From: Nitrosopumilaceae archaeon | GTDB lineage: Archaea > Thermoproteota > Nitrososphaeria > Nitrososphaerales > Nitrosopumilaceae | Reading direction: 5' to 3' | DNA length: 64,000 nucleotides | Assembly (NCBI GenBank): GCA_965214835.1 | Contig: CBDCCK010000002.1 | Coordinates: forward strand, 2,432,001 to 2,496,000 | Shown: positions 1-64,000 of the stretch, in pieces | How positions within the stretch are numbered: position 1 is the first letter of the stretch | How the letters are laid out: each line of letters opens with the position of its first letter | Notes under the pieces: model-generated | The model's database searches: none | Told to the model about the DNA's origin: nothing | The model's input: the letters and a program-made list of their open reading frames with translations, nothing else | Translations under genes and position numbers: made by a program

Positions 1-961
1 GGTTGATTTTGAAGGCAATGTCGGTGTCCCTGATCACGACCCGGAGGTTTTCGGGCTGCAGATCGTACGGGGGGTCGGATCCTTGCCTGCCAATCCCCTC
101 CCCTGCACGCGGTTCCTTGTGCTTCTCTAGGCGGTTTAACAGATCAGATCTCATCCTGCCGGCATGTGCTCCCATGTGTCCAAAGTCAGATCCTACTGTA
201 CCAGCATCCCTTTCCATTCCCTCAAAACCAGCTCCTATCAGGGCGACGTTCTTTTTTAATTTCTCAAACTCGGATCTTACCTTGTCAGCACCCCTTTCTA
301 TCCCCTCCAAGTCATATTCTATTGTGCCAAAATGAGTTGGTTTTTTGGTGATTTTATGTGGCGTCTTTCCAGATTCCTCGAGCATGGATTGCATCATGTC
401 GACCTCCTCTACTATTTTCATGAAGATGGATCGTGCCTTGTCAATCCACCCTGCCATTTTCATATACTTTATTCCTGACTCCGCGTAGTCAAATCTTAGC
501 AGGGTGACTTCTGCCTCTATTCCCTCAAACTCGGATCTTACCTTGTCAGCATCCTTTATCACTTCCCCAAATCTGGATCTCATCAATCCGACAATCTCCG
601 CCAATTCCCCAAATCTGGATCTTTCTGTATCTGTCTTCTTTTTTAACTCATCAGTCTGGGATCTTACCAGGCCCGCATTCCTCCCCGTTTCCTCAAAACC
701 AATACTTGCCATGTTAATATGCATCATCATCTCCTCAAAGTCAAATCCTCCAATGCGGTCGTTTCCTCTCATTTTCCTGATCTTGGCTAGTGCCAGACCT
801 GCCTCCACTTCCATTTTCCTGAGTCCTACTTCCATTTTCTTGAGGCCGGATCTTGCCATGCCTGTCTGCCTCTCCACCTCCTCAATGACTGATTTTATTC
901 TGTAAGACTTTTTTTCTATTTCCGTTATGAATCCCAGGTCTGATTTCTTGCTTTTTGGCAT
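1..961 (-). CDS. Coiled-coil protein with degenerate 14-aa repeats (runs off the window edge)
   Basis: ATG at 961; frame stays open to base 1 (MPKSKKSDLGF...). Repeats such as IKDADKVRSEFEG and ERGADKVRSEFEK. Absent from the ORF track because it has no stop in the window. Confidence 0.75.
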   Translation of the reverse strand, partial: MPKSKKSDLGFITEIEKKSYRIKSVIEEVERQTGMARSGLKKMEVGLRKMEVEAGLALAKIRKMRGNDRIGGFDFEEMMMHINMASIGFEETGRNAGLVRSQTDELKKKTDTERSRFGELAEIVGLMRSRFGEVIKDADKVRSEFEGIEAEVTLLRFDYAESGIKYMKMAGWIDKARSIFMKIVEEVDMMQSMLEESGKTPHKITKKPTHFGTIEYDLEGIERGADKVRSEFEKLKKNVALIGAGFEGMERDAGTVGSDFGHMGAHAGRMRSDLLNRLEKHKEPRAGEGIGRQGSDPPYDLQPENLRVVIRDTDIAFKIN

Positions 962-1029
962 GTAAAATAGTTGTGGGTATTCAGATTAAAAACTAGCGAA
1001 TGTGGTTTAGACTGTTGAATAACTCCGAC

Positions 1030-1700
1030 TAGAGCCCTATCCAATCTGCCCGGATCATGGCCGGTGCAAGGTTCCTACTCGGCAGCTGCCTACTCTGCGA
1101 TCCACTTGCTGTACAGTTACATCCCCTCCATCTTTACCTCCTACACCATGTTGGGCCACTTGCCGTCACGTCCTCGCCGAACATGCGCTTTATGGCCGAT
1201 ATCGCGATCTCGACGAGCCACCTCCTGCCGCAGCCGATCGTGCTCTTCGGGTACCGCAGGTTCTCCTGCCTTTCCTCCTCTGAAAGATCATCTGCCGGTA
1301 CCTTGGAACCTCCGAACTGGTTTCGCACAAGCATGCCCCACTCATCGCCGATGCCCCTGTTCCTTGCAGTACATCTTGTCAAAGCCGTATGAGTGGCTTT
1401 ATGCCGCACTTGTGGCACGGTGCCGTTCCTCCATGAGGTGTATCTGCCGTCTGTAAGCAGTATCTTGCCCGGCACGCTCCGATCCTTGCCGGTGTTCGGG
1501 GCAGCGGCAGGTTCCACCTGCAAGCATGTCGAGGATCTTGATTATATCCGTGCTACCGGAGCCGTCCTGCCACGCATCCTCCTTGATGCCCCCGGCTGTC
1601 ACGTCAAGCAGTGTCCTCAGCTGTGTGCTGTAGCCGATTACCTCGTCGTATAAAGTCGCGTCCCCCTGCTGGCAGGCACGAAAGCCATAGTTATGTATGC
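1030..1700 (-). pseudogene. IS5-family transposase remnant
   Basis: Fragmented frames containing LLTDGRY and RRWLVEIAISAIKRMFGE, like the IS5 DDE C-terminal motif. Ends approximate. Confidence 0.65.
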
Positions 1701-1865
1701 TAATTCGTACCTGGTCGATGGGGGCAGGTGATCCCGCATCGTGTTTTGATTGGTACGGCCTAAAACAATCAACTGCGCCTGATCTTAGGCGGAACTAATT
1801 TTCATGCGATACGGGAAGGCCGATGACGGGCAAGGGCTAAATTTAGCCCAAGGACATCCAAACTA

Positions 1866-2567
1866 TTGATTCATGGCCCGTCGCTGGGACTGGGCGCAGG
1901 CGTTGCAGCCGCCGCAATGATTGCGTCATTCCTGGCCTTCAACTCAGCAGGTGTGGAGCAGGAGCTGGTCTTTGAGCCTGCGCCCACGGCAGGCCAGGCA
2001 GGGTCCGCGATGTCCATATCAGCACTCCTTGAGAACGGCTCCCCGGCACTGGGGGATCCCGACGCGCCAATCACATTGGTGGAGTTTGGGGACTATCAGT
2101 GTCATTTTTGCAACGTGTTCTTCCACGAAACAGAGCATGAAATCGTGGAGAACTATATCCAGACGGGCAAGGTAAGGCTGATCTTCAAGGACTTTACGAT
2201 AATCGGACCCGACTCGGTCAACGCATCGCATGCAGCACACTGCGCAGGTGATCAAGAGATGTTCTGGCAGTATCATGACACGCTGTACAACAACTGGACG
2301 GGCGAGAACAACGGATGGGCAGGCTCCCAGAATCTCCTGAGGTTTGCCCAGGAGGTCGGACTTGATATGGATGAGTTCACAGACTGCATGTCCGAGACGC
2401 GCCACGCAGATACCATAGAGCAGAGCAACTCGGATGCCAGGGCCCTGGATCTGACTGGAACGCCGGGATTTTTTGTGATCGGGCCTAGCGGTGACGTTAC
2501 AAGGATCGGCGGTGCGCAGCCATACGGCGTGTTTGAAAGAATTTTTGATTCCGAGCTGGAAAAGTAG
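1866..2567 (+). CDS. DsbA-family thiol-disulfide oxidoreductase
   Basis: N-terminal hydrophobic anchor, LGDPDAPITLVEFGDYQCHFC (CxxC), GTPGFF, GAQPY. Confidence 0.92.
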   Translation: MIHGPSLGLGAGVAAAAMIASFLAFNSAGVEQELVFEPAPTAGQAGSAMSISALLENGSPALGDPDAPITLVEFGDYQCHFCNVFFHETEHEIVENYIQTGKVRLIFKDFTIIGPDSVNASHAAHCAGDQEMFWQYHDTLYNNWTGENNGWAGSQNLLRFAQEVGLDMDEFTDCMSETRHADTIEQSNSDARALDLTGTPGFFVIGPSGDVTRIGGAQPYGVFERIFDSELEK

Positions 2568-2679
2568 AATTCTTACACCAAACTCTGCGAAAATAGAACC
2601 AGGGGATGCCGATCTTGGCCAAATGGCAAGATACTGTTAGCTCGATATCCTTTTATCCTAACTAGCGGAGGCTAGCTTG

Positions 2680-4070
2680 ATGGCAGCTGGAATCGACGAC
2701 ATTGCATTGTACGTGCCAAAGCTGTACGTAGATGCAACGGATTTTGCGCAGGCACGTGGACTGGATCCGGAAAAGCTGCAAAAGGGCCTGGGGGTCTCTC
2801 AGATGGCAATCGCGGATACAAACCAGGATCCGGCATGCCTTGCTGCCAACGCCTGCCTGAAGATCATGCAGAAAAACAGGCTCTCCCCGGAGGATATAGG
2901 AAGGCTGTACGTCTCGACAGAGTCGTCATTTGACGAGTCAAAGGCAATGAACTCCTTTGTGGTTGGGATGCTAGAGCAGGTCTACGGCCAGGGCGCATTT
3001 GAGCACTGCGGGGGGGTCGAGACAAAATTTGCATGTGTAAGCGGCTCTTATGCACTTTATGATAACGTCAACTGGATCAGGGCAGGAGAGGCCGAGGGAA
3101 AGGCGGCCCTAGTCGTGGTGTCCGATATCGCAAAGTACGACATTGGCTCTAGCGGCGAGATGACCCAAGGTGCAGGGGCGCTTGCAATGCTGCTAAACGA
3201 CGAGCCAAGGCTACTGGCGTTTGATCCCAAGGTCACATCCACGTCGATCAGTGACGAGTATGACTTTTACAGGCCGTTTGGAAAGGAGACTCCGATCGTA
3301 CACGGTCAGTACTCCAACCTGCTTTACCTGATCCAGGTAAGAAAGGCGCTAGACGCATACAAGAAAAGGGCAATATCAAATAACCTCGTTGAGCTAAAAG
3401 ACGGGGAGTCGATTCTGGATCATATCGATTACATCAACATGCACCTGCCATACAGCAACATGGGCAAAAAGGCGCTGGCATACCTGGTAAGGCATGAATG
3501 GAGGACGCTTCCGAGGTGGAAGAAGATAGTCGAAAAGATCGGAATGGAGGAGCCGATCCCAAAGGACTCGAGGGGCACCGTCGAGTCGGTACTGGGCGAT
3601 GCGGAATTCATGGCAAGGGATCACGAGTTTACGAGGCTGTTTACGCACACAGAGGAGTATCAGGAGGTCTACGAGTCAAAGCTGGCAAGCTCCCTGATTG
3701 CGTCGAAGATGATCGGCAACCTGTATACCGCATCACTGTACCTGGGATTCAGAAGCAGCCTGGAGTTTGAGTACCGAAAGGGCGCGGATCTGGCAGGCAG
3801 GAGGATAGGATTCGGATCATACGGTAGCGGGAGCAGTGCAATGGTCTTCAGCGGCGTAGTCCAGGAAAAATACAGGGAGATCGTACGGGAGATGGACTTT
3901 GAGAGGGAGCTTGGCCCGCGAAAGAGGCTCAGCCTGGAGGAGTATGAGGACCTGCACGAGAACAGGCGCAGTCCGGAACAGTCGATCCTAAACACCAGCC
4001 ACGAGTTTGTCCTGATAGACGTAAAGACGGCCCCCGACTCGCGGGGGGAGAGAAGATACCGCTTCAATGA

Positions 4071-4074
<4 letters not shown>
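2680..4074 (+). CDS. mvaS: Hydroxymethylglutaryl-CoA synthase
   Basis: GIDDIALYVP start, ETKFACVSG (catalytic Cys), SDIAKY, EMTQGAGA, HLPY, GNLYTASLY, SYGSG. Confidence 0.93.
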
Positions 4075-5311
<1,237 letters not shown>

Positions 5312-5375
5312 CTAGCATGATGGCAAATCGCTGATTAACCTACCGCTTGGTTATTAAGAAAAGAGGCGGCAGGGA

Positions 5376-6695
5376 ATGTCGTTGGCATCAAGCTCCATAT
5401 GGCATCCAAACACCCAGATGAGGGAATGGCCGGGTTTTGACAAAATTGTCCGGGGGGAGGGGGTATGGCTCGTCGACTCAAAGGGCCATAAAATGATTGA
5501 CGGGGTGGCCTCGATGTGGTGCAATGTCTGGGGGCACTCTGACAAGGACATGATCAGGGCAATCTGCAGGCAGGCTTCAAGGCTGCAGCACTCGCCGATG
5601 TTCAACCTTACAAACGAGCCAGCAGAGGTCCTGGCCAAGAGGCTGGCAGGGATGTCGCCCGGAATGCGCAGGGTGTTTTTCTCAGACAACGGATCATCTG
5701 CAATGGAGATTGCGTTTAAAATGGCTCTGCAGTACTGGAAAAACGGCGGGGAGCCAGGGAAGACCAAGATTGCCACGCTTGAAAACGGATACCACGGGGA
5801 TACGTTTGGCGCAATGTCGGTGGGATACGTGCCTGAGTTCTTTGGGAAGTTCAAGGCGCAGCTGTTCGACACGCTGCAGTTTCCCGCGCCAAACCCACAC
5901 CGCGCCAGGGGGGCAGGCTCAAGGGATCTTGAAGACGCATGTCTGGAGAGGATAGAAAAGTCATTTTCAAATGACGACAGGATTGCAGCCTTTGTCATGG
6001 AGAGCGGCGCACAGATGGCAGGGGGGGCAGTAATCTTTCCAAAGGGATTCCAGTCAAGGATTCAAAGACTGTGCAAAAGGCACGGCGTGCTGTTCGTACT
6101 AGACGAGGTCGCAACAGGACTGGGCAGGCTGGGCTCCATGGTACAGTACATCGAGCAGAAAAGCAGCCCCGACATTGTGGCATACGGCAAGATGCTTACC
6201 GGGGGATACCTGACAATGGCTGCAACCCTTGCGACCAAGAGGATATATGACTCGTTTCTGGGCAGATTCGACGACAGGGTCCACCTGTTCCACGGCCACA
6301 CATACACGGGAAACCCCATTGCGGCAGCAGCCGCCGTCGAGAACCTGAGACTGTACGAAAGGCGCAGGCTGATTCAAAGGATATCTAGGACGTCAAGGGT
6401 ATTTGCCGGATATGCGCAGGAGATCTCCGAGCTGGGTGCGGTGGGTGATGTCAGGCACAAGGGGATGCTCATGGGGATCGAGCTGGTATCAGACAAGCCC
6501 GGGAGGACGCCCGTAAGGCATCCAAGATCCGTCAACAGGACGTTCTTTGAGAAGGCAAGGCAGAACGGGGTCTATCTTAGGACACTGGGAAACGTAGTCA
6601 TGCTGGTGCCCCCGCTTGCAATCTCAGAGGAGGAGCTTGCAATGCTAATTGAGAGGACAATCAAGACAATCAGGGACGTGGAGGGGACTAGATGA
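5376..6695 (+). CDS. bioA: DAPA aminotransferase
   Basis: IWHPNTQM, SDNGSSAMEIAFKMA, YHGDT, DEVATGLGRLG, GKMLTGGY, HGHTYTGNP. Confidence 0.95.
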   Translation: MSLASSSIWHPNTQMREWPGFDKIVRGEGVWLVDSKGHKMIDGVASMWCNVWGHSDKDMIRAICRQASRLQHSPMFNLTNEPAEVLAKRLAGMSPGMRRVFFSDNGSSAMEIAFKMALQYWKNGGEPGKTKIATLENGYHGDTFGAMSVGYVPEFFGKFKAQLFDTLQFPAPNPHRARGAGSRDLEDACLERIEKSFSNDDRIAAFVMESGAQMAGGAVIFPKGFQSRIQRLCKRHGVLFVLDEVATGLGRLGSMVQYIEQKSSPDIVAYGKMLTGGYLTMAATLATKRIYDSFLGRFDDRVHLFHGHTYTGNPIAAAAAVENLRLYERRRLIQRISRTSRVFAGYAQEISELGAVGDVRHKGMLMGIELVSDKPGRTPVRHPRSVNRTFFEKARQNGVYLRTLGNVVMLVPPLAISEEELAMLIERTIKTIRDVEGTR

Positions 6696-6717
6696 CCCCT
6701 CGCTGAGGCGGGGTTAA

Positions 6718-6828
6718 GTAACAGGTCGGGCTCTGGAAGCTCAGGCGTGAGTTTTATCACCTCGGAGGTCTCTCCTAGACAGATTCGTGCCTGAGATCAG
6801 GAGCAGCTTCCAGAGCCCGACCTGTTAC
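6718..6828. mobile_element. 111-bp MITE, family A copy 1
   Basis: Perfect 24-bp TIR gtaacaggtcgggctctggaagct; 8-bp TSD ggggttaa at 6710-6717 and 6829-6836. Confidence 0.85.
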
Positions 6829-6874
6829 GGGGTTAACAATTAAGTACTCCCGCACAGGATCAGGCATCAAACAC

Positions 6875-7852
6875 ATGGATGAAAGAGAGTTTGTTTTAAA
6901 GTGCAAGGAAAACGTCCTCTCCGGCGCAGGGGTGTCTGCAAAAGACATCGGGTTGCTGATCAACGTATCTGATGAAAACCTGAAAACGCTTGCCGAGTCG
7001 GCAAACCAAATCACCCGGAAGTTCAACGGCCCAAGAGTAGACGTCGAGCAGCTCAACAACATCAAAAAGAACTCATGTAGCGAGGACTGTGCATTCTGCG
7101 GCCAGTCTGCATTCTTTGATACCAAAGTCCAGACATACCAGCTGCCCCCCGCAGAGGAAATTGTCGGTGCGGCAAGGCTCGCGAGGGAGCAGGGGGCCGG
7201 ATCCTACTGCCTGGTGGCAGCATGGAGGGAGCCGTCACAAAAGGACTTTGAGGCAGTATGTAGCATCATTGATCAGGTGAACAGAGACGTGGGGATCCCA
7301 GTCGAGTGCAGCCTGGGATTCCTGACCGGGGAGCAGGCAAGGCGCCTCAAGTCGCTGGGGGTCAGAAGATACAACCACAACTTGGAGACGGCAAGATCAA
7401 AATTCCCCGAAATCTGCACCACCCACACGTATCAGGACAGGATCGACACGCTGATGACCGCAAGGGATGCGGGACTGGAGCTGTGTACGGGCGGGATTAT
7501 CGGGATGGGCGAGACGCGGGATCAGAGGCAGGAGCTGGCACTGGAGCTTGCGGCGCTGGGACCGGAGGAGGTCACAATCAACATACTGGTGCCGGTTCCT
7601 GGAACGCCGCTGGAGCTGCAGACGCCGCTGCCAAACCAGGAGCTGGTCAGGATGTTTGCGGTGGTGCGGTTTGCGCTGCCAGAGTCGATCATCAAGATTT
7701 CCGGTGGACGCGAGGCAAACACGGAGGACTCGGGGGAGGAGCTTTTGCAAAGCGGTGCAAACGGCATCATAACTGCAGGATACCTGACAATGGGTGGAAA
7801 CGAGGCGCAGGAGGATCGCAGGCTCATCGAGAAGATAGGCCTTGAAGCCTAG
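6875..7852 (+). CDS. bioB: Biotin synthase (radical SAM)
   Basis: CSEDCAFC motif, YNHNLET, CTGGIIGMGE, ISGGRE, GYLT. Confidence 0.96.
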   Translation: MDEREFVLKCKENVLSGAGVSAKDIGLLINVSDENLKTLAESANQITRKFNGPRVDVEQLNNIKKNSCSEDCAFCGQSAFFDTKVQTYQLPPAEEIVGAARLAREQGAGSYCLVAAWREPSQKDFEAVCSIIDQVNRDVGIPVECSLGFLTGEQARRLKSLGVRRYNHNLETARSKFPEICTTHTYQDRIDTLMTARDAGLELCTGGIIGMGETRDQRQELALELAALGPEEVTINILVPVPGTPLELQTPLPNQELVRMFAVVRFALPESIIKISGGREANTEDSGEELLQSGANGIITAGYLTMGGNEAQEDRRLIEKIGLEA

Positions 7853-8972
7853 ACTGTCGTACCTGGGCGCAGAGCTGGCCCGGATAAAGGGGGACAATCT
7901 CCGCCGTAGCCTCAGGTATGGAACGATCTCAGGCCCATACATTACCATCCGCGGCAAAAGGCTGCTCAACCTGTGCTCAAATGACTATCTTGGCATTCCG
8001 GCCACGAGGCTAGGCCGGGCACAGGTGCAGTCGAGCTCAAGGCTGGTCTCAGGCAACGACGACTCGTATCTGGAGCTGGAAAAGAGCCTTGCAAGGCACA
8101 AGTCACAGCACAGCGCGCTGGTATATCCGACCGGATACATGGCAAACCTGGGCACAATAGCTGCAGTAGCAGGAAGGGGGGACGTGATCTTCAGCGACGA
8201 GCTAAACCATGCAAGCATAATTGAGGCGTGCAGTCTGTCAGGGGCATCGACTGTAATCTACGGGCACAACGACACGGAGGATCTTGCCAGAAAGATCTCA
8301 AAGGTGGGGGGAAGGAGGTTCATCGTTACAGAAGGGGTATTTAGCATGGACGGGGATCTTGCAAGGCTGGATGAGATCGTAGAGATAGCGCAGAAAAACG
8401 ACGCGATTACCGTGCTGGATGACGCGCACGGTGATTTCGTAATGGGCAGGGACGGCAGGGGCACGCCGGATCGCTTCAGGGTCTCAAGGGAGATTGACAT
8501 CTACACGAGCAGCCTGAGCAAGGGGTTGGGATCCTTTGGGGGGTATGTTGCATCCGAGAAGAGCGTGACGGACTATTGCATAAACCGGTCAAGGCCGTTT
8601 ATCTACACGTCTGCGCTCCCAAGTGTCTTTGTAAACCACGCGCTAGCAAGGCTGAAATCAGACCGCAAACCGCGCAGAAAAAGACTGGCCGCAAACACGC
8701 AGGCCATGACATCGGGGCTCAGAAAAATCGGATACGACATAACGTTTGAGAGTCAGATCATCCCCATAATCATCGGGGACGAAAAGACTGCCATGAGCTT
8801 TGGAAGGTACCTGGTCTCGCAGGGCATCTTTGCGCAGCCAATCAGGTACCCTACTGTTGCTAGGGGCAGTGCAAGGGTGCGCATCTCGATTACCGCCTGG
8901 ATTACAAGGCCGCAGGTGCAAGTGGCGCTGGATGCCTTTGAGAAGGCAGGAAAAAAATTCGGCATAATCTAG
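7842..8972 (+). CDS. bioF: 8-amino-7-oxononanoate synthase
   Basis: NLCSNDYLG, TGYMAN, DELNHASI, TEGVFSMDGD, DDAHG, SLSKGLG. Confidence 0.93.
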   Translation: MKPRLSYLGAELARIKGDNLRRSLRYGTISGPYITIRGKRLLNLCSNDYLGIPATRLGRAQVQSSSRLVSGNDDSYLELEKSLARHKSQHSALVYPTGYMANLGTIAAVAGRGDVIFSDELNHASIIEACSLSGASTVIYGHNDTEDLARKISKVGGRRFIVTEGVFSMDGDLARLDEIVEIAQKNDAITVLDDAHGDFVMGRDGRGTPDRFRVSREIDIYTSSLSKGLGSFGGYVASEKSVTDYCINRSRPFIYTSALPSVFVNHALARLKSDRKPRRKRLAANTQAMTSGLRKIGYDITFESQIIPIIIGDEKTAMSFGRYLVSQGIFAQPIRYPTVARGSARVRISITAWITRPQVQVALDAFEKAGKKFGII

Positions 8973-9073
8973 CGATACATGTCAATCCCTTCAAACATGG
9001 GCGAGCCCATGAAGAATGCAAATGTTACAATTGCTGCCAGTATCACTCCCACAATGACGTAGCGCCTGTTCAT
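8969..9073 (-). CDS. Small single-pass membrane protein (34 aa)
   Basis: MNRRYVIVGVILAAIVTFAFFMGSPMFEGIDMYR; TTTTTATC box about 25-30 nt upstream. Confidence 0.55.
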   Translation of the reverse strand: MNRRYVIVGVILAAIVTFAFFMGSPMFEGIDMYR

Positions 9074-9278
9074 GACTGGCCTGCGAGCAGCCCAGATAAA
9101 AAGTAACCTAGCCTGCCCAGTCTTCCCAGTAGCTCAGTGAGGCACCAGTAGAGGTGGGCTCGGGCATCATCCGATGGTCTTACAGTGTCTGAGCGTGTTC
9201 TTGAATCACTGCCGGTACGGGGTCACCTACCCTCATCAGCTAGGCACGAATCAGCATGCATGATTGTGATTTTTGTGC

Positions 9279-9925
9279 CTAGATGGCAGGGGGACGTGAC
9301 CACATACAAATCTGCTGCGTCCCGGTGGCCAGATTTTTATCATATACACATATACGGGCATCATTAATGGCAACATCAAAAATACGACCCTTATCAACAT
9401 AATAATTGCCGCTGATAAAAAATGAGGTGGGTGCGCTGGAAGTACTGCCAGAGGCTCTAGCATGATCCTGCAATCCGAATTCGGGATAGGCCATGCCAAA
9501 GTCGTCTATGAATTTTTGGCTAAACTTGGGCGTGTATACATAGTCTGAAACAGACTCGCCGTTTTCAACTATATACCTTAGAAATTCAGCAAGTCCGGGC
9601 CAAGTTCGCTCTTCCATATACACGTCCACCTCCGGCTCGGAGCGGGCCGTTTGTGTGACGGGTTTGGTCTCAGGTACATGCTCTACGTCTTTGCTGTAAT
9701 AGCGATCATACCGAAGAAGATCATCGTCAATAGGGAACCAAGTTCCATTCACAACTATCCCTTCAGATGCCCAAACCACAGTGGCAAGATGCGCGTCTAT
9801 ATCATATTCGCTGATCAGATCCGAGACAGGCACAAGGTTCACACCCTCGTCGGTCTGCTGGAGTTGAAAATTATAAACGCCCGCATCAGAGGCATACCAA
9901 AAGAGGTCGCGGTCATGATACATGT
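9279..9925 (-). pseudogene. 3' part of a secreted protein gene split by the ISH3 element
   Basis: Removing the IS and one ATGT copy rejoins the frame as ...LRLDRH-MYHDRDLFW... Confidence 0.8.
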
Positions 9926-11341
9926 CAGTAGTTCCTCGATGTACTTTTGCAGGCACGATAATTACGCAATTTGCCGAGATTTTTTGACCATCATACTATA
10001 GATCAGGCGGTGTGCCAACCATCATCATGTCAGTAACACAAAACGACGTGTTTGCACACCAGTTTGACATAACATCGAGACAGTTTAAAACATTGCGACG
10101 GCGGTTTCCCAAGCTCGGGCTGGCCGTCTCAAAGAGTCGCAACGCAGTGTATGACCACATCGACGCACTGCGCGTTCTATATTTCATGTCTGAGAGGAGG
10201 ATGTTTGCAGAATCTGCCGTGACGCACCTTCGCAGGCGGGCCTCAAAATGCAGCAGGCAGCAGCATGACGACGGGGCTGCCTCCAAGGGCGGCGCGTATA
10301 GTTGCCGTACGCCTAGTCCGGACTGGATCCTAAAGGCGATCCGGGGCGTCAGCCTGGATGATGCGCAAAAGTGGTGCAGCTCCATGCTGCAGCATACGGT
10401 AAGGTGCGCCCGCAGGTCAGGCATGCTGCACAACACGGACGTCGTGGCAGTGGACGTTACCGACGTGGAATACTATGGCAAGGGCCTGGAGGATATCGCC
10501 AGAAAGTCAAAGCCCAAGAACGGCACGTCGACGTTTCTCTCGCACATTACCATGCACGGAATAGGATCAGATGACGGGTCTGACCTCGTGCTTTCCTCGC
10601 TGCAGCTTCCAAAAGAGGCAAAACTGGCCGATTTCGTGCCTAAAATGATCCGCAAGGCGTCCAGATCAGGGATGAGGATCAAGACGTTCCTGTATGACCG
10701 CGGGTTCTTTAACGTGGACTGCATGAGGGCTGCAGAAACAAGCACGGGCAGCTACATCATGCCTGCCGTCAAGAACAGGAGGATAGTGGCGGCAATAGAG
10801 GAGCATGACCGCGGAGAACGCGGTGCGGTATCAAAATATACAATGACCAACAAGGACGGCAAGAGCGCCACATTCAGGCTAGTCATTGTGGAAAAGGACG
10901 AGGTAGAAAAGGACGGCACGGCAGCAGCAAAGAAGGACAAGGCAGAAGAGACCATAGCCGACAGGTATCTGGTCTTTGCCACCAACATGTCTGCTAAAAG
11001 TGCAGAGGCAGTCATTGAGCAGATACCGGAGGAGTACCGCAGTCGGTGGGGAATCGAGACCGGGTTCAGGGTGATCAAGGGGATAATGGGCAAGACGTGC
11101 AGCAATTCCCCGGTCGTCAGGCTGCTGCTGTTCTATATGTCTGTCATACTGTACAACCTGTGGAGGACTGCCGTGTTCATAGACGTGGAATCCAAGTGGG
11201 ACGGATTTGCAGGAGGGAAGGGGTTTACCATGATGCTGTTTGTCGCGTGCATTGTCGATGCGGCCGACTCGTTTGTAAACGATCGCGGAAAGTAGCGGAG
11301 GTGCCGTGTCGGGTCTGCAAAAGTACATCTAGGAAGTACTG
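9926..11341 (+). mobile_element. ISH3-family insertion sequence
   Basis: 27-bp TIRs CAGTAGTTCCTCGATGTACTTTTGCAG / CAGTACTTCCTAGATGTACTTTTGCAG; 4-bp TSD ATGT. Confidence 0.9.
10027..11295 (+). CDS. ISH3-family DDE transposase, apparently intact
   Basis: VAVDVTDVEYYG, YDRGFF, YRSRWGIETGFR. Confidence 0.9.
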   Translation: MSVTQNDVFAHQFDITSRQFKTLRRRFPKLGLAVSKSRNAVYDHIDALRVLYFMSERRMFAESAVTHLRRRASKCSRQQHDDGAASKGGAYSCRTPSPDWILKAIRGVSLDDAQKWCSSMLQHTVRCARRSGMLHNTDVVAVDVTDVEYYGKGLEDIARKSKPKNGTSTFLSHITMHGIGSDDGSDLVLSSLQLPKEAKLADFVPKMIRKASRSGMRIKTFLYDRGFFNVDCMRAAETSTGSYIMPAVKNRRIVAAIEEHDRGERGAVSKYTMTNKDGKSATFRLVIVEKDEVEKDGTAAAKKDKAEETIADRYLVFATNMSAKSAEAVIEQIPEEYRSRWGIETGFRVIKGIMGKTCSNSPVVRLLLFYMSVILYNLWRTAVFIDVESKWDGFAGGKGFTMMLFVACIVDAADSFVNDRGK

Positions 11342-11988
11342 ATGTGCCTATCCAGCCTGAGATCAATGCTGCCAGAGACTGTATCCTCAGAACAGCGCAC
11401 CCCAATCCAGTACGTCGTTCCAGAATGAGGGGCATAAAAGTCACCCAACCTGAGAAGAAACACCTTGTCCTCGTTTAAAACGGTAAACTCTTCGGGAACA
11501 AAGATACGTATGTGGGTAAGTATGTTATCCGTACCATAGGTGCCAAGCTCACTGTGTGTGGCAGTACCGTTTGGGTGATACCAGGATACCGTGTACGGTA
11601 TTGAAACCGTCTGGCCTACCGAGATCGAGCCGGGAAACTCGACGGTACTCAGAACCGGATAATGCTTTTCAATGCCGTGTGCCTTGGATTCTCCAATGCC
11701 AGAATAGCTGTATTTTTCAGGCAGTACGTATGCATTAGAATTCGAAACCACGATTCTGCCCAACCCCCTTTGTTCCAGTTTTTTGGCAGTCTCCTTGCTT
11801 ACGCAGGCAGGCGTCCCTCCAGTCATCTCCATCAGAATCTTTGAGTCCCTGCACTGTACCTGTTCCAGTGGCACCCCATGTGCGTGCTGTACCATTGGCG
11901 GTTCAATCTCTGCAAACGCTTCCGTTGCTCCCAATCCGACTGCCAACGCCGCCAGCATCACCACCACTTTTGCGTTCTTGTAAGTCAT
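11342..11988 (-). pseudogene. 5' part of the secreted protein gene split by ISH3
   Basis: Signal peptide ending EAFA, then PPMVQ..GVPLEQVQC..PACVSKETAKKLEQRG, a motif type common in thaumarchaeal exported proteins. Confidence 0.8.
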
Positions 11989-12110
11989 TGCATATCTGCA
12001 CGTCACTCTGCTATGTGATCCCACGAGTACATAAGACCTGGTGAGGACCCCGCTAGAATAGGAACGCTTTTTTTCGCACACTTTTTGAGTCAGGAGGTCG
12101 AATCACAAAT

Positions 12111-12400
12111 ATGACCAAGAAAACATGGAGTACGCAGGACAAGATAGGGATAGTCATGGAGCACATCAACACCAACATCGAGACGGCAGAGCTGTGCCGC
12201 CGCCACAACTGGCCCCTAGGACGTTTTACCAGTGGAGGGAGCGCTTTTTGCAGGCCGGACGCGCCTCACTGTCAGGCAGGGGCCACAAGTCAACAGAGGA
12301 GCGGCAGCAAAAGGAGATCGAGTCGCTCAAGAAAATAGTCGGAGAGTACGCCGTGGCCAATGCGGTATTAAAAAAAACCTTGGAGGCAGGCAAAAGGTGA
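12111..12400 (+). pseudogene. IS3 OrfA (HTH), frameshifted near 12210
   Basis: MTKKTWSTQDK..AELCRRHN continues as LAPRTFYQWRERF..LKKT in another frame. Confidence 0.8.
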
Positions 12401-13317
12401 TGGCCGCAACCGAGCTGAAGAGCAAGGGATGGAGCACACGCACATCACTGCAGTACAGCGGGGCAACCAGGACTGCACTGTACTACGAGAAGACGCCCAG
12501 AAAGGTGTTGCCTGACAGGCAGACTGTCATGCATGTGGAACGGATTGGTAAGCAGAGGCCTACATACGGCACGCGCCGCATGGTAGCCCAGATAAGACGC
12601 CAGACCGGCGTGCCGACAAACCGCAAAAGGATACAGCAGATATACCGCAAAATAGGCTGGATCACGCCTAAAAAGACCAAAAACGACATAATCCGGGCCG
12701 GTAAAAGGGGCAGGTTCAAGCCCACAGGACCAAACCAACTGTGGGAGACTGACATCACGTACGTCTGGTGTGGCGTTGACGGGTGGTGCTACTGCTTTAA
12801 CGTAATCGATACGTTCACCCGGAAGTGGATAACATACGTATTTGACACGCAGGCCACCGCACAGGTAGCAGTCGAATCGCTGACAAAGGCAGTCTCCACG
12901 ATTTCGGCAGACGAGGCGCGCGGCCTGCTGGTCAGAAGTGACAACGGCGTCCAGTATACGAGCCGCGAATTCAAGGAAAGCATGAAGGCGCTTGGGGTAA
13001 GGTGTGAGTACATCTGGCACAACACGCCCGAGCAGAACGGACATGTCGAGTCATTTCACAAGACTTGTGGTCAGGGCAGCCCCCGGCAAGAGTGGTGGAT
13101 CGAGCAGAACGGACATGTCGAGTCATTTCACAAGACCCTCAAAAAGGAGTACGTCTGGCCGCACGACTTTGCCAGGTTCCAGGATGCAGAAGCCGTCCTG
13201 GCAGAGGCGTTTGCGGACTACAACCAGGACAGGATCCACTCGGCGCTGGGATACCTGACACCAGACGAGTTTGTCCGAAAAACCCAGAAAAGACAGGAGG
13301 AGGTGCCTCAAAAATGA
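12400..13317 (+). CDS. IS3 OrfB integrase-core transposase with a 24-aa in-frame insertion
   Basis: PNQLWETDITY, SDNGVQY, EQNGHVESFHKT present twice, YNQDRIHSALGYLTP. Confidence 0.88.
   Translation: MAATELKSKGWSTRTSLQYSGATRTALYYEKTPRKVLPDRQTVMHVERIGKQRPTYGTRRMVAQIRRQTGVPTNRKRIQQIYRKIGWITPKKTKNDIIRAGKRGRFKPTGPNQLWETDITYVWCGVDGWCYCFNVIDTFTRKWITYVFDTQATAQVAVESLTKAVSTISADEARGLLVRSDNGVQYTSREFKESMKALGVRCEYIWHNTPEQNGHVESFHKTCGQGSPRQEWWIEQNGHVESFHKTLKKEYVWPHDFARFQDAEAVLAEAFADYNQDRIHSALGYLTPDEFVRKTQKRQEEVPQK
13029..13136. repeat. 36-bp exact direct repeat flanking a 36-bp unrelated insert
   Basis: cgagcagaacggacatgtcgagtcatttcacaagac at 13029-13064 and 13101-13136. Confidence 0.95.
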
Positions 13318-13377
13318 GCGATCAATGTGTGCATAAAATGTTGCCAAAATCGTTCCTACTCATAGGGGTCCACTCCA

Positions 13378-13872
13378 CGGATACGGCATATTTGACAACG
13401 CGACTACAGAAAACGCCCTCAAGGTGCTTGACGGGGCCATGCAGAAGCACGGCAGGCCCGCCTCCATAATGACGGACCACGGAAGCCAGTTTTACGCAAA
13501 CGAAAAACAGGGTGCAAAGAGGGGGCACAGCGAGTTCGAGGAGAGCCTAGAGGCCCTAGGCATACGGCAGGTCCTTGCCGGGGTGCGCCACCCGCAGACA
13601 AACGGCAAGGTCGAGAGGCTGCACGGCGAGATACAGCGCAAGCTGCACGAGTTTGAGGATATCATGATGAGAACAAGCGATCCCATGGATCTGTTCATGA
13701 AATGGTACAACTACGACAGGCCCCACATGTCCCTTGACTGGGATAACCAGGAGACGCCGGCGCAGGCATATGAGCGCAAGATGCCCCCTGCGGGCGAAAC
13801 GGTCATAGATGGGCAGACCGGGGAGGAATATCATGTCAGATAGGGGGGTGAACTACTTTTCGGATCCCACAC
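13378..13872 (+). pseudogene. IS481-family transposase 3' remnant with right end
   Basis: MTDHGSQF, HPQTNGKVERLH, WYNYDRPHMSL; end motif ggggtgaactacttttcggatcccaca. Confidence 0.82.
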
Positions 13873-13922
13873 ACAGAACCACTACGCACAATCTTTTTTT
13901 ATAGGCCAGTGGAACAACAAGC

Positions 13923-14060
13923 ATGTCTGGAACAAAGCAACTAGAATCCCCGCCATTGTCTGACGAGGAGATACGGGACATCAAAGAGTTTTACGCCCAT
14001 CCCGAAGGACACAAAAAAGGAACCCTTCAAGATCTGCTTGATGAACTGCACAGAGTATAG
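13923..14060 (+). CDS. Putative antitoxin (45 aa, acidic)
   Basis: MSGTKQLESPPLSDEEIRDIKEF...LQDLLDELHRV ends 2 nt before the RelE-like toxin. Confidence 0.65.
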   Translation: MSGTKQLESPPLSDEEIRDIKEFYAHPEGHKKGTLQDLLDELHRV

Positions 14061-14062
14061 GA

Positions 14063-14326
14063 ATGTGGGAGTTAATCTGGTCTGAAAGATTCATCAAGCA
14101 GTACAAAAAACTGGACAGTAAAATAAGACAGAGTGTAGATGATGCAATTATCGTCCTTGCAACATCTGATAGTCCGTCTGCCCTTGGCACATACAAATCC
14201 GGAATGAGAACGTTTTCCTATGAGTTGGGCCGCAAACATAGAATCATATACTTTATCCAATATCAAGCTGGAGCAATAGAACTGCTACGAGTGTGTGACC
14301 ACAAGTCAGCATACGGTAAGGACTGA
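14063..14326 (+). CDS. RelE/ParE-family toxin
   Basis: MWELIWSERFIKQYKKLD start, HRIIY, LLRVCDHKSAY end; 87 aa. Confidence 0.82.
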   Translation: MWELIWSERFIKQYKKLDSKIRQSVDDAIIVLATSDSPSALGTYKSGMRTFSYELGRKHRIIYFIQYQAGAIELLRVCDHKSAYGKD

Positions 14327-14545
14327 CTCCATCTCACACCGGAGACGATCCCATCCGGACTCGCATCATACCGTGACCTGCCCCGTATGGCAACTGGACC
14401 TTATGCGCAATCGACCGCGATTAAAAATTCCGCATGGTTTTCCAAACACAGGTGCGTTGATCAGATCAAACCACTGCATGCTAATGTGGATCCATGACTG
14501 CGCGATCCGCGACCCCTGCCTCCATACACGCTATCCAATACCCTA

Positions 14546-16172
14546 GACCTTATGCGTAATCGACCGGATCGAAATATTCCGACGGTGGCCGGCCACACAT
14601 GCAAGGCTGACGGCATCACATGACGTGTATGAGGACGGCACAGTCCGTATATAGTGCAGCTACGAACCGTTCCAGCTGGTAAAAACTACAATGTCGTGCG
14701 GCATCGTGTGGCGCCGCAATGCGCTCCGTATCGTGATATCAGAACCCACGCATGAGCTTCTTGTTCCGCTTGTCCCACAGCAGCCTAAAGTTGGCAAGCC
14801 CGGCCGTCACCTGGAACTCCCTGTCGAACTCCTCGGCGGTCCCGTCGTACGGATCACGCATCCGCTTGTACTGCTTTATCCGTCCTATGGCGTGCTCTAT
14901 CGTCACCCTCTTGCTGCTTATCCTCCTGTTCTGCGCTTTCTGTTTCTTTGTAAGCTTGCCCACTTGGCTTCTTGTCGGGCTGCACGGATCTGGCCCCTGG
15001 ATACACCTCCTCGATTCCCATGTATGCCAGGTCAGAGAACATCTTTACCTTCTCGTCCTCGGGGTGCTTTCTGTTGCTGCGCATCCTGGCAGTCAGGATT
15101 CCCAGATCCGGTGGGTTGTTCTTTATCATGGTGAGGTCGTGCACGCTTCCGGGCGCCGACTTGCATATATCGACAGTCCCTTCTTGCTGGCAATCACCTG
15201 GGTGTTGCGCGTAAAGCTCTTCTTCTTGCCCGAGTATGCCCCCCTTTCTTGGCTCCTTGTTTGTGGGGCGCTGTATGTCGATGTGCGTGCCGTCTACAAT
15301 CACGGTCAGATCCGGGACGATCTCCCTGAGCCCCTCGATCGTGCGGGCGTTTCGTATCTTTCGTGATACGGCGTCCGGCGTGGGCAGTATCTTGAGAAAT
15401 ATCATGTCGCAATACCTGAGGTACCTGCATACCGTGCTCTGGTCTATGCCAAAGAACGCCGCAAGCTGCTCCTGTGTCGGGTTTCCGTACTTGCGCATCA
15501 GCGACATCAGCAGGGCGTGGCGGTAGGACAGCTTGCACCGGTTTCCAGGCAAGTTGTCCTCGTCTTCTGAGAACAGGGGGCCTTCTGTGTGCTTTTTGGC
15601 AAGCTTCGTAAACCGGTCGGATGTATGGTCAAGCTGGCGGCGGTCCATCGACGTGGTGGGCTGCAGGAACCCGCCGCCGATTATGTCCTCGAGCACCTCG
15701 AGCCTGTGCATGAACGCGGCGTTGTTTACGGTACGCCTGTCGTCATCTCAGGTTGCGGGCCACATCTGGCGCTCAGCGTCCAGCCGCCGCTCCAGCTGCC
15801 CTATCCTCCCCTGATCCCGCTCGTGCCTCCTGCCGTCCTGCCTGCTCTTCTTCTCGTACTCTCTGATCTTCTTCCTGTACTGCATCCTCTCCTTCCTGCC
15901 CCGCGCCTTCTCCCTCCTGTACTGCACATTCTCTTTCTCGTACTGCTCGATTCTCTTCCTCAGCAGTCGTATCAACTCGGTCTCGGACTTTGCCATTACT
16001 CTTGTGCGGGAATGGATCCCGGATCTAAATCAACCGGATGAAAATACCTGCAGGTTTGATCAAATATTTTCCACATAATGAGGCGCCGTCGCGCGTGCGC
16101 CGGCCCTGACTCGCCCCATTTGTAGCCCGTGCGCCGGGGGCATCGCCGCTAATTTCGTTTACGCATAAGGTC
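14546..16172 (-). mobile_element. IS5-family (ISL2-like) element with disrupted transposase
   Basis: TIR GACCTTATGCGTAA at both ends flanked by TA; HTH QEQLAAFFGIDQSTVCR, IVDGTH, SAPGSVHD, RVTIEHAIGRIK; in-frame TGA at 15748-15750 and a frameshift near 14960. Confidence 0.85.
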
Positions 16173-16263
16173 TATAGATGGTTACAGTGCGCAGCTGTCC
16201 AAAAAGATACTTTGAAGCAAACCTACAGCTTGTATCGTACCTGCTAAGAAACGAGGATTTTTG

Positions 16264-16372
16264 GTAGCAGCTCGGGCTCGAAGCTCAGGCGTGAGTTCTG
16301 CAACCTCGGAGGGCACTCCCGGGCATATTCGTGCCTGAAATTAGGAATGGCTTCTAGGGCCCGAGCTGTCAC
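16264..16372. mobile_element. MITE family A copy 2
   Basis: Aligns by eye to 6718-6828 (gctcaggcgtgagtt...ttcgtgcctga); imperfect TIRs. Confidence 0.8.
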
Positions 16373-16762
16373 CGTTAGTGTTTTAGATTTGTTTTTACTT
16401 TGTCAAGAATTCTTTCTGCCCACTTTATGGTATTTTCTGCCTGGCTGTCACTCATCAAATCCGGTTGATACTCATGCATTTTTCAGACCAAGCAGTGAGC
16501 CAAACTGTCTTTCCATCTCTTTGAATTCCGGGCCAGAAAGGATGCCTTTTACCAGCAACAATACATCGGCATGTGATCCTGAGGCACGTTTGCTTAGATG
16601 AAAGATTGTAAGTGCATCCAATGCGTTAATTGCACTGTGTATACAATTCATCACAGTGCTGTCATATGCATGTCGTTCTAGTGCAATTTTTGCTAGTTGC
16701 ATCGAGTTTTCTGCTTTTGTGGTGTGATTTGCATATTTTTGAGAATCTACGTCTCTAGTCAC
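16373..16762 (-). pseudogene. HEPN-domain toxin, frameshifted
   Basis: GTGA overlap with the MNT stop; IHSAINALDAL, SGSHAD, LKNA then shifted EYQPDLMS..WAERIL. Confidence 0.75.
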
Positions 16763-17376
16763 CGCATCATACTCTCCAAGCCCTTGCCACAAATCATGAC
16801 ATGGTCTGCAACGATTGAACGGATCAAGTCGCTTTCCTTTTTGGATTGGAGTTCTTTTTGCGAGAGCGTCATTGGTGCAAGCTGGGCATGAAACACTTCT
16901 GCCACTTCTACCAGTGCGTTTGAAATTATTTGGCTTGCGGCGTCAAAATCGTTTGATATGACAAGTATGTCGACGTCGCTATCTGGCTTCTCCTTACCCT
17001 TTGCGACACTTCCAAACAGCGCAGCAGAGACGATGACTTTCTTTCTGTCAAGATTTTTTTTCAGAACTTTGAGCAGCTCCTCCAAAGCATCTTCTTCGGT
17101 TTTGAAGACAGGTTCGATTACCTTGTTGAGGATGTAGTTTTTCCTGTTCAGGGATAGCTGGTGCGACCTGCCAACGGGCTGAACCGTGACGATGCCAAGA
17201 TCCTCAAGATCACGAATCGTGAGGGCCGCCTCGTTGACAGAGACATTTGCCGTTCTGGCAAGGCCTCTTTTGGTAAAGATCTTGGCCGGATACCGGACCA
17301 TTGTTCTAAGTACGCGTATGGCTGCCTTGCTGCCCAAGACTTGCTCAAGACAGTCGTGGAATTGCATCACCATCAT
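16759..17376 (-). CDS. wHTH plus minimal nucleotidyltransferase (MNT) antitoxin
   Basis: N-terminal HTH-like segment; LFGSVAKG..PDSDVDILV. Confidence 0.88.
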   Translation of the reverse strand: MMVMQFHDCLEQVLGSKAAIRVLRTMVRYPAKIFTKRGLARTANVSVNEAALTIRDLEDLGIVTVQPVGRSHQLSLNRKNYILNKVIEPVFKTEEDALEELLKVLKKNLDRKKVIVSAALFGSVAKGKEKPDSDVDILVISNDFDAASQIISNALVEVAEVFHAQLAPMTLSQKELQSKKESDLIRSIVADHVMICGKGLESMMR

Positions 17377-17414
17377 GTCCCATATTTAAGACATATGTCC
17401 CATATTTAAGACAT
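17375..17414. repeat. 20-bp tandem duplication over the MNT promoter/start
   Basis: atgtcccatatttaagacat twice; contains TTAAATA on the minus strand. Confidence 0.85.
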
Positions 17415-17600
17415 AATCTGTGATAAAATGATTGCCGCACGGCAAGGTTTTCTTCCATGGTGCTTTGTGTCTGAGAGATTTCGCATAGACGCGATACGGA
17501 CAATAAATCACTCTGCTTTCTTTTTGACGGATTTTGTTTTTTATTTTATTACCTCGTGTGTTTCAGAGCAAGAAAAGGCAGTCTGGTTTAGAGTCATGGG

Positions 17601-18150
17601 TCTACAATCCAAAAAGTAGTTCACCCCTTCTCCGAGGGTCAAGTCGGTAAGGATCAGATGCACGGGCCTCATGCATGCCACTGGAAACAGGGGTGTGTGG
17701 GTCTGGCGCAAAAGGGCCTAGTAAATACGTCAGTCTTGCACGCCCCAACAACATGAATCTAAACAAGTCCGGCGTACGGTGGATAGTACGCCAAAAGCAA
17801 AAGGGGGACATGACAAACGCCCCAGATAGCCCAGTCCATGAACGTCTCGGTCCGCCGGGTACAGAAACCGTGGGCCCGGCACAGGTCAGGCACCGTACAG
17901 GACATATCTCACCCCGCACGGATGGGAAGGCCCCAGAACGGCATGCCCGGGCGCAGGGAGCACTCGGCAGTCCTCTCGGTGCGGCCCTCCGAGCGCCTGG
18001 GTGCGGCACCACTGCAGGATCTCACAAGGGAGAATACCGGGATTAATATCCTGCGACATACACTGCACGGCGTGCTAAAGGACGAGGAGGTGGCCAGAGA
18101 CGAGCCCAACGGGCGCAGAAAACGCAGGTGGCTGCCCCCGGAGGCCGGAG
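17601..18150 (+). pseudogene. IS481-family left end and 5' transposase remnant
   Basis: aaaagtagttcacccc is the inverse of the end at 13845-13860; frames read VRWIVRQKQKG and MNVSVRRVQK. Confidence 0.75.
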
Positions 18151-18203
18151 TTCTGGGTGAGATCTGGAAGAACGCTTTAAAAGAGAAACTGCAGCAGTGA
18201 GCC

Positions 18204-18935
18204 ATGGCAGAGGTCGGAATCGCAGTGGCGGTTTTGGCAGGGATCGGCTCCTTTGTTGCGCCGTGCATCCTGCCGATGATTCCGGCATTTCTTGCGTATA
18301 TCTCGGGAACGACGGTCTCGGAGATGAGCCAGAACAGGTCAAGCACGCTGGTCGTAAACAGGGCAAACATCGTCCTCAACGCCGTATTTTTCGTACTGGG
18401 GTTTTCGGTGGTGTTCTCAATACTGGGGGCAGTCATCAACGGGGTTCTTGCAAGCTCTGCAGGCGAGCTTGTGACTGGATTCAACCAGGCAGGCGGAATC
18501 ATAATTGTCGGCTTTGGGGCGTTTTTGCTGCTATCGACCAGGATTGCAAGGTTAAACGTCGAGAAAAAGTTCTTTCCAAAGCGTGACCGGGCAAGCTATC
18601 CGATGTCCTTTGTCTTTGGCCTGGCCTTTGCGGCGGGGTGGACCCCGTGTGTCGGGCCGGTTCTGGGTACCATACTCACGCTGGCAGCCACCACGCCGGC
18701 AATTGCGTTTAACCTGCTTTTGGCATATTCGCTGGGGCTTGGAATCCCGTTTGTGCTGATGGCGGTGTTTTTCTCAAGGGCAAACAGGCTAATCCGCGCA
18801 ATGAGCAGGCATCTGAAGTACTATTCTGCAGTGCTTGGCGCCTTTATCATGGTGCTGGGAGTGCTGGTGTTTTTCAACCAGCTGGCATACATTGCAAACT
18901 TTCCCCTGCTAAACGAGCTGCTCCTACTTGGGTGA
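18204..18935 (+). CDS. ccdA: Cytochrome c biogenesis/DsbD-type membrane protein
   Basis: SFVAPCILPMIP and WTPCVGPVLG motifs; multiple TM helices. Confidence 0.92.
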   Translation: MAEVGIAVAVLAGIGSFVAPCILPMIPAFLAYISGTTVSEMSQNRSSTLVVNRANIVLNAVFFVLGFSVVFSILGAVINGVLASSAGELVTGFNQAGGIIIVGFGAFLLLSTRIARLNVEKKFFPKRDRASYPMSFVFGLAFAAGWTPCVGPVLGTILTLAATTPAIAFNLLLAYSLGLGIPFVLMAVFFSRANRLIRAMSRHLKYYSAVLGAFIMVLGVLVFFNQLAYIANFPLLNELLLLG

Positions 18936-18936
18936 T

Positions 18937-20052
18937 ATGATGAGATCCGAGTACAAGACAGCAGTTGTGATGGTGGCCATAGTCGGGGGAATTGTGGGGA
19001 TAGCAAGCCTGGTCCTAGGGCAGTATGAGACCGACTCGTTCCAATCAGGCACGATACAGACAGATGACGGGATGAGGCTGGCAGACATTGACAAGTCCGG
19101 CCTGAAGAGATCACCGGGAATCGTAGGCATTGAGCAGTACGTCAACACCACCCCAGAGGAGCTGGAGGAGCTGACAAGGGACAGGGTGGTCCTTTATGAC
19201 ATATGGACGTACAGCTGCATCAACTGCGTCCGGACCCTGCCGTATATCACGGCCTGGGATGAAAAGTACTCAGATGAGGGCCTGGTAATAATCGGTGTCC
19301 ACACGCCGGAGTTTGAATTCGAAAAGGAGCTACACAACGTAGAGCTTGCAGTATCAAAGCACGGAATCAAGTATCCCGTCGTGCTGGACAACGACTGGGA
19401 GACGTGGAAGGCCTTTGAGAACAGGTACTGGCCTAGAAAGTACATTGCAGACCACGAGGGGTACATCAGGTACGATCATATCGGCGAGGGCGGATACGCA
19501 GAGACTGAAAGGGTGATCCAGCAGCTGCTCGAGGAGAGGGCAGTCTCGCTGGGGCTCAATGTGGCCTCCGCATCATCCCTGGTGGATCTGCAGGAGTTTG
19601 AGCACACAAGGTACAGGACCCCGGAGCTATACTTTGGATACGAGCTGGCGTTTGGCAGAAGCCAGCTGGGAAATCCCGAGGGGTTCAGGCCCCACGAGCA
19701 GGTGGCGTACACCGTCGCCGGGCCGATGGAGCAGCACAGGTTCTACATGGAGGGAACATGGGAGAACAATCCCGATCACATGAGGCTGGTCTCAGGCGAG
19801 GGTGCAGTCCACCTGCCATATGTTGCAAAGCAGGTAAACATAGTGGCCGCAGGACAGGGCAAGCTGCAGGTGCTGCTAGACGGGGAGCCCGTCCCAGAAG
19901 AGATCGCAGGCAGCGACATCAGGGATGGAATGCTGGTGCTAGACGGCCCTGCCCTGTACAACCTGGTTGAGGGGGAGGCCTCCGAGGAGCACGTCATCCA
20001 GATCGTGGTGGGGGAGGCGGGCTTTGAGATGTACACGTTTACCTTCGGATAG
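18937..20052 (+). CDS. Membrane-anchored redoxin (DipZ C-terminal-like)
   Basis: WTYSCINC, GVHTPEFEFEK, NRYWP, TPELYFG, terminal YTFTFG. Confidence 0.9.
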   Translation: MMRSEYKTAVVMVAIVGGIVGIASLVLGQYETDSFQSGTIQTDDGMRLADIDKSGLKRSPGIVGIEQYVNTTPEELEELTRDRVVLYDIWTYSCINCVRTLPYITAWDEKYSDEGLVIIGVHTPEFEFEKELHNVELAVSKHGIKYPVVLDNDWETWKAFENRYWPRKYIADHEGYIRYDHIGEGGYAETERVIQQLLEERAVSLGLNVASASSLVDLQEFEHTRYRTPELYFGYELAFGRSQLGNPEGFRPHEQVAYTVAGPMEQHRFYMEGTWENNPDHMRLVSGEGAVHLPYVAKQVNIVAAGQGKLQVLLDGEPVPEEIAGSDIRDGMLVLDGPALYNLVEGEASEEHVIQIVVGEAGFEMYTFTFG

Positions 20053-20142
20053 TGTAACCGGACACCCCTGTAACCGCAGTGACAAAAAACGCAGTTACAA
20101 ATCGGTTTAAAGACCGGATTTTCACCAAGTGTGGGGAAAGGC

Positions 20143-20787
20143 GTGATATCTGACGGATGGAGCAAGCGTGGGGGGGCAAGCATCTCAAGCAGGGTCCTAG
20201 GCGCAGTAAAGCAGGAGGTTCCGTTAAAGAACAAGATCGAGCTTGCACAGAGAAAGCTGTCGGTCCAGATCACAAAGCTGGACTCTATCCAGTCAAAGCT
20301 GCAGAAAAAGCACGACATGATATTTGAGCGGATCGTGACTGCCCAGAGGAGCCACAGCAGCTCCTATGCCAAGGCATACGCCGCAGAACTCTCCCAAGTC
20401 AGGAAGATGAAGACCATGGTGGATGGTGCAAAGCTGTCCATGGAGCAGATACAGCTCAGGCTCAACACGGTATCGGAGCTAGGAGACGTAGTCGTGACGC
20501 TTAGCCCGTGCATGTCCATCATCAGGGGGCTGAGCTCGTCAATCGGCGGAATCATGCCGGAGGCCAACGCATCAATGCAGGATCTCTCATCTGTACTCGG
20601 GGACGTGATGAACAACTCCTCTGTGGGCAGCGTGGAGGTGGGAATCAGCGAGCAGTCCAGTAGCGAGGCAAACTCGATACTTGCAGAGGCGCAGTCAATA
20701 CTGGAAAGCCAGACAAAGTCAAGCATTCCGGACGTCCCATCCGAGCTGCGGGCCGGTGCCAGGCAAAGATCCCAGACCCTGATTTAG
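20143..20787 (+). CDS. cdvB: ESCRT-III/Snf7-family cell division protein (CdvB paralog)
   Basis: Helical basic N-terminus, AYAAELSQVRKM, LRLNTVSELGDVVVTLSP, acidic tail. Start codon uncertain. Confidence 0.85.
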   Translation: MISDGWSKRGGASISSRVLGAVKQEVPLKNKIELAQRKLSVQITKLDSIQSKLQKKHDMIFERIVTAQRSHSSSYAKAYAAELSQVRKMKTMVDGAKLSMEQIQLRLNTVSELGDVVVTLSPCMSIIRGLSSSIGGIMPEANASMQDLSSVLGDVMNNSSVGSVEVGISEQSSSEANSILAEAQSILESQTKSSIPDVPSELRAGARQRSQTLI

Positions 20788-21602
20788 GCGCCAAGCTTTT
20801 GGTTGATTACATGAACGAATGACTCAAACGGCTTTGCCCCGCTTACGAGCTCGTATCCCGTCTCGTCGTTGCCTATGAAAAACGCGGGGGTTCCGGTTGC
20901 GCCATACTGGCTCCCCTGGGCCTTGTCTGCGCTGATCTCTGCGTTTATTACGGGGTTCTCCAGGCACGACGCAAAGGCATCAACGTCCAGCGACAGGGCG
21001 CCCGCATAGGTGACCATCTGGCCTGCAAGCTCCTCTGGGCCGAGCCTGTTCCACTCGGACTGCCCTTCAAACAGCATGTCGTGGTAGGGCCAGAACATGC
21101 CCTGCTCGTCTGCGCACTCTGAGGCAATGTGGGCCATCCTTGCATTGGGGTGGATCCTGTCGATCGGAAAGTCCCTGTACACTATGTTTACCGCGCCGGT
21201 CTCGACATAGTTTTGCATTATCAGCGGCAGGGTGTCCTGATGGAACCTGGCGCAGAACGGGCACTCAAAGTCTGAAAACTCTACGATGGTGACCGGCGCA
21301 TTCGGGCTTCCGATCATTGGATCGTCATCCGGGGATACGATCAGCTTTTGCGGGGCGGCAGGGCCTGCGGCAGCCGGCTGCATCCCCGACAGCAGATCCT
21401 GCAGTTGTGACCTTGTGACGTATTCGGGGGCATTTGCGGTGTGTGCCACGAAATACCCAGCAAAGAAGGTGCCTACTGCAATGCCTACAATGGCCGTAAT
21501 CACCAGTCCATAGTATGCGGATTTTTTCATGGTTATATCGGAATGGGGCATTGCAGGCCTTGGAGCCTCCCCAGGGCCGTCATTGTGGGTGTCATCGGAC
21601 AT
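20784..21602 (-). CDS. DsbA-family oxidoreductase
   Basis: DDDPMIGSPNAPVTIVEFSDFECPFC, GTPAFF, GAKPF. Confidence 0.92.
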   Translation of the reverse strand: MSDDTHNDGPGEAPRPAMPHSDITMKKSAYYGLVITAIVGIAVGTFFAGYFVAHTANAPEYVTRSQLQDLLSGMQPAAAGPAAPQKLIVSPDDDPMIGSPNAPVTIVEFSDFECPFCARFHQDTLPLIMQNYVETGAVNIVYRDFPIDRIHPNARMAHIASECADEQGMFWPYHDMLFEGQSEWNRLGPEELAGQMVTYAGALSLDVDAFASCLENPVINAEISADKAQGSQYGATGTPAFFIGNDETGYELVSGAKPFESFVHVINQKLGA

Positions 21603-21981
21603 GCTAGACTAGGCCTGCTAGCACCGGCTCAAATATTTAGGTATACACGGCAGGGCAGAAGCCGTCCGTCAGGCCAAGCACGCCGCCTGAAAGGCCGCAA
21701 AAACGGCAAAACCATACTTTTTTTTAGGCCCTAATTTACAGGATAATCCTGGCTCCCGTCCCCGTCCACCGTCGGGGGCTGGACGGGTCGCAGTCATTGT
21801 GGCGGGGGCCGTTTTTATCTAAACTAGCAAGCAGCTGTCCCCGGATATGGGGCCGCCTCCCCTTGCCGGCCAGGCATGAAAATCACAGATGCATGCGCAC
21901 TCATGCTTGGCTGCCAGGATGAGGTGGCCTCGTACGTCCCCGGCTCTGCAAAGGCCGGGATCGTCAAGATATGCTACTCCC

Positions 21982-22088
21982 GTGGCAGGGGCGGGGATTC
22001 CGGATGTTTTTGGAAGTCTTTCTTGCATCTCGGGCCTTGGGCGCCTGCGTCATGTGGCAGGGGCGGGGATTCCGGATGTTTTTGGAAG
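21982..22088. repeat. 35-bp exact direct repeat flanking a 37-bp unrelated insert
   Basis: gtggcaggggcggggattccggatgtttttggaag at 21982-22016 and 22054-22088. Confidence 0.95.
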
Positions 22089-22132
22089 GGCGGCAGCGGG
22101 GCACGGGATGTATCACCGGAGAGCAGAGCAGG

Positions 22133-22237
22133 TCATCTCATCATGTACAGCGCGCCTAAAATCCCCGCACAAATCGAGCTGAGGATGACCACGACTGCGG
22201 AAAACCTCCTGTTTTGGGATATCCAGGAGCCCGTCAT
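22133..22237 (-). CDS. Small membrane protein (34 aa)
   Basis: MTGSWISQNRRFSAVVVILSSICAGILGALYMMR; ATGA overlap with the nitroreductase stop. Confidence 0.55.
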   Translation of the reverse strand: MTGSWISQNRRFSAVVVILSSICAGILGALYMMR

Positions 22238-22845
22238 GGTACTTGGAACCTGTTCTCAAAGACTACCTCGTCTAAGGACAGCTGCCCCCCGCGGGGTGCT
22301 GCAGGCTCTAGCGCCCTGCCGACGGCAATCATCATGACAATAACGTGATCATCGGGCAGCTCGATGATTCTTGCAAGATCATCGTACTCAAATCCCACCA
22401 TCGGACAGGTATCTAGCCCCATCTGCCTAGCTGCCAGCATAATCGTCTGGGCCGCAAAGCCGCAGGAGCGCATCGCCTCATCGCGCATGCTCCGGGGGCT
22501 GTCCTGGTACTTTAGCCTCAGTTTCTGGGCGACCATCTCCTGCTTTTCCTCGGAGTGGTTCCTCCAGTATCGTTTGGGTTCCTGGTTCCACGCGTTAAGA
22601 TTTCCGCACAGGATGACGGCTAGGGAGCAGTCCGTTGGCTGCGGCTGTCCGCGCGCGGCCACGCTGATTCTCTCCTTTACGTCCTGGTCAGTTACAGTGA
22701 CGAACCTCCAGTTCTGCTGGTTGTAGCTGGTAGGAGACAGTATGGCCAGCTCCATCAGGGTCCTGACCTCGCCGGGTGTCATCTTGTGGCCGGGATCAAA
22801 CCTCTTTACCGCACGTCTGGTTCTGATTGCCTCAAAGGTATCCAT
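22234..22845 (-). CDS. Nitroreductase family protein
   Basis: MDTFEAIRTRRAVKRF, SPTSYNQQNWRF, GLDTCPMVGF. Confidence 0.92.
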   Translation of the reverse strand: MDTFEAIRTRRAVKRFDPGHKMTPGEVRTLMELAILSPTSYNQQNWRFVTVTDQDVKERISVAARGQPQPTDCSLAVILCGNLNAWNQEPKRYWRNHSEEKQEMVAQKLRLKYQDSPRSMRDEAMRSCGFAAQTIMLAARQMGLDTCPMVGFEYDDLARIIELPDDHVIVMMIAVGRALEPAAPRGGQLSLDEVVFENRFQVP

Positions 22846-22908
22846 ATCCAGATACGCCGCCCGTTGCAATTTAACTGATACTCGACAAGATGATCCGGTG
22901 GGAGGGGT

Positions 22909-23038
22909 GGGGTTGTTTCCTAATTCCACCTGCCTGACTCGATCTGTATGTTTTTCTGAATTTTCGCCCTTTTGCACGACTGATCCACGTGGCATCTCAA
23001 CGGTTTTCAGGAATCCTGTCGAATTAGGAAACAACCCC
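22909..23038. mobile_element. 130-bp MITE, family B
   Basis: Perfect 18-bp TIR ggggttgtttcctaattc; 3-bp TSD ggt. Confidence 0.82.
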
Positions 23039-23827
23039 GGTGGGAGGATGCCCTGCACCGCTTGCCGTGACTAGGGGAGCATTTTTGGGGCAGATCTTGC
23101 AAATCAAAACTGCCAGTACTGCCACGCTAACTGTAAGCAGGGCCAATGCGGTTGGATCCTGTAAAACACATGACGGACCAAAGTACACAGAGTCTAGATG
23201 GATTTGGTGTGCCAGAGACGGCGAGCCCGCTCCGGCCAACACCAACCCGCAAAAGCCAAGTGTCAGACAAGGATAAAAAACGTGCCAGTATGTGATGCCG
23301 CACACCGTATTCGAAATCCGCCTCTACGCCATACCAGATTGTGCCCCCATGAGGATTGTCAAATGCATGGCTGCCTCTTCGATCACCATGACCGCCCAAA
23401 AGTACGGTTTCGGTTCCGTGTCTAACCTCGCCCTGCCGGAATTCATGGGGGGTAAGACACCAATGCATGTAAAACGGGCTTGATAAGGGCGGCAAGGATG
23501 GGCAAATGGCTGACGCAGATGCTGCGCCAGTCCTGCACGCCCCAATAGTACGAGGCTAAAGAAATCAAGCGTACAGTGTGTAACAGGCTATGGAATGTTT
23601 GTTTTTAAAAATGAAAAATTATTAGACCTTATGCGTAATCGGCCTGAATGAGATGAATTTGTTCGTAGTAATCCTGGTTCTGAACCGATTACGCAAAGTC
23701 TATTGCAACAAAATCTGGTAATTACCTTGAGACCTTTAACAACTTGATGAGTTGGAGAAAAAACCAGTTTCCAGAGGCGTTCCACATCAAGTAGGTTTAA
23801 GTGAACCATGTCAGTTTAGGAATCAGA

Positions 23828-24310
23828 TTGAACAAGAAAATCGCCCTACCTGTGGGAGCCGGCATTGCCGTGTTATCATTTGCGCTTTTAGTTTGGACTG
23901 GGGTTTCTTATTCTCCTAACGGCGTCCTGGGTGATGCCCGAGATTACGAGGTAAAGTCAGTTGTTCGAGACACCATTAGCATGTATGATTCTGATAAGGA
24001 AAACGCGTTTGAAAGTATTAATTCTGGGGCCGGTCTTAGAATAGATTCAAAATACCCCTTTGTCTTGGATCCTATCACTGCCACAATTGTTGCACATGGC
24101 TCTAATCCCGGCATTGTGGGAAACCCTTCCAAAAGCCTTACTGATGGCGACAGACCACTGAATGAAATTTTGACTGATTTGGAAAATAACGACGGCACTT
24201 GGGTGGAATACACATTTGAAAATCCTGAAACCGGTCAGGAACAACTCAAGCGTTCATGGCTGTACCTGCACGACGGCCATATTTTCGGTTCTGGCTATTA
24301 TCTGCCCTGA
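23828..24310 (+). CDS. Membrane-anchored single Cache-domain protein
   Basis: TM helix, YPFVLD..IVAHG, GTWVEYTFENPETGQEQLKRSW, IFGSGYY. Confidence 0.85.
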   Translation: MNKKIALPVGAGIAVLSFALLVWTGVSYSPNGVLGDARDYEVKSVVRDTISMYDSDKENAFESINSGAGLRIDSKYPFVLDPITATIVAHGSNPGIVGNPSKSLTDGDRPLNEILTDLENNDGTWVEYTFENPETGQEQLKRSWLYLHDGHIFGSGYYLP

Positions 24311-24333
24311 CTGTGTTTTATTGTTTGGTAATA

Positions 24334-24360
24334 TAGCAACGAGAAGTCTTTGAGTCAAGA
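24334..24360 (+). mobile_element. Orphan IS630 left-end remnant
   Basis: tagcaacgagaagtctttgag resembles the end at 26150. Confidence 0.55.
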
Positions 24361-24591
24361 GAAGCCCCAGCTCCTAGATATGGGCGGCATGGTAGTACTT
24401 GTACTCTTTGCGCCCCTTGTGTTTGGTCATTGGAGAGCCTACACCCGTTCTGATCAATACGGGGGAGAATTTAGAAAATTAGGATAATTACCGAATCAGG
24501 AAACGGTGTCCCATCCAGACGGCGCCTCATGGTTTTCAGGAATTTTGATGAATCAGGCGACAACCCCGTTACAAGGTTAATTATAGAAGGA

Positions 24592-24897
24592 ATGGCAGCC
24601 TGTGTCATGGGCGACGGAATAGGCGGTCCGGTGATCTCCTGTCTTTCAGGCAACTCCTTTGAGATGTCGGTAACGCACTATCGAAAGGACAACCGGGAGC
24701 AGTATGACAGGGTTGAGAAGATCGTAATTGCCAAGGTCGATAATCCCGACAGCCCCCAGTACAGGGAGACCTCGCCGGAGGAGCTGCAGAGGGCGCTGAA
24801 GGGGAGGTTTGTCACCTGCAACGTGCAGTACAGGGATGAAGGAACCGATGCCCTGGTATGCAACGTCTTCGTACAGAATCCCCCGGAGGGGTTCTAG
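24592..24897 (+). CDS. Hypothetical protein, possibly thermonuclease-like OB fold
   Basis: 101-aa ORF; weak by-eye resemblance only (VDNPD..LKGRFVTC..RD..LVCNV). Confidence 0.45.
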   Translation: MAACVMGDGIGGPVISCLSGNSFEMSVTHYRKDNREQYDRVEKIVIAKVDNPDSPQYRETSPEELQRALKGRFVTCNVQYRDEGTDALVCNVFVQNPPEGF

Positions 24898-24910
24898 GCG
24901 GCAGGCCGGA

Positions 24911-25639
24911 TCATTGCGGTATGCAGACTGGTGACGCAGGGCTTGCAAAGCCATGATGTACATGCAAACCACTGATCGCGGCCGCCTGTGGCACTCCTAC
25001 TGAGGCATCAAGCAGTCTCAGTACTGCCCTGTCGTATATGGGAACAGTGTTGCATGTTCCGTATAAGGCAGTCTTGAGAATCAGGTGGTTTCCTACCTTT
25101 CTTTCGGTTGTCTTGTCGTATATTCGAAACAGGGCAAATGCGTACGGCTCCTGATCCCACCTGACCATGCTGTATGGACCGCCTCCCACAACGGGGTTCC
25201 TGCTCCGTCCACAGCATGTGAGATTTGCCTCCTCCATCAGGCGCCTCATTGCAAGCAGTTTTTGTTCGTGTGATTCGTCCGTATTGAGGACGACTCTGCC
25301 CAGTGCGCGCGACTCGTATTCGTTATAATCCATGCTCATGCGCGCTTCCCTGAGACTTCTTCCAATGTCCTTAGAATCAATCTCCTCGTCCTCTGACAGG
25401 GTGTAGCTTTCCTTCCCCACCATCCTGGTTATGTCACTGATCTTGGTTTCCAGCTTTCCAAGGAGGCTCAGGAACGCCTCCAGATCGATGTCCGGTGCAA
25501 TGTTGAAGACAGACGTGCGGTCTGTGCTGCCTATCCTGTCCACCCTACCTACCCTTTGAACCAGCCGCATCGGGTTCCATGGAAGGTCGTAGTTGACTAT
25601 GACTGAGCAGTCCTGCAGGTTGACGCCTTCCGCAGTCAA
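24911..25639 (-). pseudogene. SNF2-type helicase C-terminal fragment
   Basis: AEGVNLQ..VNYDLPWNPMRLVQRVGRVDRIG; N-terminal ATPase part missing. Confidence 0.85.
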
Positions 25640-25909
25640 CTCATAAAAAAAACGGATTGTTTTGACGGTTGTTTTTGGCCCAAAGATCTAAGATCAGGCA
25701 GACCATACGCACATGCACTGGAAAACAGACAGAATTCGTAGCATCAAAGGGTAAATTCCTGTCATGCAAAGCATCCACACCTCCGCAAGGCGTACAGGGA
25801 GAACCCACAAGGGAGAACGCGACAGGCTGCTGCGGTCAATTCGGGCATGTGGAGTTTGATATACTGCCGCGCAAGACCCGACAGTGCAGGACACGACAGG
25901 CTGCTGCGG

Positions 25910-26147
25910 TCAGCCCGTCAGGTATTGGAACAGCTTTATCGGAAGGAGCTCGCGCCTGGCAAGCAGCTTCCGCACTGACCGCTCCATGTCATCAAGCGTC
26001 TTGAACATCCTGGCAGACAGCCTCCGCTTTATCTCCCTGTACCGTATCTCGACGGGGTTGAGCTCCGGCGTGTACGGAAGCAGATATTCCAGCATTATCT
26101 GGCCGTCGTACTTTTCCAGCGTCTCCTTTACGCCACCGGACTTGTGG
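25910..26147 (-). pseudogene. IS630-family transposase C-terminal fragment
   Basis: HKS..LLPYTPELNPVE motif, cut at the TA where the next IS630 starts. Confidence 0.82.
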
Positions 26148-26149
26148 TA

Positions 26150-27254
26150 TAGCAACGAGTAGAAGTCTTTGAGCCAAAACAGGGTTCATTCGAAGAGTGC
26201 AATGATCGCATAACCGGCAAGTGGGCATGGCAAAAGAAACAGACAGCCTGTCAGAGGCCATGCGCAAAGAAAAGGATGTCAAAGTCTACAAAAAGATCAT
26301 GGCGTTGATGTTTGTGCTAGAAGACGATGTGGGCGTGCCCGAGACCGCAAGAAGGGTTCCGGTGCAGTGAGAATTCCGTGCGCAACTGGCTGGCGAGGTT
26401 CTCGGAGGACGGCATAGACGGCCTCCGGGATCTTCCCCGTTCCGGATGCAGGCCAAGGGTGGACAGAAAAAAAATTGCCGCCATAATGGACTTGTCCATT
26501 GAATACAACAGTACCGACGTCATGACGGTGCGTGATGACATAAGGGATGCCACCGGGATAGAATACAGCATAGAACATGTCCGAAGACTGATGCGCCAGT
26601 ACGGCCTGTCGCGTCGCAAGGTGCAAAACGTACATGTCAACCATGCCGCCCCAAGCTCGGTATACGCATGGCAGTGGTATCTTGAAGACGTGCGTATTCC
26701 GTGCCTGAAAAGAGAGGGTTTTACGCTGGTGTCATCTGATGAGGCGTTCTTCGTGCAGGGCGCATACGACAGATACGTATGGGGTTCGGTCGGCACCAGA
26801 AGCGTGGCCTCGTATTCGGGGGATCGCACAAGGGTGGCCGTGTTTGGAGGCATCGCAGAGGACGGCAGGAAGCTGTTCAGGACGTTTACGGGATCGTTTA
26901 CGTCGGTGCAGTTCATACAATGTCTGGAGGCGCTGCGCAAAGTCTGGCAAGGTTGCAGTCTTTTGCGACAGGTGGAGCGTGCACAGATCTGCTGCCGTCG
27001 CAGAATATCTGGCGGGCTATCCCGACGTCAGGCTGATAATGCTCCCAAAGGGATCGCCGTACCTCAATGTCGTGGAAGAGTGCTGGAACCTGGGCAAGCC
27101 TGTCGTTTTCAGGGGGATAGTGTACAGAAGGATCAGCAAGCTGCGGCATGCCATATCCGAATATTACAGGACGGTGTCGTTTGCCCACCTTTGCATGTAC
27201 AAGTACATCTACAGATCGCCGGTCAAGGCCCTCAATTACTTGTGACCGTTGCTA
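26150..27254 (+). mobile_element. IS630-family element, frameshifted transposase
   Basis: TAGCAAC...GTTGCTA ends with TA on both sides; close paralog of 60971-62076; two frameshifts. Confidence 0.88.
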
Positions 27255-27256
27255 TA

Positions 27257-27409
27257 CAAGAGTTTCTGCTTGGCCAAAACGTCCCTGGGTTTTTTGTCAG
27301 TTTGTCAATCAAACACATGACTCGTACTGGGTCTTGCCCAGTATTTTGATCCGTCAGGTACGGATTTGCGCGCAAACGGGTCAAAACCTGCCGATTAAGA
27401 ATCGCTTCT
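27257..27409 (-). mobile_element. Truncated end of an IS5 element like 28652-29742
   Basis: Similar to about 29600-29742, including the transposase start and attaagaatcgcttct TIR. Confidence 0.75.
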
Positions 27410-27539
27410 CTGCATGGTGGCGGCTAGGCTCGTGAACACACGTGGGCATGGATTATGCAGCAAGGCGCCTTTTGGAGATCAAAGACCATCAGTCGTCACC
27501 ATACCGCCCCCGCTTGAGCGAGCCACAGGCGCCGCCGCA

Positions 27540-28426
27540 CTACCGAAAGTTCTTCCAGGGAAGCCTGCAGTCCAGGATCCTCTCCGTCTCAGACACGTCG
27601 TCCCGGAGAAAGTCCTGCAGTCGGCACCTGTCTGACGGGCTCATCTGCGGTTTTGGCCTTCTTTGTCCTAGGATTCTTTCGGCAGCAAACGTCCTGATGG
27701 GGGACGGGATGCGCGTCCGGGCTGATGGCGGTATGAGATCTATGGCTTTGACCAGTGCATGAAAGCGGTGGACATGAAAGCTGTTGTGGGCCCTGAGAAC
27801 GAACGAGTCAGTGTCGGCAGTACACCCCCCCCCACAAAGTCCAGCAGGCCGGCCACCGTGTCCCTCGGGTTTTCGACCAGATCCTCGAGGAGCATCACCT
27901 TGACGTTCTGTCTCCCAAATACCGAAATCCACATGGACAGGGGTTCAGAGTAATAATACTTGTTTGACTTTCTGAGATCCAGCAGATCGCGGTCGTTGTC
28001 GATGTCGTTGCGGCATATGTCGCCATAGTCGTCGTCAATGAAACGGTCAACCGTTTGGGTAAAAGTGATGGCAGTCCTTTTCCATGTCAGGGCCTCAAAC
28101 AGGAACCGTGAAAACAGCCGCTCGACGGGATCTCGCAGGGTGATCAGGATTTTTGCGTCAGGCCTGACTTCGCGGATCCGCCGGCACGCGGTACTGTTAA
28201 AGTAATATTGCGAGGGGTCAACAACCACCCTCTCGTCTCTGACGCCCCTGTAATACGAAAGGTACTGCCTCTTGGTGATGTGGCGCGTAAAGTAGCTCGT
28301 AACCTTCACGGAAGGAACGTACATTCCACGGATCCCCCTCAGAATGTGGTACATCGTAGTTGTCCCTGTTTTTTCTGGGCCGACATAGAAGAGATTGGGC
28401 CACCTCACGGCGTCAGTCTTGTGCAT
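27540..28426 (-). pseudogene. Sulfotransferase, frameshifted at a G9 tract
   Basis: PNLFYVGPEKTGTT and LRDPVERLFS PAPS-binding motifs; C-terminus continues in another frame after 27825-27833. Confidence 0.8.
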
Positions 28427-28651
28427 CAGATAGCCTCTTGATCAGTCAAGTAAAATATGTGTTGGTTGGGACAAAATCCCGGATCTATTGTACAGAAATT
28501 AGGTCGCACTGATTTGAGGAGGATTGCAAGGGATGCTTTGGGCTTTACCGATCAAGACCGATGGTTGCAAGGCTCAATGCACGACAGATCAGATACGCAG
28601 CAACGCAGTGTGCCGGGAGACGAAGGCCCTTTGAGGTGGTCCCGAAGACAG

Positions 28652-29742
28652 AGAAGCAATCCGTAATTAAATTACGAGTGGCAGGTTGCAGTTGTTTTCT
28701 GCCGTGTTTTTCAGGCCACAGCGGCTATCCGTTCCAGTATCCTCAGGTTGACCAGCCCGCACACGATACTGTTGGCCAGATCGTACTTTCTGAGCCTGTT
28801 TCTGTACTTGTAGCTCATTATCTTGAATGTCTTGACCCTGCGTATGCCATTCTCCACGTACACCCGTATCTTTGAGTGTGTTCTGTTGTACTCTTTTTCA
28901 TCGTCGGTCAGCTTGCCGCCAGGACTCTTCTTGATTGGAAGTATAACCTTCGTCCCTGCATCGATGTGCTGCGCACCCTGGTATCCGCGATCCATATAGT
29001 GCCGCAGCTCCTCGCCGTCCTCCTCACCGCTCCAGAACGTGGGATGCTTCATCTGGTATATCTTGACGTCGTTTACGCGCCCCGGCGAGTGCGGGGTCTT
29101 GTGCACTATGGCACCGTGTATGTTGACCGTATACTGGACCTTGGCCGTGTGCGTGCCTGCCTTGCCCGAATAGTGCGACTTTTCCATGTCCTTTCTCTTG
29201 GGCCTGTTTGTGGGCTGCTCGGAGGCGTCAGTCAGGCACACCATCCCCGGGAAGATCTCGGCCAGCTCCTCGACTGAGGAGATCCTCTTGGAGTCCTTGT
29301 AAATCTTCTCGGGGATCGGCAGGCATTGTTTTAGCAGGGGCTCAGTCAGGCTTATGGAGCGCGAGACCGACGCCTGTCCTATACCGAACATGGCGCCAGC
29401 CACCTGGGAGACGTACGTCCTGTAGTAGAACAAGACCAGCAGTACGCGGTTCCTCAGATCCAGGTAGCAAGACCAAAGGGCTCTGCCTGCGCCTATATCC
29501 CGCACACGGTCGGGCCTTGAGAGCCTCTTCTTCTCGGTATCTGGAAATTTCTTTTGCACCTCGGTACACAGCTGGTCAAACTCTGCCTCGGTCATCCCTG
29601 CAAACATCCGGAACGTCCGTGGGTTTTTTGTCAGTCTATCGATCAAACACATGATTTGTACATGGTTTTACAGGTATTTTGATCCGTCAGGCATAGATTA
29701 GTGCCCAAGTGGGTCAAAATCTGCTAATTAAGAATCGCTTCT
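28652..29742 (-). mobile_element. IS5-family (ISL2-like) insertion sequence
   Basis: TIRs AGAAGCAATCCGTAATTA / AGAAGCGATTCTTAATTA; 3-bp TSD CAG. Confidence 0.88.
28711..29652 (-). CDS. IS5-family transposase
   Basis: LTDASEQ, YSGKAGTH, PGRVND, MDRGYQG, RVYVENGIRRVK. Confidence 0.88.
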   Translation of the reverse strand: MCLIDRLTKNPRTFRMFAGMTEAEFDQLCTEVQKKFPDTEKKRLSRPDRVRDIGAGRALWSCYLDLRNRVLLVLFYYRTYVSQVAGAMFGIGQASVSRSISLTEPLLKQCLPIPEKIYKDSKRISSVEELAEIFPGMVCLTDASEQPTNRPKRKDMEKSHYSGKAGTHTAKVQYTVNIHGAIVHKTPHSPGRVNDVKIYQMKHPTFWSGEEDGEELRHYMDRGYQGAQHIDAGTKVILPIKKSPGGKLTDDEKEYNRTHSKIRVYVENGIRRVKTFKIMSYKYRNRLRKYDLANSIVCGLVNLRILERIAAVA

Positions 29743-29745
29743 CAG

Positions 29746-29950
29746 GAATCCTGTCCTGCGTGTGCTTTTGTTTTACATGTCGCTTGCAGTATGCAACATA
29801 TGGCTGACAATGAGGGACTCGGGAGACCCAAAGACCCGCGTCATGGCGCTGCTGACTCTGATGTATGCCGTGGTCCTGTATTCGTGCTGCCTCCGTGCGC
29901 CGGATGCCGACAGGATCGGGGTGGGGCGACGGCGGCATGATCCCGGCTAG
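29746..29950 (+). pseudogene. ISH3-like transposase C-terminal remnant (rest at about 28560-28648)
   Basis: NPVLRVLLFYMSLAVCNIW resembles SPVVRLLLFYMSVILYNLW of the 10027 transposase. Confidence 0.6.
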
Positions 29951-29971
29951 ACGGATTTATGGGGTACATTT

Positions 29972-30373
29972 TCAACTACTGGATACGTTCTCCCCGGATG
30001 TCAGCAGCGCCGATGCGGCGTTCCTGTACTGCCCAAACATGCCTGCCACGTCCGCCCAGCTGTCATCGAACATGGGCGACAGCGGCGGTATCTCGATGTC
30101 TGACATGCTTCCCCCACGCTTTAGGAAGTGGATGTTTTCCTCAAGGCGGTCGAGGGCCTCGAAGACTGCCGCATCCTCTGCCGTGCAGTGAAACAGCACG
30201 CGGTTCAGCTCGTTTTGCACCTCGCTTGTAAGAAGCCTGTTTTTTCCCGCAACGTTTACGGTGTTTCCGGTCAGAACCGTCTGTGACTCAAAGTACATTA
30301 TTACCAGGAAGCTCGCTATGATCAGGATGACCTAGAGAAAAACCACGACTGCAATCTTGTGTACCAGCTCCAT
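29972..30373 (-). pseudogene. Truncated sensor protein with NarX/PilJ-like extracellular domain
   Basis: TM helix broken by TAG at 30332-30334, then VNVAGKNRLLT P-box-like motif; no signalling domain. Confidence 0.6.
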
Positions 30374-30518
30374 CCCGTTTCGTAACACGTTCTGGGAAAT
30401 AAGGCTTCTTTGCTTTATCCTGCGTGGGCAGATCCCGGATCCTTGCTCGTTTCGTGCGCAAAAGGCATACCGCAAGCCGATATCAATTGCTATATAACAA
30501 AGGCGCGTAGGGCATACA

Positions 30519-31286
30519 ATGACTGCAAAAAATACAAAGGCATTTTTGTTTTCCTCATTTGTTGCCGCGCTTATGATCAAATCGCTAAACGATGTTGGAT
30601 TTGCATATGTAGGTGAGGAAGCTGAAAAATACGAGCCTGTGGAGGTATCCGAGGCAATACAGCGCATAACACCATATGTAATACTAGATGAGACCGGGTT
30701 GGTGAAATTCACTGTGGAAAAGAAGGACATCCCACTACATCCGCATGCAATACTTGTTGCGTCTGACTATATCGACATGCAGAACTCCTACCGTAGCCAA
30801 ACCCAAGAAAATCCGAATGAAAAACCAGAGATAGATGATGAACTCAAAGAAAAGTTCTCGAAATTCATAGGAGACATACAAGAAAAAAAATCAAGATCCA
30901 GTGATCCTGGCAATAATGCGCGATCACTAGATCTCATTTTGCCGCAAGCCTTTGCTGTGGGCGAAGTGTGTGGCGGCGCCCCTTGGAATCCCCAGCCAGA
31001 ACCTCCGGTCACTTCCAAATATGCAAGTTCGGGGGCCGTGAATCATCTCCTGAACAACGGATACCACCAGGTTCCGTTTTATGCATCGGGAAACTATGGT
31101 GACGATTATGCAAAAAACACGTCGGCATTTGGATGTAATAACGGTGAGCTCCGCACGCAGGGGCTAGTCACATCTGCTAACTACTATAACCACCAAAGCC
31201 CGGAACCAAACCCCGAGATCCTGTCTTATACTGCGCCGGTTTGGTGGTGGGATGGTTACGTACTTGTGTGGCACGTTGACAACTAA
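30519..31286 (+). CDS. Putative secreted protein
   Basis: Signal-like N-terminus; C-terminal domain with two Cys, PEPNPE and a Trp-rich end. Confidence 0.75.
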   Translation: MTAKNTKAFLFSSFVAALMIKSLNDVGFAYVGEEAEKYEPVEVSEAIQRITPYVILDETGLVKFTVEKKDIPLHPHAILVASDYIDMQNSYRSQTQENPNEKPEIDDELKEKFSKFIGDIQEKKSRSSDPGNNARSLDLILPQAFAVGEVCGGAPWNPQPEPPVTSKYASSGAVNHLLNNGYHQVPFYASGNYGDDYAKNTSAFGCNNGELRTQGLVTSANYYNHQSPEPNPEILSYTAPVWWWDGYVLVWHVDN

Positions 31287-31578
31287 CCCCTCTTTTTTAT
31301 CCAAATTTATAACAGTCATAAACGGGCTGGCTGTAGGAGCTTTTCTATATGTTGTCATCATTGGCAGCATTATGGGATTTGTTTTAGATCCTGTGGATCC
31401 TGCGGATCTGCTGCAAAACTTTTACAACCCCGTTATCTTGGTCTCAAGTGCGTTCTTGCTACTTAGCGTTGTTATTTTTCCATTTGTCATCCCGCTATGG
31501 AAGAGCAAGATCAACAGGATATTGTCCTGGTGTACGACAGGCGGCTTTTTGATATGGATGTCTCTTTTTTTGTTTTAG
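31276..31578 (+). CDS. Small multi-pass membrane protein
   Basis: Three hydrophobic segments; overlaps the upstream stop. Confidence 0.65.
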   Translation: MTTNPSFLSKFITVINGLAVGAFLYVVIIGSIMGFVLDPVDPADLLQNFYNPVILVSSAFLLLSVVIFPFVIPLWKSKINRILSWCTTGGFLIWMSLFLF

Positions 31579-32301
31579 ACGCCCAGTCTTCCTCCTTGTC
31601 CGTCCGCTTGAAATCCATGACGCCGGTCACCACGAACCTGGACGGCCTCGTGCTGCACTGCGGCAAGACTGCCGACGGAAACGTCAACGACAAGGGCATG
31701 ATGAACGCGGGAGGCGGCCCTGACTTTGGAAGGCACACCAGGGCAATGAAGAACGCAGCAAACGCAGCCGACCCGCAAAAGGCGTTTGTGATTTACAGCG
31801 ACCTGGGCTTTGAGGGCATCCAGAAGACGCTCCCGGACGCCATACACAGGCAGCCTCCCAAGAAGCCCAGAGACGGGGAGCTGACCGCGATGCAGGAGAG
31901 GCGCCGCAAGCAGATCAGCAGGGTCCGCGTCAAGGTGGAGCACCACATAGGGAAGCTCAAGAAATATGCCATCCTGACCACGCCGTTTGGCGGAACCGCC
32001 GGGGATCTAAACTATTTCATGCAGATAATTACGGGTCTTGAGAACCTCAAGACTATACTGAAAAAGAAAAAGCGCTACGGCCACCTGCTTGAAATATAAC
32101 GTACGGCGGCACGAGCCGCCTTTCTTATGACTTGACAACAGGACACATCACCGTGCTATATGGTTGCGCACGTCTTTTTGACACGGGCCGATTCTTGCGC
32201 ACGTCATGGCATGTCCGCATGCGGTAGCTTGATCTGATCGATACATCCACGCCCGGAAAACCCCGCGGAGTTTTTAATCCCGGTCGATTACGCATAAAGT
32301 C
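31577..32301 (+). mobile_element. IS5-family (ISL2-like) 3' remnant
   Basis: GNVND, SDLGFEG, RVRVKVEHHIGKLK; end gattacgcataaagtc like the 14546 TIR. Confidence 0.78.
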
Positions 32302-32770
32302 TACTGTACGATAGGAAGATCAAGAGGGTGACAGAACTGGTGGGAACGGCATAGGATTGCCACCTTCCATCCCCCACCCACCCAATGATCGGCCGCACCC
32401 TGGTAGGTGCGACAGGACTGGCTCGTGCGTATTGCTAGCATTAGCTATAAAGCACGGCCCGGCCGACTAGGCACGGATCAGAAGACGAAAGGAATGTTGC
32501 CATGTTACTGGCGGGCGTTTTTACCATGGATGCATAACCATGCCTGAGATTTGGAGCTTGGCCAAAAATCACCAAGATGATCAACGGATCATCCGGGTGG
32601 CAAAAATCGGACAAACCCCCAGTTTGATCGCTGTTTTTTTATTTATCTGCAAACGTACAAAAAGTATTGATGCTTGATAAATGTTCTACACTCATCGTTC
32701 TTGCAATGATGCTTGAAGTATTCAAAATATTCAGTACTTGGGAAAACATTGCCGAGGGGTTAAACATACA

Positions 32771-33028
32771 TTGAAACTTTCTTCCACATTTTTTGTAATC
32801 ACAAGCTTGGCGCTGTCGCTTGTTTTTTTTATCACATTCATAATAAATGTACAGCACACGCCAGAAGTTTGCTTCCATTCAGCATGGTACCCGGAGATCG
32901 ATCGCAGCAACTGCTGGAAACACGTCCCGCTTAACGTTATGCTGTTTTTAGTTCTGCCAGGATATGGTATTTTTGCCCTAGTCGTCTGGATCAGGCATAG
33001 GATTAAAAAACCCAGAGAAATCATTTGA
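32771..33028 (+). CDS. Small two-TM hypothetical protein
   Basis: Two hydrophobic helices around a loop with two Cys; AT-rich. Confidence 0.5.
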   Translation: MKLSSTFFVITSLALSLVFFITFIINVQHTPEVCFHSAWYPEIDRSNCWKHVPLNVMLFLVLPGYGIFALVVWIRHRIKKPREII

Positions 33029-33155
33029 TGTGAGTTGTCCACTGCCAAGCTCGGTGGTGTCTAGCCCACCCTGTCTGATGTTATACTGCATACAAGACGG
33101 CGGCCATGTGCCACTTGATGTATTTCCTCTGAGGCCTGCCTTTCTGATCCTATTG

Positions 33156-33266
33156 GTAGCAGCTCGTGCTCTGGAAGTTCAGGCATGAATTTTGCCACCA
33201 AAAAGGGCTGTTCAAACAGAATTTGTGCCTAAAATCAGAAACAGATTCCAGAGTCCGATCAGCTAC
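33156..33266. mobile_element. 111-bp MITE, family A copy 3
   Basis: gtagc...gctac ends; 8-bp TSD tcctattg at 33148-33155 and 33267-33274. Confidence 0.83.
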
Positions 33267-33425
33267 TCCTATTGGTCTTTTTTGCGCCAGATTTGTGCGG
33301 TATCCACCAGCTCCATAAGTTAACGCCAGAAACCCCTAGATTAACACCCTGCCGAAAAACCCCGGAGATTTACCAGAGTAGCCGTACGGAATGGTTTTTA
33401 ATTAAATCAGATCTGGGAATAGCTG

Positions 33426-33827
33426 ATGTCAGACGCGCCTCCTGAGGACACATTTGAGATAACGCACGAGGCAAGGCTGCTTGACTTTCAGGGGGAAAAG
33501 CTGTGCTGCATAATAGACAGCAGGGCAGAGACAAGGCAGGCGTGCGAGAGCTTTGTAAGCGACGGGTTTGACTACAACCTAAAGGGAGTCATACTGAGAA
33601 GGCCGGACGGCCACCAGATGGGGTGCAGGTTCGTCATAAAAAACGACGTGCATGCGCTAGACTGCAGGTGTGCGCCCCCAAACGAATGGATATCCGAGCT
33701 AAGAAAGGCAAGGCGGCTGGGAATAGCAGACTCTGCCGGCACCGCGATGGTGGTCTGCGACGACCTGTGGACCGGCGATATCGAGGGGGTCCTGAGGGTG
33801 TTTTACTCTGCAGGCCGGGGCAGGTAG
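33426..33827 (+). CDS. Hypothetical protein
   Basis: 133-aa ORF with an AT-rich TATA-like box upstream. Confidence 0.65.
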   Translation: MSDAPPEDTFEITHEARLLDFQGEKLCCIIDSRAETRQACESFVSDGFDYNLKGVILRRPDGHQMGCRFVIKNDVHALDCRCAPPNEWISELRKARRLGIADSAGTAMVVCDDLWTGDIEGVLRVFYSAGRGR

Positions 33828-34157
33828 TCACTTGCTCTTTTGGACAAGTATTTTTTTTATCCGAGATATCGTAGGGTAGCTATAGCCCCGCCGGCGGTAG
33901 TTTGCAATCATCATCTTCCAGTTTTTCAGCCTCCACCGGGCCTGCTCGGCGGTAACGGAGTGAACCTCCCTTTGGATTATGCTTTTTCTGCCCACCCTCA
34001 GGGTTCCGGCATCCTTTGCAGACCAGCGGTTCCTGGCAAACTTGAGCCCTACGAGGATCTCAGAGACGGGCATCTCGCGGAAGTACTCGCGCATCTTGCG
34101 CATCTGGGCATCCGTTGGCTTTTCTGAGACGTTCAGCTCGATGGATGTTTTTTCCAT
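33828..34157 (-). CDS. Basic hypothetical protein
   Basis: 109-aa ORF with host-like composition, convergent with the previous gene. Confidence 0.7.
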   Translation of the reverse strand: MEKTSIELNVSEKPTDAQMRKMREYFREMPVSEILVGLKFARNRWSAKDAGTLRVGRKSIIQREVHSVTAEQARWRLKNWKMMIANYRRRGYSYPTISRIKKILVQKSK

Positions 34158-34224
34158 GACATGTATCCGCGCGCATTGCTTATCAAAATCATGCTAAGCT
34201 TGATTTAACAATATGTGAAATATT

Positions 34225-34347
34225 TTAGCAGTCAAAAAAGGGCACGCTGGAGTTCTTGCACAGCGTGTTGTAGATGCCGAATCCGAAGATGATGGCTCCA
34301 AAGACTGCCATGGGCACGATGATCAGGAGGTTGGACTTTAGCCCCAT
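34225..34347 (-). CDS. Small membrane protein (40 aa)
   Basis: MGLKSNLLIIVPMAVFGAIIFGFGIYNTLCKNSSVPFFDC; TTTTATA box upstream. Confidence 0.55.
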   Translation of the reverse strand: MGLKSNLLIIVPMAVFGAIIFGFGIYNTLCKNSSVPFFDC

Positions 34348-34385
34348 GCAGAAAACCTGCAGTCAGGGTATAAAATTGCACCCGA

Positions 34386-34805
34386 CTATGCGATCTCAAC
34401 GGTCAGGGTTGCAGTCGTCTTTGGATCCTGGAGCGCCCGTACCATGCTTCTGGGAAGGGAGTCAGATGCCTTGTCGGATTTTATGGCCATGGTTCTAGGG
34501 CACGTAAAGCCGCTTTTTCGAATCACGATGTCCCCGGGATGGCTCAGCTCAAGTCCCGGATGGCCCCTCCCCTCAAAGGAGAACGCCTGTCTGCCTACGA
34601 CAATGCTAAAGCGAACCCTGGTCTGCGGATCCCTCAGCCTTTCTTTGAGATCCTCCGGCAGGCCTCCACATGCGGCTGATGCGTTGACCCCGACGATGCA
34701 GTCGCCGCTGGGGGTAAGATCAGGATCCCGCGTGATCTCGATTGTCTTTTGATGGAGTGATCTTATGTTCTCATGGCCGGTAAATGAGATTTCAAACCGC
34801 ACCAC
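34386..34805 (-). CDS. DUF371 family protein
   Basis: GHENIRSLHQKTIEITRD..LTPSGDCIVGV, IVIRKS.F.CPRT, DKASDSLPR. Confidence 0.88.
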   Translation of the reverse strand: MVRFEISFTGHENIRSLHQKTIEITRDPDLTPSGDCIVGVNASAACGGLPEDLKERLRDPQTRVRFSIVVGRQAFSFEGRGHPGLELSHPGDIVIRKSGFTCPRTMAIKSDKASDSLPRSMVRALQDPKTTATLTVEIA

Positions 34806-34941
34806 TCAACGGCTTTGTGCGCATATTTTAAAATAGTTCTCACGTCAGGCATGATTTCAAACCGTACCCGTCATGTAGCCAAATGAGGCGTGCATTGAGC
34901 CAAAACCAGGCGGGGATGCAAGCGGACCGGCGAGCGTCCGG

Positions 34942-35051
34942 ACTTGAGACGTGTCTTGAACGGCCACAGACATGACATGGTTTGCACCGAGTGCCTAAAA
35001 TGCGCAAGATGCAAACTTGAGACGTGTCTTGAACGGCCACAGACATGACAT
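34942..35051. repeat. 37-bp exact direct repeat flanking a 36-bp unrelated insert
   Basis: acttgagacgtgtcttgaacggccacagacatgacat at 34942-34978 and 35015-35051. Confidence 0.95.
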
Positions 35052-35149
35052 CTCGCATGATGGTCACACAGTCCCGTGTGCTCAAACGGCATGCTGCAGG
35101 ATGCGCGTTTTATCTGAATCCAAAGGCGGTGCCCCACAGACACGCAGGA

Positions 35150-35650
35150 TCCCACTGCAGTCACGTAGAGACGTGTCGCGCGATGAGATGCAAGCTATCC
35201 GTACAGATTGGGATAAGACATGCCGCAAATCATATGTTGTGTGGATACGTCAGATAAGGGGCGGAGGCGGATCTTCACTGATCCGTCTGCAGTCCCTAGG
35301 CGTTTTCGGGCCCCATGCCGGGCCGCATGGGGACTGCACCGATGTCCAGCAGGCACGGATCAAAAAGTGGCACCTGAACACATCTGCAAGATCCTCAGGC
35401 GTGATGTCCGGCGGCGACGGCGACCTCTGGGTGGATCCGTGCCGGGGATAGACCATGTCAGGAGGATGCAGGTGCGGCGACAAGTTCTGATGCAGGTGCG
35501 GCACCGTGTACTGGAAACGGCAAGTACGAGTCTGCCTCCCCTCAGCGGTTAGGCAGGCCGGTATGCGACCGTGAGATTCATGGCTGGCCAGTGATGAAAG
35601 ATGGCCTCACACGAACCGGTGTTTTACCGCGCCATGCCATAACCCTGTAC
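35150..35650 (+). pseudogene. Highly degraded transposase-like remnant (IS5-like)
   Basis: Fragments such as ARIKKWHLN..LWVDP resemble IS5 N-terminal segments; weak. Confidence 0.35.
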
Positions 35651-35907
35651 TCAAAAAAGATCCCCTAAACAGTGCGTCATCTACGCCAGGCAGCCGATTA
35701 TGATTTTGATGGTTGTCCACTCACACAAAATCCAGCCTGCCTTCGGCCACATATGACACGTCCTCCGATCGGCTCCCCGTCCCTGCGCCCACGCGGCGGT
35801 GCCGGGATCACGGATCGGCGGTTCCTGATCGGCTTAGCGACACATGACAAAATTGGCAAAATTTTTACACCGATTCCTTCTATACTAGGTTCCCTCCCTA
35901 CCTACGT

Positions 35908-36246
35908 ATGTCGTGTGAGAACTGCGGTGCCGTGATCCAGATTGGCGACGAGGCCGTGTACGCCTGCCCGAGCTGCGGATACGAGTTTGAGGGTGCCGTC
36001 AGCTCCCCCGCGGGCATGGACTATGTCGTGACAAGCTATGCAAAGTCAGGACGCAAGAGAAAGCATGTGTGCAGAGGAACCTGCCGGAAGTATGAGACGC
36101 ATACCATGGCTAGTGGGGTGGCGTATTGCAACACGTGTGACAAATACATGCGGCTTGATGATACCTCACGATGCCCGTGCTGCGGCAACATACGGCTTCG
36201 GCACGGAAACCGCAGGTGCAAGGGGATCAAGGTTGCACGGTACTGA
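35908..36246 (+). CDS. Cys-rich zinc-finger protein
   Basis: CENC, CPSC, CRGTC, CNTC, CPCC motifs. Confidence 0.7.
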   Translation: MSCENCGAVIQIGDEAVYACPSCGYEFEGAVSSPAGMDYVVTSYAKSGRKRKHVCRGTCRKYETHTMASGVAYCNTCDKYMRLDDTSRCPCCGNIRLRHGNRRCKGIKVARY

Positions 36247-36475
36247 CGCCCGGGGATGAGGCCGGGGTAGCCTCGTACAGCGGCAGTGCCCGGCCTGCGG
36301 CTGAGTTGGGGATCTACGGGTAGGCCCGCTGCGCATATGCGCACGACTCGGCCGGAGACGGCATGCCATGGCCGACTTGATGCACGAGGCCACGTCCCCG
36401 TACTTACCATGCATGAAAATCACGGCTACGCGTGAATTCATATCTGATCGGTTCAGAAGAGGCCGACCCCGTACG

Positions 36476-36581
36476 GTAGCGTCTCGGGCTTGGTGATTTG
36501 CGATTTTAGGCACGAATTACGCCTGCGGGGGTCTCTTTGGTGGCAAAACCATGCTTGAACCACCAGAGCCCGGGCTGTTGC
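36476..36581. mobile_element. MITE family A copy 4 (inverted, degenerate)
   Basis: Reverse complement aligns with 33156-33266 (ttttgccaccaaa...gtgcctaaaatc). Confidence 0.7.
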
Positions 36582-36845
36582 CATGCCCGGAGGAATATCA
36601 AGGACATGACAGGAGTCAATGAATCGTGAGAAATTTTAAGAACACGGTCTGAGGGTATTGGTTATTTCCCTTTCTATCCTGTCACGATATACAGTACGAC
36701 TTGGAATCTTTTGAATCTTTTGTTCATCATGGTTTGCATAACCGTGCCTGAGCGCGTAAAAACGGCTGATCTTTCGTGCCTAAAATCGGGGTTGTGCAAC
36801 AGGCTAGCTCGTCAGAAACCAGTAATCAAGTACTAGATCACCTGC

Positions 36846-37040
36846 CCCTGTCAGCCGGGCACGAATTGGCATGCACAACCATGGCCTTCGTGCCTGCCAG
36901 CAAGGGGGCGTGGCCCCGCAGGGTAAACTCTTACCCTGCCGCAGTATGAGCTTGCCTCTTGGGTGGCACTGCAGGTCACAACCTTGATCACCGTGCCCCC
37001 CACGCAGTATTTTCTGGAGGAGGCAAGCACCTGCCCGGCC
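36846..37040 (-). ncRNA. Candidate structured ncRNA (possibly H/ACA-type guide)
   Basis: Several strong helices, terminal ACA, TATA-like box about 20 nt upstream shared with psmA. Confidence 0.5.
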
Positions 37041-37086
37041 GCACAAGGCATGGCTTATATTAAACTCGCCAGGCACCAGAAATGAA

Positions 37087-37824
37087 TTGCTTCCCGCACA
37101 GCAAGGCTATGACAGGGCCATTACGGTGTTCTCCCCGGACGGCAGGCTGTACCAGGTAGAGTACGCCATTGAGACCGTGCGAAGGGGAACCATCGCAGTA
37201 GGAATCAAAACCAAGGAGGGCGTAGTCATTGCCGTCGAGGAAAAGGCAAGAAAGCTGCAGATTTCAGATAATGCCCAGAAAATATTCCAGATTGACGAAC
37301 ACGTAGGCGTGGCCGCGGCAGGATACATCCCCGATGCCAGAAGCCAGGTGGACAATGCGAGGTTCTTTTCACAGAGCAACAGGCTGATTTACGACGAGTC
37401 GGTGGATGTCGAGACGATTGCAAAGCACCTGGCCGACCAGAGCCAGCAGTTTACACAGTACGCCGGAGTCAGGCCGTACGGCGTGGCATTAATCCTTGCA
37501 GGCGTTGACAGGGGCCAGGGCCAGCTGTACCTTACGGATCCGAGCGGCACGTTCATCTCATATGACGCAGTCGCAATAGGGGCAAACTCGGATACGGTAA
37601 CGGGCTTTCTGGAAAAGTCATACGGGGAAGACATGTCACTGGATGATGCGTCCGCACTGGCTGCAGCATCAATCCACCTTGCAAGCGAGGACAAGGAAAA
37701 AACCGAGAACATCAGGATGGCGCAGGTCAAGACGACAACAGGACAGTTTGAGCTGGTCTCAGACGACCAGACAGGCGCATACGCAGATGCCGCAAAAACA
37801 AAGTTCCCGGCAAACCAGAACTAA
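37087..37824 (+). CDS. psmA: Proteasome alpha subunit
   Basis: GYDRAITVFSPDGRLYQVEYA signature. Confidence 0.96.
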   Translation: MLPAQQGYDRAITVFSPDGRLYQVEYAIETVRRGTIAVGIKTKEGVVIAVEEKARKLQISDNAQKIFQIDEHVGVAAAGYIPDARSQVDNARFFSQSNRLIYDESVDVETIAKHLADQSQQFTQYAGVRPYGVALILAGVDRGQGQLYLTDPSGTFISYDAVAIGANSDTVTGFLEKSYGEDMSLDDASALAAASIHLASEDKEKTENIRMAQVKTTTGQFELVSDDQTGAYADAAKTKFPANQN

Positions 37825-37851
37825 ACCGCGCCCGGGCCAGCTTGAGTCAAA

Positions 37852-38655
37852 TTGAAACTGTCCATAGCCGTTCCGGATTCCTGCCTCAACGACGACGCTA
37901 CGAACCTAGACAAGTCGCGAAAGATTGCAGGCATTGCAAGGGCGTGTGCAATCTTCAGGGTGGGGACGATCTACATCTACGAGCACGGTGCAAGCAGGGA
38001 GGACAGGGCCCTGCTCCTGACGGTTCTGCGGTACATGGACACGCCGCAGTTTCTCAGAAGGCGGCTCTTTCCCAAGATGAACGAGCTAAAGTACGCAGGC
38101 GTCCTGCACCCACTCAAGATTGCAAGCCACACCGTGCCCGCAGACGGCGGGAGGATAGCGGACGGCACGGTCAGGGACGGAATCATAGTAAAGGCAAAGG
38201 GCAGGCTGTTTGCAGACTTTGGAATCAGTACCCTGCTTCCATACAGGGGCGGGGCTGGGGTCGGCAAGAGGGTAACGGCAAGGTTCAGCACGGGCGCCCC
38301 CGAGTTCAGGTACAAGGAGATCCTCAAGGACGAGTCGCCTGAATACTGGGGGTACATAGTAAAGGAGAGGGGCCCACTCTCGAGGTTCCTAGCATCCTGG
38401 GAGGACGCAATAGTCCTGACCTCCAAAAGGGGCAAGGCAGTCTCCGTCGAGCAGATCAGGAACTATCAGAGCATGACTGCGCCGCTGCTGGTCGTATACG
38501 GCTCGACTGACAGGGGGATACACGAGATCCTGGGAAGGAGTCCGGGCAGCATTCCAAACTCCAGGGTTCTGGACTTTTTCCCGGGACAGGCCACCGAGAC
38601 GGTCAGGCTGGAGGAGGCCATACTGGGAACGCTGTCGATGCTGAACCTGCCATGA
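37852..38655 (+). CDS. SPOUT RNA methyltransferase (DUF171)
   Basis: IARACAIFRV, YMDTPQFLRR, EYWGY, FPGQATETVRLEEA. Confidence 0.88.
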   Translation: MKLSIAVPDSCLNDDATNLDKSRKIAGIARACAIFRVGTIYIYEHGASREDRALLLTVLRYMDTPQFLRRRLFPKMNELKYAGVLHPLKIASHTVPADGGRIADGTVRDGIIVKAKGRLFADFGISTLLPYRGGAGVGKRVTARFSTGAPEFRYKEILKDESPEYWGYIVKERGPLSRFLASWEDAIVLTSKRGKAVSVEQIRNYQSMTAPLLVVYGSTDRGIHEILGRSPGSIPNSRVLDFFPGQATETVRLEEAILGTLSMLNLP

Positions 38656-38684
38656 ATAAAATAGGATTCCGGCGGACAGTCAGC

Positions 38685-38792
38685 ATGGAAAAGAAGGGCT
38701 TTCTGATCCTGGCAATAGGAGTCGGGGCGCTTGGCGTGATTGTCGGCGGATACAGCATCTACAGCTATGCCTCCGGCTTGCTGCAGCCGTGA
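38685..38792 (+). CDS. Small membrane protein (35 aa)
   Basis: MEKKGFLILAIGVGALGVIVGGYSIYSYASGLLQP. Confidence 0.55.
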   Translation: MEKKGFLILAIGVGALGVIVGGYSIYSYASGLLQP

Positions 38793-38877
38793 GGATCATT
38801 TTTTCGCAAAAACTCCAGGAAACCGTCCAAAAATTTAGTAGGTATATAATGGGGTTTACGACTTTTCTCGTTTATCC

Positions 38878-39876
38878 ATGGGACACAGAAAGCACAGCCA
38901 GCCGCGCAGGGGGAGTCTTGCATACCTGCCCAGGGGGCGTGCCAAGAGCATGGAGGCAAGAATCAGGATGCACGGCTGGGCGCAGGTCGACTCTGAGGAG
39001 CCGCAGCTGCTTGCACACTGCGGATTCAAGGCAGGATGCGTCCAGGTCGTCACGATCGACGACAGGGAGCACGTGCCAAACCACGGAAAGCAGCTGGTCA
39101 GCCTGGGCACGGTTCTTGCCACGCCGCCGGTCCTGATCCTTGGGATCAGGGGGTACTCAAAGGACGGCGCCGGAACCCATGCGGAGTTTGACGTTTATGC
39201 AGAGGACATCCCGAGGGATATTGCAAAGGAGATCAAGGTTAAAAACGCCGAGGGCGCCATGGGCAGGGCAGAGGGCCAGCTGGGCAGGATCAGGGAGGTC
39301 TTTGCAATAGTGGCAGTCTCGCCGAGGGCAGCAGGCCTGGAGCAGAAAAGGCCGTACGTCTTTGAGGCGCCGGTCAGGGGCGGCGACGTACAGAAGCGGT
39401 TTGCGTTTGTAAGGGACCTGCTGGGCAAGGAGGTAAGGTTTGATCAGGTCTTTGAGGAGGGCTCTAGCGTCGACGTTGCGGCCATCACAAAGGGCAAGGG
39501 ATGGCAGGGCGTCATCCAGAGATACGGCGCAAAAAGAAAGCAGCACAAGTCAAGAAAGACCGTAAGGGAGCTTGGCTCGCTTGGCCCCATCTCGCCGCAG
39601 TACATCATGTATACGGTTCCAAGGGCAGGGCAGATGGGATTCCACCAGAGGATAGAGTACAGCAAGAGGATCATGATGGTATCAAACGCAGGCGATGAAA
39701 AGAGGCAGATCAACCCCGAGGGCGGCTACAAGCACTTTGGACTGGTCAGGGGCGACTATGTCATACTAAAGGGCTCGGTTCCCGGAACATATCGCAGGCT
39801 GATCAAGATGAGAAGGCAGATCAGGGGAGAGCCCGGCAAGACAACCAAGCCAAACATCCTGGAGATAGTCGTATGA
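38878..39876 (+). CDS. rpl3: 50S ribosomal protein uL3
   Basis: PRRGSLAYLPR, TKGKGWQGVIQR, VPRAGQMGFHQR. Confidence 0.96.
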   Translation: MGHRKHSQPRRGSLAYLPRGRAKSMEARIRMHGWAQVDSEEPQLLAHCGFKAGCVQVVTIDDREHVPNHGKQLVSLGTVLATPPVLILGIRGYSKDGAGTHAEFDVYAEDIPRDIAKEIKVKNAEGAMGRAEGQLGRIREVFAIVAVSPRAAGLEQKRPYVFEAPVRGGDVQKRFAFVRDLLGKEVRFDQVFEEGSSVDVAAITKGKGWQGVIQRYGAKRKQHKSRKTVRELGSLGPISPQYIMYTVPRAGQMGFHQRIEYSKRIMMVSNAGDEKRQINPEGGYKHFGLVRGDYVILKGSVPGTYRRLIKMRRQIRGEPGKTTKPNILEIVV

Positions 39877-40688
39877 CGAGGGTGCAGTCATACTCCGTGT
39901 CCGGCTCAAGGGACGGCGAGGTGGAGCTGCCGGCCGTGTTTGAGACTCCGGTGAGAAGGGACGTCATTCAAAAGGCATACATCAACCTGGAATCGCACAG
40001 GTTCCAGCCAAAGGGGACGCATCCGACGGCGGGCATGGACGTCGTCGCAAGATCAAACGACCCTCCGACGGGGCAGGGCACGTCGCGTATCGCAAAGATG
40101 CGCGGGGGCGGCGGCGGGCGCCAGGGACAGGCAGGCGGCGTGGCGTCGGTGAGGGGCGGAAGGCAGGCACACCCGCCCAAGGTGCAAAAGGTAATCCACA
40201 AAAAAATCAACAAAAAGGAGAACAGGCTTGCGCTGTGCTCTGCAATCGCAGCTACCGCATCAAGGGATCTGGTAGAGGCAAGGGGCCACAGGGTCGGCCC
40301 CCGCGAGTCATTTCCGATCATAGTATCAGACGACATCGAGGCGATCACAAAGACGCGGGATCTGGTCAGAGTCATCGACTCGCTGAGCCTTTCAGGCGAC
40401 GTAGACAGGCTCAGGAACAGAAAGGCAAGGACCGGCAAGTCCTCGCTCAGGGGAAGGCCAAAAAAGGTGGGAAAGAGCATCCTGTTTGTCACGTCGTCAT
40501 CAGAGAGGCTCTCAAGGGCCGCAGGCGCCATTCCGGGCGTCGATGTAAGGTCAGTCAGGGAGCTCAGCGTACTGGACCTGGCGCCGGGCTCGACGCTCAT
40601 CAGGCTGACGGTTTATTCCAGGGCCGCAATCGGGGAGATCGCAGGTATAAGATCCCCGCACCTGGAGCTGATGGTGAGGGTGCGATGA
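39873..40688 (+). CDS. rpl4: 50S ribosomal protein uL4
   Basis: GGRQAHPPK, KKINKKE, LDLAPG. Confidence 0.95.
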   Translation: MTRVQSYSVSGSRDGEVELPAVFETPVRRDVIQKAYINLESHRFQPKGTHPTAGMDVVARSNDPPTGQGTSRIAKMRGGGGGRQGQAGGVASVRGGRQAHPPKVQKVIHKKINKKENRLALCSAIAATASRDLVEARGHRVGPRESFPIIVSDDIEAITKTRDLVRVIDSLSLSGDVDRLRNRKARTGKSSLRGRPKKVGKSILFVTSSSERLSRAAGAIPGVDVRSVRELSVLDLAPGSTLIRLTVYSRAAIGEIAGIRSPHLELMVRVR

Positions 40689-40951
40689 ACGCGGATCAGG
40701 CAATGAAGGTCATCCTCAAGCCGTATATCACCGAGAGGACGTTTGCGCAGGTGGAGACCGAAAGCAAGATCTGCTTTATCGTAGACAGATCCGCAAGCAA
40801 GCCACAGATCATCGAGGCAATCGAGGCGCTGTACAACGCCAGGGCAGTCGGGGTCAACACGGCAAGGACAATCTACGGGAAAAAGGCCTTTGTGCAGTTT
40901 GCCGACACCGAAAAGGCCAGGGATCTGGCAACGAAAATAGGAATGCTCTAA
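40685..40951 (+). CDS. rpl23: 50S ribosomal protein uL23
   Basis: KPYITER, FIVDRSASK, GKKAFV; true start inside the 40235 ORF. Confidence 0.93.
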   Translation: MNADQAMKVILKPYITERTFAQVETESKICFIVDRSASKPQIIEAIEALYNARAVGVNTARTIYGKKAFVQFADTEKARDLATKIGML

Positions 40952-40992
40952 TATGGCCCACGGATTTGCGCTTGTATCACGGGAGACAGGAT

Positions 40993-41388
40993 ATGGTTAA
41001 AGAGTTTTCATACAGGGGAATCGCCCACGGCGAGCTGGAGAACATGTCGCTGGAGAGGCTGTTCCAGCTGTTCAACTCCCGCCAGAGGAGATCCCTTACC
41101 AGGGGGATTACAGACAACAAGAGAAAGCTGATCGAGGAGATCAAGGCCGCAAAGGCAGGCAGGATCACTGCCCCGATCAAGACGCATGTCAGGGACCTGA
41201 TCGTCCTGCCGTACATGGTCGGCGTAACAGTCAACGTATTTTCCGGAAAGGACTTTGCCCCCGTCGCAATCATGGAGGAGATGATCGGGCACTATCTGGG
41301 CGAGTATGTCATTACCAACAAGCGCGTCCAGCACGGCGCCCCGGGCGTGGGTGCGTCAAGGTCCAGCCTGTACGTACCGTTAAAGTGA
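40993..41388 (+). CDS. rps19: 30S ribosomal protein uS19
   Basis: IKTHVRD, MIGHYLGE, SRSSLYVPLK. Confidence 0.95.
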   Translation: MVKEFSYRGIAHGELENMSLERLFQLFNSRQRRSLTRGITDNKRKLIEEIKAAKAGRITAPIKTHVRDLIVLPYMVGVTVNVFSGKDFAPVAIMEEMIGHYLGEYVITNKRVQHGAPGVGASRSSLYVPLK

Positions 41389-41393
41389 TTGTC

Positions 41394-41852
41394 ATGGGAA
41401 GGTTCGACTATGCGTTTCAGGGCTATGACAGGACAAGGCACGCCAGGGCCTCCATCAGGGAGGCGGACATGTCGCACAAGCATGCAAGGGAGATCGGGCA
41501 CAGGATCCAGGGCATGAGGCTCGAAAAGGCAAGGGACTTTTTGCAGAGGGTATCAAACCTGGAGAGCGCAGTGCCCATGCAGAGGTACAAAAAGCAGGTG
41601 GGGCACAAGTCAGACCCCGGCATGATGGCCGGACGCTATCCGCAAAAATCGGCAAAACAGTTTCTAAAGCTCATAGACAACCTAGAGTCAAATGCAGAAT
41701 ACAAGGGAATGGACATGGACAGGCTGCAGATTGTCAACGTGACAAGCCACAAGGGGGTGTCCGTAAAGCGGTTCATTCCGAGGGCCATGGGAAGGGCTAC
41801 GCCGAAAAACAACGTGCTGACACACGTGGAGCTGGTGGCTCGGGAGGCATAG
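41394..41852 (+). CDS. rpl22: 50S ribosomal protein uL22
   Basis: GRYPQK, NAEYKG, PRAMGRA. Confidence 0.95.
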   Translation: MGRFDYAFQGYDRTRHARASIREADMSHKHAREIGHRIQGMRLEKARDFLQRVSNLESAVPMQRYKKQVGHKSDPGMMAGRYPQKSAKQFLKLIDNLESNAEYKGMDMDRLQIVNVTSHKGVSVKRFIPRAMGRATPKNNVLTHVELVAREA

Positions 41853-41855
41853 GAC

Positions 41856-42599
41856 ATGTCGGTCAAAAACGTAATCAAGGACAACTATAACATGATGCTT
41901 CTCAAGGACTACCTACGGGAGAAGATCAAGGATGCGGGATTCTCCCACGTCGAGATGGCAAAGACGCCCACGGGTACCAGGGTCTCGCTGCATGTCACAA
42001 GGCCCGGAATAGTAATCGGCAGAAAGGGCTCCGGAATCAAGGAGCTGACGGAGGTTCTTGGCACGAGGTTCGGGCTGAAAAACCCGCAGATCTCAGTCGA
42101 GGAGATAGACAGGCCGGAGCTGTCGCCAAGCGTCATGTGCAACAGGATTGCCACGCACATCTCGCGCGGGATCGCATTCAGGCGCGCGACCATGTGGACG
42201 CTAAAGCAGATCATGGAGAGCGGCGCGATGGGCGTGCAGATTACGGTCTCAGGCAAGCTCAGGGGGGACAGATCGGCATTTGAAAAGCACACCCAGGGCG
42301 TGCTGCCAAGGGCCGGACACCATGCGGAGGTCATAGTATCGGAGGACGTCGCGCACGTAGAGACCCCGATGGGGCTGATCGGCGTCAGAATAAGGATTGC
42401 AAGAAAGGAGAAGGTGGTTCCGGAGTTTGAGATGAGGATCCCAAGGCCAAGGCAGGTCAAGGACGCAGAGACCGGAAAGATGCGGGACGAGACAGAAAAG
42501 GAGCGCAAGGCAAGGACAGAGTCCGAGCAGATTGCAATTGAGGAGGAGAAGATGAAGAACCTTGAGACGCTCGAAGAGGAGGAGGCGAGGCTAAAGTGA
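41856..42599 (+). CDS. rps3: 30S ribosomal protein uS3
   Basis: [12 protein letters not shown] motif, SGKLRGDR. Confidence 0.95.
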
Positions 42600-42799
42600 G
42601 CAGGATCAGCATGAAGACAATCAGGCAGCTAAACGAGTCGGATCTCAGGCACAGGATCCAGGAGGCCCGCGTGGAGCTGGGCAAGCTGCGGACCGACGGC
42701 GCAAAGGGCACGCTGCGCAAGGAAAGCGGGAAGATCAAAGCAGTCAAAAGGGACATTGCAAGGATGATGACGAGGATAAGCGAGTTGAGGAACGCATGA
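42596..42799 (+). CDS. rpl29: 50S ribosomal protein uL29
   Basis: KRDIARMMT; operon position. Confidence 0.92.
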
Positions 42800-43062
42800 T
42801 AACTACAGACAACATCTCAAGGCACGAGCTTGTCGGGCTGCCGGCCGTCATATCGGCATCTGCCAACGCGCAGCTGGTGGGCATGTCAGGGGTGGTAATC
42901 GACGAGACGAGATCCACCCTCGTACTGGAGACGCAGTCGGGAGTCAAGAGGATTCCAAAGGATGCAAGCACGTGGACCTTTAGGGTGGCCGGCCGGGACA
43001 TACGGGTCGAGGGCGGCAGGATTTTAAGGCGTCCTGCAGAGAGACTGGTGATCAAGACATGA
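42796..43062 (+). CDS. rnp1: RNase P protein component 1 (Rpp29)
   Basis: RHELVGL, GVVIDETR, RPAERL; operon position. Confidence 0.9.
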   Translation: MITTDNISRHELVGLPAVISASANAQLVGMSGVVIDETRSTLVLETQSGVKRIPKDASTWTFRVAGRDIRVEGGRILRRPAERLVIKT

Positions 43063-43382
43063 GCAGGAACATAGGACTGGATGTAAGCCCCCCGGGCGAG
43101 GAGTGTGCCGACGCGCACTGCCCGTTCCACGGAAGGCTGTCCGTCCGGGGAAAGCTCTTTGAGGGTATAGCCACGGGCACAAAGGCCAGGCAGACCATAA
43201 CCCTGCAAAAGGACGCGCCGACATACATGAGCAAGTTCAAGAGGTATGCAAGAAGCAAGAGCACCATCCACGCGCACGTGCCCGGATGCATCTCGGTTAG
43301 GGACGGGGACGTCGTCAAGACCGCAGAATGCAGGCCGATATCAAAGTCGGTATCATATGTGGTGGTGGAGGTCAGGCGGTAA
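43059..43382 (+). CDS. rps17: 30S ribosomal protein uS17
   Basis: CPFHG.LSVRG, ECRPISK. Confidence 0.95.
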   Translation: MSRNIGLDVSPPGEECADAHCPFHGRLSVRGKLFEGIATGTKARQTITLQKDAPTYMSKFKRYARSKSTIHAHVPGCISVRDGDVVKTAECRPISKSVSYVVVEVRR

Positions 43383-43816
43383 TGTCGCAGGGACGCAGCA
43401 GGGGCAAGGCAAAGGGTGTCTCAGAGTTCAGGCCGTACGTGACCAAGGCGCTGCCAATTGGCGCCGAGATCGTATGTGCGGACAACTCGGGCGCCAAGAT
43501 CATAGAGATCGTGATGGTTCCCGGGCACAAGACTAGGGTCTCAAGGCTGCCGGCAGCCTCGGTGGGCGACTTTGTAAACGTGGTGGTAAAAAAGGGCCCG
43601 GCCGAGCTGAGAAAGCAGGTGTTCGGCGCGGTGGTCATCAGGCAAAAGTATCCGGTCAGGAGGCTAAACGGGGTACGGGTCGCCTTTGAGGACAATGCGG
43701 CGGTGCTCATGACCCCGGAGGGGGAGGCAAAGGGCACCGACATCAAGGGACCGGTTGCAGCAGAGGCCTCGGAGAAGTGGCCAAGGGTCGCAAACCTGGC
43801 ATCGATGGTGGTATAG
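43382..43816 (+). CDS. rpl14: 50S ribosomal protein uL14
   Basis: CADNSGAK, FEDNAAV, IKGPVA. Confidence 0.95.
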   Translation: MSQGRSRGKAKGVSEFRPYVTKALPIGAEIVCADNSGAKIIEIVMVPGHKTRVSRLPAASVGDFVNVVVKKGPAELRKQVFGAVVIRQKYPVRRLNGVRVAFEDNAAVLMTPEGEAKGTDIKGPVAAEASEKWPRVANLASMVV

Positions 43817-43819
43817 GGG

Positions 43820-45028
43820 ATGAAGCCAACAAAGATGAGAAACTCGCAGATGTACCGCGCAGCCTACGCGGCTAAAAGCGCGCAGGTATCCAGCCCACTC
43901 TCAAAGAACCTGCAGGGCAAGTACGTAAAAAAGTCCGTCAGGATAGTCGCAGGTGACGCGGTCAGGGTAGTCAGGGGCGAGTACAAGGGGGTTGACGGCA
44001 AGGTCGCGCAGGTCGATACTGCAACCGGCAGGATATCAATAGAGGGAATCAAAAAGGAAAAGACCCGCGGGGACAAGTACGACGTGTTCATCCACGCATC
44101 AAACCTCATAGTCACCGATCTTGACACGGAGGATCCGTGGAGGATGAGAAAGCTAAAGGGAGACGGCAAAGCGCCATCCGGACAGGCATCCCGGGAGGAT
44201 TCAGGGGCCGAGGATGCTGCCCCCCAGCGGGTTCATCTGGGCATACCCGACTCTGAGCCGGCACCCACGGAGCAGGAGGGAGAGGATGCTGCCCCCCAGC
44301 GGGTTCATCTGGGCATACCCGACTCTGAGCCGGCACCCACGGAGGATCAAGCTGGAGAGCCAGTGCAGTCCGAGGAGCAGGCCGCTGATGATGCAGGCGC
44401 AGAGTCAGAGGATCAGGCCGGAGAGCCAGTGCAGTCCGAGGAGCAGGCCACCGATGATGCAGACACGGCCGGCGCAGAGTCCAAAGATCAAGCTGGAGAG
44501 CCAGTGCAGTCCGAGGAGCAGGCCACCGATGATGCAGGCGCAGAGTCCAAAGATCAAGCTGGAGAGCCAGTGCAGTCCGAGGAGCAGGCCGCTGATGATG
44601 CAGACACGGCCGGCGCAGAGTCCAAAGATCAAGCTGGAGAGCCAGTGCAGTCCGAACAGCAGGCCGCTGATGATGCAGGCGCAGAGTCAGAGGATCAGGC
44701 CGGAGAGCCAGTGCAGTCCGAGGAGCAGGCCACCGATGATGCAGACACGGCCGGCGCAGAGTCAGAGGATCAGGCCGGAGAGCCAGTGCAGTCCGAGGAG
44801 CAGGCCACCGATGATGCAGGCGCAGAGTCAGAGGATCAGGCCGGAGAGCCAGTGCAGTCCGAGGAGCAGGCCACCGATGATGCAGACACGGCCGGCGCAG
44901 AGTCCGAGCAGGAACAAACAAAGAGCAAGGAAAGGTCATGGATGTCACGGTTCCGGTCACGTGTGACACGGACGTCAGAACCGGAACAAACTAAAGACAA
45001 AGAAAAGTCAGGAGATGCAGAAGAATAA
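43820..45028 (+). CDS. rpl24: 50S ribosomal protein uL24 with about 290-aa acidic repeat extension
   Basis: KOW motif GDAVRVVRGEYKG, IHASNL; tail of tandem repeats; stop abuts the rps4e start. Confidence 0.92.
   Translation: MKPTKMRNSQMYRAAYAAKSAQVSSPLSKNLQGKYVKKSVRIVAGDAVRVVRGEYKGVDGKVAQVDTATGRISIEGIKKEKTRGDKYDVFIHASNLIVTDLDTEDPWRMRKLKGDGKAPSGQASREDSGAEDAAPQRVHLGIPDSEPAPTEQEGEDAAPQRVHLGIPDSEPAPTEDQAGEPVQSEEQAADDAGAESEDQAGEPVQSEEQATDDADTAGAESKDQAGEPVQSEEQATDDAGAESKDQAGEPVQSEEQAADDADTAGAESKDQAGEPVQSEQQAADDAGAESEDQAGEPVQSEEQATDDADTAGAESEDQAGEPVQSEEQATDDAGAESEDQAGEPVQSEEQATDDADTAGAESEQEQTKSKERSWMSRFRSRVTRTSEPEQTKDKEKSGDAEE
44210..44905 (+). repeat. Coding tandem repeats in rpl24
   Basis: Two copies of EDAAPQRVHLGIPDSEPAPTE, then eight alternating 66/75-bp units. 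Confidence 0.92.
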
Positions 45029-45744
45029 TGGTAAGCATATCGGGAAGCAAAAAGCTCAAGCGCCAGATGGCGCCGCTGTTCTGGGGAATCGGCAGGAAGG
45101 ACAAGAGGTTCGTAGTAACGGTAAGGCCGGGCCCGCACCCCAAGAGCCAGTCAATCCCAAGCGCGGTATTTCTGAGAGATACGCTGAGGATTGTCAGCTC
45201 GCTGAGGGAGGCAAAGTCGGCCATCTATTCTGGCAGCGTAAGGGTGGACGGCATAGTCAGGAGGTCACTGCACCACGGCATAGGACTGATGGACGTAGTA
45301 GAGCTGGACAACGTCGAGGATGTCTACAGGCTGGTTCCGGGAAGGGGCGCGCCGCTGACGCCGATAAAGATTAGTCCCGAGGAGAAGGCAAAGAAGCTCT
45401 GCAGGGTCACATCAAAGGTGTCAATCAGGGGCAAAAGGACGCAGATAGGGCTCCATGACGGGAGAACGATCATTGCCGACACGGATGCAAGGCCGGGCGA
45501 TACATGCGTGGTTCAGATCCCCGAGCAAAAAATACTGGAGACCATACGGCTCGAGGAGGGCGCACAAATCATAGTTACAAAGGGTACAAACGCAGGACAG
45601 ACCGGCACCATTGAAAAGATCGAGGGTGGAACCTTCAACCTTCCGCGGAGGGCGCAAGTCACCCTCGGGGACAGAAGGATCGAGATTCAGACCGACAACA
45701 CGATGGCAATAGGAAGGAACAGTCCGGCAATCCAGATACGGTGA
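45028..45744 (+). CDS. rps4e: 30S ribosomal protein eS4
   Basis: LKRQMAP, RPGPH, IGLMDVV, LHDGR. Confidence 0.95.
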   Translation: MVSISGSKKLKRQMAPLFWGIGRKDKRFVVTVRPGPHPKSQSIPSAVFLRDTLRIVSSLREAKSAIYSGSVRVDGIVRRSLHHGIGLMDVVELDNVEDVYRLVPGRGAPLTPIKISPEEKAKKLCRVTSKVSIRGKRTQIGLHDGRTIIADTDARPGDTCVVQIPEQKILETIRLEEGAQIIVTKGTNAGQTGTIEKIEGGTFNLPRRAQVTLGDRRIEIQTDNTMAIGRNSPAIQIR

Positions 45745-45749
45745 TATCC

Positions 45750-46271
45750 ATGGCTCAACAGACACAACAGGTTATGAAAAAGATCTTCCTTGAAAAGGTG
45801 GTACTCAACATGGGGATCGGCAGATCCGGGGACGCAATCGAGGCGGGCAAAAGGTGCCTCGAGCAGATTTCCGGCAAAAAGCCAAACGCAAGGGAGGCAA
45901 GGCAGACGCTCAGGGACTGGGGGGTAAGAAAGGGGGAGCCCATCGGCGTCGCAGTGACTGCCAGGGGCCAGGATGCAAGGGTTCTGCTAAAGAGGCTGCT
46001 TGATGCAAAGGCAAACAAGGTAAGCGGGAGATCCTTTGACGACTTTGGCAACCTCTCGTTTGGAATCCGGGAGCACATAGACATCCCAGACGTAAAGTAC
46101 GACCCCCAGATAGGGATCCTAGGACTGGAGGTGGCAGTGGCGCTTGCAAGGCCCGGATACAGCATCAGAAAGCGCAGCAAGCACAAGGCAAGCGTGGGCA
46201 AGAGGCACGTCATTACAAGCGAGGAGGCAAAGAACTACATGAAGGAAGAGTTTGGGGTTGACATAACATAA
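45750..46271 (+). CDS. rpl5: 50S ribosomal protein uL5
   Basis: EKVVLNMG, GNLSFGIREHIDIP, YDPQIGILG. Confidence 0.95.
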   Translation: MAQQTQQVMKKIFLEKVVLNMGIGRSGDAIEAGKRCLEQISGKKPNAREARQTLRDWGVRKGEPIGVAVTARGQDARVLLKRLLDAKANKVSGRSFDDFGNLSFGIREHIDIPDVKYDPQIGILGLEVAVALARPGYSIRKRSKHKASVGKRHVITSEEAKNYMKEEFGVDIT

Positions 46272-46450
46272 TGGCAAAGGACAGGTCGTATGAGGCAACG
46301 GGCAGAAAGCAGCACAAGTTCGGGCGGGGCTCGAGATGGTGCAAGAGGTGCGGGGACTATACGGCGGTAATCCAGAAATACAACCTCATGATATGCAGGC
46401 GGTGCTTTCGGGAAGTGGCAGGATCCTTGGGATTCAGGAAGAACAGGTGA
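46271..46450 (+). CDS. rps14: 30S ribosomal protein uS14 (zinc-binding)
   Basis: GRGSRWCKRCG..CRRCFREVA; 59 aa, below the ORF-track cutoff. Confidence 0.93.
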   Translation: MAKDRSYEATGRKQHKFGRGSRWCKRCGDYTAVIQKYNLMICRRCFREVAGSLGFRKNR

Positions 46451-46454
46451 TAGC

Positions 46455-46847
46455 ATGCCGGCAACCAACGTACTAGCAAACCTGTTTGTCACGCTGTACA
46501 ACAACGAGGCAAGGCGCAAGAGCGAGTGCACTATTCTGCCCACGTCCAAGCTCGGCGTGGAGGTCCTCAAGACCCTGCAAAAGGAGGGATACGTGGGGGA
46601 GTTTGAGCGCATAGAGGACAACAGGGGGGGCAAGTTCAGGATAAAGCTGCTGGCAAAGATCAACAAGTGCGGCGCAATCTCGCCTAGGTTCAAGGTGGGA
46701 AAGGACGAGTACCCGGCATGGGAGCAGCAGTACCTGCCGGCATACGACAGGGGCGTGCTGCTAGTCACCACAAACCAGGGCGTAATGTCGCATCATGACG
46801 CGGTAAGCAGGGGAATAGGGGGGTTTCTGATAGGATATGTCTACTAG
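46455..46847 (+). CDS. rps8: 30S ribosomal protein uS8
   Basis: INKCGAISPRF, TNQGVMSH, GYVY. Confidence 0.95.
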   Translation: MPATNVLANLFVTLYNNEARRKSECTILPTSKLGVEVLKTLQKEGYVGEFERIEDNRGGKFRIKLLAKINKCGAISPRFKVGKDEYPAWEQQYLPAYDRGVLLVTTNQGVMSHHDAVSRGIGGFLIGYVY

Positions 46848-47394
46848 ACAGGCAGAAAAGTTCGAGGCACAGGTAGAGATCCCGGAGGGCGTCACGGTGG
46901 GCCTCAAGAGGCACATGCTGGAGGTCAGCGGTCCGCTGGGCAGGACGTTTAAGAGCTTTAGAAAGATTCCGGTAAGGCTGGAGGTCGGCGACAACAGGGT
47001 ACTGCTAAAGGCCGCAGGATTCAGGAAGAGGGATCGCTCCATAATGAACACGGCAAGGTCGATAATCAGGAACCTGTGCGAGGGCGTCGTCAATGGATAC
47101 ACAATAAAAATGAGGGTCGTCTTTGCACACTTTCCAATAACGGTAAAGGCCGAGGACGGCAGGGTTCTGATCGAGAACTTTCAGGGGGAGCGGGCAGCAA
47201 GGGTCGCCAAGATAGAGGGCAGCGCCAAGGTGATCCCAAAGGGCGAGGACGTGCTAGTCACGGGCCACGTCAAGACAGAGGTGTCGCAGACGGCTGCAAA
47301 CATACAGCTCAAGACGCGGGTAAAGGACAAGGACCACAGGGTGTTCCTTGACGGTATATACATAACCGAAGAGTCGGCGGGAATAGCAAAGTGA
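46837..47394 (+). CDS. rpl6: 50S ribosomal protein uL6
   Basis: AHFPI, ENFQGE, DHRVFLDGIY. Confidence 0.95.
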   Translation: MSTRQAEKFEAQVEIPEGVTVGLKRHMLEVSGPLGRTFKSFRKIPVRLEVGDNRVLLKAAGFRKRDRSIMNTARSIIRNLCEGVVNGYTIKMRVVFAHFPITVKAEDGRVLIENFQGERAARVAKIEGSAKVIPKGEDVLVTGHVKTEVSQTAANIQLKTRVKDKDHRVFLDGIYITEESAGIAK

Positions 47395-47407
47395 GAGTGC
47401 GGCACCC

Positions 47408-47692
47408 TTGAATCCGGAATTTAAAAGCATAATCAAGAATCTCATCCTGGGCGCCCTGGAAAAGTCCAAAAAGTTCGATGAGCTTCCAAGGGAGGCGCGG
47501 GTCTGGAAATGCGAGAACACGGGGGACTTTCTTTGCGGGCACTTTGTAGGCGAGATTACAGGCATCGCCATAGGCTCGTTTCCAATCTTTCATGACGGCA
47601 GGGAGCCTACTGTCAAGGAGCACATGGAAATCAAGGCGCTGCTTGAGGATCTACATGATGAGATCAAGGAGTTTTTCGAACAGTACAACTGA
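47408..47692 (+). CDS. Hypothetical protein
   Basis: 94-aa ORF directly after rpl6. Confidence 0.65.
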   Translation: MNPEFKSIIKNLILGALEKSKKFDELPREARVWKCENTGDFLCGHFVGEITGIAIGSFPIFHDGREPTVKEHMEIKALLEDLHDEIKEFFEQYN

Positions 47693-47745
47693 GTTTTTGC
47701 GCTTTCGCAAGGATTAAATCGCATCTGCCAGGATCGGAGACTAGT

Positions 47746-47822
47746 GCCGCCCTAGCTCAGCGTGGTAGAGCGTCGGACTGTTAATCCGTTGGTCGCCAGT
47801 TCAAGTCTGGTGGGCGGCGCCA
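47746..47822 (+). tRNA. tRNA-Asn (GTT), CCA encoded
   Basis: gccgccc/gggcggc acceptor stem, ctGTTaa anticodon loop, gttcaag T loop. Confidence 0.95.
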
Positions 47823-48050
47823 CCATACGTTCTGGTTCTACAAGGGCTTTTTCGGCCGGGTGCAGGCGGCGCACTGCATGGCAGTATCCCGCGGCATCCT
47901 ACCTGACTGTAGTGCCATACAGCTGGGGCCCTTCAGTGCTTTCGGACGTGTTTTGTCATATCTGGTGGGGCAATAATTAAAATAATTGCCCCAGCTTGCC
48001 CTTGGCCAGACGTGCATACGTATTTTATCCGTGAAAAAGGCAGTACGGAC

Positions 48051-49712
48051 ATGGCACAGCAGGTTCCAGACATCATACCGGTACGGATGCTTACGCAGTA
48101 TGCGTATTGCAAGCGTCTCTCATACATGGAATGGGTCCAGGGCGAGTTTGAATACAATACGGAGGTGATAGAGGGCAAACATAATCACCGCAACGTGGAC
48201 AAGTCATCTGAGAGAAGAAAGGCAGGAAAGGAGGAAGATGAAAAGATCCATACGCGCTCCGTTACGCTCTCTGATGACAAAATTGGCCTCGTAGCAAAGA
48301 TGGATCTGCTGGAGATAAGCGGCAGTCATGCCACCCCGGTAGAGTACAAACGAGGCAGCACGCCAGATACTGCCGAGAGGACGCATCTGGATCACAGGAT
48401 ACAGGTGTGCGCGCAGGGGCTCCTGCTGCGTGCCAACGGATACGAATGCACAAAGGGCATAGTCTACTATGTGTCCTCAAAGCAGCGCGTAGAGGTGGAC
48501 TTTGATGACAGGATGGTGGCAGAGACGCTGCAGATGATACACGACATGAAGGAGACGATGGCCCTGGGCTCCATGCCTCCCCCGCTGGTAGACAGCCCCA
48601 AGTGCCCGAGATGCTCGCTTGTTGGCATATGCATGCCCGATGAGACCAACATGCTCTCCGATGTCGGGTCAGGTACGAGCCAAGAGCGGATCCGCAGAAT
48701 GTATCCAATGAGGGACGACGCGGTTCCGGTATACGTGCAAGAGCAGGGCGCGCGCGTTACAAAGTCCAATGACCGCATACATGTCATGATAAACGGGCAG
48801 GTGGCAAGGAAGATCCGCCTCATTGACATCTCTGAGATCACGCTGTTTGGAAACGTGCAGATTACAACCCAGGCCGTACGGGAGCTGTGCAACAGAAACA
48901 TACCCATATGCTACATGACCTATGGCGGGTGGTTTACAGGCATGACCACCGGCATGGTACACAAGAACATAGAGCTTCGCATGGCCCAGCATAAAAAGCA
49001 CTCGGCCAACAACGCGAGGATGGACATAGCCAGGAGCATAGTATACGGGAAGATCAAAAACTGCACTACGCTGCTGCGCAGAAACCACAAGGGCATGCCG
49101 GAGAAGGTGCTTGGCAGGCTTGACGAGTTTGCAGATCAAGCAAGGCACGCCCGCAGGTATGACGCCCTGCTGGGCATCGAGGGCATGGCGGCAAGGGTGT
49201 ACTTTTCAGAGTTCAATGGCATGATAAAGGACGAATCCGTCGGCTTTGAGTTCACGGAAAGGAACAGGAGGCCTCCCCGCGATCCCATCAATGCGCTCCT
49301 GTCATTTCTGTACTCTGTCCTGACGCGGCAGGCCACAGTTACTGCAGGCAGGGTCGGGCTGGATCCGTATCTTGGGTTTTTGCACATGCCAAAGTACGGG
49401 CGTCCCGCCCTGGCACTTGATCTGATAGAGGAGTTCAGGCCGCTTGTTGCAGACTCTGTGTGCATCACGGTCATAAACGGCGGTGAGGTTACAAACAAGG
49501 ACATGATAAAGACAAAATTCGGCGTCAACATGACGTCTGCGGGAAGGCGCGCAGTCATAGCCGCATACGAGAGGCGCATGGACTCTACCGTGACACACCC
49601 GGCCCTTGGCTATTCGGCAAGCTACCGGCGCATCATGGAGACTCAGGCAAGGCTGCTCTCAAGGCACCTGCTAGACGAGATACCCTCATATCCTGCATTT
49701 AGGACAAGATGA
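48051..49712 (+). CDS. cas1: CRISPR-associated Cas4-Cas1 fusion
   Basis: Cas4: YCKRL, MDL..PVEYKRG, KCPRCSL..C. Cas1: LGIEG.AA..YF, RNRRPPRDPINALLSFLY, GFLH, LALDLIEEFRP. Confidence 0.95.
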   Translation: MAQQVPDIIPVRMLTQYAYCKRLSYMEWVQGEFEYNTEVIEGKHNHRNVDKSSERRKAGKEEDEKIHTRSVTLSDDKIGLVAKMDLLEISGSHATPVEYKRGSTPDTAERTHLDHRIQVCAQGLLLRANGYECTKGIVYYVSSKQRVEVDFDDRMVAETLQMIHDMKETMALGSMPPPLVDSPKCPRCSLVGICMPDETNMLSDVGSGTSQERIRRMYPMRDDAVPVYVQEQGARVTKSNDRIHVMINGQVARKIRLIDISEITLFGNVQITTQAVRELCNRNIPICYMTYGGWFTGMTTGMVHKNIELRMAQHKKHSANNARMDIARSIVYGKIKNCTTLLRRNHKGMPEKVLGRLDEFADQARHARRYDALLGIEGMAARVYFSEFNGMIKDESVGFEFTERNRRPPRDPINALLSFLYSVLTRQATVTAGRVGLDPYLGFLHMPKYGRPALALDLIEEFRPLVADSVCITVINGGEVTNKDMIKTKFGVNMTSAGRRAVIAAYERRMDSTVTHPALGYSASYRRIMETQARLLSRHLLDEIPSYPAFRTR

Positions 49713-49715
49713 GGC

Positions 49716-50006
49716 ATGCGCAACAGGTATCTGGTGTGTTATGATGTCAGCGATCCCGTGCGGCTTGTCAAGACGTACAAAAAGATGAACGGATACGGGG
49801 ATCCGGCGCAGTACTCTGTCTTTATGTGCGACCTTAGCGCAGGGGAGCTGGTAATGATGAAGGAAGAGCTAGGAGATCTGCTAAACCTTGACGAGGACAG
49901 GGTTCTCATAGTGGACATTGGGCCTGCAGAAAAGCAGGACAGGCGCATAATGACGATGGGGGCGGCGCCATCTAGAACCAAAAGGGAGGCATCCATCGTA
50001 GTATGA
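49716..50006 (+). CDS. cas2: CRISPR-associated Cas2
   Basis: YLVCYDVSD, QYSVF. Confidence 0.95.
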   Translation: MRNRYLVCYDVSDPVRLVKTYKKMNGYGDPAQYSVFMCDLSAGELVMMKEELGDLLNLDEDRVLIVDIGPAEKQDRRIMTMGAAPSRTKREASIVV

Positions 50007-50177
50007 CGTACGAGAGGCCCGGAGCGCTTGCGTTACGAGGGAGGTGTTTGAAAACACGTTATATATGAGGATGGGGGCGCATGCCATCCAAGTGCACTCG
50101 ATACGAAAAACGCAAGTGCTGTACAAAAAAGATGCTGATCACACACCCGTAATGACCGATACAGTCGGGATTACGGG
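50007..50177 (+). promoter_or_regulatory. CRISPR leader
   Basis: Non-coding stretch between cas2 and repeat 1; repeat 3' end ATTGAAGC implies plus-strand transcription. Confidence 0.75.
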
Positions 50178-53100
50178 ATTTCCGCAACGATAAAGTTGCG
50201 GCCCCATTGAAGCTAATGCTTGTTACTGTGGCGATATTCATTTCCGCAACGATAAAGTTGCGGCCCCATTGAAGCTGCGTCCAGTCTATCACGGATTGGA
50301 AGGCCGCAATCATTTCCGCAACGATAAAGTTGCGGCCCCATTGAAGCGTCCTAGCCGGAAGTACCCAGTGGGCCGCCCAGATATTGCATTTCCGCAACGA
50401 TAAAGTTGCGGCCCCATTGAAGCAACGGTAATGCCGTCGCGGCTGTAAAGTTTCCAGCCTGACATTTCCGCAACGATAAAGTTGCGGCCCCATTGAAGCT
50501 GATCGTCTCGATGTCTTACAATGGTTCTTTTTGTCTATTTCCGCAACGATAAAGTTGCGGCCCCATTGAAGCATTATTCTATCACGGGTTTCCGGCGACA
50601 TGATGCTGAATTTCCGCAACGATAAAGTTGCGGCCCCATTGAAGCCGTAGCCAGGCTGAAAACGTCGAAGATCGGGTTCGTCAATTTCCGCAACGATAAA
50701 GTTGCGGCCCCATTGAAGCGACGGCCTGGCAGTTAACGTCCACATAGCGACTAAATTTCCGCAACGATAAAGTTGCGGCCCCATTGAAGCGCAGGCCCCT
50801 GACAAGAGCTTGGCAGGCCCCTGACAAATTTCCGCAACGATAAAGTTGCGGCCCCATTGAAGCACTGGTCAAGTCGACTTCCCAGTTAAGGGATATTGTA
50901 TTTCCGCAACGATAAAGTTGCGGCCCCATTGAAGCTCTTCAGGGGAGCTGCCTAACAGTTGTCTGTGATATGCCGATTTCCGCAACGATAAAGTTGCGGC
51001 CCCATTGAAGCATTTCCTCGCATTCCTCCCGGAAACCTCACCCCTTGCATTTCCGCAACGATAAAGTTGCGGCCCCATTGAAGCGGACTAGGAGCCGCAG
51101 TAGCACTTAACGCGTTTCTTATTTCCGCAACGATAAAGTTGCGGCCCCATTGAAGCGCCCTAATGTTGCGATTGCGCCAATATCGGGAATAAATTTCCGC
51201 AACGATAAAGTTGCGGCCCCATTGAAGCCGTGCATATGTAGGGCTTATCCCCAATCGCGCAAACTCGATTTCCGCAACGATAAAGTTGCGGCCCCATTGA
51301 AGCTTCCCTTACCTCGCCGACATCTACTCGACCTTCTGCCATTTCCGCAACGATAAAGTTGCGGCCCCATTGAAGCGTCGAAATTTCCCACGCTCTGCGA
51401 TAATCACTATCCGATTTCCGCAACGATAAAGTTGCGGCCCCATTGAAGCGGATTTCGTCTGCGCTATTCTGACGCACCTGGGATAGATTTCCGCAACGAT
51501 AAAGTTGCGGCCCCATTGAAGCAATCCGCAGCTTGGCCGAATCGACCCTGATTGCCGTATTTCCGCAACGATAAAGTTGCGGCCCCATTGAAGCAAGAAT
51601 CCCAGAACCATAACGTCCTCTATGCCCTCGCATTTCCGCAACGATAAAGTTGCGGCCCCATTGAAGCGTTATTTTCTGATGCCGAGTAAGTTGTCTTGCA
51701 CTTTCATTTCCGCAACGATAAAGTTGCGGCCCCATTGAAGCGAGCTGGAATCCCTCAAGATGATCTGGGAGATCCTAATTTCCGCAACGATAAAGTTGCG
51801 GCCCCATTGAAGCCGTTCTGCAGCTGGAGCGGGGATATCCACCTTTTGTATTTCCGCAACGATAAAGTTGCGGCCCCATTGAAGCGAGCACGTGGCCGTC
51901 AATCGGCGAGTACTTTGACTTGACATTTCCGCAACGATAAAGTTGCGGCCCCATTGAAGCCGCGACGACTGCATCTGCACCAGGGCAGAATACGAGATTT
52001 CCGCAACGATAAAGTTGCGGCCCCATTGAAGCTGGCTAATCAAAAATATCTCACGGTGTCTTTCCAGCAATTTCCGCAACGATAAAGTTGCGGCCCCATT
52101 GAAGCCTGATCAGCCAATGCACACTAGGCATTATTGCTCCTCAATTTCCGCAACGATAAAGTTGCGGCCCCATTGAAGCGAGCCAAGGAGCTAACGGTAC
52201 AGGCCCGACTTCTTTGTATTTCCGCAACGATAAAGTTGCGGCCCCATTGAAGCATCATACTGAATATGATAACTGCCAATTTCAAAATAATTTCCGCAAC
52301 GATAAAGTTGCGGCCCCATTGAAGCGCGGCACGTGGCACGCACAGGCCCAAGAGATACTGGGTATTTCCGCAACGATAAAGTTGCGGCCCCATTGAAGCG
52401 GTTCAGTAAGGCGATCTTTGCATATGAGGCAGTATGTATTTCCGCAACGATAAAGTTGCGGCCCCATTGAAGCAATGTTTGCGCCTCTTGATAGTTCTTT
52501 TCTTGACTGATTTCCGCAACGATAAAGTTGCGGCCCCATTGAAGCACATTAAGTCCGAACCAAATCAAGTTCATACCATTCGCATCATTTCCGCAACGAT
52601 AAAGTTGCGGCCCCATTGAAGCCCGTTAATACCCCGTGCGTAAAACGGTATTACTATGGTAATTTCCGCAACGATAAAGTTGCGGCCCCATTGAAGCGCC
52701 CGTGAATGGCTTCAAGCCAAACCAACGGCAATAGATTTCCGCAACGATAAAGTTGCGGCCCCATTGAAGCTTTTATTTAGAATAAAGACATGGCTATTAG
52801 ATTCGGATTTCCGCAACGATAAAGTTGCGGCCCCATTGAAGCAAAAAAGGACAATAAAACGAAGGAAAAAACGCCATGCCTATTTCCGCAACGATAAAGT
52901 TGCGGCCCCATTGAAGCCTCATGGCATGACAGGCATTCGTTCCACAGATTGTAGATTTCCGCAACGATAAAGTTGCGGCCCCATTGAAGCTTGATAGTTA
53001 CCTTGCGCGTTTAGCGCCTCTAATGAGATTTCCGCAACGATAAAGTTGCGGCCCCATTGAAGCTTTCGTGCCTATACTCACGGTACTCACGGTATTTCAA

Positions 53101-56100
53101 TTTCCGCAACGATAAAGTTGCGGCCCCATTGAAGCGCACCTATCGTCATCATCAAGATACGCGATGACCTCCATTTCCGCAACGATAAAGTTGCGGCCCC
53201 ATTGAAGCGATAATTCTGATCTGATAGATGCAATACGTGAGTATATTTCCGCAACGATAAAGTTGCGGCCCCATTGAAGCACCCTTTTTGTCCTTGTATG
53301 CCACAACAACAAGCCCGATTTCCGCAACGATAAAGTTGCGGCCCCATTGAAGCAAACAAGTATGCTTGGCCTGCCGCCGCGCGCCTCTTATTTCCGCAAC
53401 GATAAAGTTGCGGCCCCATTGAAGCGTTACTGTAGATTTACCGGCAATACAGCGATATCCATATTTCCGCAACGATAAAGTTGCGGCCCCATTGAAGCGA
53501 TTAATCTTATGAAATGCTGTGAATGTGATTCACAGAAATTTCCGCAACGATAAAGTTGCGGCCCCATTGAAGCGGGGGGCTATACATGACTGAGAGAGTC
53601 AAGACAAAAGGATTTCCGCAACGATAAAGTTGCGGCCCCATTGAAGCAATATGATTGAAGGATAACGTGCCACCTGCTCCAATATTTCCGCAACGATAAA
53701 GTTGCGGCCCCATTGAAGCTCGTCAAACGCCTGGAAGCCCACTACGCTGTATACACCTATTTCCGCAACGATAAAGTTGCGGCCCCATTGAAGCGCTGGG
53801 GAGATAGGCAGGATAGAGAAACATCTGAAATTTCCGCAACGATAAAGTTGCGGCCCCATTGAAGCGACGGCTTGTATGATCCCAAGGATATAATCGAGCT
53901 GCATTTCCGCAACGATAAAGTTGCGGCCCCATTGAAGCGAACCATCGAACATTAACACCCCCCCTTTTTTTTAAATTTCCGCAACGATAAAGTTGCGGCC
54001 CCATTGAAGCTGCCAACGCGGATATTAACAACGAGGCAATAGTACGATTTCCGCAACGATAAAGTTGCGGCCCCATTGAAGCGTGTATTTCTTCTTTTGT
54101 CGGCATTGTTATGTATTGTATTTCCGCAACGATAAAGTTGCGGCCCCATTGAAGCGTATTTCCTTGACGTATGGTGCATGGATTTTGTTCACATTTCCGC
54201 AACGATAAAGTTGCGGCCCCATTGAAGCCCTTTTCTGCCCTAACGTCATGGTTTGTGATAACCGTCATTTCCGCAACGATAAAGTTGCGGCCCCATTGAA
54301 GCAATGCAAATCGGCCTTTACCGACATTCAGCACTATACTTATTTCCGCAACGATAAAGTTGCGGCCCCATTGAAGCGATTGAAGGTGAATGTGTTTGGT
54401 CGTACTTGTGGTACATTTCCGCAACGATAAAGTTGCGGCCCCATTGAAGCCGCAAAAGCCCAGTCTTTTTGCCAATCTTTTTGGTATTTCCGCAACGATA
54501 AAGTTGCGGCCCCATTGAAGCGTAGGTTATCTCTGCTCCCCGGATGCGGAAGTCTGGCAGATTTCCGCAACGATAAAGTTGCGGCCCCATTGAAGCGCGC
54601 AAAACCTCAATTATGTGCGCCTGCCATTTCTCATTTCCGCAACGATAAAGTTGCGGCCCCATTGAAGCCATTTTTGCAGCTTCTCCCGCTTCGTGCATTT
54701 CGGCATTTCCGCAACGATAAAGTTGCGGCCCCATTGAAGCAGCTTATTCCCCATGAGTAGTATGTGGAGTAGTCGCTATTTCCGCAACGATAAAGTTGCG
54801 GCCCCATTGAAGCTAACTGGTATCGGCAAGCGTGTTAGGCTCTCAACCGTATTTCCGCAACGATAAAGTTGCGGCCCCATTGAAGCGCTGCTAGATGTGT
54901 TTGTGGATGATGCGAGGTTATAGATTTCCGCAACGATAAAGTTGCGGCCCCATTGAAGCTTGTAGGGTCTTCATGGCCTGTTGTCGAAATTCTGAATTTC
55001 CGCAACGATAAAGTTGCGGCCCCATTGAAGCATCACCGTGCGACCCGACGATGAGATTGAAGCCTCCGATTTCCGCAACGATAAAGTTGCGGCCCCATTG
55101 AAGCAAATATGCCGATTACGCCAAAGTCCGCCAGCTGCCGCATTTCCGCAACGATAAAGTTGCGGCCCCATTGAAGCGAAAAGACCTTCGGCGGTCAAGC
55201 CAACACAATCCGAAATTTCCGCAACGATAAAGTTGCGGCCCCATTGAAGCCGGCGGTTGAAAGTCATGGTGAGCCAGCCCGAGGCATTTCCGCAACGATA
55301 AAGTTGCGGCCCCATTGAAGCGTTGAAGACTGCATCCTATCATTCAGTATTCTGACAATTTCCGCAACGATAAAGTTGCGGCCCCATTGAAGCGTTACTA
55401 AAGCTGTCATCCCCAAAGTGGTCTATACTCATTTCCGCAACGATAAAGTTGCGGCCCCATTGAAGCATACCCGTTATGCAGGAGTTCCATGCGTACTTCA
55501 TATTTCCGCAACGATAAAGTTGCGGCCCCATTGAAGCGTGTTTTTCCGTGCTGATACCCGTAATAGATGAGAGATTTCCGCAACGATAAAGTTGCGGCCC
55601 CATTGAAGCCAATGTTGCCGCTCGGCGCTGGAACTGAACTATCATATTTCCGCAACGATAAAGTTGCGGCCCCATTGAAGCAGAGTTTTGTTGTCTCTGG
55701 GCTTGTGGTCTCAGAGTTATTTCCGCAACGATAAAGTTGCGGCCCCATTGAAGCACAAGCAACTAAAATCACGAGCACATGCGGTATATTCATTTCCGCA
55801 ACGATAAAGTTGCGGCCCCATTGAAGCAATAACCCCACCTTTCTAGAATAGCCATGCAAACCGATTTCCGCAACGATAAAGTTGCGGCCCCATTGAAGCA
55901 ACGGCGTTGTTACATCCACTCGAATCATCCACGACTTCATACACGTTTATATTTCCGCAACGATAAAGTTGCGGCCCCATTGAAGCAACGGCGTTGTTAC
56001 TCTGACCAATTTTATCCACTCGAATTTCCGCAACGATAAAGTTGCGGCCCCATTGAAGCCCTTCTTTCGGGCCGATATCTGTGGAATGCTATTGCATTTC

Positions 56101-59100
56101 CGCAACGATAAAGTTGCGGCCCCATTGAAGCTTTAATCTTCATTCCTCTTTCTCCTGCTTTTTTGCCTATTTCCGCAACGATAAAGTTGCGGCCCCATTG
56201 AAGCATGAAAAAAATAATTTCTTAACTGAATAGTATAGGATCATTTCCGCAACGATAAAGTTGCGGCCCCATTGAAGCATTAGGCGTATATGGGGATGGT
56301 GATCTCCATATTTCAATTTCCGCAACGATAAAGTTGCGGCCCCATTGAAGCACGAAATTACGTGACCAAGTTAGGAGCTTGATGCGTCATTTCCGCAACG
56401 ATAAAGTTGCGGCCCCATTGAAGCAGTTTGCAATTGAGCAGACTGGCGGATCAGCTGCAGATTTCCGCAACGATAAAGTTGCGGCCCCATTGAAGCCGAG
56501 TTCCGGACTTACGGCAGATCTACTCATCGACTCGATTTCCGCAACGATAAAGTTGCGGCCCCATTGAAGCCCCCCAGCCGACAACCCGTACGCCTCGCTG
56601 TATCTGATTTCCGCAACGATAAAGTTGCGGCCCCATTGAAGCGATCCCAATCGAGGACGAGCACGGCCAGGACGGAGGCTAATTTCCGCAACGATAAAGT
56701 TGCGGCCCCATTGAAGCATTTTTGCTTGTGCGACTGTTTTCAAAGTTATCACTGATTTCCGCAACGATAAAGTTGCGGCCCCATTGAAGCTTATTGATGA
56801 AGGCGACAAGATGAAGTCAGAAGATCAATTTCCGCAACGATAAAGTTGCGGCCCCATTGAAGCTGCGTGCTCGGTGTCTGGTATGGACGCGCCTCAAGAT
56901 TTCCGCAACGATAAAGTTGCGGCCCCATTGAAGCTTGACAAAGATACTGTCGGTATCCCCGTACAGGACAGATTTCCGCAACGATAAAGTTGCGGCCCCA
57001 TTGAAGCATATCCCCCCTACACGGTTAGCAGTCTGATAACGTACATTTCCGCAACGATAAAGTTGCGGCCCCATTGAAGCTGGGAGGTCGTACGGACCGA
57101 ATGATGACGTCCGCACATTTCCGCAACGATAAAGTTGCGGCCCCATTGAAGCACAATCTGGTTCCAGAGCCCTCTATATCGAACAGACGCATTTCCGCAA
57201 CGATAAAGTTGCGGCCCCATTGAAGCCACCTGATCAGGTTCTAGACCCATGGACCTGACTTCAGATTTCCGCAACGATAAAGTTGCGGCCCCATTGAAGC
57301 TATTTTCCCGGCTCCTGATGTGGTCAATGAGCCTTTGATTTCCGCAACGATAAAGTTGCGGCCCCATTGAAGCTCAAATCCCAATTCATCACCTAATTTA
57401 CTCAACTTACATTTCCGCAACGATAAAGTTGCGGCCCCATTGAAGCATGCATCTTCCCCACGCTCCAAATCGTACAGCTCGGATTTCCGCAACGATAAAG
57501 TTGCGGCCCCATTGAAGCGCGTCAGGATATGCCTTCTGCAACTTCCTTTGCTTGATTTCCGCAACGATAAAGTTGCGGCCCCATTGAAGCTTGAATTCTG
57601 TCTGCATAATGCCTGAACAGGTTCAGATTTCCGCAACGATAAAGTTGCGGCCCCATTGAAGCCCTGGTTTTCATGTAAAAAAATAGGTATTGGGTATTAA
57701 ATTTCCGCAACGATAAAGTTGCGGCCCCATTGAAGCTTGTTGTGGGTGATTTTCCACTGATGCATTTGTACCCATTTCCGCAACGATAAAGTTGCGGCCC
57801 CATTGAAGCGGGTTGGATGCTGGCCGTGATTGGCCGCAGGTTTGGTATTTCCGCAACGATAAAGTTGCGGCCCCATTGAAGCGGGTTTGATGCTGGCCGT
57901 GATTGGCCGCAGGTTTGGTATTTCCGCAACGATAAAGTTGCGGCCCCATTGAAGCGATGCAATACGTTGCCAGTCGTTAATTTCACACCGATATATTTCC
58001 GCAACGATAAAGTTGCGGCCCCATTGAAGCTGGCCTATAACGGTGAAACGCTATTGCCATTTGGCCATTTCCGCAACGATAAAGTTGCGGCCCCATTGAA
58101 GCGGGTATCAGTTATGTCGTATTTGTGCGTCCAGTTGGCCTGATTTCCGCAACGATAAAGTTGCGGCCCCATTGAAGCCAAGCAAAAGGTTGCCAATACT
58201 GTTGAGAAAAAACAAATTTCCGCAACGATAAAGTTGCGGCCCCATTGAAGCATAGATTCGATTTAGAGGGCAAACTGTTTTTCCGAAATTTCCGCAACGA
58301 TAAAGTTGCGGCCCCATTGAAGCAGGTCTGCCGCCGCGTACCGTGGCGGCAATGCAGTAATTTCCGCAACGATAAAGTTGCGGCCCCATTGAAGCTTCGC
58401 AAGGAAGGACTCCTAATCTTCCATTTTTTGGATTTCCGCAACGATAAAGTTGCGGCCCCATTGAAGCGTGGTGGTACCGGTGGCATTGGCATGGTTTGAG
58501 TAGATTTCCGCAACGATAAAGTTGCGGCCCCATTGAAGCACTTCTCCAACCAGCGCTCCGGCGACGACTCGATCCGGATTTCCGCAACGATAAAGTTGCG
58601 GCCCCATTGAAGCGCGGCAGATTTTGGGGCTGCTTATGATTATTCTTGGGATTTCCGCAACGATAAAGTTGCGGCCCCATTGAAGCATTTTTTGTGAATC
58701 GGCGAACCAGGTGCCAGAGCCGTATTTCCGCAACGATAAAGTTGCGGCCCCATTGAAGCGTCTATCATATCCACTTTAATTGTGGATACGTACATCTATT
58801 TCCGCAACGATAAAGTTGCGGCCCCATTGAAGCACTGAGCGATACCGATCCTATGCATACAACACGACAATTTCCGCAACGATAAAGTTGCGGCCCCATT
58901 GAAGCATGGGTATCTATCTGGAATTTCCGGGCGAACACACTCGATTTCCGCAACGATAAAGTTGCGGCCCCATTGAAGCAATAATGCTTCCTCTTCTTCC
59001 TGCGTCGGCGGTGCCATTTCCGCAACGATAAAGTTGCGGCCCCATTGAAGCAGAATGTGTATTCAGCCTATGGATACTATTGTGCGAATTTCCGCAACGA

Positions 59101-60954
59101 TAAAGTTGCGGCCCCATTGAAGCGCTGAGGATGTCAGGGAGGTACTCGAGCACAGGCTAATTTCCGCAACGATAAAGTTGCGGCCCCATTGAAGCTGATA
59201 TAGATCCTCGATTTGGTTGTCGGGCATTTTCTTGATTTCCGCAACGATAAAGTTGCGGCCCCATTGAAGCTAAAGTGAGGTTGAGGTTGTATTCTGCGAC
59301 AAAGGGATTTCCGCAACGATAAAGTTGCGGCCCCATTGAAGCTCGGACACCAAGCTTGCGGTCCGGTTCCAGACCTTCTCGATTTCCGCAACGATAAAGT
59401 TGCGGCCCCATTGAAGCGTGAAATACTACGGCGACACAATGTCCAAGATCAGCAATTTCCGCAACGATAAAGTTGCGGCCCCATTGAAGCATATCCTTAT
59501 CTAGTGTATCTGCTTGATAGTTGATCTATTTCCGCAACGATAAAGTTGCGGCCCCATTGAAGCGAGGCGGGGGCTGTGACAAAAGGCGTATTGGCAGCTA
59601 TTTCCGCAACGATAAAGTTGCGGCCCCATTGAAGCGTCCATTGTGCAGGTGATGAGTAGCCCGCGAATGGATCATTTCCGCAACGATAAAGTTGCGGCCC
59701 CATTGAAGCGCAGGGCAGGGCTAAAACTATCAAAGTTTCCATAACGATTTCCGCAACGATAAAGTTGCGGCCCCATTGAAGCTCTGCTCACTGGTTTTGA
59801 TTGAATCAATTCAATATGAATTTCCGCAACGATAAAGTTGCGGCCCCATTGAAGCCGTCACGACTTTGCGGAAAGTCTGGCCATGTATTCCCCCATTTCC
59901 GCAACGATAAAGTTGCGGCCCCATTGAAGCGTGGTTCCGCGATAGCCGTCGGACTCGCGCCCGGTCCATTTCCGCAACGATAAAGTTGCGGCCCCATTGA
60001 AGCGCTGACCAATTACTTTTTTCCCAGCCACGACTAAAATATTTCCGCAACGATAAAGTTGCGGCCCCATTGAAGCTGATCGTTCCTGTATAAAGGGAGT
60101 TTGGCCACGTTCATTTCCGCAACGATAAAGTTGCGGCCCCATTGAAGCAATTACGCTGGCTTATCCGGTTTAGGTTTTTGACATAATTTCCGCAACGATA
60201 AAGTTGCGGCCCCATTGAAGCTTCGGTATCGATTTGGGTTTCTAGCGATTGATCAGATTTCCGCAACGATAAAGTTGCGGCCCCATTGAAGCCAAAGAAG
60301 TCAATCCCTTCGTTTTGCATCTTGATGATCTATTTCCGCAACGATAAAGTTGCGGCCCCATTGAAGCATTCAGCCTGAGTGTTACTCAGGGATCAGAAAA
60401 ATGTATTTCCGCAACGATAAAGTTGCGGCCCCATTGAAGCTGTGTATCAGAAGATGAAGAAGAAATAATAAGATATATTTCCGCAACGATAAAGTTGCGG
60501 CCCCATTGAAGCATGTATGAGCTGTGGATCGACAAACAGAAAAAAGATCGATTTCCGCAACGATAAAGTTGCGGCCCCATTGAAGCGATTTGGCTGTGGT
60601 TGATATCCTGAAATTTATAGACATTTCCGCAACGATAAAGTTGCGGCCCCATTGAAGCATCTTGGCGCCTGCCTCGCAGAGCAGCTCGATGATGGATTTC
60701 CGCAACGATAAAGTTGCGGCCCCATTGAAGCCCAGCAGATCTGCTGCCAGATTGCGGGCGGCAGCTGGATTTCCGCAACGATAAAGTTGCGGCCCCATTG
60801 AAGCGCGCAAAATGTCTTTATTTAGTCCGGCTCCGGACTTTTGATTTCCGCAACGATAAAGTTGCGGCCCCATTGAAGCTCTGTTTACTGCTGCGTCAAG
60901 TGTCGCGCGTGAAGCTGGATTTCCGCAACGATAAAGTTGCGGCCCCATTGAAGC
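50178..60954 (+). CRISPR. Type I-G (I-U) CRISPR array, about 148 repeats
   Basis: 36-bp repeat ATTTCCGCAACGATAAAGTTGCGGCCCCATTGAAGC with CCGCAAC/GTTGCGG hairpin; spacers mostly 34-41 bp; counted by eye. Confidence 0.98.
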
Positions 60955-60970
60955 CAGCGCGTGGCCCTTA

Positions 60971-62076
60971 TAGCAACGGTCACAAGTAATTGAGGGCTTT
61001 GACCGGCGATCTGTAAATGTACTTGTACATGCAAAGGTGGGCAAATGACACCGTCCTATAATATTCGGATATGGTGTGCCGCAGCTCGCTGATCCTTCTG
61101 TACACTATCCCCCTGAAAACAAAATGTTTGCCCAGGTTCCAGCATTCTTCCACGATATTGAGGTACGGCGATCCTTTCGGAATCATTATCAGCCTGACGT
61201 CGGGATGGCCCGCCAGATATTCTGCGACATCAGTAGATCTGTGCACACTCCACCTATCGCAAAAGACTGCAACCTTGCCAAACTTGATGCGCAGCGCCTC
61301 CAGACATTCTATGAACTGCACCGACGTAAACGATCCCGTAAACGTCCTGAATAGCCTTCTGCCGTCTTCTGCGATGCTTCCAAACACGGCCACCTTTGTG
61401 TGGTCCCCCGAATACGATGCCACGCTTCTGGTGCCGACCGGACCCCACACGTATCTGTCGTATGCGCCCTGCACGAAGAACGCCTCATCAGATGACACCA
61501 GCGTAAAACCGTCGTTTTTCAGGCACGGAATCCGCACGTTTTCAAGGTATCGCTGCCACGAGTATACCGAGCTTGGGGTGGCATGGTTGACATGTATGTT
61601 TTGCACCTTGCGGCGCGACAGGCCGTGCTGGCACATCAGTCTTCGGACATGCTCTATGCTGTATTCTATCCCGGTGGCATTCCTTATGTCATCGCGTACC
61701 GTCATGACATCGGTACTTTTGCATGCAGTGGACAGATCCATTATGGCTGCAATACTTTCTCTGTCCACCTTTGGTCTGCATCCGGAACGGGGAAGATCCC
61801 GGAGACCGTCTATGCCGCCCTCCGAAAACCTCGCCAGCCAGTTGCGCACGGAATTCTCACTGCACCGGATCTTTCTTGCAGTCTCGGGTACGCCCATGTC
61901 GTCTTCTAGCACAAACATCAGCGCCATGATCTTCTTGTAGACTTTGACATCCTTTTCTTTGCGCATGGCCTCTGACAGAATGTCTGTTTCTTTTGTCATA
62001 CATACTGCGCCAGTTACGTGATCATTATACCTTTCGAATGACCTTGTTTTGGCTCAAAGACTTATGCTCGTTGCTA
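60971..62076 (-). mobile_element. IS630-family insertion sequence in the trailer spacer
   Basis: TAGCAAC/GTTGCTA ends; TA duplication at 60969-60970 and 62077-62078. Confidence 0.92.
60980..61999 (-). CDS. IS630-family transposase, apparently intact
   Basis: GLRDLPRSG.RP, SDEAFF, DRWSVH, PKGSPYLNIVEECW. Confidence 0.9.
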   Translation of the reverse strand: MTKETDILSEAMRKEKDVKVYKKIMALMFVLEDDMGVPETARKIRCSENSVRNWLARFSEGGIDGLRDLPRSGCRPKVDRESIAAIMDLSTACKSTDVMTVRDDIRNATGIEYSIEHVRRLMCQHGLSRRKVQNIHVNHATPSSVYSWQRYLENVRIPCLKNDGFTLVSSDEAFFVQGAYDRYVWGPVGTRSVASYSGDHTKVAVFGSIAEDGRRLFRTFTGSFTSVQFIECLEALRIKFGKVAVFCDRWSVHRSTDVAEYLAGHPDVRLIMIPKGSPYLNIVEECWNLGKHFVFRGIVYRRISELRHTISEYYRTVSFAHLCMYKYIYRSPVKALNYL

Positions 62077-62178
62077 TAGATCAGGACATCAGGAAGAATT
62101 TACCTAGTAGATGAAGGGGTAAAATCGTACTTTTAGTGCGTTGTAATTGTTTATTAGAGGTTACATGTAAAAAATAGT

Positions 62179-64000
62179 GTGGATTTTGTAAAAGCATTCA
62201 AATCACTCACTGAACATGAGCCTTATCCATGGCAACAAAGAATGTTTAAAAGGTTCATAGACGGAAACGTGCCAGACGTATTAGACATTCCGACAGGATT
62301 AGGAAAAACATCTGTCATTGCAATATGGTTGTTGGCATTAGCACATACAAAAGAATTGAAGAAAGATACAGTTTCTACCCGTATGGTATACATAGTTGAC
62401 AGACGTGTAATTGTAGATCAAGCATCTGCAGAAGTGGAAAACATACGCAAAAAAATCAATGAAGAACCTATAAAATCCATTTTAGGTAACATCGGGGGAG
62501 ATTTGAATGTAAGTAGATTGCGAGGAGGTGGAGGTCTAGATGACAGCAGGCAATGGCTACGAGATCCACACAAACCTGCAATAATAGTAGGGACTACAGA
62601 TATGATAGGGAGCCGTTTGCTCTTTTCAGGTTATGGGGCTGGTAAGAAAATTAGATCGTTTTACGCGGGTTTGTTGGGTCAAGATTCCTTAATTGTGCTA
62701 GACGAAACACATCTTTCACCTGCTATGGAAAGAGTGCTAAAAGATATCAAACATGTCTCACATGAAATAGAAGAAAAAAATCTATTATATCCACCAAAAA
62801 TCCTTCTGATGTCAGCTACACAACACACTAGCAACTCAGACAGGTTAGGATTAGATGAAGATGATCTAAAACTCGAAAATGTCAAAAAACGCTACAAAGC
62901 ACCTAAAAAGCTAGAATTGCAGCAAAGTGATAAAAAAGAAGTACAAAATGAAATATTTAATCACGCGATTAAAATGAGCGGGAGGGTTATAATATATGTT
63001 CAAAAACCATCCGATGCAAAAGCCATATCCAAAAAACTCCGTAAAGAGGAAAAAGAGAGCATAGTTCTAACAGGTACCATTAGAGGATTTGAGCGGGACC
63101 GCTTGGCTGACGAAGAAGCATACAATGCGTTTCTAGACAAAGAATGGAATCATGATAGAACTGTATACATGGTGTCAACATCAGCAGGAGAAGTAGGGGC
63201 GGATTTTGATGCAGATCACATGGTATGTGACATGACCACGATGGACTCATTCATACAAAGGTTAGGGAGAGTAAACCGGAGTGGGGGAAGAAAATCAAGT
63301 ATAGTGGTAGTATACAGCAAAGAGGATTTTAATAAAAAGGACAAATATAGTGAAAGTAAAAAAGCCACAGCACATATCTTGGAAAAACTAGTGAAGGAAA
63401 ACAACAATGATGTGAGCCCGCATCGGTTGGACAAAATACCCTCAGAGGAAAAAAACCAAGCGTTTTCCCCCACACCAGAGACTCAGCCACTAACCAAGGA
63501 GATATTGGATATGTGGTCCATGACGTCGATCTACAAAGAATATTCATCCAGACCCAAGGTAAGTCACTGGCTGCATGGCAAACCAGAACGATCCGAGCCA
63601 GACACATACATCGTATGGAGAGATGATGTCGAATACCTAACTGATGCTGACGATTCAGAATTAGAACATCTCTTTGAACGCCATAGAATACTCCCACAAG
63701 AGATAGTCCGAGAGAAAACAAACGATGTTTATAATTTTCTAAAACAGCTAGGCAGTAACGACAATGCAATCATTATAACAAATGGTAGGTATGAAAAATT
63801 CAACATATCTAAAGATGTACAAGAAAGAAAAGATTTGAAATTCGCAACCATAGTTCTACCATGCAGAGTGGGGGGCCTGAATTCTGATGGATTTTTGGAT
63901 GTAAAATCCAAGCGGTCAGTACTCGACGTGGCTGACATTCCTCACATGAAAAATCGCATAAGGGTTCTCGTAAAAGAAGTGGAGGAAGAAGACGGCAGCA
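62179..64000 (+). CDS. cas3: Type I-G Cas3 helicase-nuclease (partial)
   Basis: GTG start; PYPWQ, DIPTGLGKTSVIAIW, YIVDRRVIVDQ, GTTDMIGSRLLFSGYG, LDETHL, STSAGEVGAD, QRLGRVNR. Helicase-first layout. Confidence 0.9.
   Translation, partial: MDFVKAFKSLTEHEPYPWQQRMFKRFIDGNVPDVLDIPTGLGKTSVIAIWLLALAHTKELKKDTVSTRMVYIVDRRVIVDQASAEVENIRKKINEEPIKSILGNIGGDLNVSRLRGGGGLDDSRQWLRDPHKPAIIVGTTDMIGSRLLFSGYGAGKKIRSFYAGLLGQDSLIVLDETHLSPAMERVLKDIKHVSHEIEEKNLLYPPKILLMSATQHTSNSDRLGLDEDDLKLENVKKRYKAPKKLELQQSDKKEVQNEIFNHAIKMSGRVIIYVQKPSDAKAISKKLRKEEKESIVLTGTIRGFERDRLADEEAYNAFLDKEWNHDRTVYMVSTSAGEVGADFDADHMVCDMTTMDSFIQRLGRVNRSGGRKSSIVVVYSKEDFNKKDKYSESKKATAHILEKLVKENNNDVSPHRLDKIPSEEKNQAFSPTPETQPLTKEILDMWSMTSIYKEYSSRPKVSHWLHGKPERSEPDTYIVWRDDVEYLTDADDSELEHLFERHRILPQEIVREKTNDVYNFLKQLGSNDNAIIITNGRYEKFNISKDVQERKDLKFATIVLPCRVGGLNSDGFLDVKSKRSVLDVADIPHMKNRIRVLVKEVEEEDGS

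Follow-up and report, generated by a model that had tools for sequence, protein, structure and literature searches.

Non-canonical integration and neo-CRISPR loci were described by Nivala, Shipman & Church (2018, Nat Microbiol 3:310; as cited in PMC7054753, PMC6698737, PMC9456107, PMC11788318 and 10.1101/148544): a spacer is integrated by Cas1–Cas2 outside the array, and a stretch of target as long as a repeat is duplicated, which leaves a repeat–spacer–repeat structure at a non-CRISPR site. As these sources present it, that work used the E. coli type I-E system with over-produced Cas1–Cas2 and supplied oligonucleotides, and the evidence for natural off-target integration, from two other species, is termed 'circumstantial' in 10.1101/148544. 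The Cas1–Cas2 complex of Pyrococcus furiosus is reported to integrate in vitro outside CRISPR loci as well, at sites marked by certain features of sequence and spacing (PMC6698737). For the Cas4–Cas1 fusion of the Geobacter sulfurreducens type I-G (formerly I-U) system, Almendros et al. (2019; PMC6547450) reported selection of a TTN PAM, 36-bp spacers and enrichment of self-derived spacers at the replication origin. Prior off-target evidence comes mainly from over-produced E. coli Cas1–Cas2 and from in vitro work, and our literature search turned up no account of dozens of off-target scars in any natural genome.

The repeat–insert–repeat scars described here have the same form as the structures of Nivala et al. 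and belong to a known kind of event, off-target integration, here natural and unusually dense. In contrast to that study, as cited, they arose in an archaeon with a type I-G Cas4–Cas1 fusion, they amount to about 36–46 events in one genome, their donors include PAM-bearing and origin-proximal DNA, and they include a population polymorphism. With the Geobacter system this one has in common a Cas4–Cas1 fusion plus Cas2, a predominant spacer length of 36 bp, TTN and the use of self DNA near the origin, whereas what PMC6547450 quantified was acquisition on target, with E. coli as the heterologous host, and its section 12 does not describe off-target chromosomal scars. As in P. furiosus, an archaeal integrase would be acting at non-CRISPR sites, although the targets here are no closer to the CRISPR repeat than random 36-mers and show a short flank preference alone, unlike the features reported in PMC6698737. 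We consider it very probable that the scars are off-target spacer integrations made by the resident I-G complex, the Cas4g/Cas1g fusion with Cas2.

A type I-G system and three scars in the window

The host is an ammonia-oxidising archaeon, with AmoA present in its near-complete genome of two contigs. The window, the whole 64,000-nt stretch analysed here, contains the following CRISPR–Cas features:

48012–49712, forward strand: cas4g/cas1g fusion gene, 566 aa (Pfam Cas_Cas1 3.3e-88, Cas_Cas4 4.9e-20; NCBIfam NF049935 754.8 bits, cut-off 560)
49716–50006, forward strand: cas2 (Pfam CRISPR_Cas2 3.1e-16; TIGR01573 32.1 bits, cut-off 24.5)
50007–50177, forward strand: CRISPR leader, ending ...TTACGGG immediately before repeat 1
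50178–60954, forward strand: CRISPR array, 148 repeats of 36 nt and 147 spacers with a modal length of 36–37 nt
60980–61999, reverse strand: IS630-type (DDE_3) transposase gene, inserted between the array and cas3
62179–64000, forward strand: cas3g, running past the window end (TIGR02621 630.3 bits, cut-off 400)

The fusion gene is the only Cas1 match in the whole genome. Array and leader probably read in the direction given, as judged from ATTGAAGC at the 3′ end of the repeat and from the upstream cas2. Beyond the window, cas3g is followed by cas8g2, cas7g/csb1 and csb2 (cas7_GSU0053 140.7 bits, cut-off 38; cas5_6_GSU0054 210.7 bits, cut-off 45), with Cas8g2 the sole component below its NCBIfam cut-off (cas8c_GSU0052, 100.8 bits against 125). 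By these profile matches, the resident system is a complete type I-G system comprising Cas4g/Cas1g, Cas2, Cas3g, Cas8g, Cas7g (Csb1) and Csb2 (Cas5–Cas6), which replaces the type I-E analogy drawn in the initial annotation of this DNA. That annotation had also given the array a 36-bp repeat and a mean period near 73 bp, in agreement with the 148 repeats of 36 nt and the spacer lengths (35 nt, n = 7; 36, n = 45; 37, n = 54; 38, n = 18; 39, n = 16; 40, n = 4; single spacers of 26, 41 and 51 nt). As a separate matter, read-through from a ribosomal-protein gene was considered as a driver of high integrase expression and found no support: a small ORF, a T-run, a tRNA-Asn gene and an A/T-rich stretch separate L6 from cas4/cas1, and the upstream gene differs in the relative G004.

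Repeat search and sequence confirm the three exact direct repeats of 35–37 bp around unrelated inserts of 36–37 bp that had been reported in the window (no strand assigned):

13029–13136: scar 1, 36-nt repeats at 13029–13064 and 13101–13136 (100% identical), 36-nt insert at 13065–13100
21982–22088: scar 2, intergenic, 35-nt repeats at 21982–22016 and 22054–22088 (100% identical), 37-nt insert at 22017–22053
34942–35051: scar 3, intergenic, 37-nt repeats at 34942–34978 and 35015–35051 (100% identical), 36-nt insert at 34979–35014

Geometry, donors and relatives

A scan of the whole 3.22-Mb genome for non-CRISPR exact repeats of 33–40 nt gave a sharp peak at a repeat/insert length of 36/36, as the initial annotation had anticipated. 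Repeat lengths peaked at 36 nt (n = 20) and 37 nt (n = 11), and insert lengths at 36 nt (n = 17) and 37 nt (n = 9), flanked by 35 nt (n = 4) and 38 nt (n = 5). Other insert lengths up to 118 nt mostly occurred zero to two times each, and a separate peak at 119 nt (n = 8) and 120 nt (n = 4) stems from 156-bp protein repeats. The genome-wide census gave 36 curated loci, a pair whose unit is duplicated, and some eight loci in decayed form. Duplication lengths at the curated loci were 36 nt at 15, 37 at 11, 38 at three, 35 at three, 34 at two, and 33 and 39 at one each. Their periods (72, n = 14; 73, n = 9; 74, n = 3; 75, n = 5; 76, n = 2; 71, n = 2; 69, n = 1) match in distribution those of the array, taken as 36 plus the spacer (72, n = 45; 73, n = 54; 74, n = 18; 75, n = 16; 76, n = 4; 71, n = 7). 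The 36/36 geometry is not due to chance. The inserts are mutually all different, and their matches to array spacers never exceed 9–14 nt. Ten of the 36 loci lie in the 140 kb immediately upstream of the cas genes; IS density was rejected as the cause of this cluster at C2 2.33–2.47 Mb, where the multi-copy fraction (0.27 and 0.17) is unexceptional.

Ten of the 36 inserts have donors elsewhere in the same chromosome with at most four mismatches; the genome search found none for the other 26. The scar 1 insert matches C2:902180–902215 on the reverse strand at 35 of 36 positions with TTG immediately 5′ of the donor, and that of scar 2 matches C2:257418–257454, also on the reverse strand, at 36 of 37 with TTC in the same place. 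The scar 3 insert has no donor in the genome, and its 28-nt core gave no matches in viral_contigs. Overall, TTN stands immediately 5′ of six of the ten donors (scripted count 6 of 11, one self-duplicate included; null 0.1175, P = 7e-4), with TTN taken as the PAM from the report on the Geobacter Cas4–Cas1 system (PMC6547450) and not derived from the spacers of this array. Exact TTN is absent at the other four, in two of which TT is shifted by one base. Both the insert sources and the PAM suggested at the outset are thereby in evidence, and a manual reading of seven loci, a small sample, gave no consistent relation between the PAM side of the insert and the flank motif. Three donors, at C2 902180 and 906373 (both strong) and 904372 (weak), lie within 6 kb of orc1/cdc6 (900127–901338) and the PolD small-subunit gene, beside the probable replication origin; the cumulative GC skew peaks near 890 kb. 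For the 147 main-array spacers there is not a single match in the chromosome. Only one of 154 array spacers has a good genome match, on the small contig C1 with a 5′ flank of ..GTT then C, to which relaxed matching added nothing significant, and the whole array had no matches in phage and plasmid collections.

Among relatives, two genomes without a match to the Cas1 model had no scars in 1.2 Mb (G005, 800 kb; G016, 400 kb), and two with Cas4g/Cas1g had three in 1.2 Mb (G003, one in 400 kb; G004, two in 800 kb), in small samples of 0.4–0.8 Mb per genome. Within the samples examined, scars are restricted to genomes carrying the I-G module, the outcome that the proposed comparison with cas1-free relatives had foreseen. 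G004, whose I-G system is near-identical, had none in the 400 kb that take in its cas locus and the DNA upstream of it, and therefore the enzyme alone fails to explain the density seen here.

The match in geometry, the empty alleles described below, the donors with TTN, the single intact cas1 and the restriction of scars to I-G genomes together point to Cas4/Cas1–Cas2 as the probable catalyst, and the original proposal of off-target writing by this complex gains from each of geometry, empty alleles, donors and relatives. Templated-insertion repair, whether by template switching of a polymerase or by microhomology-mediated break repair, fills breaks with short copies of distant DNA and doubles the flanks without CRISPR proteins, and would fit the ten inserts that copy other chromosomal sites and the several scars in repeat-rich DNA. 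We nevertheless regard it as very improbable, for such repair gives variable lengths, whereas the duplications (mode 36) and inserts (mode 36–37) found here are fixed at the repeat and spacer lengths of the array; the I-G PAM at six of ten donors and the scar-free 1.2 Mb from Cas1-free relatives also speak against it.

Empty alleles and target duplication

Empty paralogs, with one repeat copy and no insert, were found for 18 of the 36 curated loci (19 of the 51 loci examined); at those 18, most paralogs are empty and a single copy is filled. For scar 1, nine paralogous IS copies carry the single 36-mer against one that is filled. Scar 2 is empty in contigs from the public runs X5 and X6, in which 21981 is joined to 22054 and 72 bp are skipped, and is filled or broken in X1, whose contigs end within the repeats. 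Because 18 of 36 loci have empty paralogs and the scar 2 site is empty in the X5 and X6 contigs, the scars are true insertions with a target duplication of about 36 bp, and the empty alleles expected by the initial annotation exist in both forms. At scar 3 the contigs from X1, X5 and X6 all end at 34971, within repeat 1, which is where they should break off if all three runs contain the repeat. In G002, the nearest relative, no DNA could be aligned with the sites orthologous to scars 2 and 3.

A fourth, degenerate case had been noted at 25803:

25800–25912 (no strand assigned): old repeat–insert–repeat, 39-nt repeats at 25800–25838 and 25874–25912 (82% identical), 35-nt insert, period 74

The structure is present as described, but rather than having arisen here on its own it is old and rides on a multi-copy element, with at least seven filled copies and two solo copies. 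Homologous filled copies lie at C2 607910, 1995421, 1308091, 1623861, 2343251 and 2691845, and the solo copies, at C2 1653696 and 1216053, are collinear on both flanks. An empty paralog could alternatively arise by precise deletion through recombination between the two repeats, which is relevant to this family.

The same family speaks for a different account, in which each structure either belongs to the normal make-up of a mobile element (subterminal transposase-binding repeats) or began as an ordinary tandem duplication whose middle diverged afterwards: one element carries it in at least seven copies, subfamily-specific changes are common to both repeats in one subfamily, and half of all scars lie in multi-copy DNA. 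This account seems slightly less probable still than templated repair, given that paralogs are mostly empty with one filled at half of the curated loci, that the hosts are unrelated to each other (different IS families, intergenic DNA and unique ORFs) and that the inserts are unrelated to their flanks and derive from elsewhere. Short exact repeats can confuse short-read assemblers, yet an assembly or sequencing artefact is so improbable as to be negligible, since the near-complete genome is in two contigs, independent runs from two studies yield contigs that break exactly within the repeats of scars 2 and 3 or bridge the empty scar 2 site, and some 36 loci share one precise geometry, with some copies decayed.

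Mechanism, targets and consequences

Under off-target integration by the I-G complex, prespacers of 35–40 bp would be captured from foreign DNA and from the host's own chromosome, particularly beside the probable replication origin, with the Cas4 domain choosing a 5′-TTN PAM. The complex would occasionally attack non-CRISPR DNA by two transesterifications about 36 bp apart on opposite strands, and gap repair would then duplicate the 36-bp target on either side of the inserted spacer. This order of chemical steps is that of established Cas1–Cas2 biochemistry, carried over to the scars. Scars presumably yield no crRNA, and self-derived inserts would therefore be harmless there while being purged from the real array.

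The targets share no more with the CRISPR repeat than random 36-mers do (mean 11.2 of 36 positions, against 10.4 of 36), and for this reason it seems to be the protein complex that fixes the spacing at 36 bp. Half-site preferences are weak but significant, with C at −4 in 35 of 72 half-sites, G or C at −2 in 61 and G at +1 in 36.

We offer tentatively, and would sooner doubt than assert, a joint reading that takes the scars as a natural log of naive adaptation on which selection has not acted: about 28% of captures would be self (10 of 36, hot near the origin) against 0 of 147 main-array spacers, so that the log would directly measure the strength of autoimmune purging; the 36-bp ruler would be intrinsic; stray integration would be concentrated in cis; and the integrase would be a real insertional mutagen, adding in-frame segments of 23–25 aa to proteins in an IS-rich archaeon. 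The scars are a rare natural record of the enzyme's off-target behaviour. With some 40 independent natural events whose targets and inserts are known, and donors for ten, several open questions become directly testable: what the integrase recognizes where leader and repeat are missing, whether a ruler of repeat length resides in the protein, how much self DNA is sampled before selection, and whether stray integration contributes to gene disruption, to protein insertions or to the origin of new arrays. For an in vitro assay, the empty and filled alleles are ready substrates.

The 24-aa in-frame loops that the initial annotation had suggested are seen at scar 1, which lies in frame in an IS3-type (rve) transposase ORF (12232–13317) and adds 24 aa; by a rough ORF test, about eight of the 36 loci have an in-frame addition. 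Periods that keep the frame are not in significant excess (20 of 36 scars, against 41.5% in the array). The suggestion that scars seed new arrays found no support: in contrast to the neo-CRISPR loci attributed to Nivala et al., no scar has gained a second spacer unlike its first, with no locus in the genome census holding two different spacers, and the two loci with three repeats, C2 2832639 and C2 2610439, carry the identical insert twice, having merely duplicated the unit.

Scars in the window and across the genome

Direct repeat–insert–repeat units of ~36 + ~36 nt outside CRISPR arrays (scars) very probably arise in this genome by off-target spacer integration by the resident Cas4-Cas1/Cas2, as the initial annotation had proposed from three exact loci in the window. 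The coordinates, lengths and complete repeat identity claimed for these loci all agreed with our analysis, which placed them, together with a degenerate case, as follows (starts of the two repeats; bare coordinates are those of the window, those marked C2 those of its contig, on which the window spans C2:2432001-2496000).

Repeat–insert–repeat structures in the window
13029/13101: locus 1, 36-nt repeat, 36-nt insert, repeats 100% identical
21982/22054: locus 2, 35-nt repeat, 37-nt insert, repeats 100% identical
34942/35015: locus 3, 37-nt repeat, 36-nt insert, repeats 100% identical
25800/25874: degenerate case (25803), 39-nt repeat, 82% identical, period 74

Locus 1 lies within an IS3-type (rve) transposase gene, and loci 2 and 3 are both intergenic. 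The ~90-bp sequence adjoining locus 2 (21846-21936), which has many copies in this genome and also occurs in the relative G002, is like a miniature mobile element.

We collected every exact direct repeat of at least 16 nt within 300 bp across the whole genome (3.22 Mb in 2 contigs, 52.6% G+C). For repeats of at least 25 nt outside arrays, periods peaked at 72 (27 cases), 73 (13), 74 (6) and 75 bp (11), with 0-5 cases at neighbouring periods; further peaks at 84, 126 and 156 bp corresponded to protein or IS-borne tandem repeats. Insert length for 33-40 nt repeats peaked at 36 (17 cases) and 37 (9), and repeat length for 30-45 nt inserts peaked at 36 (20) and 37 (11), bearing out the genome-wide 36 + 36 peak for which the initial annotation had proposed a search. 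Limits of 30-44 nt for the repeat and 28-46 nt for the insert gave 68 candidates. Removing 17 that were tandem-like, belonged to the second array or had at least three copies left 51, from which we took out 7 by name (5 from one multi-copy element family, 1 repeat region and 1 second copy of a duplicated locus) and 8 more outside 33-40 nt for the repeat or 33-42 nt for the insert, giving 36 curated loci. Several of the 8 length-excluded loci are probably also scars, in which one end of the repeat has mutated, and beyond the curated set ~8 loci carry 1-4 mismatches between their repeats. The curated periods (n = 36; 72 bp in 14, 73 in 9, 74 in 3, 75 in 5, 76 in 2, 71 in 2 and 69 in 1) mirror the repeat-plus-spacer periods of the main array.

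At C2:2832639-2832822 and C2:2610439-2610618, three repeats enclose an identical insert twice, probably because the newly made repeats recombined and so duplicated the repeat-insert unit; a duplication of this kind also occurs in the main array, at 57774-57956 (99% identical, 2.5 copies). None of the scars examined had gained a second, different spacer, and the suggestion that scars seed new arrays is therefore unsupported. By a rough open-frame test on the curated sites, 13 of 36 lie in frames 200 codons or longer; ~8 of these frames, locus 1 included, are simply lengthened by 23-25 codons and others are cut short, in line with the predicted in-frame addition of ~24 amino acids to proteins.

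Empty sites

Empty alleles, with a single copy of the target and no insert, had been suggested as a check and were found both as paralogs and at locus 2. In other copies of the same IS, both flanks of locus 1 abut on a single 36-mer; in one such copy the matches C2:1191636-1191800 and 1191765-1191964 overlap by 36 nt. Empty paralogs, one to 25 each, were found for 19 of the 51 loci (18/36 curated), the overlap being equal to the repeat length. Locus 2 is empty in contigs of the public sequencing runs X5 and X6 (one study), in which 21981 is joined to 22054 and 72 bp are skipped, with 233 nt of support on the shorter side of the junction and no more than 3 further differences. In the other study (run X1), the contigs break off within the two repeats of locus 2, and at locus 3 the contigs of X1, X5 and X6 alike terminate at 34971, within repeat 1; these data are assembled contigs, in which minor alleles are not visible. 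Recombination between the two repeats is another conceivable source of an empty form.

The degenerate case is plausibly an old scar that spread along with its element and whose target was hit twice, because the repeat–insert–repeat recurs, with a homologous insert, in six or more other copies of a repeated element (identity down to ~80% in some), 2 further copies (C2 1653696 and 1216053) have a single repeat and are collinear on both sides, and in another subfamily (C2 1736693 and 2257292) the insert at roughly the same position, of 36 nt, is a different one. Alternatively, the structure may be intrinsic to the element, and the single-repeat copies may be deletion derivatives.

The resident system and the source of the inserts

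Main features of the adaptation locus and a second array
48012-49712: Cas4-Cas1 fusion, 566 aa, directly upstream of the main array; NCBIfam Cas4g/Cas1g, 754.8 bits against a cut-off of 560
49716-50006: Cas2, between the fusion and the array
50178-60954: main CRISPR array, 148 repeats of 36 nt
60980-61999: IS630-type (DDE_3) transposase gene, between the array end and cas3g
C2:135820-136367: second small array, 8 repeats in two sequence variants, no cas genes nearby

Downstream of the main array the order is the IS630-type transposase, Cas3g, Cas8g2, Cas7g/Csb1 and Csb2, and the resident system is a complete type I-G, in which Cas8g2 scores below its cut-off. With the transposase gene in this position, the interference genes are split off from the array and the adaptation genes. 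The genome contains a single Cas1 match, which is in this locus. Spacers of the main array are mostly 36 (45) or 37 nt (54), with 7 of 35, 18 of 38, 16 of 39 and 4 of 40 nt and single spacers of 26, 41 and 51 nt.

Chromosomal donors at no more than 4 mismatches were found for 10 of the 36 curated inserts, an eleventh match being discounted as a duplicate copy of the same locus. The proposed PAM test on these donors gave TTN directly 5′ in one orientation at 6 of 10 (five TTC, one TTG), and two more have TT displaced by one base; as scripted, the test counted 6/11, including the duplicate-copy match, against a null of 0.1175 (P = 7e-4). The Cas4-Cas1 fusion of G. sulfurreducens likewise selects TTN, with a predominant 36-bp spacer, and in the same study the replication origin was enriched for self-derived spacers (PMC6547450). 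In the present genome, the donor of locus 1 is at C2 902180 and that of the scar at C2 1033730 is at C2 906373, both no more than 6 kb away from orc1/cdc6 (C2 900127-901338) and the PolD small-subunit gene. A weak donor (C2 904372, 33/38) is in the same area, and cumulative GC skew peaks at ~890 kb of C2.

None of the 147 main-array spacers matched the chromosome. The simplest reading is that the integrase often samples self DNA and that the functional array is purged of self-targeting spacers; self-derived inserts would persist in scars, since scars, we infer, make no crRNA. One main-array spacer matches the 13-kb contig C1: spacer 41 agrees with C1 (13,188 bp) at 36/37 nt over 6365-6401. Probably C1 is a virus or plasmid present alongside its host in spite of this spacer.

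The I-G locus begins ~190 bp past a tRNA-Asn(GTT) gene (47746-47822), with cas4/1 from 48012, and its placement resembles that of an island integrated at a tRNA gene. In G004, a relative, a different gene, for a nucleoside 2-deoxyribosyltransferase, lies upstream of cas4/1. The tRNA gene comes after the ribosomal-protein gene cluster (L3...L6). The ribosomal protein L24 gene (43820-45028) encodes 402 aa, with a Ribosomal_L26/KOW match in the first ~113 aa and a long acidic tail of 66/75/141-bp tandem repeats (44210-44908) together with an exact 72-bp duplication (44210-44344). The second array adjoins TraG-like ATPases, DNA methylases and a protein with a weak Cas3 HD-domain match, which suggests that it sits in an integrated mobile element. 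The genome encodes archaeal AmoA, and the organism is therefore an ammonia-oxidising archaeon.

Relatives, precedents and target sites

Scars in the genome under study and its relatives, with the Cas4g/Cas1g model result
This genome: match over cut-off, 3.2 Mb, 36 scars (~4.5 per 400 kb)
G004: match over cut-off, 800 kb sampled, 2 scars (35+34, 37+35)
G003: match over cut-off, 400 kb sampled, 1 scar (38+34)
G005: no match, 800 kb sampled, 0 scars
G016: no match, 400 kb sampled, 0 scars

The comparison proposed in the initial annotation, with relatives lacking cas1, thus yielded no scars in G005 or G016, in samples that were small for every relative (0.4-0.8 Mb) and with a model that also picks up other Cas1 types in control genomes. 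G004 had no scar in the 400 kb containing its own array. The high density in the genome under study may come from higher activity or from weaker purifying selection in an IS-rich genome (18.8% of its 24-mers are multi-copy). These genomes, placed in the same genus or family, vary widely in sampled G+C (38% in G004, 65% in G003, 51% in G005 and 60% in G016, versus 53% here), and genome size runs from 1.3 to 4.3 Mb.

Over-production of Cas1-Cas2 in E. coli is known to give repeat-spacer-repeat units by off-target integration (Nivala et al. 2018, as described in citing papers), whereas the scars described here are natural. Off-target integration has also been seen in vitro for P. furiosus (PMC6698737), and one of the citing papers (10.1101/148544) terms the natural evidence circumstantial. 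The non-subscription literature searched contained no account of dozens of such scars in a natural genome. The scars are a new, natural and unusually rich instance of already known off-target integration.

For the duplicated targets, similarity to the CRISPR repeat is at the level of random 36-mers (11.2 versus 10.4 identities). Pooling both ends of the 36 loci (n = 72 half-sites) revealed a flank preference for C at -4 (35) and for G or C at -2 (61), and G as the first duplicated base in 36, a motif with a loose resemblance to the GGG at the leader end before repeat 1. By reading, the motif took no consistent side relative to the PAM-defined insert orientation in 7 loci. Ten of the 36 curated scars fall in C2 2.33-2.47 Mb (140 kb, including window 1-35051), immediately upstream of the cas locus (2.48 Mb). 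The cluster is not accounted for by repeat density; the minimum of cumulative GC skew is close by, at 2.35 Mb.

What the first reader, a model, noticed from the sequence alone, without database searches (positions are those of the whole stretch)
13029..13136. Ectopic unit 1 duplicates the catalytic Glu motif of the IS3 transposase
Exact 36-bp repeats flank ttgtggtcagggcagcccccggcaagagtggtggat (36 bp). Removing 72 bp restores a canonical PEQNGHVESFHKTLKKE, so the ancestral state can be read directly. The insertion is in frame at the DDE Glu helix and probably inactivates the enzyme (inference). Whether IS elements are preferred targets or merely tolerate insertions is open.
Basis: partly seen in the sequence, partly recalled or inferred. 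Interest (0 to 1): 0.82.

Follow-up and report, generated by a model that had tools for sequence, protein, structure and literature searches.

The report
Stray CRISPR spacer inside a transposase
A 36-base CRISPR-style spacer, copied from the cell's own DNA polymerase gene, was pasted by mistake into a jumping-gene enzyme and duplicated the 36 bases around it; it is one of about forty such stray insertions in this archaeal genome.

Summary
Exact 36-nt direct repeats (13029-13064, 13101-13136) flank a 36-nt insert (13065-13100), in frame in the orfB (rve/DDE) gene of an IS3-family element (12039-13377). Nine paralogous IS copies in the genome and one in a congener carry the 36-mer once and have no insert, so this is a 72-bp insertion.

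The dimensions match the window's type I-G CRISPR locus: Cas4g/Cas1g-Cas2, then 148 repeats of 36 nt with spacers mostly 36-37 nt. The insert matches the host's PolD small-subunit gene 35/36, about 2 kb from the predicted oriC, and has a flush 5' TTG. TTN is the published I-G PAM.

Genome-wide, 38 independent units share this geometry and other spacings are nearly empty. 13 of 38 spacers are self-derived, against 1 of 147 array spacers. 17 of 38 units have paralogous empty sites. A neighbouring unit has an empty allele in two public runs.

Best reading: off-target spacer integration by the native Cas4/1-Cas2 integrase (confidence 0.9). It is a scar, not a working CRISPR unit.

The catalytic Glu motif is duplicated. 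The first copy keeps the D-35-E spacing but loses the helix after it. The same IS copy also has a 1-nt deletion in orfA, so it is defective anyway.

The mechanism is known (Nivala 2018). The natural scale here is unusual.

The parts
13029..13064 (+). Left copy of the duplicated 36-bp target (codons for EQNGHVESFHKT). It holds the Glu that keeps the D-35-E spacing.
   Evidence: 100% identical pair, spacing 72; E273 aligns with the integrase catalytic Glu.
13065..13100 (+). Inserted 36-nt spacer, encoding CGQGSPRQEWWI in the transposase frame. The PAM-proximal end is on the left.
   Evidence: 35/36 match to G000:C2:902215-902180 (- strand), inside the PolD small-subunit gene, with 5' flank ...AGTTTG. 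Absent from 9 of 9 paralogs.
13101..13136 (+). Right copy of the duplicated 36-bp target. It continues into the native LKKEYVW helix.
12039..13377 (+). IS3-family insertion sequence, 1339 bp including the 72-bp insert. Terminal inverted repeats are TGGTGAGGACCCC and GGGGTCCACTCCA.
   Evidence: copies diverge outside these ends; loose ends in X3 and X6 at 13378.
12232..13317 (+). orfB, the rve/DDE transposase frame (361 aa listed), carrying the in-frame 24-aa insertion.
   Evidence: rve at residues 165-259, rve_3 at 291-344, HTH_21 at 107-146; alignment to retroviral integrases.
12111..12400 (+). orfA with an A8 slippery run at about 12370-12377. This copy has a 1-nt deletion near 12209 that shifts the frame after ...CRRHN.
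   Evidence: the 5 other aligned copies read CACAACCT..., this one CACAA-CTGG. OrfA is 96-102 aa and intact in c2655, c1191 and c1937.
48012..49712 (+). cas4g/cas1g fusion, the only Cas1 locus found in the genome and the presumed integrase.
   Evidence: 1 Cas1 locus in G000; NF049935, 754.8 bits, cut-off 560.
49716..50006 (+). cas2
   Evidence: TIGR01573; PF09827.
50007..50177 (+). CRISPR leader
   Evidence: Position between the cas2 stop and the first repeat.
50178..60954 (+). Type I-G CRISPR array: 148 identical 36-nt repeats and 147 spacers (36 nt x45, 37 nt x54).
62179..64000 (+). cas3g, which runs off the window. cas8g2, cas7g and csb2 follow downstream.
21982..22088 (+). Second ectopic unit in the window (35-nt repeat, 37-nt spacer). 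An empty allele is seen in public runs.
   Evidence: contigs of X3 and X6 join 21981 to 22054, 'skips 72'.
34942..35051 (+). Third ectopic unit in the window (37-nt repeat, 36-nt spacer).

Best explanation
The unit is the product of an off-target (non-CRISPR-site) spacer integration by the genome's own type I-G adaptation complex, the Cas4g/Cas1g fusion plus Cas2.

Inferred sequence of events. A prespacer with a TTG PAM was cut from the chromosome in the PolD small-subunit gene, about 2 kb from oriC. Instead of attacking the leader-repeat junction, the complex made its two staggered strand transfers 36 bp apart in the orfB gene of an IS3 element. Gap repair then duplicated the 36-bp target on both sides of the 36-nt spacer, just as a CRISPR repeat is duplicated in normal adaptation.

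The result is a repeat-spacer-repeat scar whose 'repeats' are transposase coding sequence. It adds 24 residues in frame and duplicates EQNGHVESFHKT. The first Glu keeps the D-35-E spacing but loses the rest of its helix. The second Glu keeps the helix but sits 24 residues too far along.

The unit has no CRISPR function. Its repeats are unrelated to the Cas-recognised repeat, which would explain why a PAM-bearing self-targeting spacer is tolerated here.

Shown: the insertion, its geometry, its source, the PAM, the genome-wide class, and the intact cas genes. Inferred: that Cas4/1-Cas2 did it, and that the transposase is disabled by it.
For: (1) Insertion. 9 of 9 paralogs and a congener's copy are empty at the site.

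(2) Geometry equals the resident CRISPR. The duplication is 36 nt and the repeat is 36 nt. The insert is 36 nt and array spacers are 36 nt (45) or 37 nt (54) of 147.

(3) The class is specific to that geometry. In the fuzzy scan, isolated pairs are 19, 9, 5 and 10 at spacings 72-75 (51 in total at 69-77). Every other spacing from 40 to 130 holds 0-4, except two repeated-element families at 79 and 84. Exact-run lengths peak at 36 (17) and 37 (12), with 0 at 40-41.

(4) Spacer source and PAM. Unit 1 matches C2:902180-902215 35/36 with a flush 5' TTG. TTN is flush on one side for 7 of 14 self-matching spacers, against 11.8% of random 36-mers (p=5e-4). TTN PAM and 36-bp spacers are reported for I-G (then called I-U) Cas4/1 (PMC6547450, passages).

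(5) Machinery. There is a single Cas1 locus. cas4g/cas1g, cas2, cas3g, cas8g2, cas7g and csb2 are all open frames.

(6) Selection signature. 14 of 38 ectopic spacers match the assembly elsewhere, against 1 of 147 array spacers (p=3e-10). One of the 14 is a duplicated copy of its own unit, so 13 are self-derived.

(7) 17 of 38 units have paralogous empty sites. Unit 2 has an empty allele in runs X3 and X6.

(8) Protospacers cluster beside oriC: 900.2, 902.2, 904.4 and 906.4 kb. OriC is a reported self-spacer hotspot in P. furiosus (PMC5737086, passages).
Against: No experiment links Cas4/1-Cas2 to these sites.

The 36-bp targets do not resemble the CRISPR repeat. Mean best identity is 14.15 of 36, against 13.9 for random sites. 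Only a weak junction consensus exists, whereas E. coli off-target sites are described as resembling the native locus (recalled from the Nivala 2018 abstract; paper not held).

For unit 1 itself no empty allele at the same locus was seen. The X6 loose end at 13101 could come from a paralog.

The spacer differs from its source at 1 of 36 positions.

7 of 14 self-matching spacers lack a flush TTN.

A 400-kb sample of a congener with a 65%-identical Cas4/1 and a 36-nt repeat held only 1 candidate unit, so the behaviour is not general to the system.
Confidence: 0.9

Rival explanations
1. The 72 bp are native to this IS lineage, or arose locally by replication slippage or tandem duplication of adjacent sequence.
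For: The flanks are a perfect direct repeat, as slippage products are.
Against: 9 of 9 paralogs and a congener's copy lack the insert. The middle 36 nt are not a copy of adjacent sequence. They match a polymerase gene 1.54 Mb away, 35/36. 37 other units with unrelated sequences share the same 36+36 geometry.
Confidence: 0.01
2. Another mobile element or integrase, not Cas1-Cas2, inserts about 36-nt fragments with a 36-bp target-site duplication.
For: The targets do not resemble the CRISPR repeat or leader, so Cas1-Cas2 specificity is not evident.
Against: The inserts are all different and have no terminal repeats. 13 of 38 are plain chromosomal fragments. Their lengths and the start-to-start spacing follow the array's distribution. 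TTN, the I-G PAM, is enriched next to their sources. From my own knowledge rather than a search, no transposase or casposase is known to give a 36-bp duplication; casposons give about 14-15 bp.
Confidence: 0.04
3. The unit is a working mini-CRISPR ('neo-CRISPR') whose transcript is processed into a crRNA against the PolD gene, for example for regulation.
For: The spacer has a flush TTG PAM and a 35/36 match. It lies in the sense direction of a transcribed gene. The interference genes are intact.
Against: The flanking 'repeats' share only chance-level identity with the CRISPR repeat (14 of 36) and lack its 7-bp stem. An active crRNA against an essential replication gene should be lethal. Array spacers avoid self (1 of 147) while ectopic ones do not, which argues that ectopic units are silent. 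No unit has grown to three pseudo-repeats; the only chain found was a protein-coding tandem repeat.
Confidence: 0.03

Closest known systems
Off-target ('non-canonical') Cas1-Cas2 spacer integration / neo-CRISPR genesis (Nivala, Shipman & Church 2018, Nat Microbiol 3:310; paper not held, known to me from citing passages in PMC7054753, 10.1101/148544 and PMC9456107, and from recall of its abstract)
   Same: A spacer-sized insert is flanked by a duplication of non-CRISPR target DNA as long as the system's repeat. It is made in a genome that has an active adaptation module.
   Different: Here it is natural, not from over-expression. The host is an archaeon with a type I-G Cas4/Cas1 fusion rather than E. 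coli I-E. There are 38 independent fixed events in one genome. Many lie in frame inside genes. The spacers are largely self-derived, with a PAM. The targets show no clear likeness to the leader-repeat, and no unit has expanded into an array.
Canonical type I-G (formerly I-U) adaptation by Cas4/1-Cas2 (Almendros 2019, PMC6547450; PMC10504553; passages read)
   Same: 36-nt spacers, upstream TTN PAM, and repeat-length duplication. The cas4/1-cas2-leader-array layout is present in the window.
   Different: The integration site is an IS3 transposase codon run, not the leader-repeat junction. The product cannot yield a crRNA with the proper handles.
Self-spacer sampling hotspots in archaea (Shiimori 2017, P. 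furiosus, PMC5737086; passages read)
   Same: Chromosomal spacers with a PAM come from oriC-proximal DNA and from transposase genes.
   Different: In that study such spacers were seen transiently in arrays by deep sequencing and are presumed lethal. Here they are preserved in the germ line because they sit outside the array.
'Ectopic spacer acquisition' in Streptococcus arrays (PMC7999890, PMC5338259; search listing and abstract starts only)
   Same: A spacer is placed away from the leader-proximal repeat.
   Different: Those events are still inside the CRISPR array at genuine repeats. The term means something else there.
IS3-family transposase with DD(35)E catalytic core (rve)
   Same: The host gene has rve domains, an orfA/orfB arrangement with an A8 slippery run, and TG...CA ends.
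   Different: This copy carries the 24-aa insertion at the catalytic Glu helix and a 1-nt deletion in orfA.

Membership tests
Off-target Cas1-Cas2 integration product | Target duplication equals the resident CRISPR repeat length | tested here: met
   36-nt duplication and 36-nt repeat.
Off-target Cas1-Cas2 integration product | Insert length lies within the resident spacer length distribution | tested here: met
   The insert is 36 nt. The array has 36 nt x45 and 37 nt x54 of 147 spacers.
Off-target Cas1-Cas2 integration product | An empty (pre-integration) site exists | tested here: met
   9 of 9 paralogs and G002:C98. No empty allele was seen at the identical locus (one search is ambiguous).
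Off-target Cas1-Cas2 integration product | The insert derives from a protospacer bearing the system's PAM | tested here: met
   C2:902180-902215 matches 35/36 with a flush 5' TTG. TTN PAM for I-G is from PMC6547450.
Off-target Cas1-Cas2 integration product | An intact adaptation module is in the same genome | tested here: met
   cas4g/cas1g (566 aa, open) and cas2.
Off-target Cas1-Cas2 integration product | The target resembles the native leader-repeat (as reported for E. coli) | tested here: not met
   Identity to the repeat is 14.15 against 13.9 for random sites. There is only a weak junction consensus: -4C, -3A, -2 not T, +1 G/C, +5C.
Off-target Cas1-Cas2 integration product | Integration depends on Cas1-Cas2 | not testable with these tools
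   Needs genetics or biochemistry.
Bona fide CRISPR array | Repeats of the Cas-recognised sequence and structure, with a leader and several units | tested here: not met
   The pseudo-repeat is coding sequence unrelated to the CRISPR repeat. There is one spacer only and no chains.
IS3 family (host element) | rve DDE core with D, D(35)E; orfA/orfB in -1 frames; TG..CA inverted ends | tested here: met
   The 35-residue spacing was counted by me from the translation.
Transposon, MITE or casposon insertion | A repeated element with terminal inverted repeats and a short TSD | tested here: not met
   The insert occurs once in the window. Its only other genomic match is a housekeeping gene. No inverted repeats were found. 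The 36-bp duplication is far longer than known TSDs (recalled).

The most novel reading that the evidence does not exclude
In this archaeon the native type I-G adaptation module integrates off target often enough to be an evolutionary force. It writes a heritable, unselected record of what Cas4/1-Cas2 samples, namely self DNA next to oriC and IS DNA. It inserts about 24-residue peptides in frame into host proteins. It also hits insertion sequences preferentially, so that it disables transposases. That would be a second, crRNA-independent way in which a CRISPR system restrains mobile DNA.
Probability: 0.15. Interest if true: 0.85.

Novelty: new member of a known kind. Interest (0 to 1): 0.7.

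Why it matters
Off-target spacer integration was shown in E. coli that over-produced Cas1-Cas2. According to a paper that cites that work (10.1101/148544, passages read), only circumstantial natural cases in two other species were reported.

This genome holds 38 independent natural events made by an intact type I-G system. They come with recoverable empty sites, identified spacer sources and a PAM, and at least one is polymorphic in public runs.

Because these spacers sit outside the array, they escape autoimmune purging. They therefore preserve what the adaptation machinery actually samples: 13 of 38 are self-derived against 1 of 147 in the array, with a cluster beside oriC. Normally that is visible only by deep sequencing of cultures.

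The finding also shows that CRISPR adaptation can mutate host genes, including in-frame 24-aa insertions. It gives a set of natural target sites from which the sequence preference of a Cas4/1-Cas2 integrase could be read.

Tried and rejected
Likeness of the targets to the CRISPR repeat: none.

Neo-CRISPR growth, meaning three or more pseudo-repeats: none. The single chain found is a protein-coding tandem repeat.

Frame bias. Start-to-start spacing is divisible by 3 in 21 of 38 units against 62 of 147 array periods, p=0.2, so it is not significant.

Hairpin propensity of the targets. MFE is -7.63 against -5.84 (p=0.0015), but the longest-stem test gives p=0.07 and GC content was not controlled. 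I treat it as a hint only.

Virome search. An exact search of the unit-1 spacer in viral contigs gave 0 hits. The whole array against the phage collection by megablast gave no match.

Reads for unit 1. The IS is multi-copy (depth 450-760). Only an X6 loose end at 13101 shows an 'empty' junction, and it may belong to a paralog. No verdict for unit 1.

For unit 2, an assembler could in principle skip the 72-nt loop, so the empty allele is probable rather than proven.

RNA: no RNA holder listed, so expression was not tested.

Congener G004. I sampled 400 kb of about 4.3 Mb. Of 6 isolated exact repeats, 1 had CRISPR-like geometry (37/71). That is too small a sample for a rate, and no Cas1-free control genome was sampled.

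A 'family X' of repeated elements was excluded as not being independent integrations. It comprises 42-nt repeats at spacing 79 in 4 identical copies, 39/75 and 27/74 relatives, and window 25800-25912. Its origin is unexplained.

From the 58 fuzzy-scan loci I dropped 7 family-X loci, 1 duplicate and 12 that failed the thresholds (repeat 33-39 nt, spacing 69-76, at most 2 mismatches). That leaves 38. One dropped locus (C2:2394945) still has a clear oriC-side protospacer with TTG.

Not run: structure prediction of the mutant transposase, complex prediction, the search for homologous proteins.

Literature. Searches found no paper describing mass natural off-target integration. One search used the term 'Thaumarchaeota', which was my guess at the lineage and was never tested. 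The Nivala 2018 paper is not held, and supplements are closed, so further natural cases may be in print unseen by me.

Full report
**Observation.** The window holds two identical 36-nt copies of CGAGCAGAACGGACATGTCGAGTCATTTCACAAGAC, at 13029-13064 and 13101-13136. The unit lies in ORF 12232..13317 (+). That ORF reads ...HNTPEQNGHVESFHKT CGQGSPRQEWWI EQNGHVESFHKTLKKEYVW... without a stop. Pfam places rve at residues 165-259 and rve_3 at 291-344. phmmer against PDB aligns WETDITY, VRSDNG and GHVE(273) with the catalytic D, D and E stretches of retroviral integrases. Counting on the translation, 35 residues separate the second Asp from the first Glu copy.

**It is an insertion.** BLAST of the element against its own genome finds many copies. 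In every full copy the alignment stops at the end of the first 36-mer and restarts at the second, with the subject coordinates overlapping by 36 nt. An alignment of nine paralogs shows one 36-mer and a 72-column gap in all nine. A same-genus genome has a copy with the same overlap (G002:C98). The element runs from 12039 to 13377, with inverted ends TGGTGAGGACCCC and GGGGTCCACTCCA. It has orfA, an A8 slippery run and orfB in the -1 frame, the usual IS3 layout.

**The geometry is that of the resident CRISPR system.** The window carries, in order:
- cas4g/cas1g (NF049935, 754.8 bits) and cas2;
- a 171-nt leader;
- 148 identical 36-nt repeats;
- an IS630-like gene;
- cas3g, followed outside the window by cas8g2, cas7g and csb2.

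All of these are open frames. This is the only Cas1 locus found in the genome. Array spacers are 36 nt (45) or 37 nt (54) of 147. A 36-bp duplication around a 36-nt insert is what Cas1-Cas2 integration would leave at a non-CRISPR site.

**The class is genome-wide and specific.** I laid out the genome (3.22 Mb, 2 contigs) and scanned all spacings.
- Among 123 isolated exact direct repeats of at least 22 nt at spacings 25-300, repeat lengths peak at 36 (17) and 37 (12), with none at 40-41. Spacing 72 alone holds 23.
- A mismatch-tolerant scan gives 19, 9, 5 and 10 isolated pairs at spacings 72-75, and 51 at 69-77. Every other spacing from 40 to 130 holds 0-4, apart from two repeated-element families at 79 and 84. 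This mirrors the array's period distribution (72:45, 73:54, 74:18, 75:16).
- Of the 58 loci, I removed 7 of a repeated family, 1 duplicate and 12 that failed the thresholds. 38 independent units remain.
- 17 of the 38 lie in repeated DNA where other copies supply the empty site.
- None has grown into a chain of pseudo-repeats.

**Where the spacer came from.** The unit-1 insert matches G000:C2:902215-902180 at 35 of 36 positions, with ...AGTTTG directly 5' of it. That site lies in a 477-aa gene with DNA_pol_E_B, Metallophos and OB domains, the PolD small subunit. The neighbouring gene is orc1/cdc6. Beside that is a 29-36% GC intergenic stretch with four copies of an ORB-like 18-19-mer, two of them inverted. 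I read this as oriC, about 2 kb from the protospacer. Three more ectopic spacers map to 900.2, 904.4 and 906.4 kb; the 904.4-kb one belongs to a locus dropped from the strict set.

Across the strict set, 14 of 38 spacers match the assembly elsewhere. One of those is only the duplicate of its own unit, so 13 are self-derived. Only 1 of 147 array spacers matches the assembly, and it hits the 13-kb contig C1 (Fisher p=3e-10 as computed for 14). TTN is flush on one side for 7 of the 14, against 11.8% of random 36-mers (p=5e-4). Published work on the Geobacter I-U (now I-G) Cas4/1 reports 36-bp spacers and an upstream TTN PAM (PMC6547450, passages). In P. furiosus, self-spacer hotspots include OriC and transposase genes (PMC5737086, passages).

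The contrast between array and ectopic spacers fits a simple reading. Self spacers in the array are purged by autoimmunity, and ectopic ones survive because they are not expressed as crRNAs.

**Population evidence.** I laid contigs of four public runs on 12500-32400. In two runs of one study (X3, X6) a contig joins 21981 to 22054, skipping exactly 72 nt, with 233 nt on the shorter side. This is the empty allele of the window's second unit. In X1 the contigs break inside that unit, as expected when the loop is present. For unit 1 the multi-copy IS prevents a verdict.

**Target choice.** The 36-bp targets are no more like the CRISPR repeat than random DNA is (14.15 against 13.9 identities). I read both ends inward on their own strands for the 15 units with an exact 36-nt repeat (30 ends). 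Positions -4 to +2, +5 and +7 are biased: -4 C, -3 A, -2 never T, +1 G/C, +2 Y, +5 C, +7 A. Three positions pass a Bonferroni threshold. The third-smallest p is 0.0016, against a 5th-percentile of 0.034 in random-site controls. C at +5 and Y at +2 are shared by both ends of the true repeat (ATTTC... and GCTTC...). This suggests a weak integrase preference, but the sample is small.

**Consequences for the transposase, and the IS question.** The first Glu keeps the canonical spacing, but its helix now continues as CGQGSPRQ instead of LKKEYVW. The second Glu has the native helix but is displaced by 24 residues. Loss of activity is a reasonable inference and is untested.

This copy, alone among six aligned, also lacks 1 nt in orfA (CACAA-CTGG against CACAACCT...). 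That shifts the frame after ...CRRHN, so the element is defective regardless, and which lesion came first cannot be told.

Units are about 2-fold denser in repeated DNA: 17 of 38 against 171 of 600 random sites, p=0.043. In single-copy genes that stay open, the units examined mostly sit outside the Pfam-matched domains. These are a GT2 transferase at residue 278, an HtrA-like protease at residue 42, a sulfotransferase at residue 60 and an S4 protein at residue 180. One lies within a DNA methylase match. Both observations fit tolerance under purifying selection at least as well as a targeting preference.

**Comparison and novelty.** The mechanism is the off-target integration described by Nivala et al. 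2018. I could not read that paper. Citing papers describe E. coli over-expression and 'circumstantial evidence' in two other species. My literature searches found no report of dozens of natural events in one genome, but the library is incomplete.

I file unit 1 as a new member of a known kind. The setting is what makes it interesting: a native archaeal I-G system, 38 fixed events, self-derived oriC-side spacers with a PAM, in-frame hits in genes, and a polymorphic allele.

Noticed in passing
window 21982-22088: Second ectopic unit (35-nt repeat, 37-nt spacer, spacing 72), in frame in a 153-aa ORF with no Pfam match. Its spacer matches C2:257419-257454 with a flush TTC. Contigs of runs X3 and X6 carry the empty allele (skip of exactly 72 nt).
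   Followed up: partly
window 34942-35051: Third ectopic unit (37-nt repeat, 36-nt spacer, spacing 73). No match for its spacer was found in the assembly.
   Followed up: partly
window 25800-25912; also G000:C2:1308256, 1624026, 2343414, 2692095, 1736693, 2257292, 1995606: A repeated element family has built-in direct repeats of 27-42 nt at spacing 74-79, around a conserved middle resembling ...GCATGTGGAGTTTGACATACTGCC.... Four copies are identical. It is not counted as ectopic integration, and whether it began as one inside a mobile element is unexplained.
   Followed up: partly
window 12209 (orfA of the same IS): A 1-nt deletion, unique to this copy among 6 aligned, shifts the orfA frame after ...CRRHN. 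The IS copy is defective independently of the 72-bp insertion.
   Followed up: yes
G000:C2:899827-900133 (L002:4827-5133): Probable oriC. Four ORB-like copies of GGAGTGGAAATAAAGGGGT (two inverted) lie in 29-36% GC DNA, directly upstream of orc1/cdc6 and the PolD small-subunit gene. Four ectopic spacers derive from the 6.5 kb on that side.
   Followed up: partly
whole genome G000: 171 of 600 random 636-nt sites (28.5%) have another copy at 80% identity or more spanning them. This is an unusually repeat- and IS-rich genome, and relatives in the same family are listed at 0.8-1.8 Mb.
   Followed up: partly
window 60980-61999 (-): An IS630-like transposase gene (DDE_3 plus HTH domains) sits between the last CRISPR repeat and cas3g.
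   Followed up: no
G000:C2:135821-136367: A small second array on the minus strand has 8 variant repeats (2-5 differences from the main repeat, with changes on both stem arms), one spacer duplicated, and no cas genes checked nearby.
   Followed up: no
window 43820-45028: The ribosomal protein L24 gene (N-terminal 113 aa) is extended to 402 aa by acidic repeats. It contains a perfect 72-nt tandem duplication (44210-44344) and four 141-nt units (44345-44905).
   Followed up: no
window 13378-13843: A fragment of another multi-copy rve-type IS (139-aa ORF, rve_3) abuts the right end of the IS3 element, giving nested or adjacent IS debris.
   Followed up: no
array spacer 41 (within window 50178-60954) and G000:C1:6366-6401: The only array spacer that matches the assembly hits a glycosyltransferase gene on the 13-kb contig C1 (36 of 37, preceded by ...GCGTT). 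C1 carries an IS66 transposase, and its status (chromosomal, strain-variable or mobile) is unclear.
   Followed up: no
L010 (G004:C1) and L011 (G003:C4): Two congeners carry the same cas4/1 (65% and 58% identity; the latter has an in-frame TAA) with 36-nt repeats. Their stems differ from this genome's by paired changes (GCAAC/GTTGC against GTAAC/GTTAC).
   Followed up: no

Follow-up and report, generated by a model that had tools for sequence, protein, structure and literature searches.

The window analyzed here is the whole stretch C2:2432001-2496000 (64,000 nt) of genome G000, which has a size of 3.22 Mb. Archaeal amoA is present in the genome, and the organism is therefore an ammonia-oxidising archaeon. 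Within the window, a 37-nt string, ACTTGAGACGTGTCTTGAACGGCCACAGACATGACAT, is found in two exact copies that enclose a spacer-sized insert. We refer to this structure as unit 3, and it interrupts a short open reading frame (ORF):

34871..35164, minus strand: interrupted short ORF, whose N-terminal motif DHHARCHVCGRSRHV is homologous to the N-termini of sulfotransferase-family paralogues
34942..34978, no strand assigned: first target copy, 37 nt and exact, of which 36 nt are probably the true duplication and one a chance match
34979..35014, no strand assigned: spacer-sized insert of 36 nt, or of 37 nt if the duplication is 36 nt
35015..35051, no strand assigned: second target copy, 37 nt and exact

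An earlier sequence-only reading of this DNA had described exact 37-bp repeats on both sides of an insert that translates to VCTECLKCARC. We confirm the repeats at 34942-34978 and 35015-35051, the letters of the insert are as given there, and the translation was reproduced from one frame of 34980-35012. The start-to-start distance of the two target copies is 73 nt. The 37-nt string has exactly two copies in the window, and these remain the only ones when up to three mismatches are allowed. In the shuffle control for this 37-mer, none of 100 shuffles had two matches. In the genome as a whole, both the 37-mer and the insert are found at this single locus, and the only other matches to the target are two partial ones of 18 nt in diverged paralogues. 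Both are single-locus sequences, and the structure is real. A search of 34300-36300 against Rfam returned no family at E≤1.

Contigs from the runs of two studies contain both junctions of the insert, and unit 3 is thus not an assembly artefact. In X1 and X4 the insert unitig is as deep as its flanks, with 25.8 against 25.1 and 22.4 in X1 and 37.2 against 38.5 and 43.3 in X4. X5 and X6, which belong to another study, hold a strain with 10 differences over both flanks of unit 3. The unit is present in this strain with one difference in the first copy, but the insert unitig, with depths of 9.25 and 13.5, falls below the flanks (27-44 and 32). As a hint only, because contig depth is a poor measure of alleles, this points to a mixture of filled and empty alleles of unit 3 in the X5/X6 population. 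No contig bridging an orthologous empty allele was found. Recombination between the two target copies would excise the unit without leaving a scar.

The adaptation module of the resident CRISPR-Cas system is located 13 kb downstream of unit 3:

48012..49712, plus strand: cas4/cas1 fusion (Cas4g/Cas1g), the genome's only Cas1 and the presumed integrase
49716..50006, plus strand: cas2
50007..50177, plus strand: CRISPR leader of 171 nt, which ends ...ACGGG directly before the first repeat
50178..60954, plus strand: CRISPR array with 148 identical 36-nt repeats and 147 spacers
62179..64000, plus strand: cas3g (type I-G), which extends past the window and is followed by cas8g2, cas7g and csb2

By its NCBIfam scores, the system is assigned to type I-G. 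The bit scores exceed the cut-off for Cas4g/Cas1g (754.8 vs 560), Cas3g (630 vs 400), Cas7g (Csb1; 141 vs 38) and Csb2 (211 vs 45), and Cas8g2 alone stays under it (101 vs 125). The 148 identical repeats point to an active adaptation module. Spacers of 35-41 nt make up 145 of the 147 in the array, with 45 of 36 nt, 54 of 37 nt, 18 of 38 nt and 16 of 39 nt, and the other two measure 26 and 51 nt. The insert of unit 3, with its 36 (or 37) nt, is inside the resident spacer range, and the period of 73 nt compares with 72-76 nt for most of the array. Its duplication of 37 nt stands against a resident repeat of 36 nt and a genome-wide mode of 36 nt.

An IS630-like (DDE_3) transposase gene at 60980-61999, between the end of the array and cas3g, splits the system, with adaptation genes and array on one side and effector genes on the other. 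Directly after the effector genes, the minus strand encodes a UvrD/PcrA-like helicase of 1045 aa with a C-terminal Cas4-like nuclease domain (L042:7864-11001, i.e., C2:2500864-2504001). A small second array with the variant repeat GCTTCAATGGGGCCGCGACATTACCGTCGCGGAAAT is found in opposite orientation at C2:135893-136400, far from any cas gene.

The interrupted gene and its empty sites

The minus strand of the unit 3 target encodes DHHARCHVCGRSRHV, the motif at the N-terminus of the members of a small sulfotransferase family, and the homology of the interrupted ORF to these paralogous members ends where the insert begins. The insertion point is at about codon 50 of a short N-terminal fragment of this family. 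Before the insertion, the fragment had at most 93 codons from stop to stop and no sulfotransferase domain, and the insertion of 73 nt puts the ORF out of frame. ORFs L013 and L055 match each other with E=1e-25, and the 97-aa ORF at unit 3 matches L055 with E=1e-5. Neither the interrupted ORF nor the homologue in the relative described below was assigned to a Pfam family. Taken singly, unit 3 is a clean example, and probably a neutral one, of the structures discussed here.

The L055 paralogue (C2:2366447-2367499) bears an in-frame 72-nt unit of its own, just before the PAPS-binding loop and some 20 codons past the homologous motif. This small sulfotransferase family has been hit in two of its members, at most ~100 nt apart in homologous positions.

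The homologous target is present once and without an insert in three paralogues of the same genome (C2:2572083, 2366522 and 1783549) and in a same-genus relative (G002:C148). In all four, direct alignments show that the homology continues on both sides of the target. These empty sites are paralogues at 71-82% identity and the homologue of one relative, not an orthologous allele. At this level of identity the paralogues are missed by the strict BLAST test for empty sites, which returned none for unit 3, and direct alignments were used for that reason.

A genome-wide family with the period of the array

Unit 3 belongs to a family of similar structures outside of the array, here called ectopic units. 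With both CRISPR arrays left out, direct repeats of 33-40 nt with at most two mismatches number 43 at spacings of 71-76 nt, compared to 10 at all the 55 other spacings in the range 50-110 nt. Most of the 43 (38) are exact. Among exact repeats with spacings of 69-77 nt, lengths of 36, 37, 38 and 39 nt occur 19, 11, 4 and 4 times, and all other spacings from 30 to 160 nt together hold only 12 of 36 nt and 10 of 37 nt. This distribution of lengths fits a 36-nt duplication with chance extensions at the ends, and the alternative that the sequence-only reading had offered for unit 3, 36 nt plus one chance match, is in line with it.

For the analyses below, the family consists of 43 units, with one low-complexity case taken out and one case with a spacing of 69 taken in; the low-complexity tandem repeats removed before counts are C2:1727198 and C2:2212075. 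They represent 42 independent events, and the copy in a duplicated segment (C2:1966990) was dropped wherever independent counts were needed. Each unit has its own target and its own insert, and no two are alike. For 22 of the 43 units, the genome has one or more paralogues with an empty site, meaning the target once with both flanks continuing and without the insert. Three more loci (C2:2513205, 2610439 and 2832639) hold the target three times and the same insert twice, a pattern expected of unequal recombination between duplicated copies; the recombination that would excise a unit could also account for these loci. The total of ectopic loci in the genome is about 45.

Three ectopic units are found inside the window, at 13029, 21982 and 34942, the last being unit 3. 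The other two are:

13029..13136, no strand assigned: sister unit 1, with a 36-nt duplication and a 36-nt insert, in frame in an rve-type transposase
21982..22088, no strand assigned: sister unit 2, with a 35-nt duplication and a 37-nt insert

The insert of sister unit 1 matches C2:902180-902215 at 35 of 36 positions with TTG as the upstream flank, and that of sister unit 2 matches C2:257418-257454 with an upstream TTC. The exact 72-nt duplication at 44210-44905 is no ectopic unit, as its copies are 63 nt long. This region consists of long tandem coding repeats, with periods of 66, 72, 75 and 141 nt, in the gene of an acidic repeat protein (43820-45028).

These observations bear on how unit 3 was made. 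A replication or repair accident, such as slippage or templated patch repair, might have produced a 37-nt duplication around 36 unrelated bases without Cas1. Chance repair events can yield single structures of the type repeat-insert-repeat, and the roughly 10 repeats of 33-40 nt at non-CRISPR spacings (about 0.2 per spacing) give a background for them. However, accidents at this rate would account for about one unit in the family of 43. The excess is seen at the CRISPR period alone, the repeat lengths peak at 36 nt, and the inserts of the sister units come from distant loci with a TTN PAM. We therefore regard an accident as very improbable.

A very small mobile element, or the trace left by some unknown transposase with duplications of about 36 bp, would suit the IS-rich genome and the location of about half of the ectopic units in IS or other multicopy DNA. 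This explanation includes the multicopy IS subterminal repeat structure that the sequence-only reading had itself set against an ectopic unit. Such a structure is absent here, as the insert and the 37-mer of unit 3 are both unique in the genome. An IS or MITE would be multicopy, with terminal inverted repeats and a short duplication, whereas the insert of unit 3 is unique in the genome and in 60 genomes of the family and the duplication is 36-37 nt. Furthermore, the inserts of the family are all mutually different, and those of the sister units are plain copies of ordinary chromosomal DNA. We know of no transposase family that makes 36-bp duplications, and a mobile element is hardly credible as the source of unit 3.

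Our preferred reading is that unit 3 is, with high probability, the scar of an off-target ("ectopic") full-site spacer integration by the organism's own type I-G Cas4/Cas1-Cas2 complex. The sequence-only reading had already called it an ectopic unit of CRISPR type, and the geometry of unit 3, the genome-wide excess of such units, the empty sites and the PAM signature of the sister units strongly back this. With Cas4/Cas1-Cas2 as the presumed catalyst, the complex would be loaded with a prespacer of 36-37 nt and make two strand-transfer attacks on opposite strands of a non-CRISPR site with a stagger of about 36 bp, just as it would normally attack the two ends of a CRISPR repeat. Gap repair would then copy the 36-37 bp between the cuts, and the product would be target-insert-target with a 73-nt period, like one unit of the array. 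Against this reading stands the exact repeat of 37 nt rather than 36, for which a chance match or a slip of the ruler by 1 nt is the only explanation. The failure to find a protospacer for the insert, the chance-level likeness of the target to the CRISPR repeat, the empty sites that are paralogous rather than orthologous, and the near absence of units in the sampled part of a relative (G004) also count against it.

The ectopic units are unevenly distributed in the genome. ORFs of at least 150 codons are depleted of sites, with 25 of 42 compared to 78% of random sites (P=0.006). The transposase ORFs that were hit are of IS110, IS630 and rve type, and the other ORFs encode an S4-domain protein, a family-2 glycosyltransferase, a PMT/laminin-G protein, a sulfotransferase, an epimerase, a DNA methylase and an HtrA-like protease. 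In-frame insertions seemed to be over-represented within ORFs (15 of 21), but this count was circular, as frameshifts break the ORF used for classification. When sites were classified in the state before insertion, the numbers were 12 of 25 (P=0.32) and 23 of 42 overall (P=0.057), and the claim was rejected.

The 150 kb upstream of cas1 hold ten units against an expectation of 2.1 (P=8e-5), and a KS test on the distance gave P=1.5e-4. The zone of this cluster is C2:2.33-2.47 Mb and includes positions 1-35000 of the window. The minimum of the cumulative GC skew, a putative terminus, is also in the cluster zone, at ~2.34 Mb and roughly opposite the single orc1/cdc6 at 0.90 Mb. Therefore, nearness to the cas genes and nearness to the terminus are inseparable in this genome.

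Sources of the inserts and choice of target

Eleven of 39 ectopic inserts have a match elsewhere on the chromosome that spans the insert and goes no further. Two whole-unit copies and one tandem repeat were excluded from this count. TTN is found beside one end in 7 of these 11 self protospacers and TTC in 5 of 11, for which the chance is 2/64 (P=1e-5). The Cas4/1 fusion of a Geobacter type I-U/I-G system is described with TTN as PAM and 36 bp as the main spacer length (excerpts of PMC6547450).

None of the 147 array spacers matches the chromosome, and the difference from the ectopic inserts is significant (Fisher P=1e-8). Such a contrast would be expected if a self match were lethal for array spacers and harmless at ectopic sites, and it indicates that self-derived spacers persist only where they are unable to guide interference. 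The only array spacer with any match is spacer 41 (53136-53172), which agrees at 36 of 37 positions with C1:6366-6401 on the assembly's 13-kb second contig, inside a large glycosyltransferase gene and with a flanking TTC on the leader-facing side. This contig, which also bears an IS66 transposase gene, is targeted by the array and represents either an extrachromosomal element or a part of the chromosome that was left unplaced.

Three of the 11 self protospacers (C2:902180-902215, 904372-904409 and 906373-906409) are located in a stretch of 4.2 kb that adjoins the genome's only orc1/cdc6 (C2:900127-901338) and a gene for the PolD small subunit. The stretch at 902-906 kb looks like a protospacer hot spot near the replication origin.

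The source of the insert in unit 3 was sought in several ways. A blastn-short search of the own genome, an exact 34-mer search of viral and metagenome contigs, a search of genome and viral contigs with a codon-degenerate pattern for VCTECLKCARC, and a search of 60 genomes of the family with up to three mismatches all gave no match. The earlier proposal that the insert came from a zinc-finger gene elsewhere is thus not borne out in the own genome, the 60 family genomes or the viral, metagenome and genome contig collections, whether by exact or by codon-degenerate search. The in-phase CxxCxxCxxC reading of the insert is only suggestive.

For the analysis of cut sites, we used the 15 units with an unambiguous 36-nt duplication, which give 30 half-sites. 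Of these, 16 have G as the first duplicated base and 11 have C, i.e., G or C in 27 of 30 (P=1e-5), and the bases just outside the duplications favour C-A-G-G. The resident leader ends with GGG, and the spacer-side end of the repeat starts with GC on the bottom strand. In experiments, likeness of a target to the repeat or to the leader-repeat junction is a tendency and no strict requirement. When pooled targets were oriented by best identity and a null was treated by the same procedure, the targets shared 181 positions with the CRISPR repeat where 157 ± 9 were expected (P=0.004), and the excess was concentrated at T30, T31 and G32 of the repeat. A de novo search for orientation and motif by EM in the 15 targets gave no clear full-length motif. 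The sequence-only reading had advised building a motif from targets across the genome; a weak likeness to the repeat is seen only when the targets are pooled.

For unit 3 itself, that reading had seen the CRISPR repeat weakly mirrored in the reverse complement of the target. The letters are as stated and give 13 identities over 36 positions, but this is at chance level, as 31% of 20,000 random genomic 37-mers do as well (P=0.31). Read directly, the unit 3 target has no TTG at positions 30-32. Cas1-Cas2 of P. furiosus has the same kind of G/C preference in vitro, at sites one repeat length apart (excerpts of PMC6698737).

Fate of unit 3 and relation to known off-target integration

A unit made by the integrase could by now have become a working mini-CRISPR ("neo-CRISPR") that is transcribed and processed into guide RNA. 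According to published work, off-target integration can seed new arrays (Nivala 2018, as cited in the excerpted texts of 10.1101/148544 and PMC6546382), and three loci of this genome have grown to three target copies. However, a functional array has repeats with a hairpin and a 3' handle for Cas6-type processing, and inspection of the unit 3 flanking copies revealed neither the CCGCAAC/GTTGCGG stem nor the ATTGAAGC end of the CRISPR repeat. In addition, no ectopic locus has gained a second, different spacer, as the three "double" loci repeat the same insert, and 11 of 39 units tolerate a self-matching insert, which speaks against interference by such inserts. Among the public runs, no RNA run holding unit 3 was found. 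A working neo-CRISPR at this site is thus very unlikely. Lacking the hairpin and the ATTGAAGC end, unit 3 is, as judged from its sequence, most likely an inert scar, i.e., a potential but unused "neo-CRISPR" seed rather than a working mini-array.

Integration of this kind is already known from laboratory work. Over-produced Cas1-Cas2 of the type I-E system in E. coli integrates off target and forms neo-CRISPR units (Nivala, Shipman and Church 2018, Nat Microbiol; excerpts of 10.1101/148544, PMC7054753 and PMC6546382). As in those units, the structures described here have a spacer-sized insert outside of the array and a repeat-length duplication of non-repeat sequence, in the presence of a resident Cas1-Cas2. 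In contrast to the excerpted E. coli work, they are natural and arose without over-expression, the system is an archaeal type I-G with a Cas4/Cas1 fusion, and about 45 loci are found in one assembled genome. For two other species, natural off-target cases are described in the excerpted text of 10.1101/148544 as "circumstantial evidence" only.

Full-site off-target integration in vitro has been reported for Cas1-Cas2 of Pyrococcus furiosus (excerpts of PMC6698737). Our results agree with this in the paired sites one repeat length apart on opposite strands, the G/C at the attacked positions and the weak likeness to the repeat, which in our case holds for pooled targets. The excerpted P. furiosus experiments used plasmids in vitro and have a 30-bp ruler, whereas here the ruler measures 36 bp, integration was into the chromosome, and selection has filtered the events.

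For isolated or mini arrays, an origin in off-target acquisition of spacers has been put forward (Shmakov et al. 2020, CRISPR J, as cited in the excerpted PMC13142298). The ectopic units resemble these arrays in having two repeats and one spacer far from the cas genes. They differ from the arrays as described in that excerpt in that their repeats are unrelated to the CRISPR repeat and different at each locus, and array finders based on repeat families would miss the link. The Cas4/1-Cas2 module of Geobacter sulfurreducens, which has a fused Cas4/Cas1 of the same subtype, acquires spacers that are mostly 36 bp long, and roughly half of the unique ones have TTN upstream (excerpts of PMC6547450). 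According to that excerpted text, array acquisition alone was scored, in E. coli, and integration at other sites goes unmentioned, whereas it is described here. Within the partial coverage of our literature search, no report was found of dozens of natural units in one genome, or of any for type I-G. What is new is therefore not the mechanism but its abundance in a natural genome and the type I-G context.

The natural frequency, landing sites and cost of off-target integration are largely unknown, as the evidence comes mainly from over-expression and test-tube work. The value of unit 3 is its membership in a set of about 45 events in an unusually rich setting. So many events by one integrase suffice to read the ruler, the cut-site preference, the choice of PAM and the sources of self DNA, and the set is free of the autoimmunity filter that shapes real arrays. 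We consider it likely that the type I-G Cas4/Cas1-Cas2 acts, and perhaps still acts, as a genome-wide insertional mutagen, and that the ~45 scars are a largely unselected natural record of adaptation. This record would comprise a sequence-independent ruler of about 36 bp, cut sites at G/C with a shared TTG at 30-32, frequent capture of self DNA with TTN, including the hot spot within 6 kb of orc1/cdc6, and integration concentrated in the 150 kb by the cas genes and the GC-skew terminus. It would also comprise insertions of 23-25 codons in open frames of cellular genes (S4-domain protein, glycosyltransferase, sulfotransferase, DNA methylase and HtrA-like protease) and reversibility by recombination. 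Such reversibility would explain both the loci with double inserts and the second population, where filled and empty alleles seem to be mixed. The set also demonstrates that CRISPR adaptation is able to disrupt genes or to extend them.

In G004, a relative of the same genus whose CRISPR-Cas system is orthologous, the 400 kb sampled around the array contain at most one candidate unit (L=39, d=72, 1 mismatch). In this sample, the system by itself is therefore no guarantee of ectopic units. The sampled region (G004:C1:1520001-1920000) has a G+C content of 38% against 52.6% in the present genome, which is a large gap within one genus. The first spacer of the array in the window (50178-50275) is only 26 nt, and the orthologous array in G004 also begins with a short interval (58 nt start to start); a short leader-adjacent first interval may thus be conserved.
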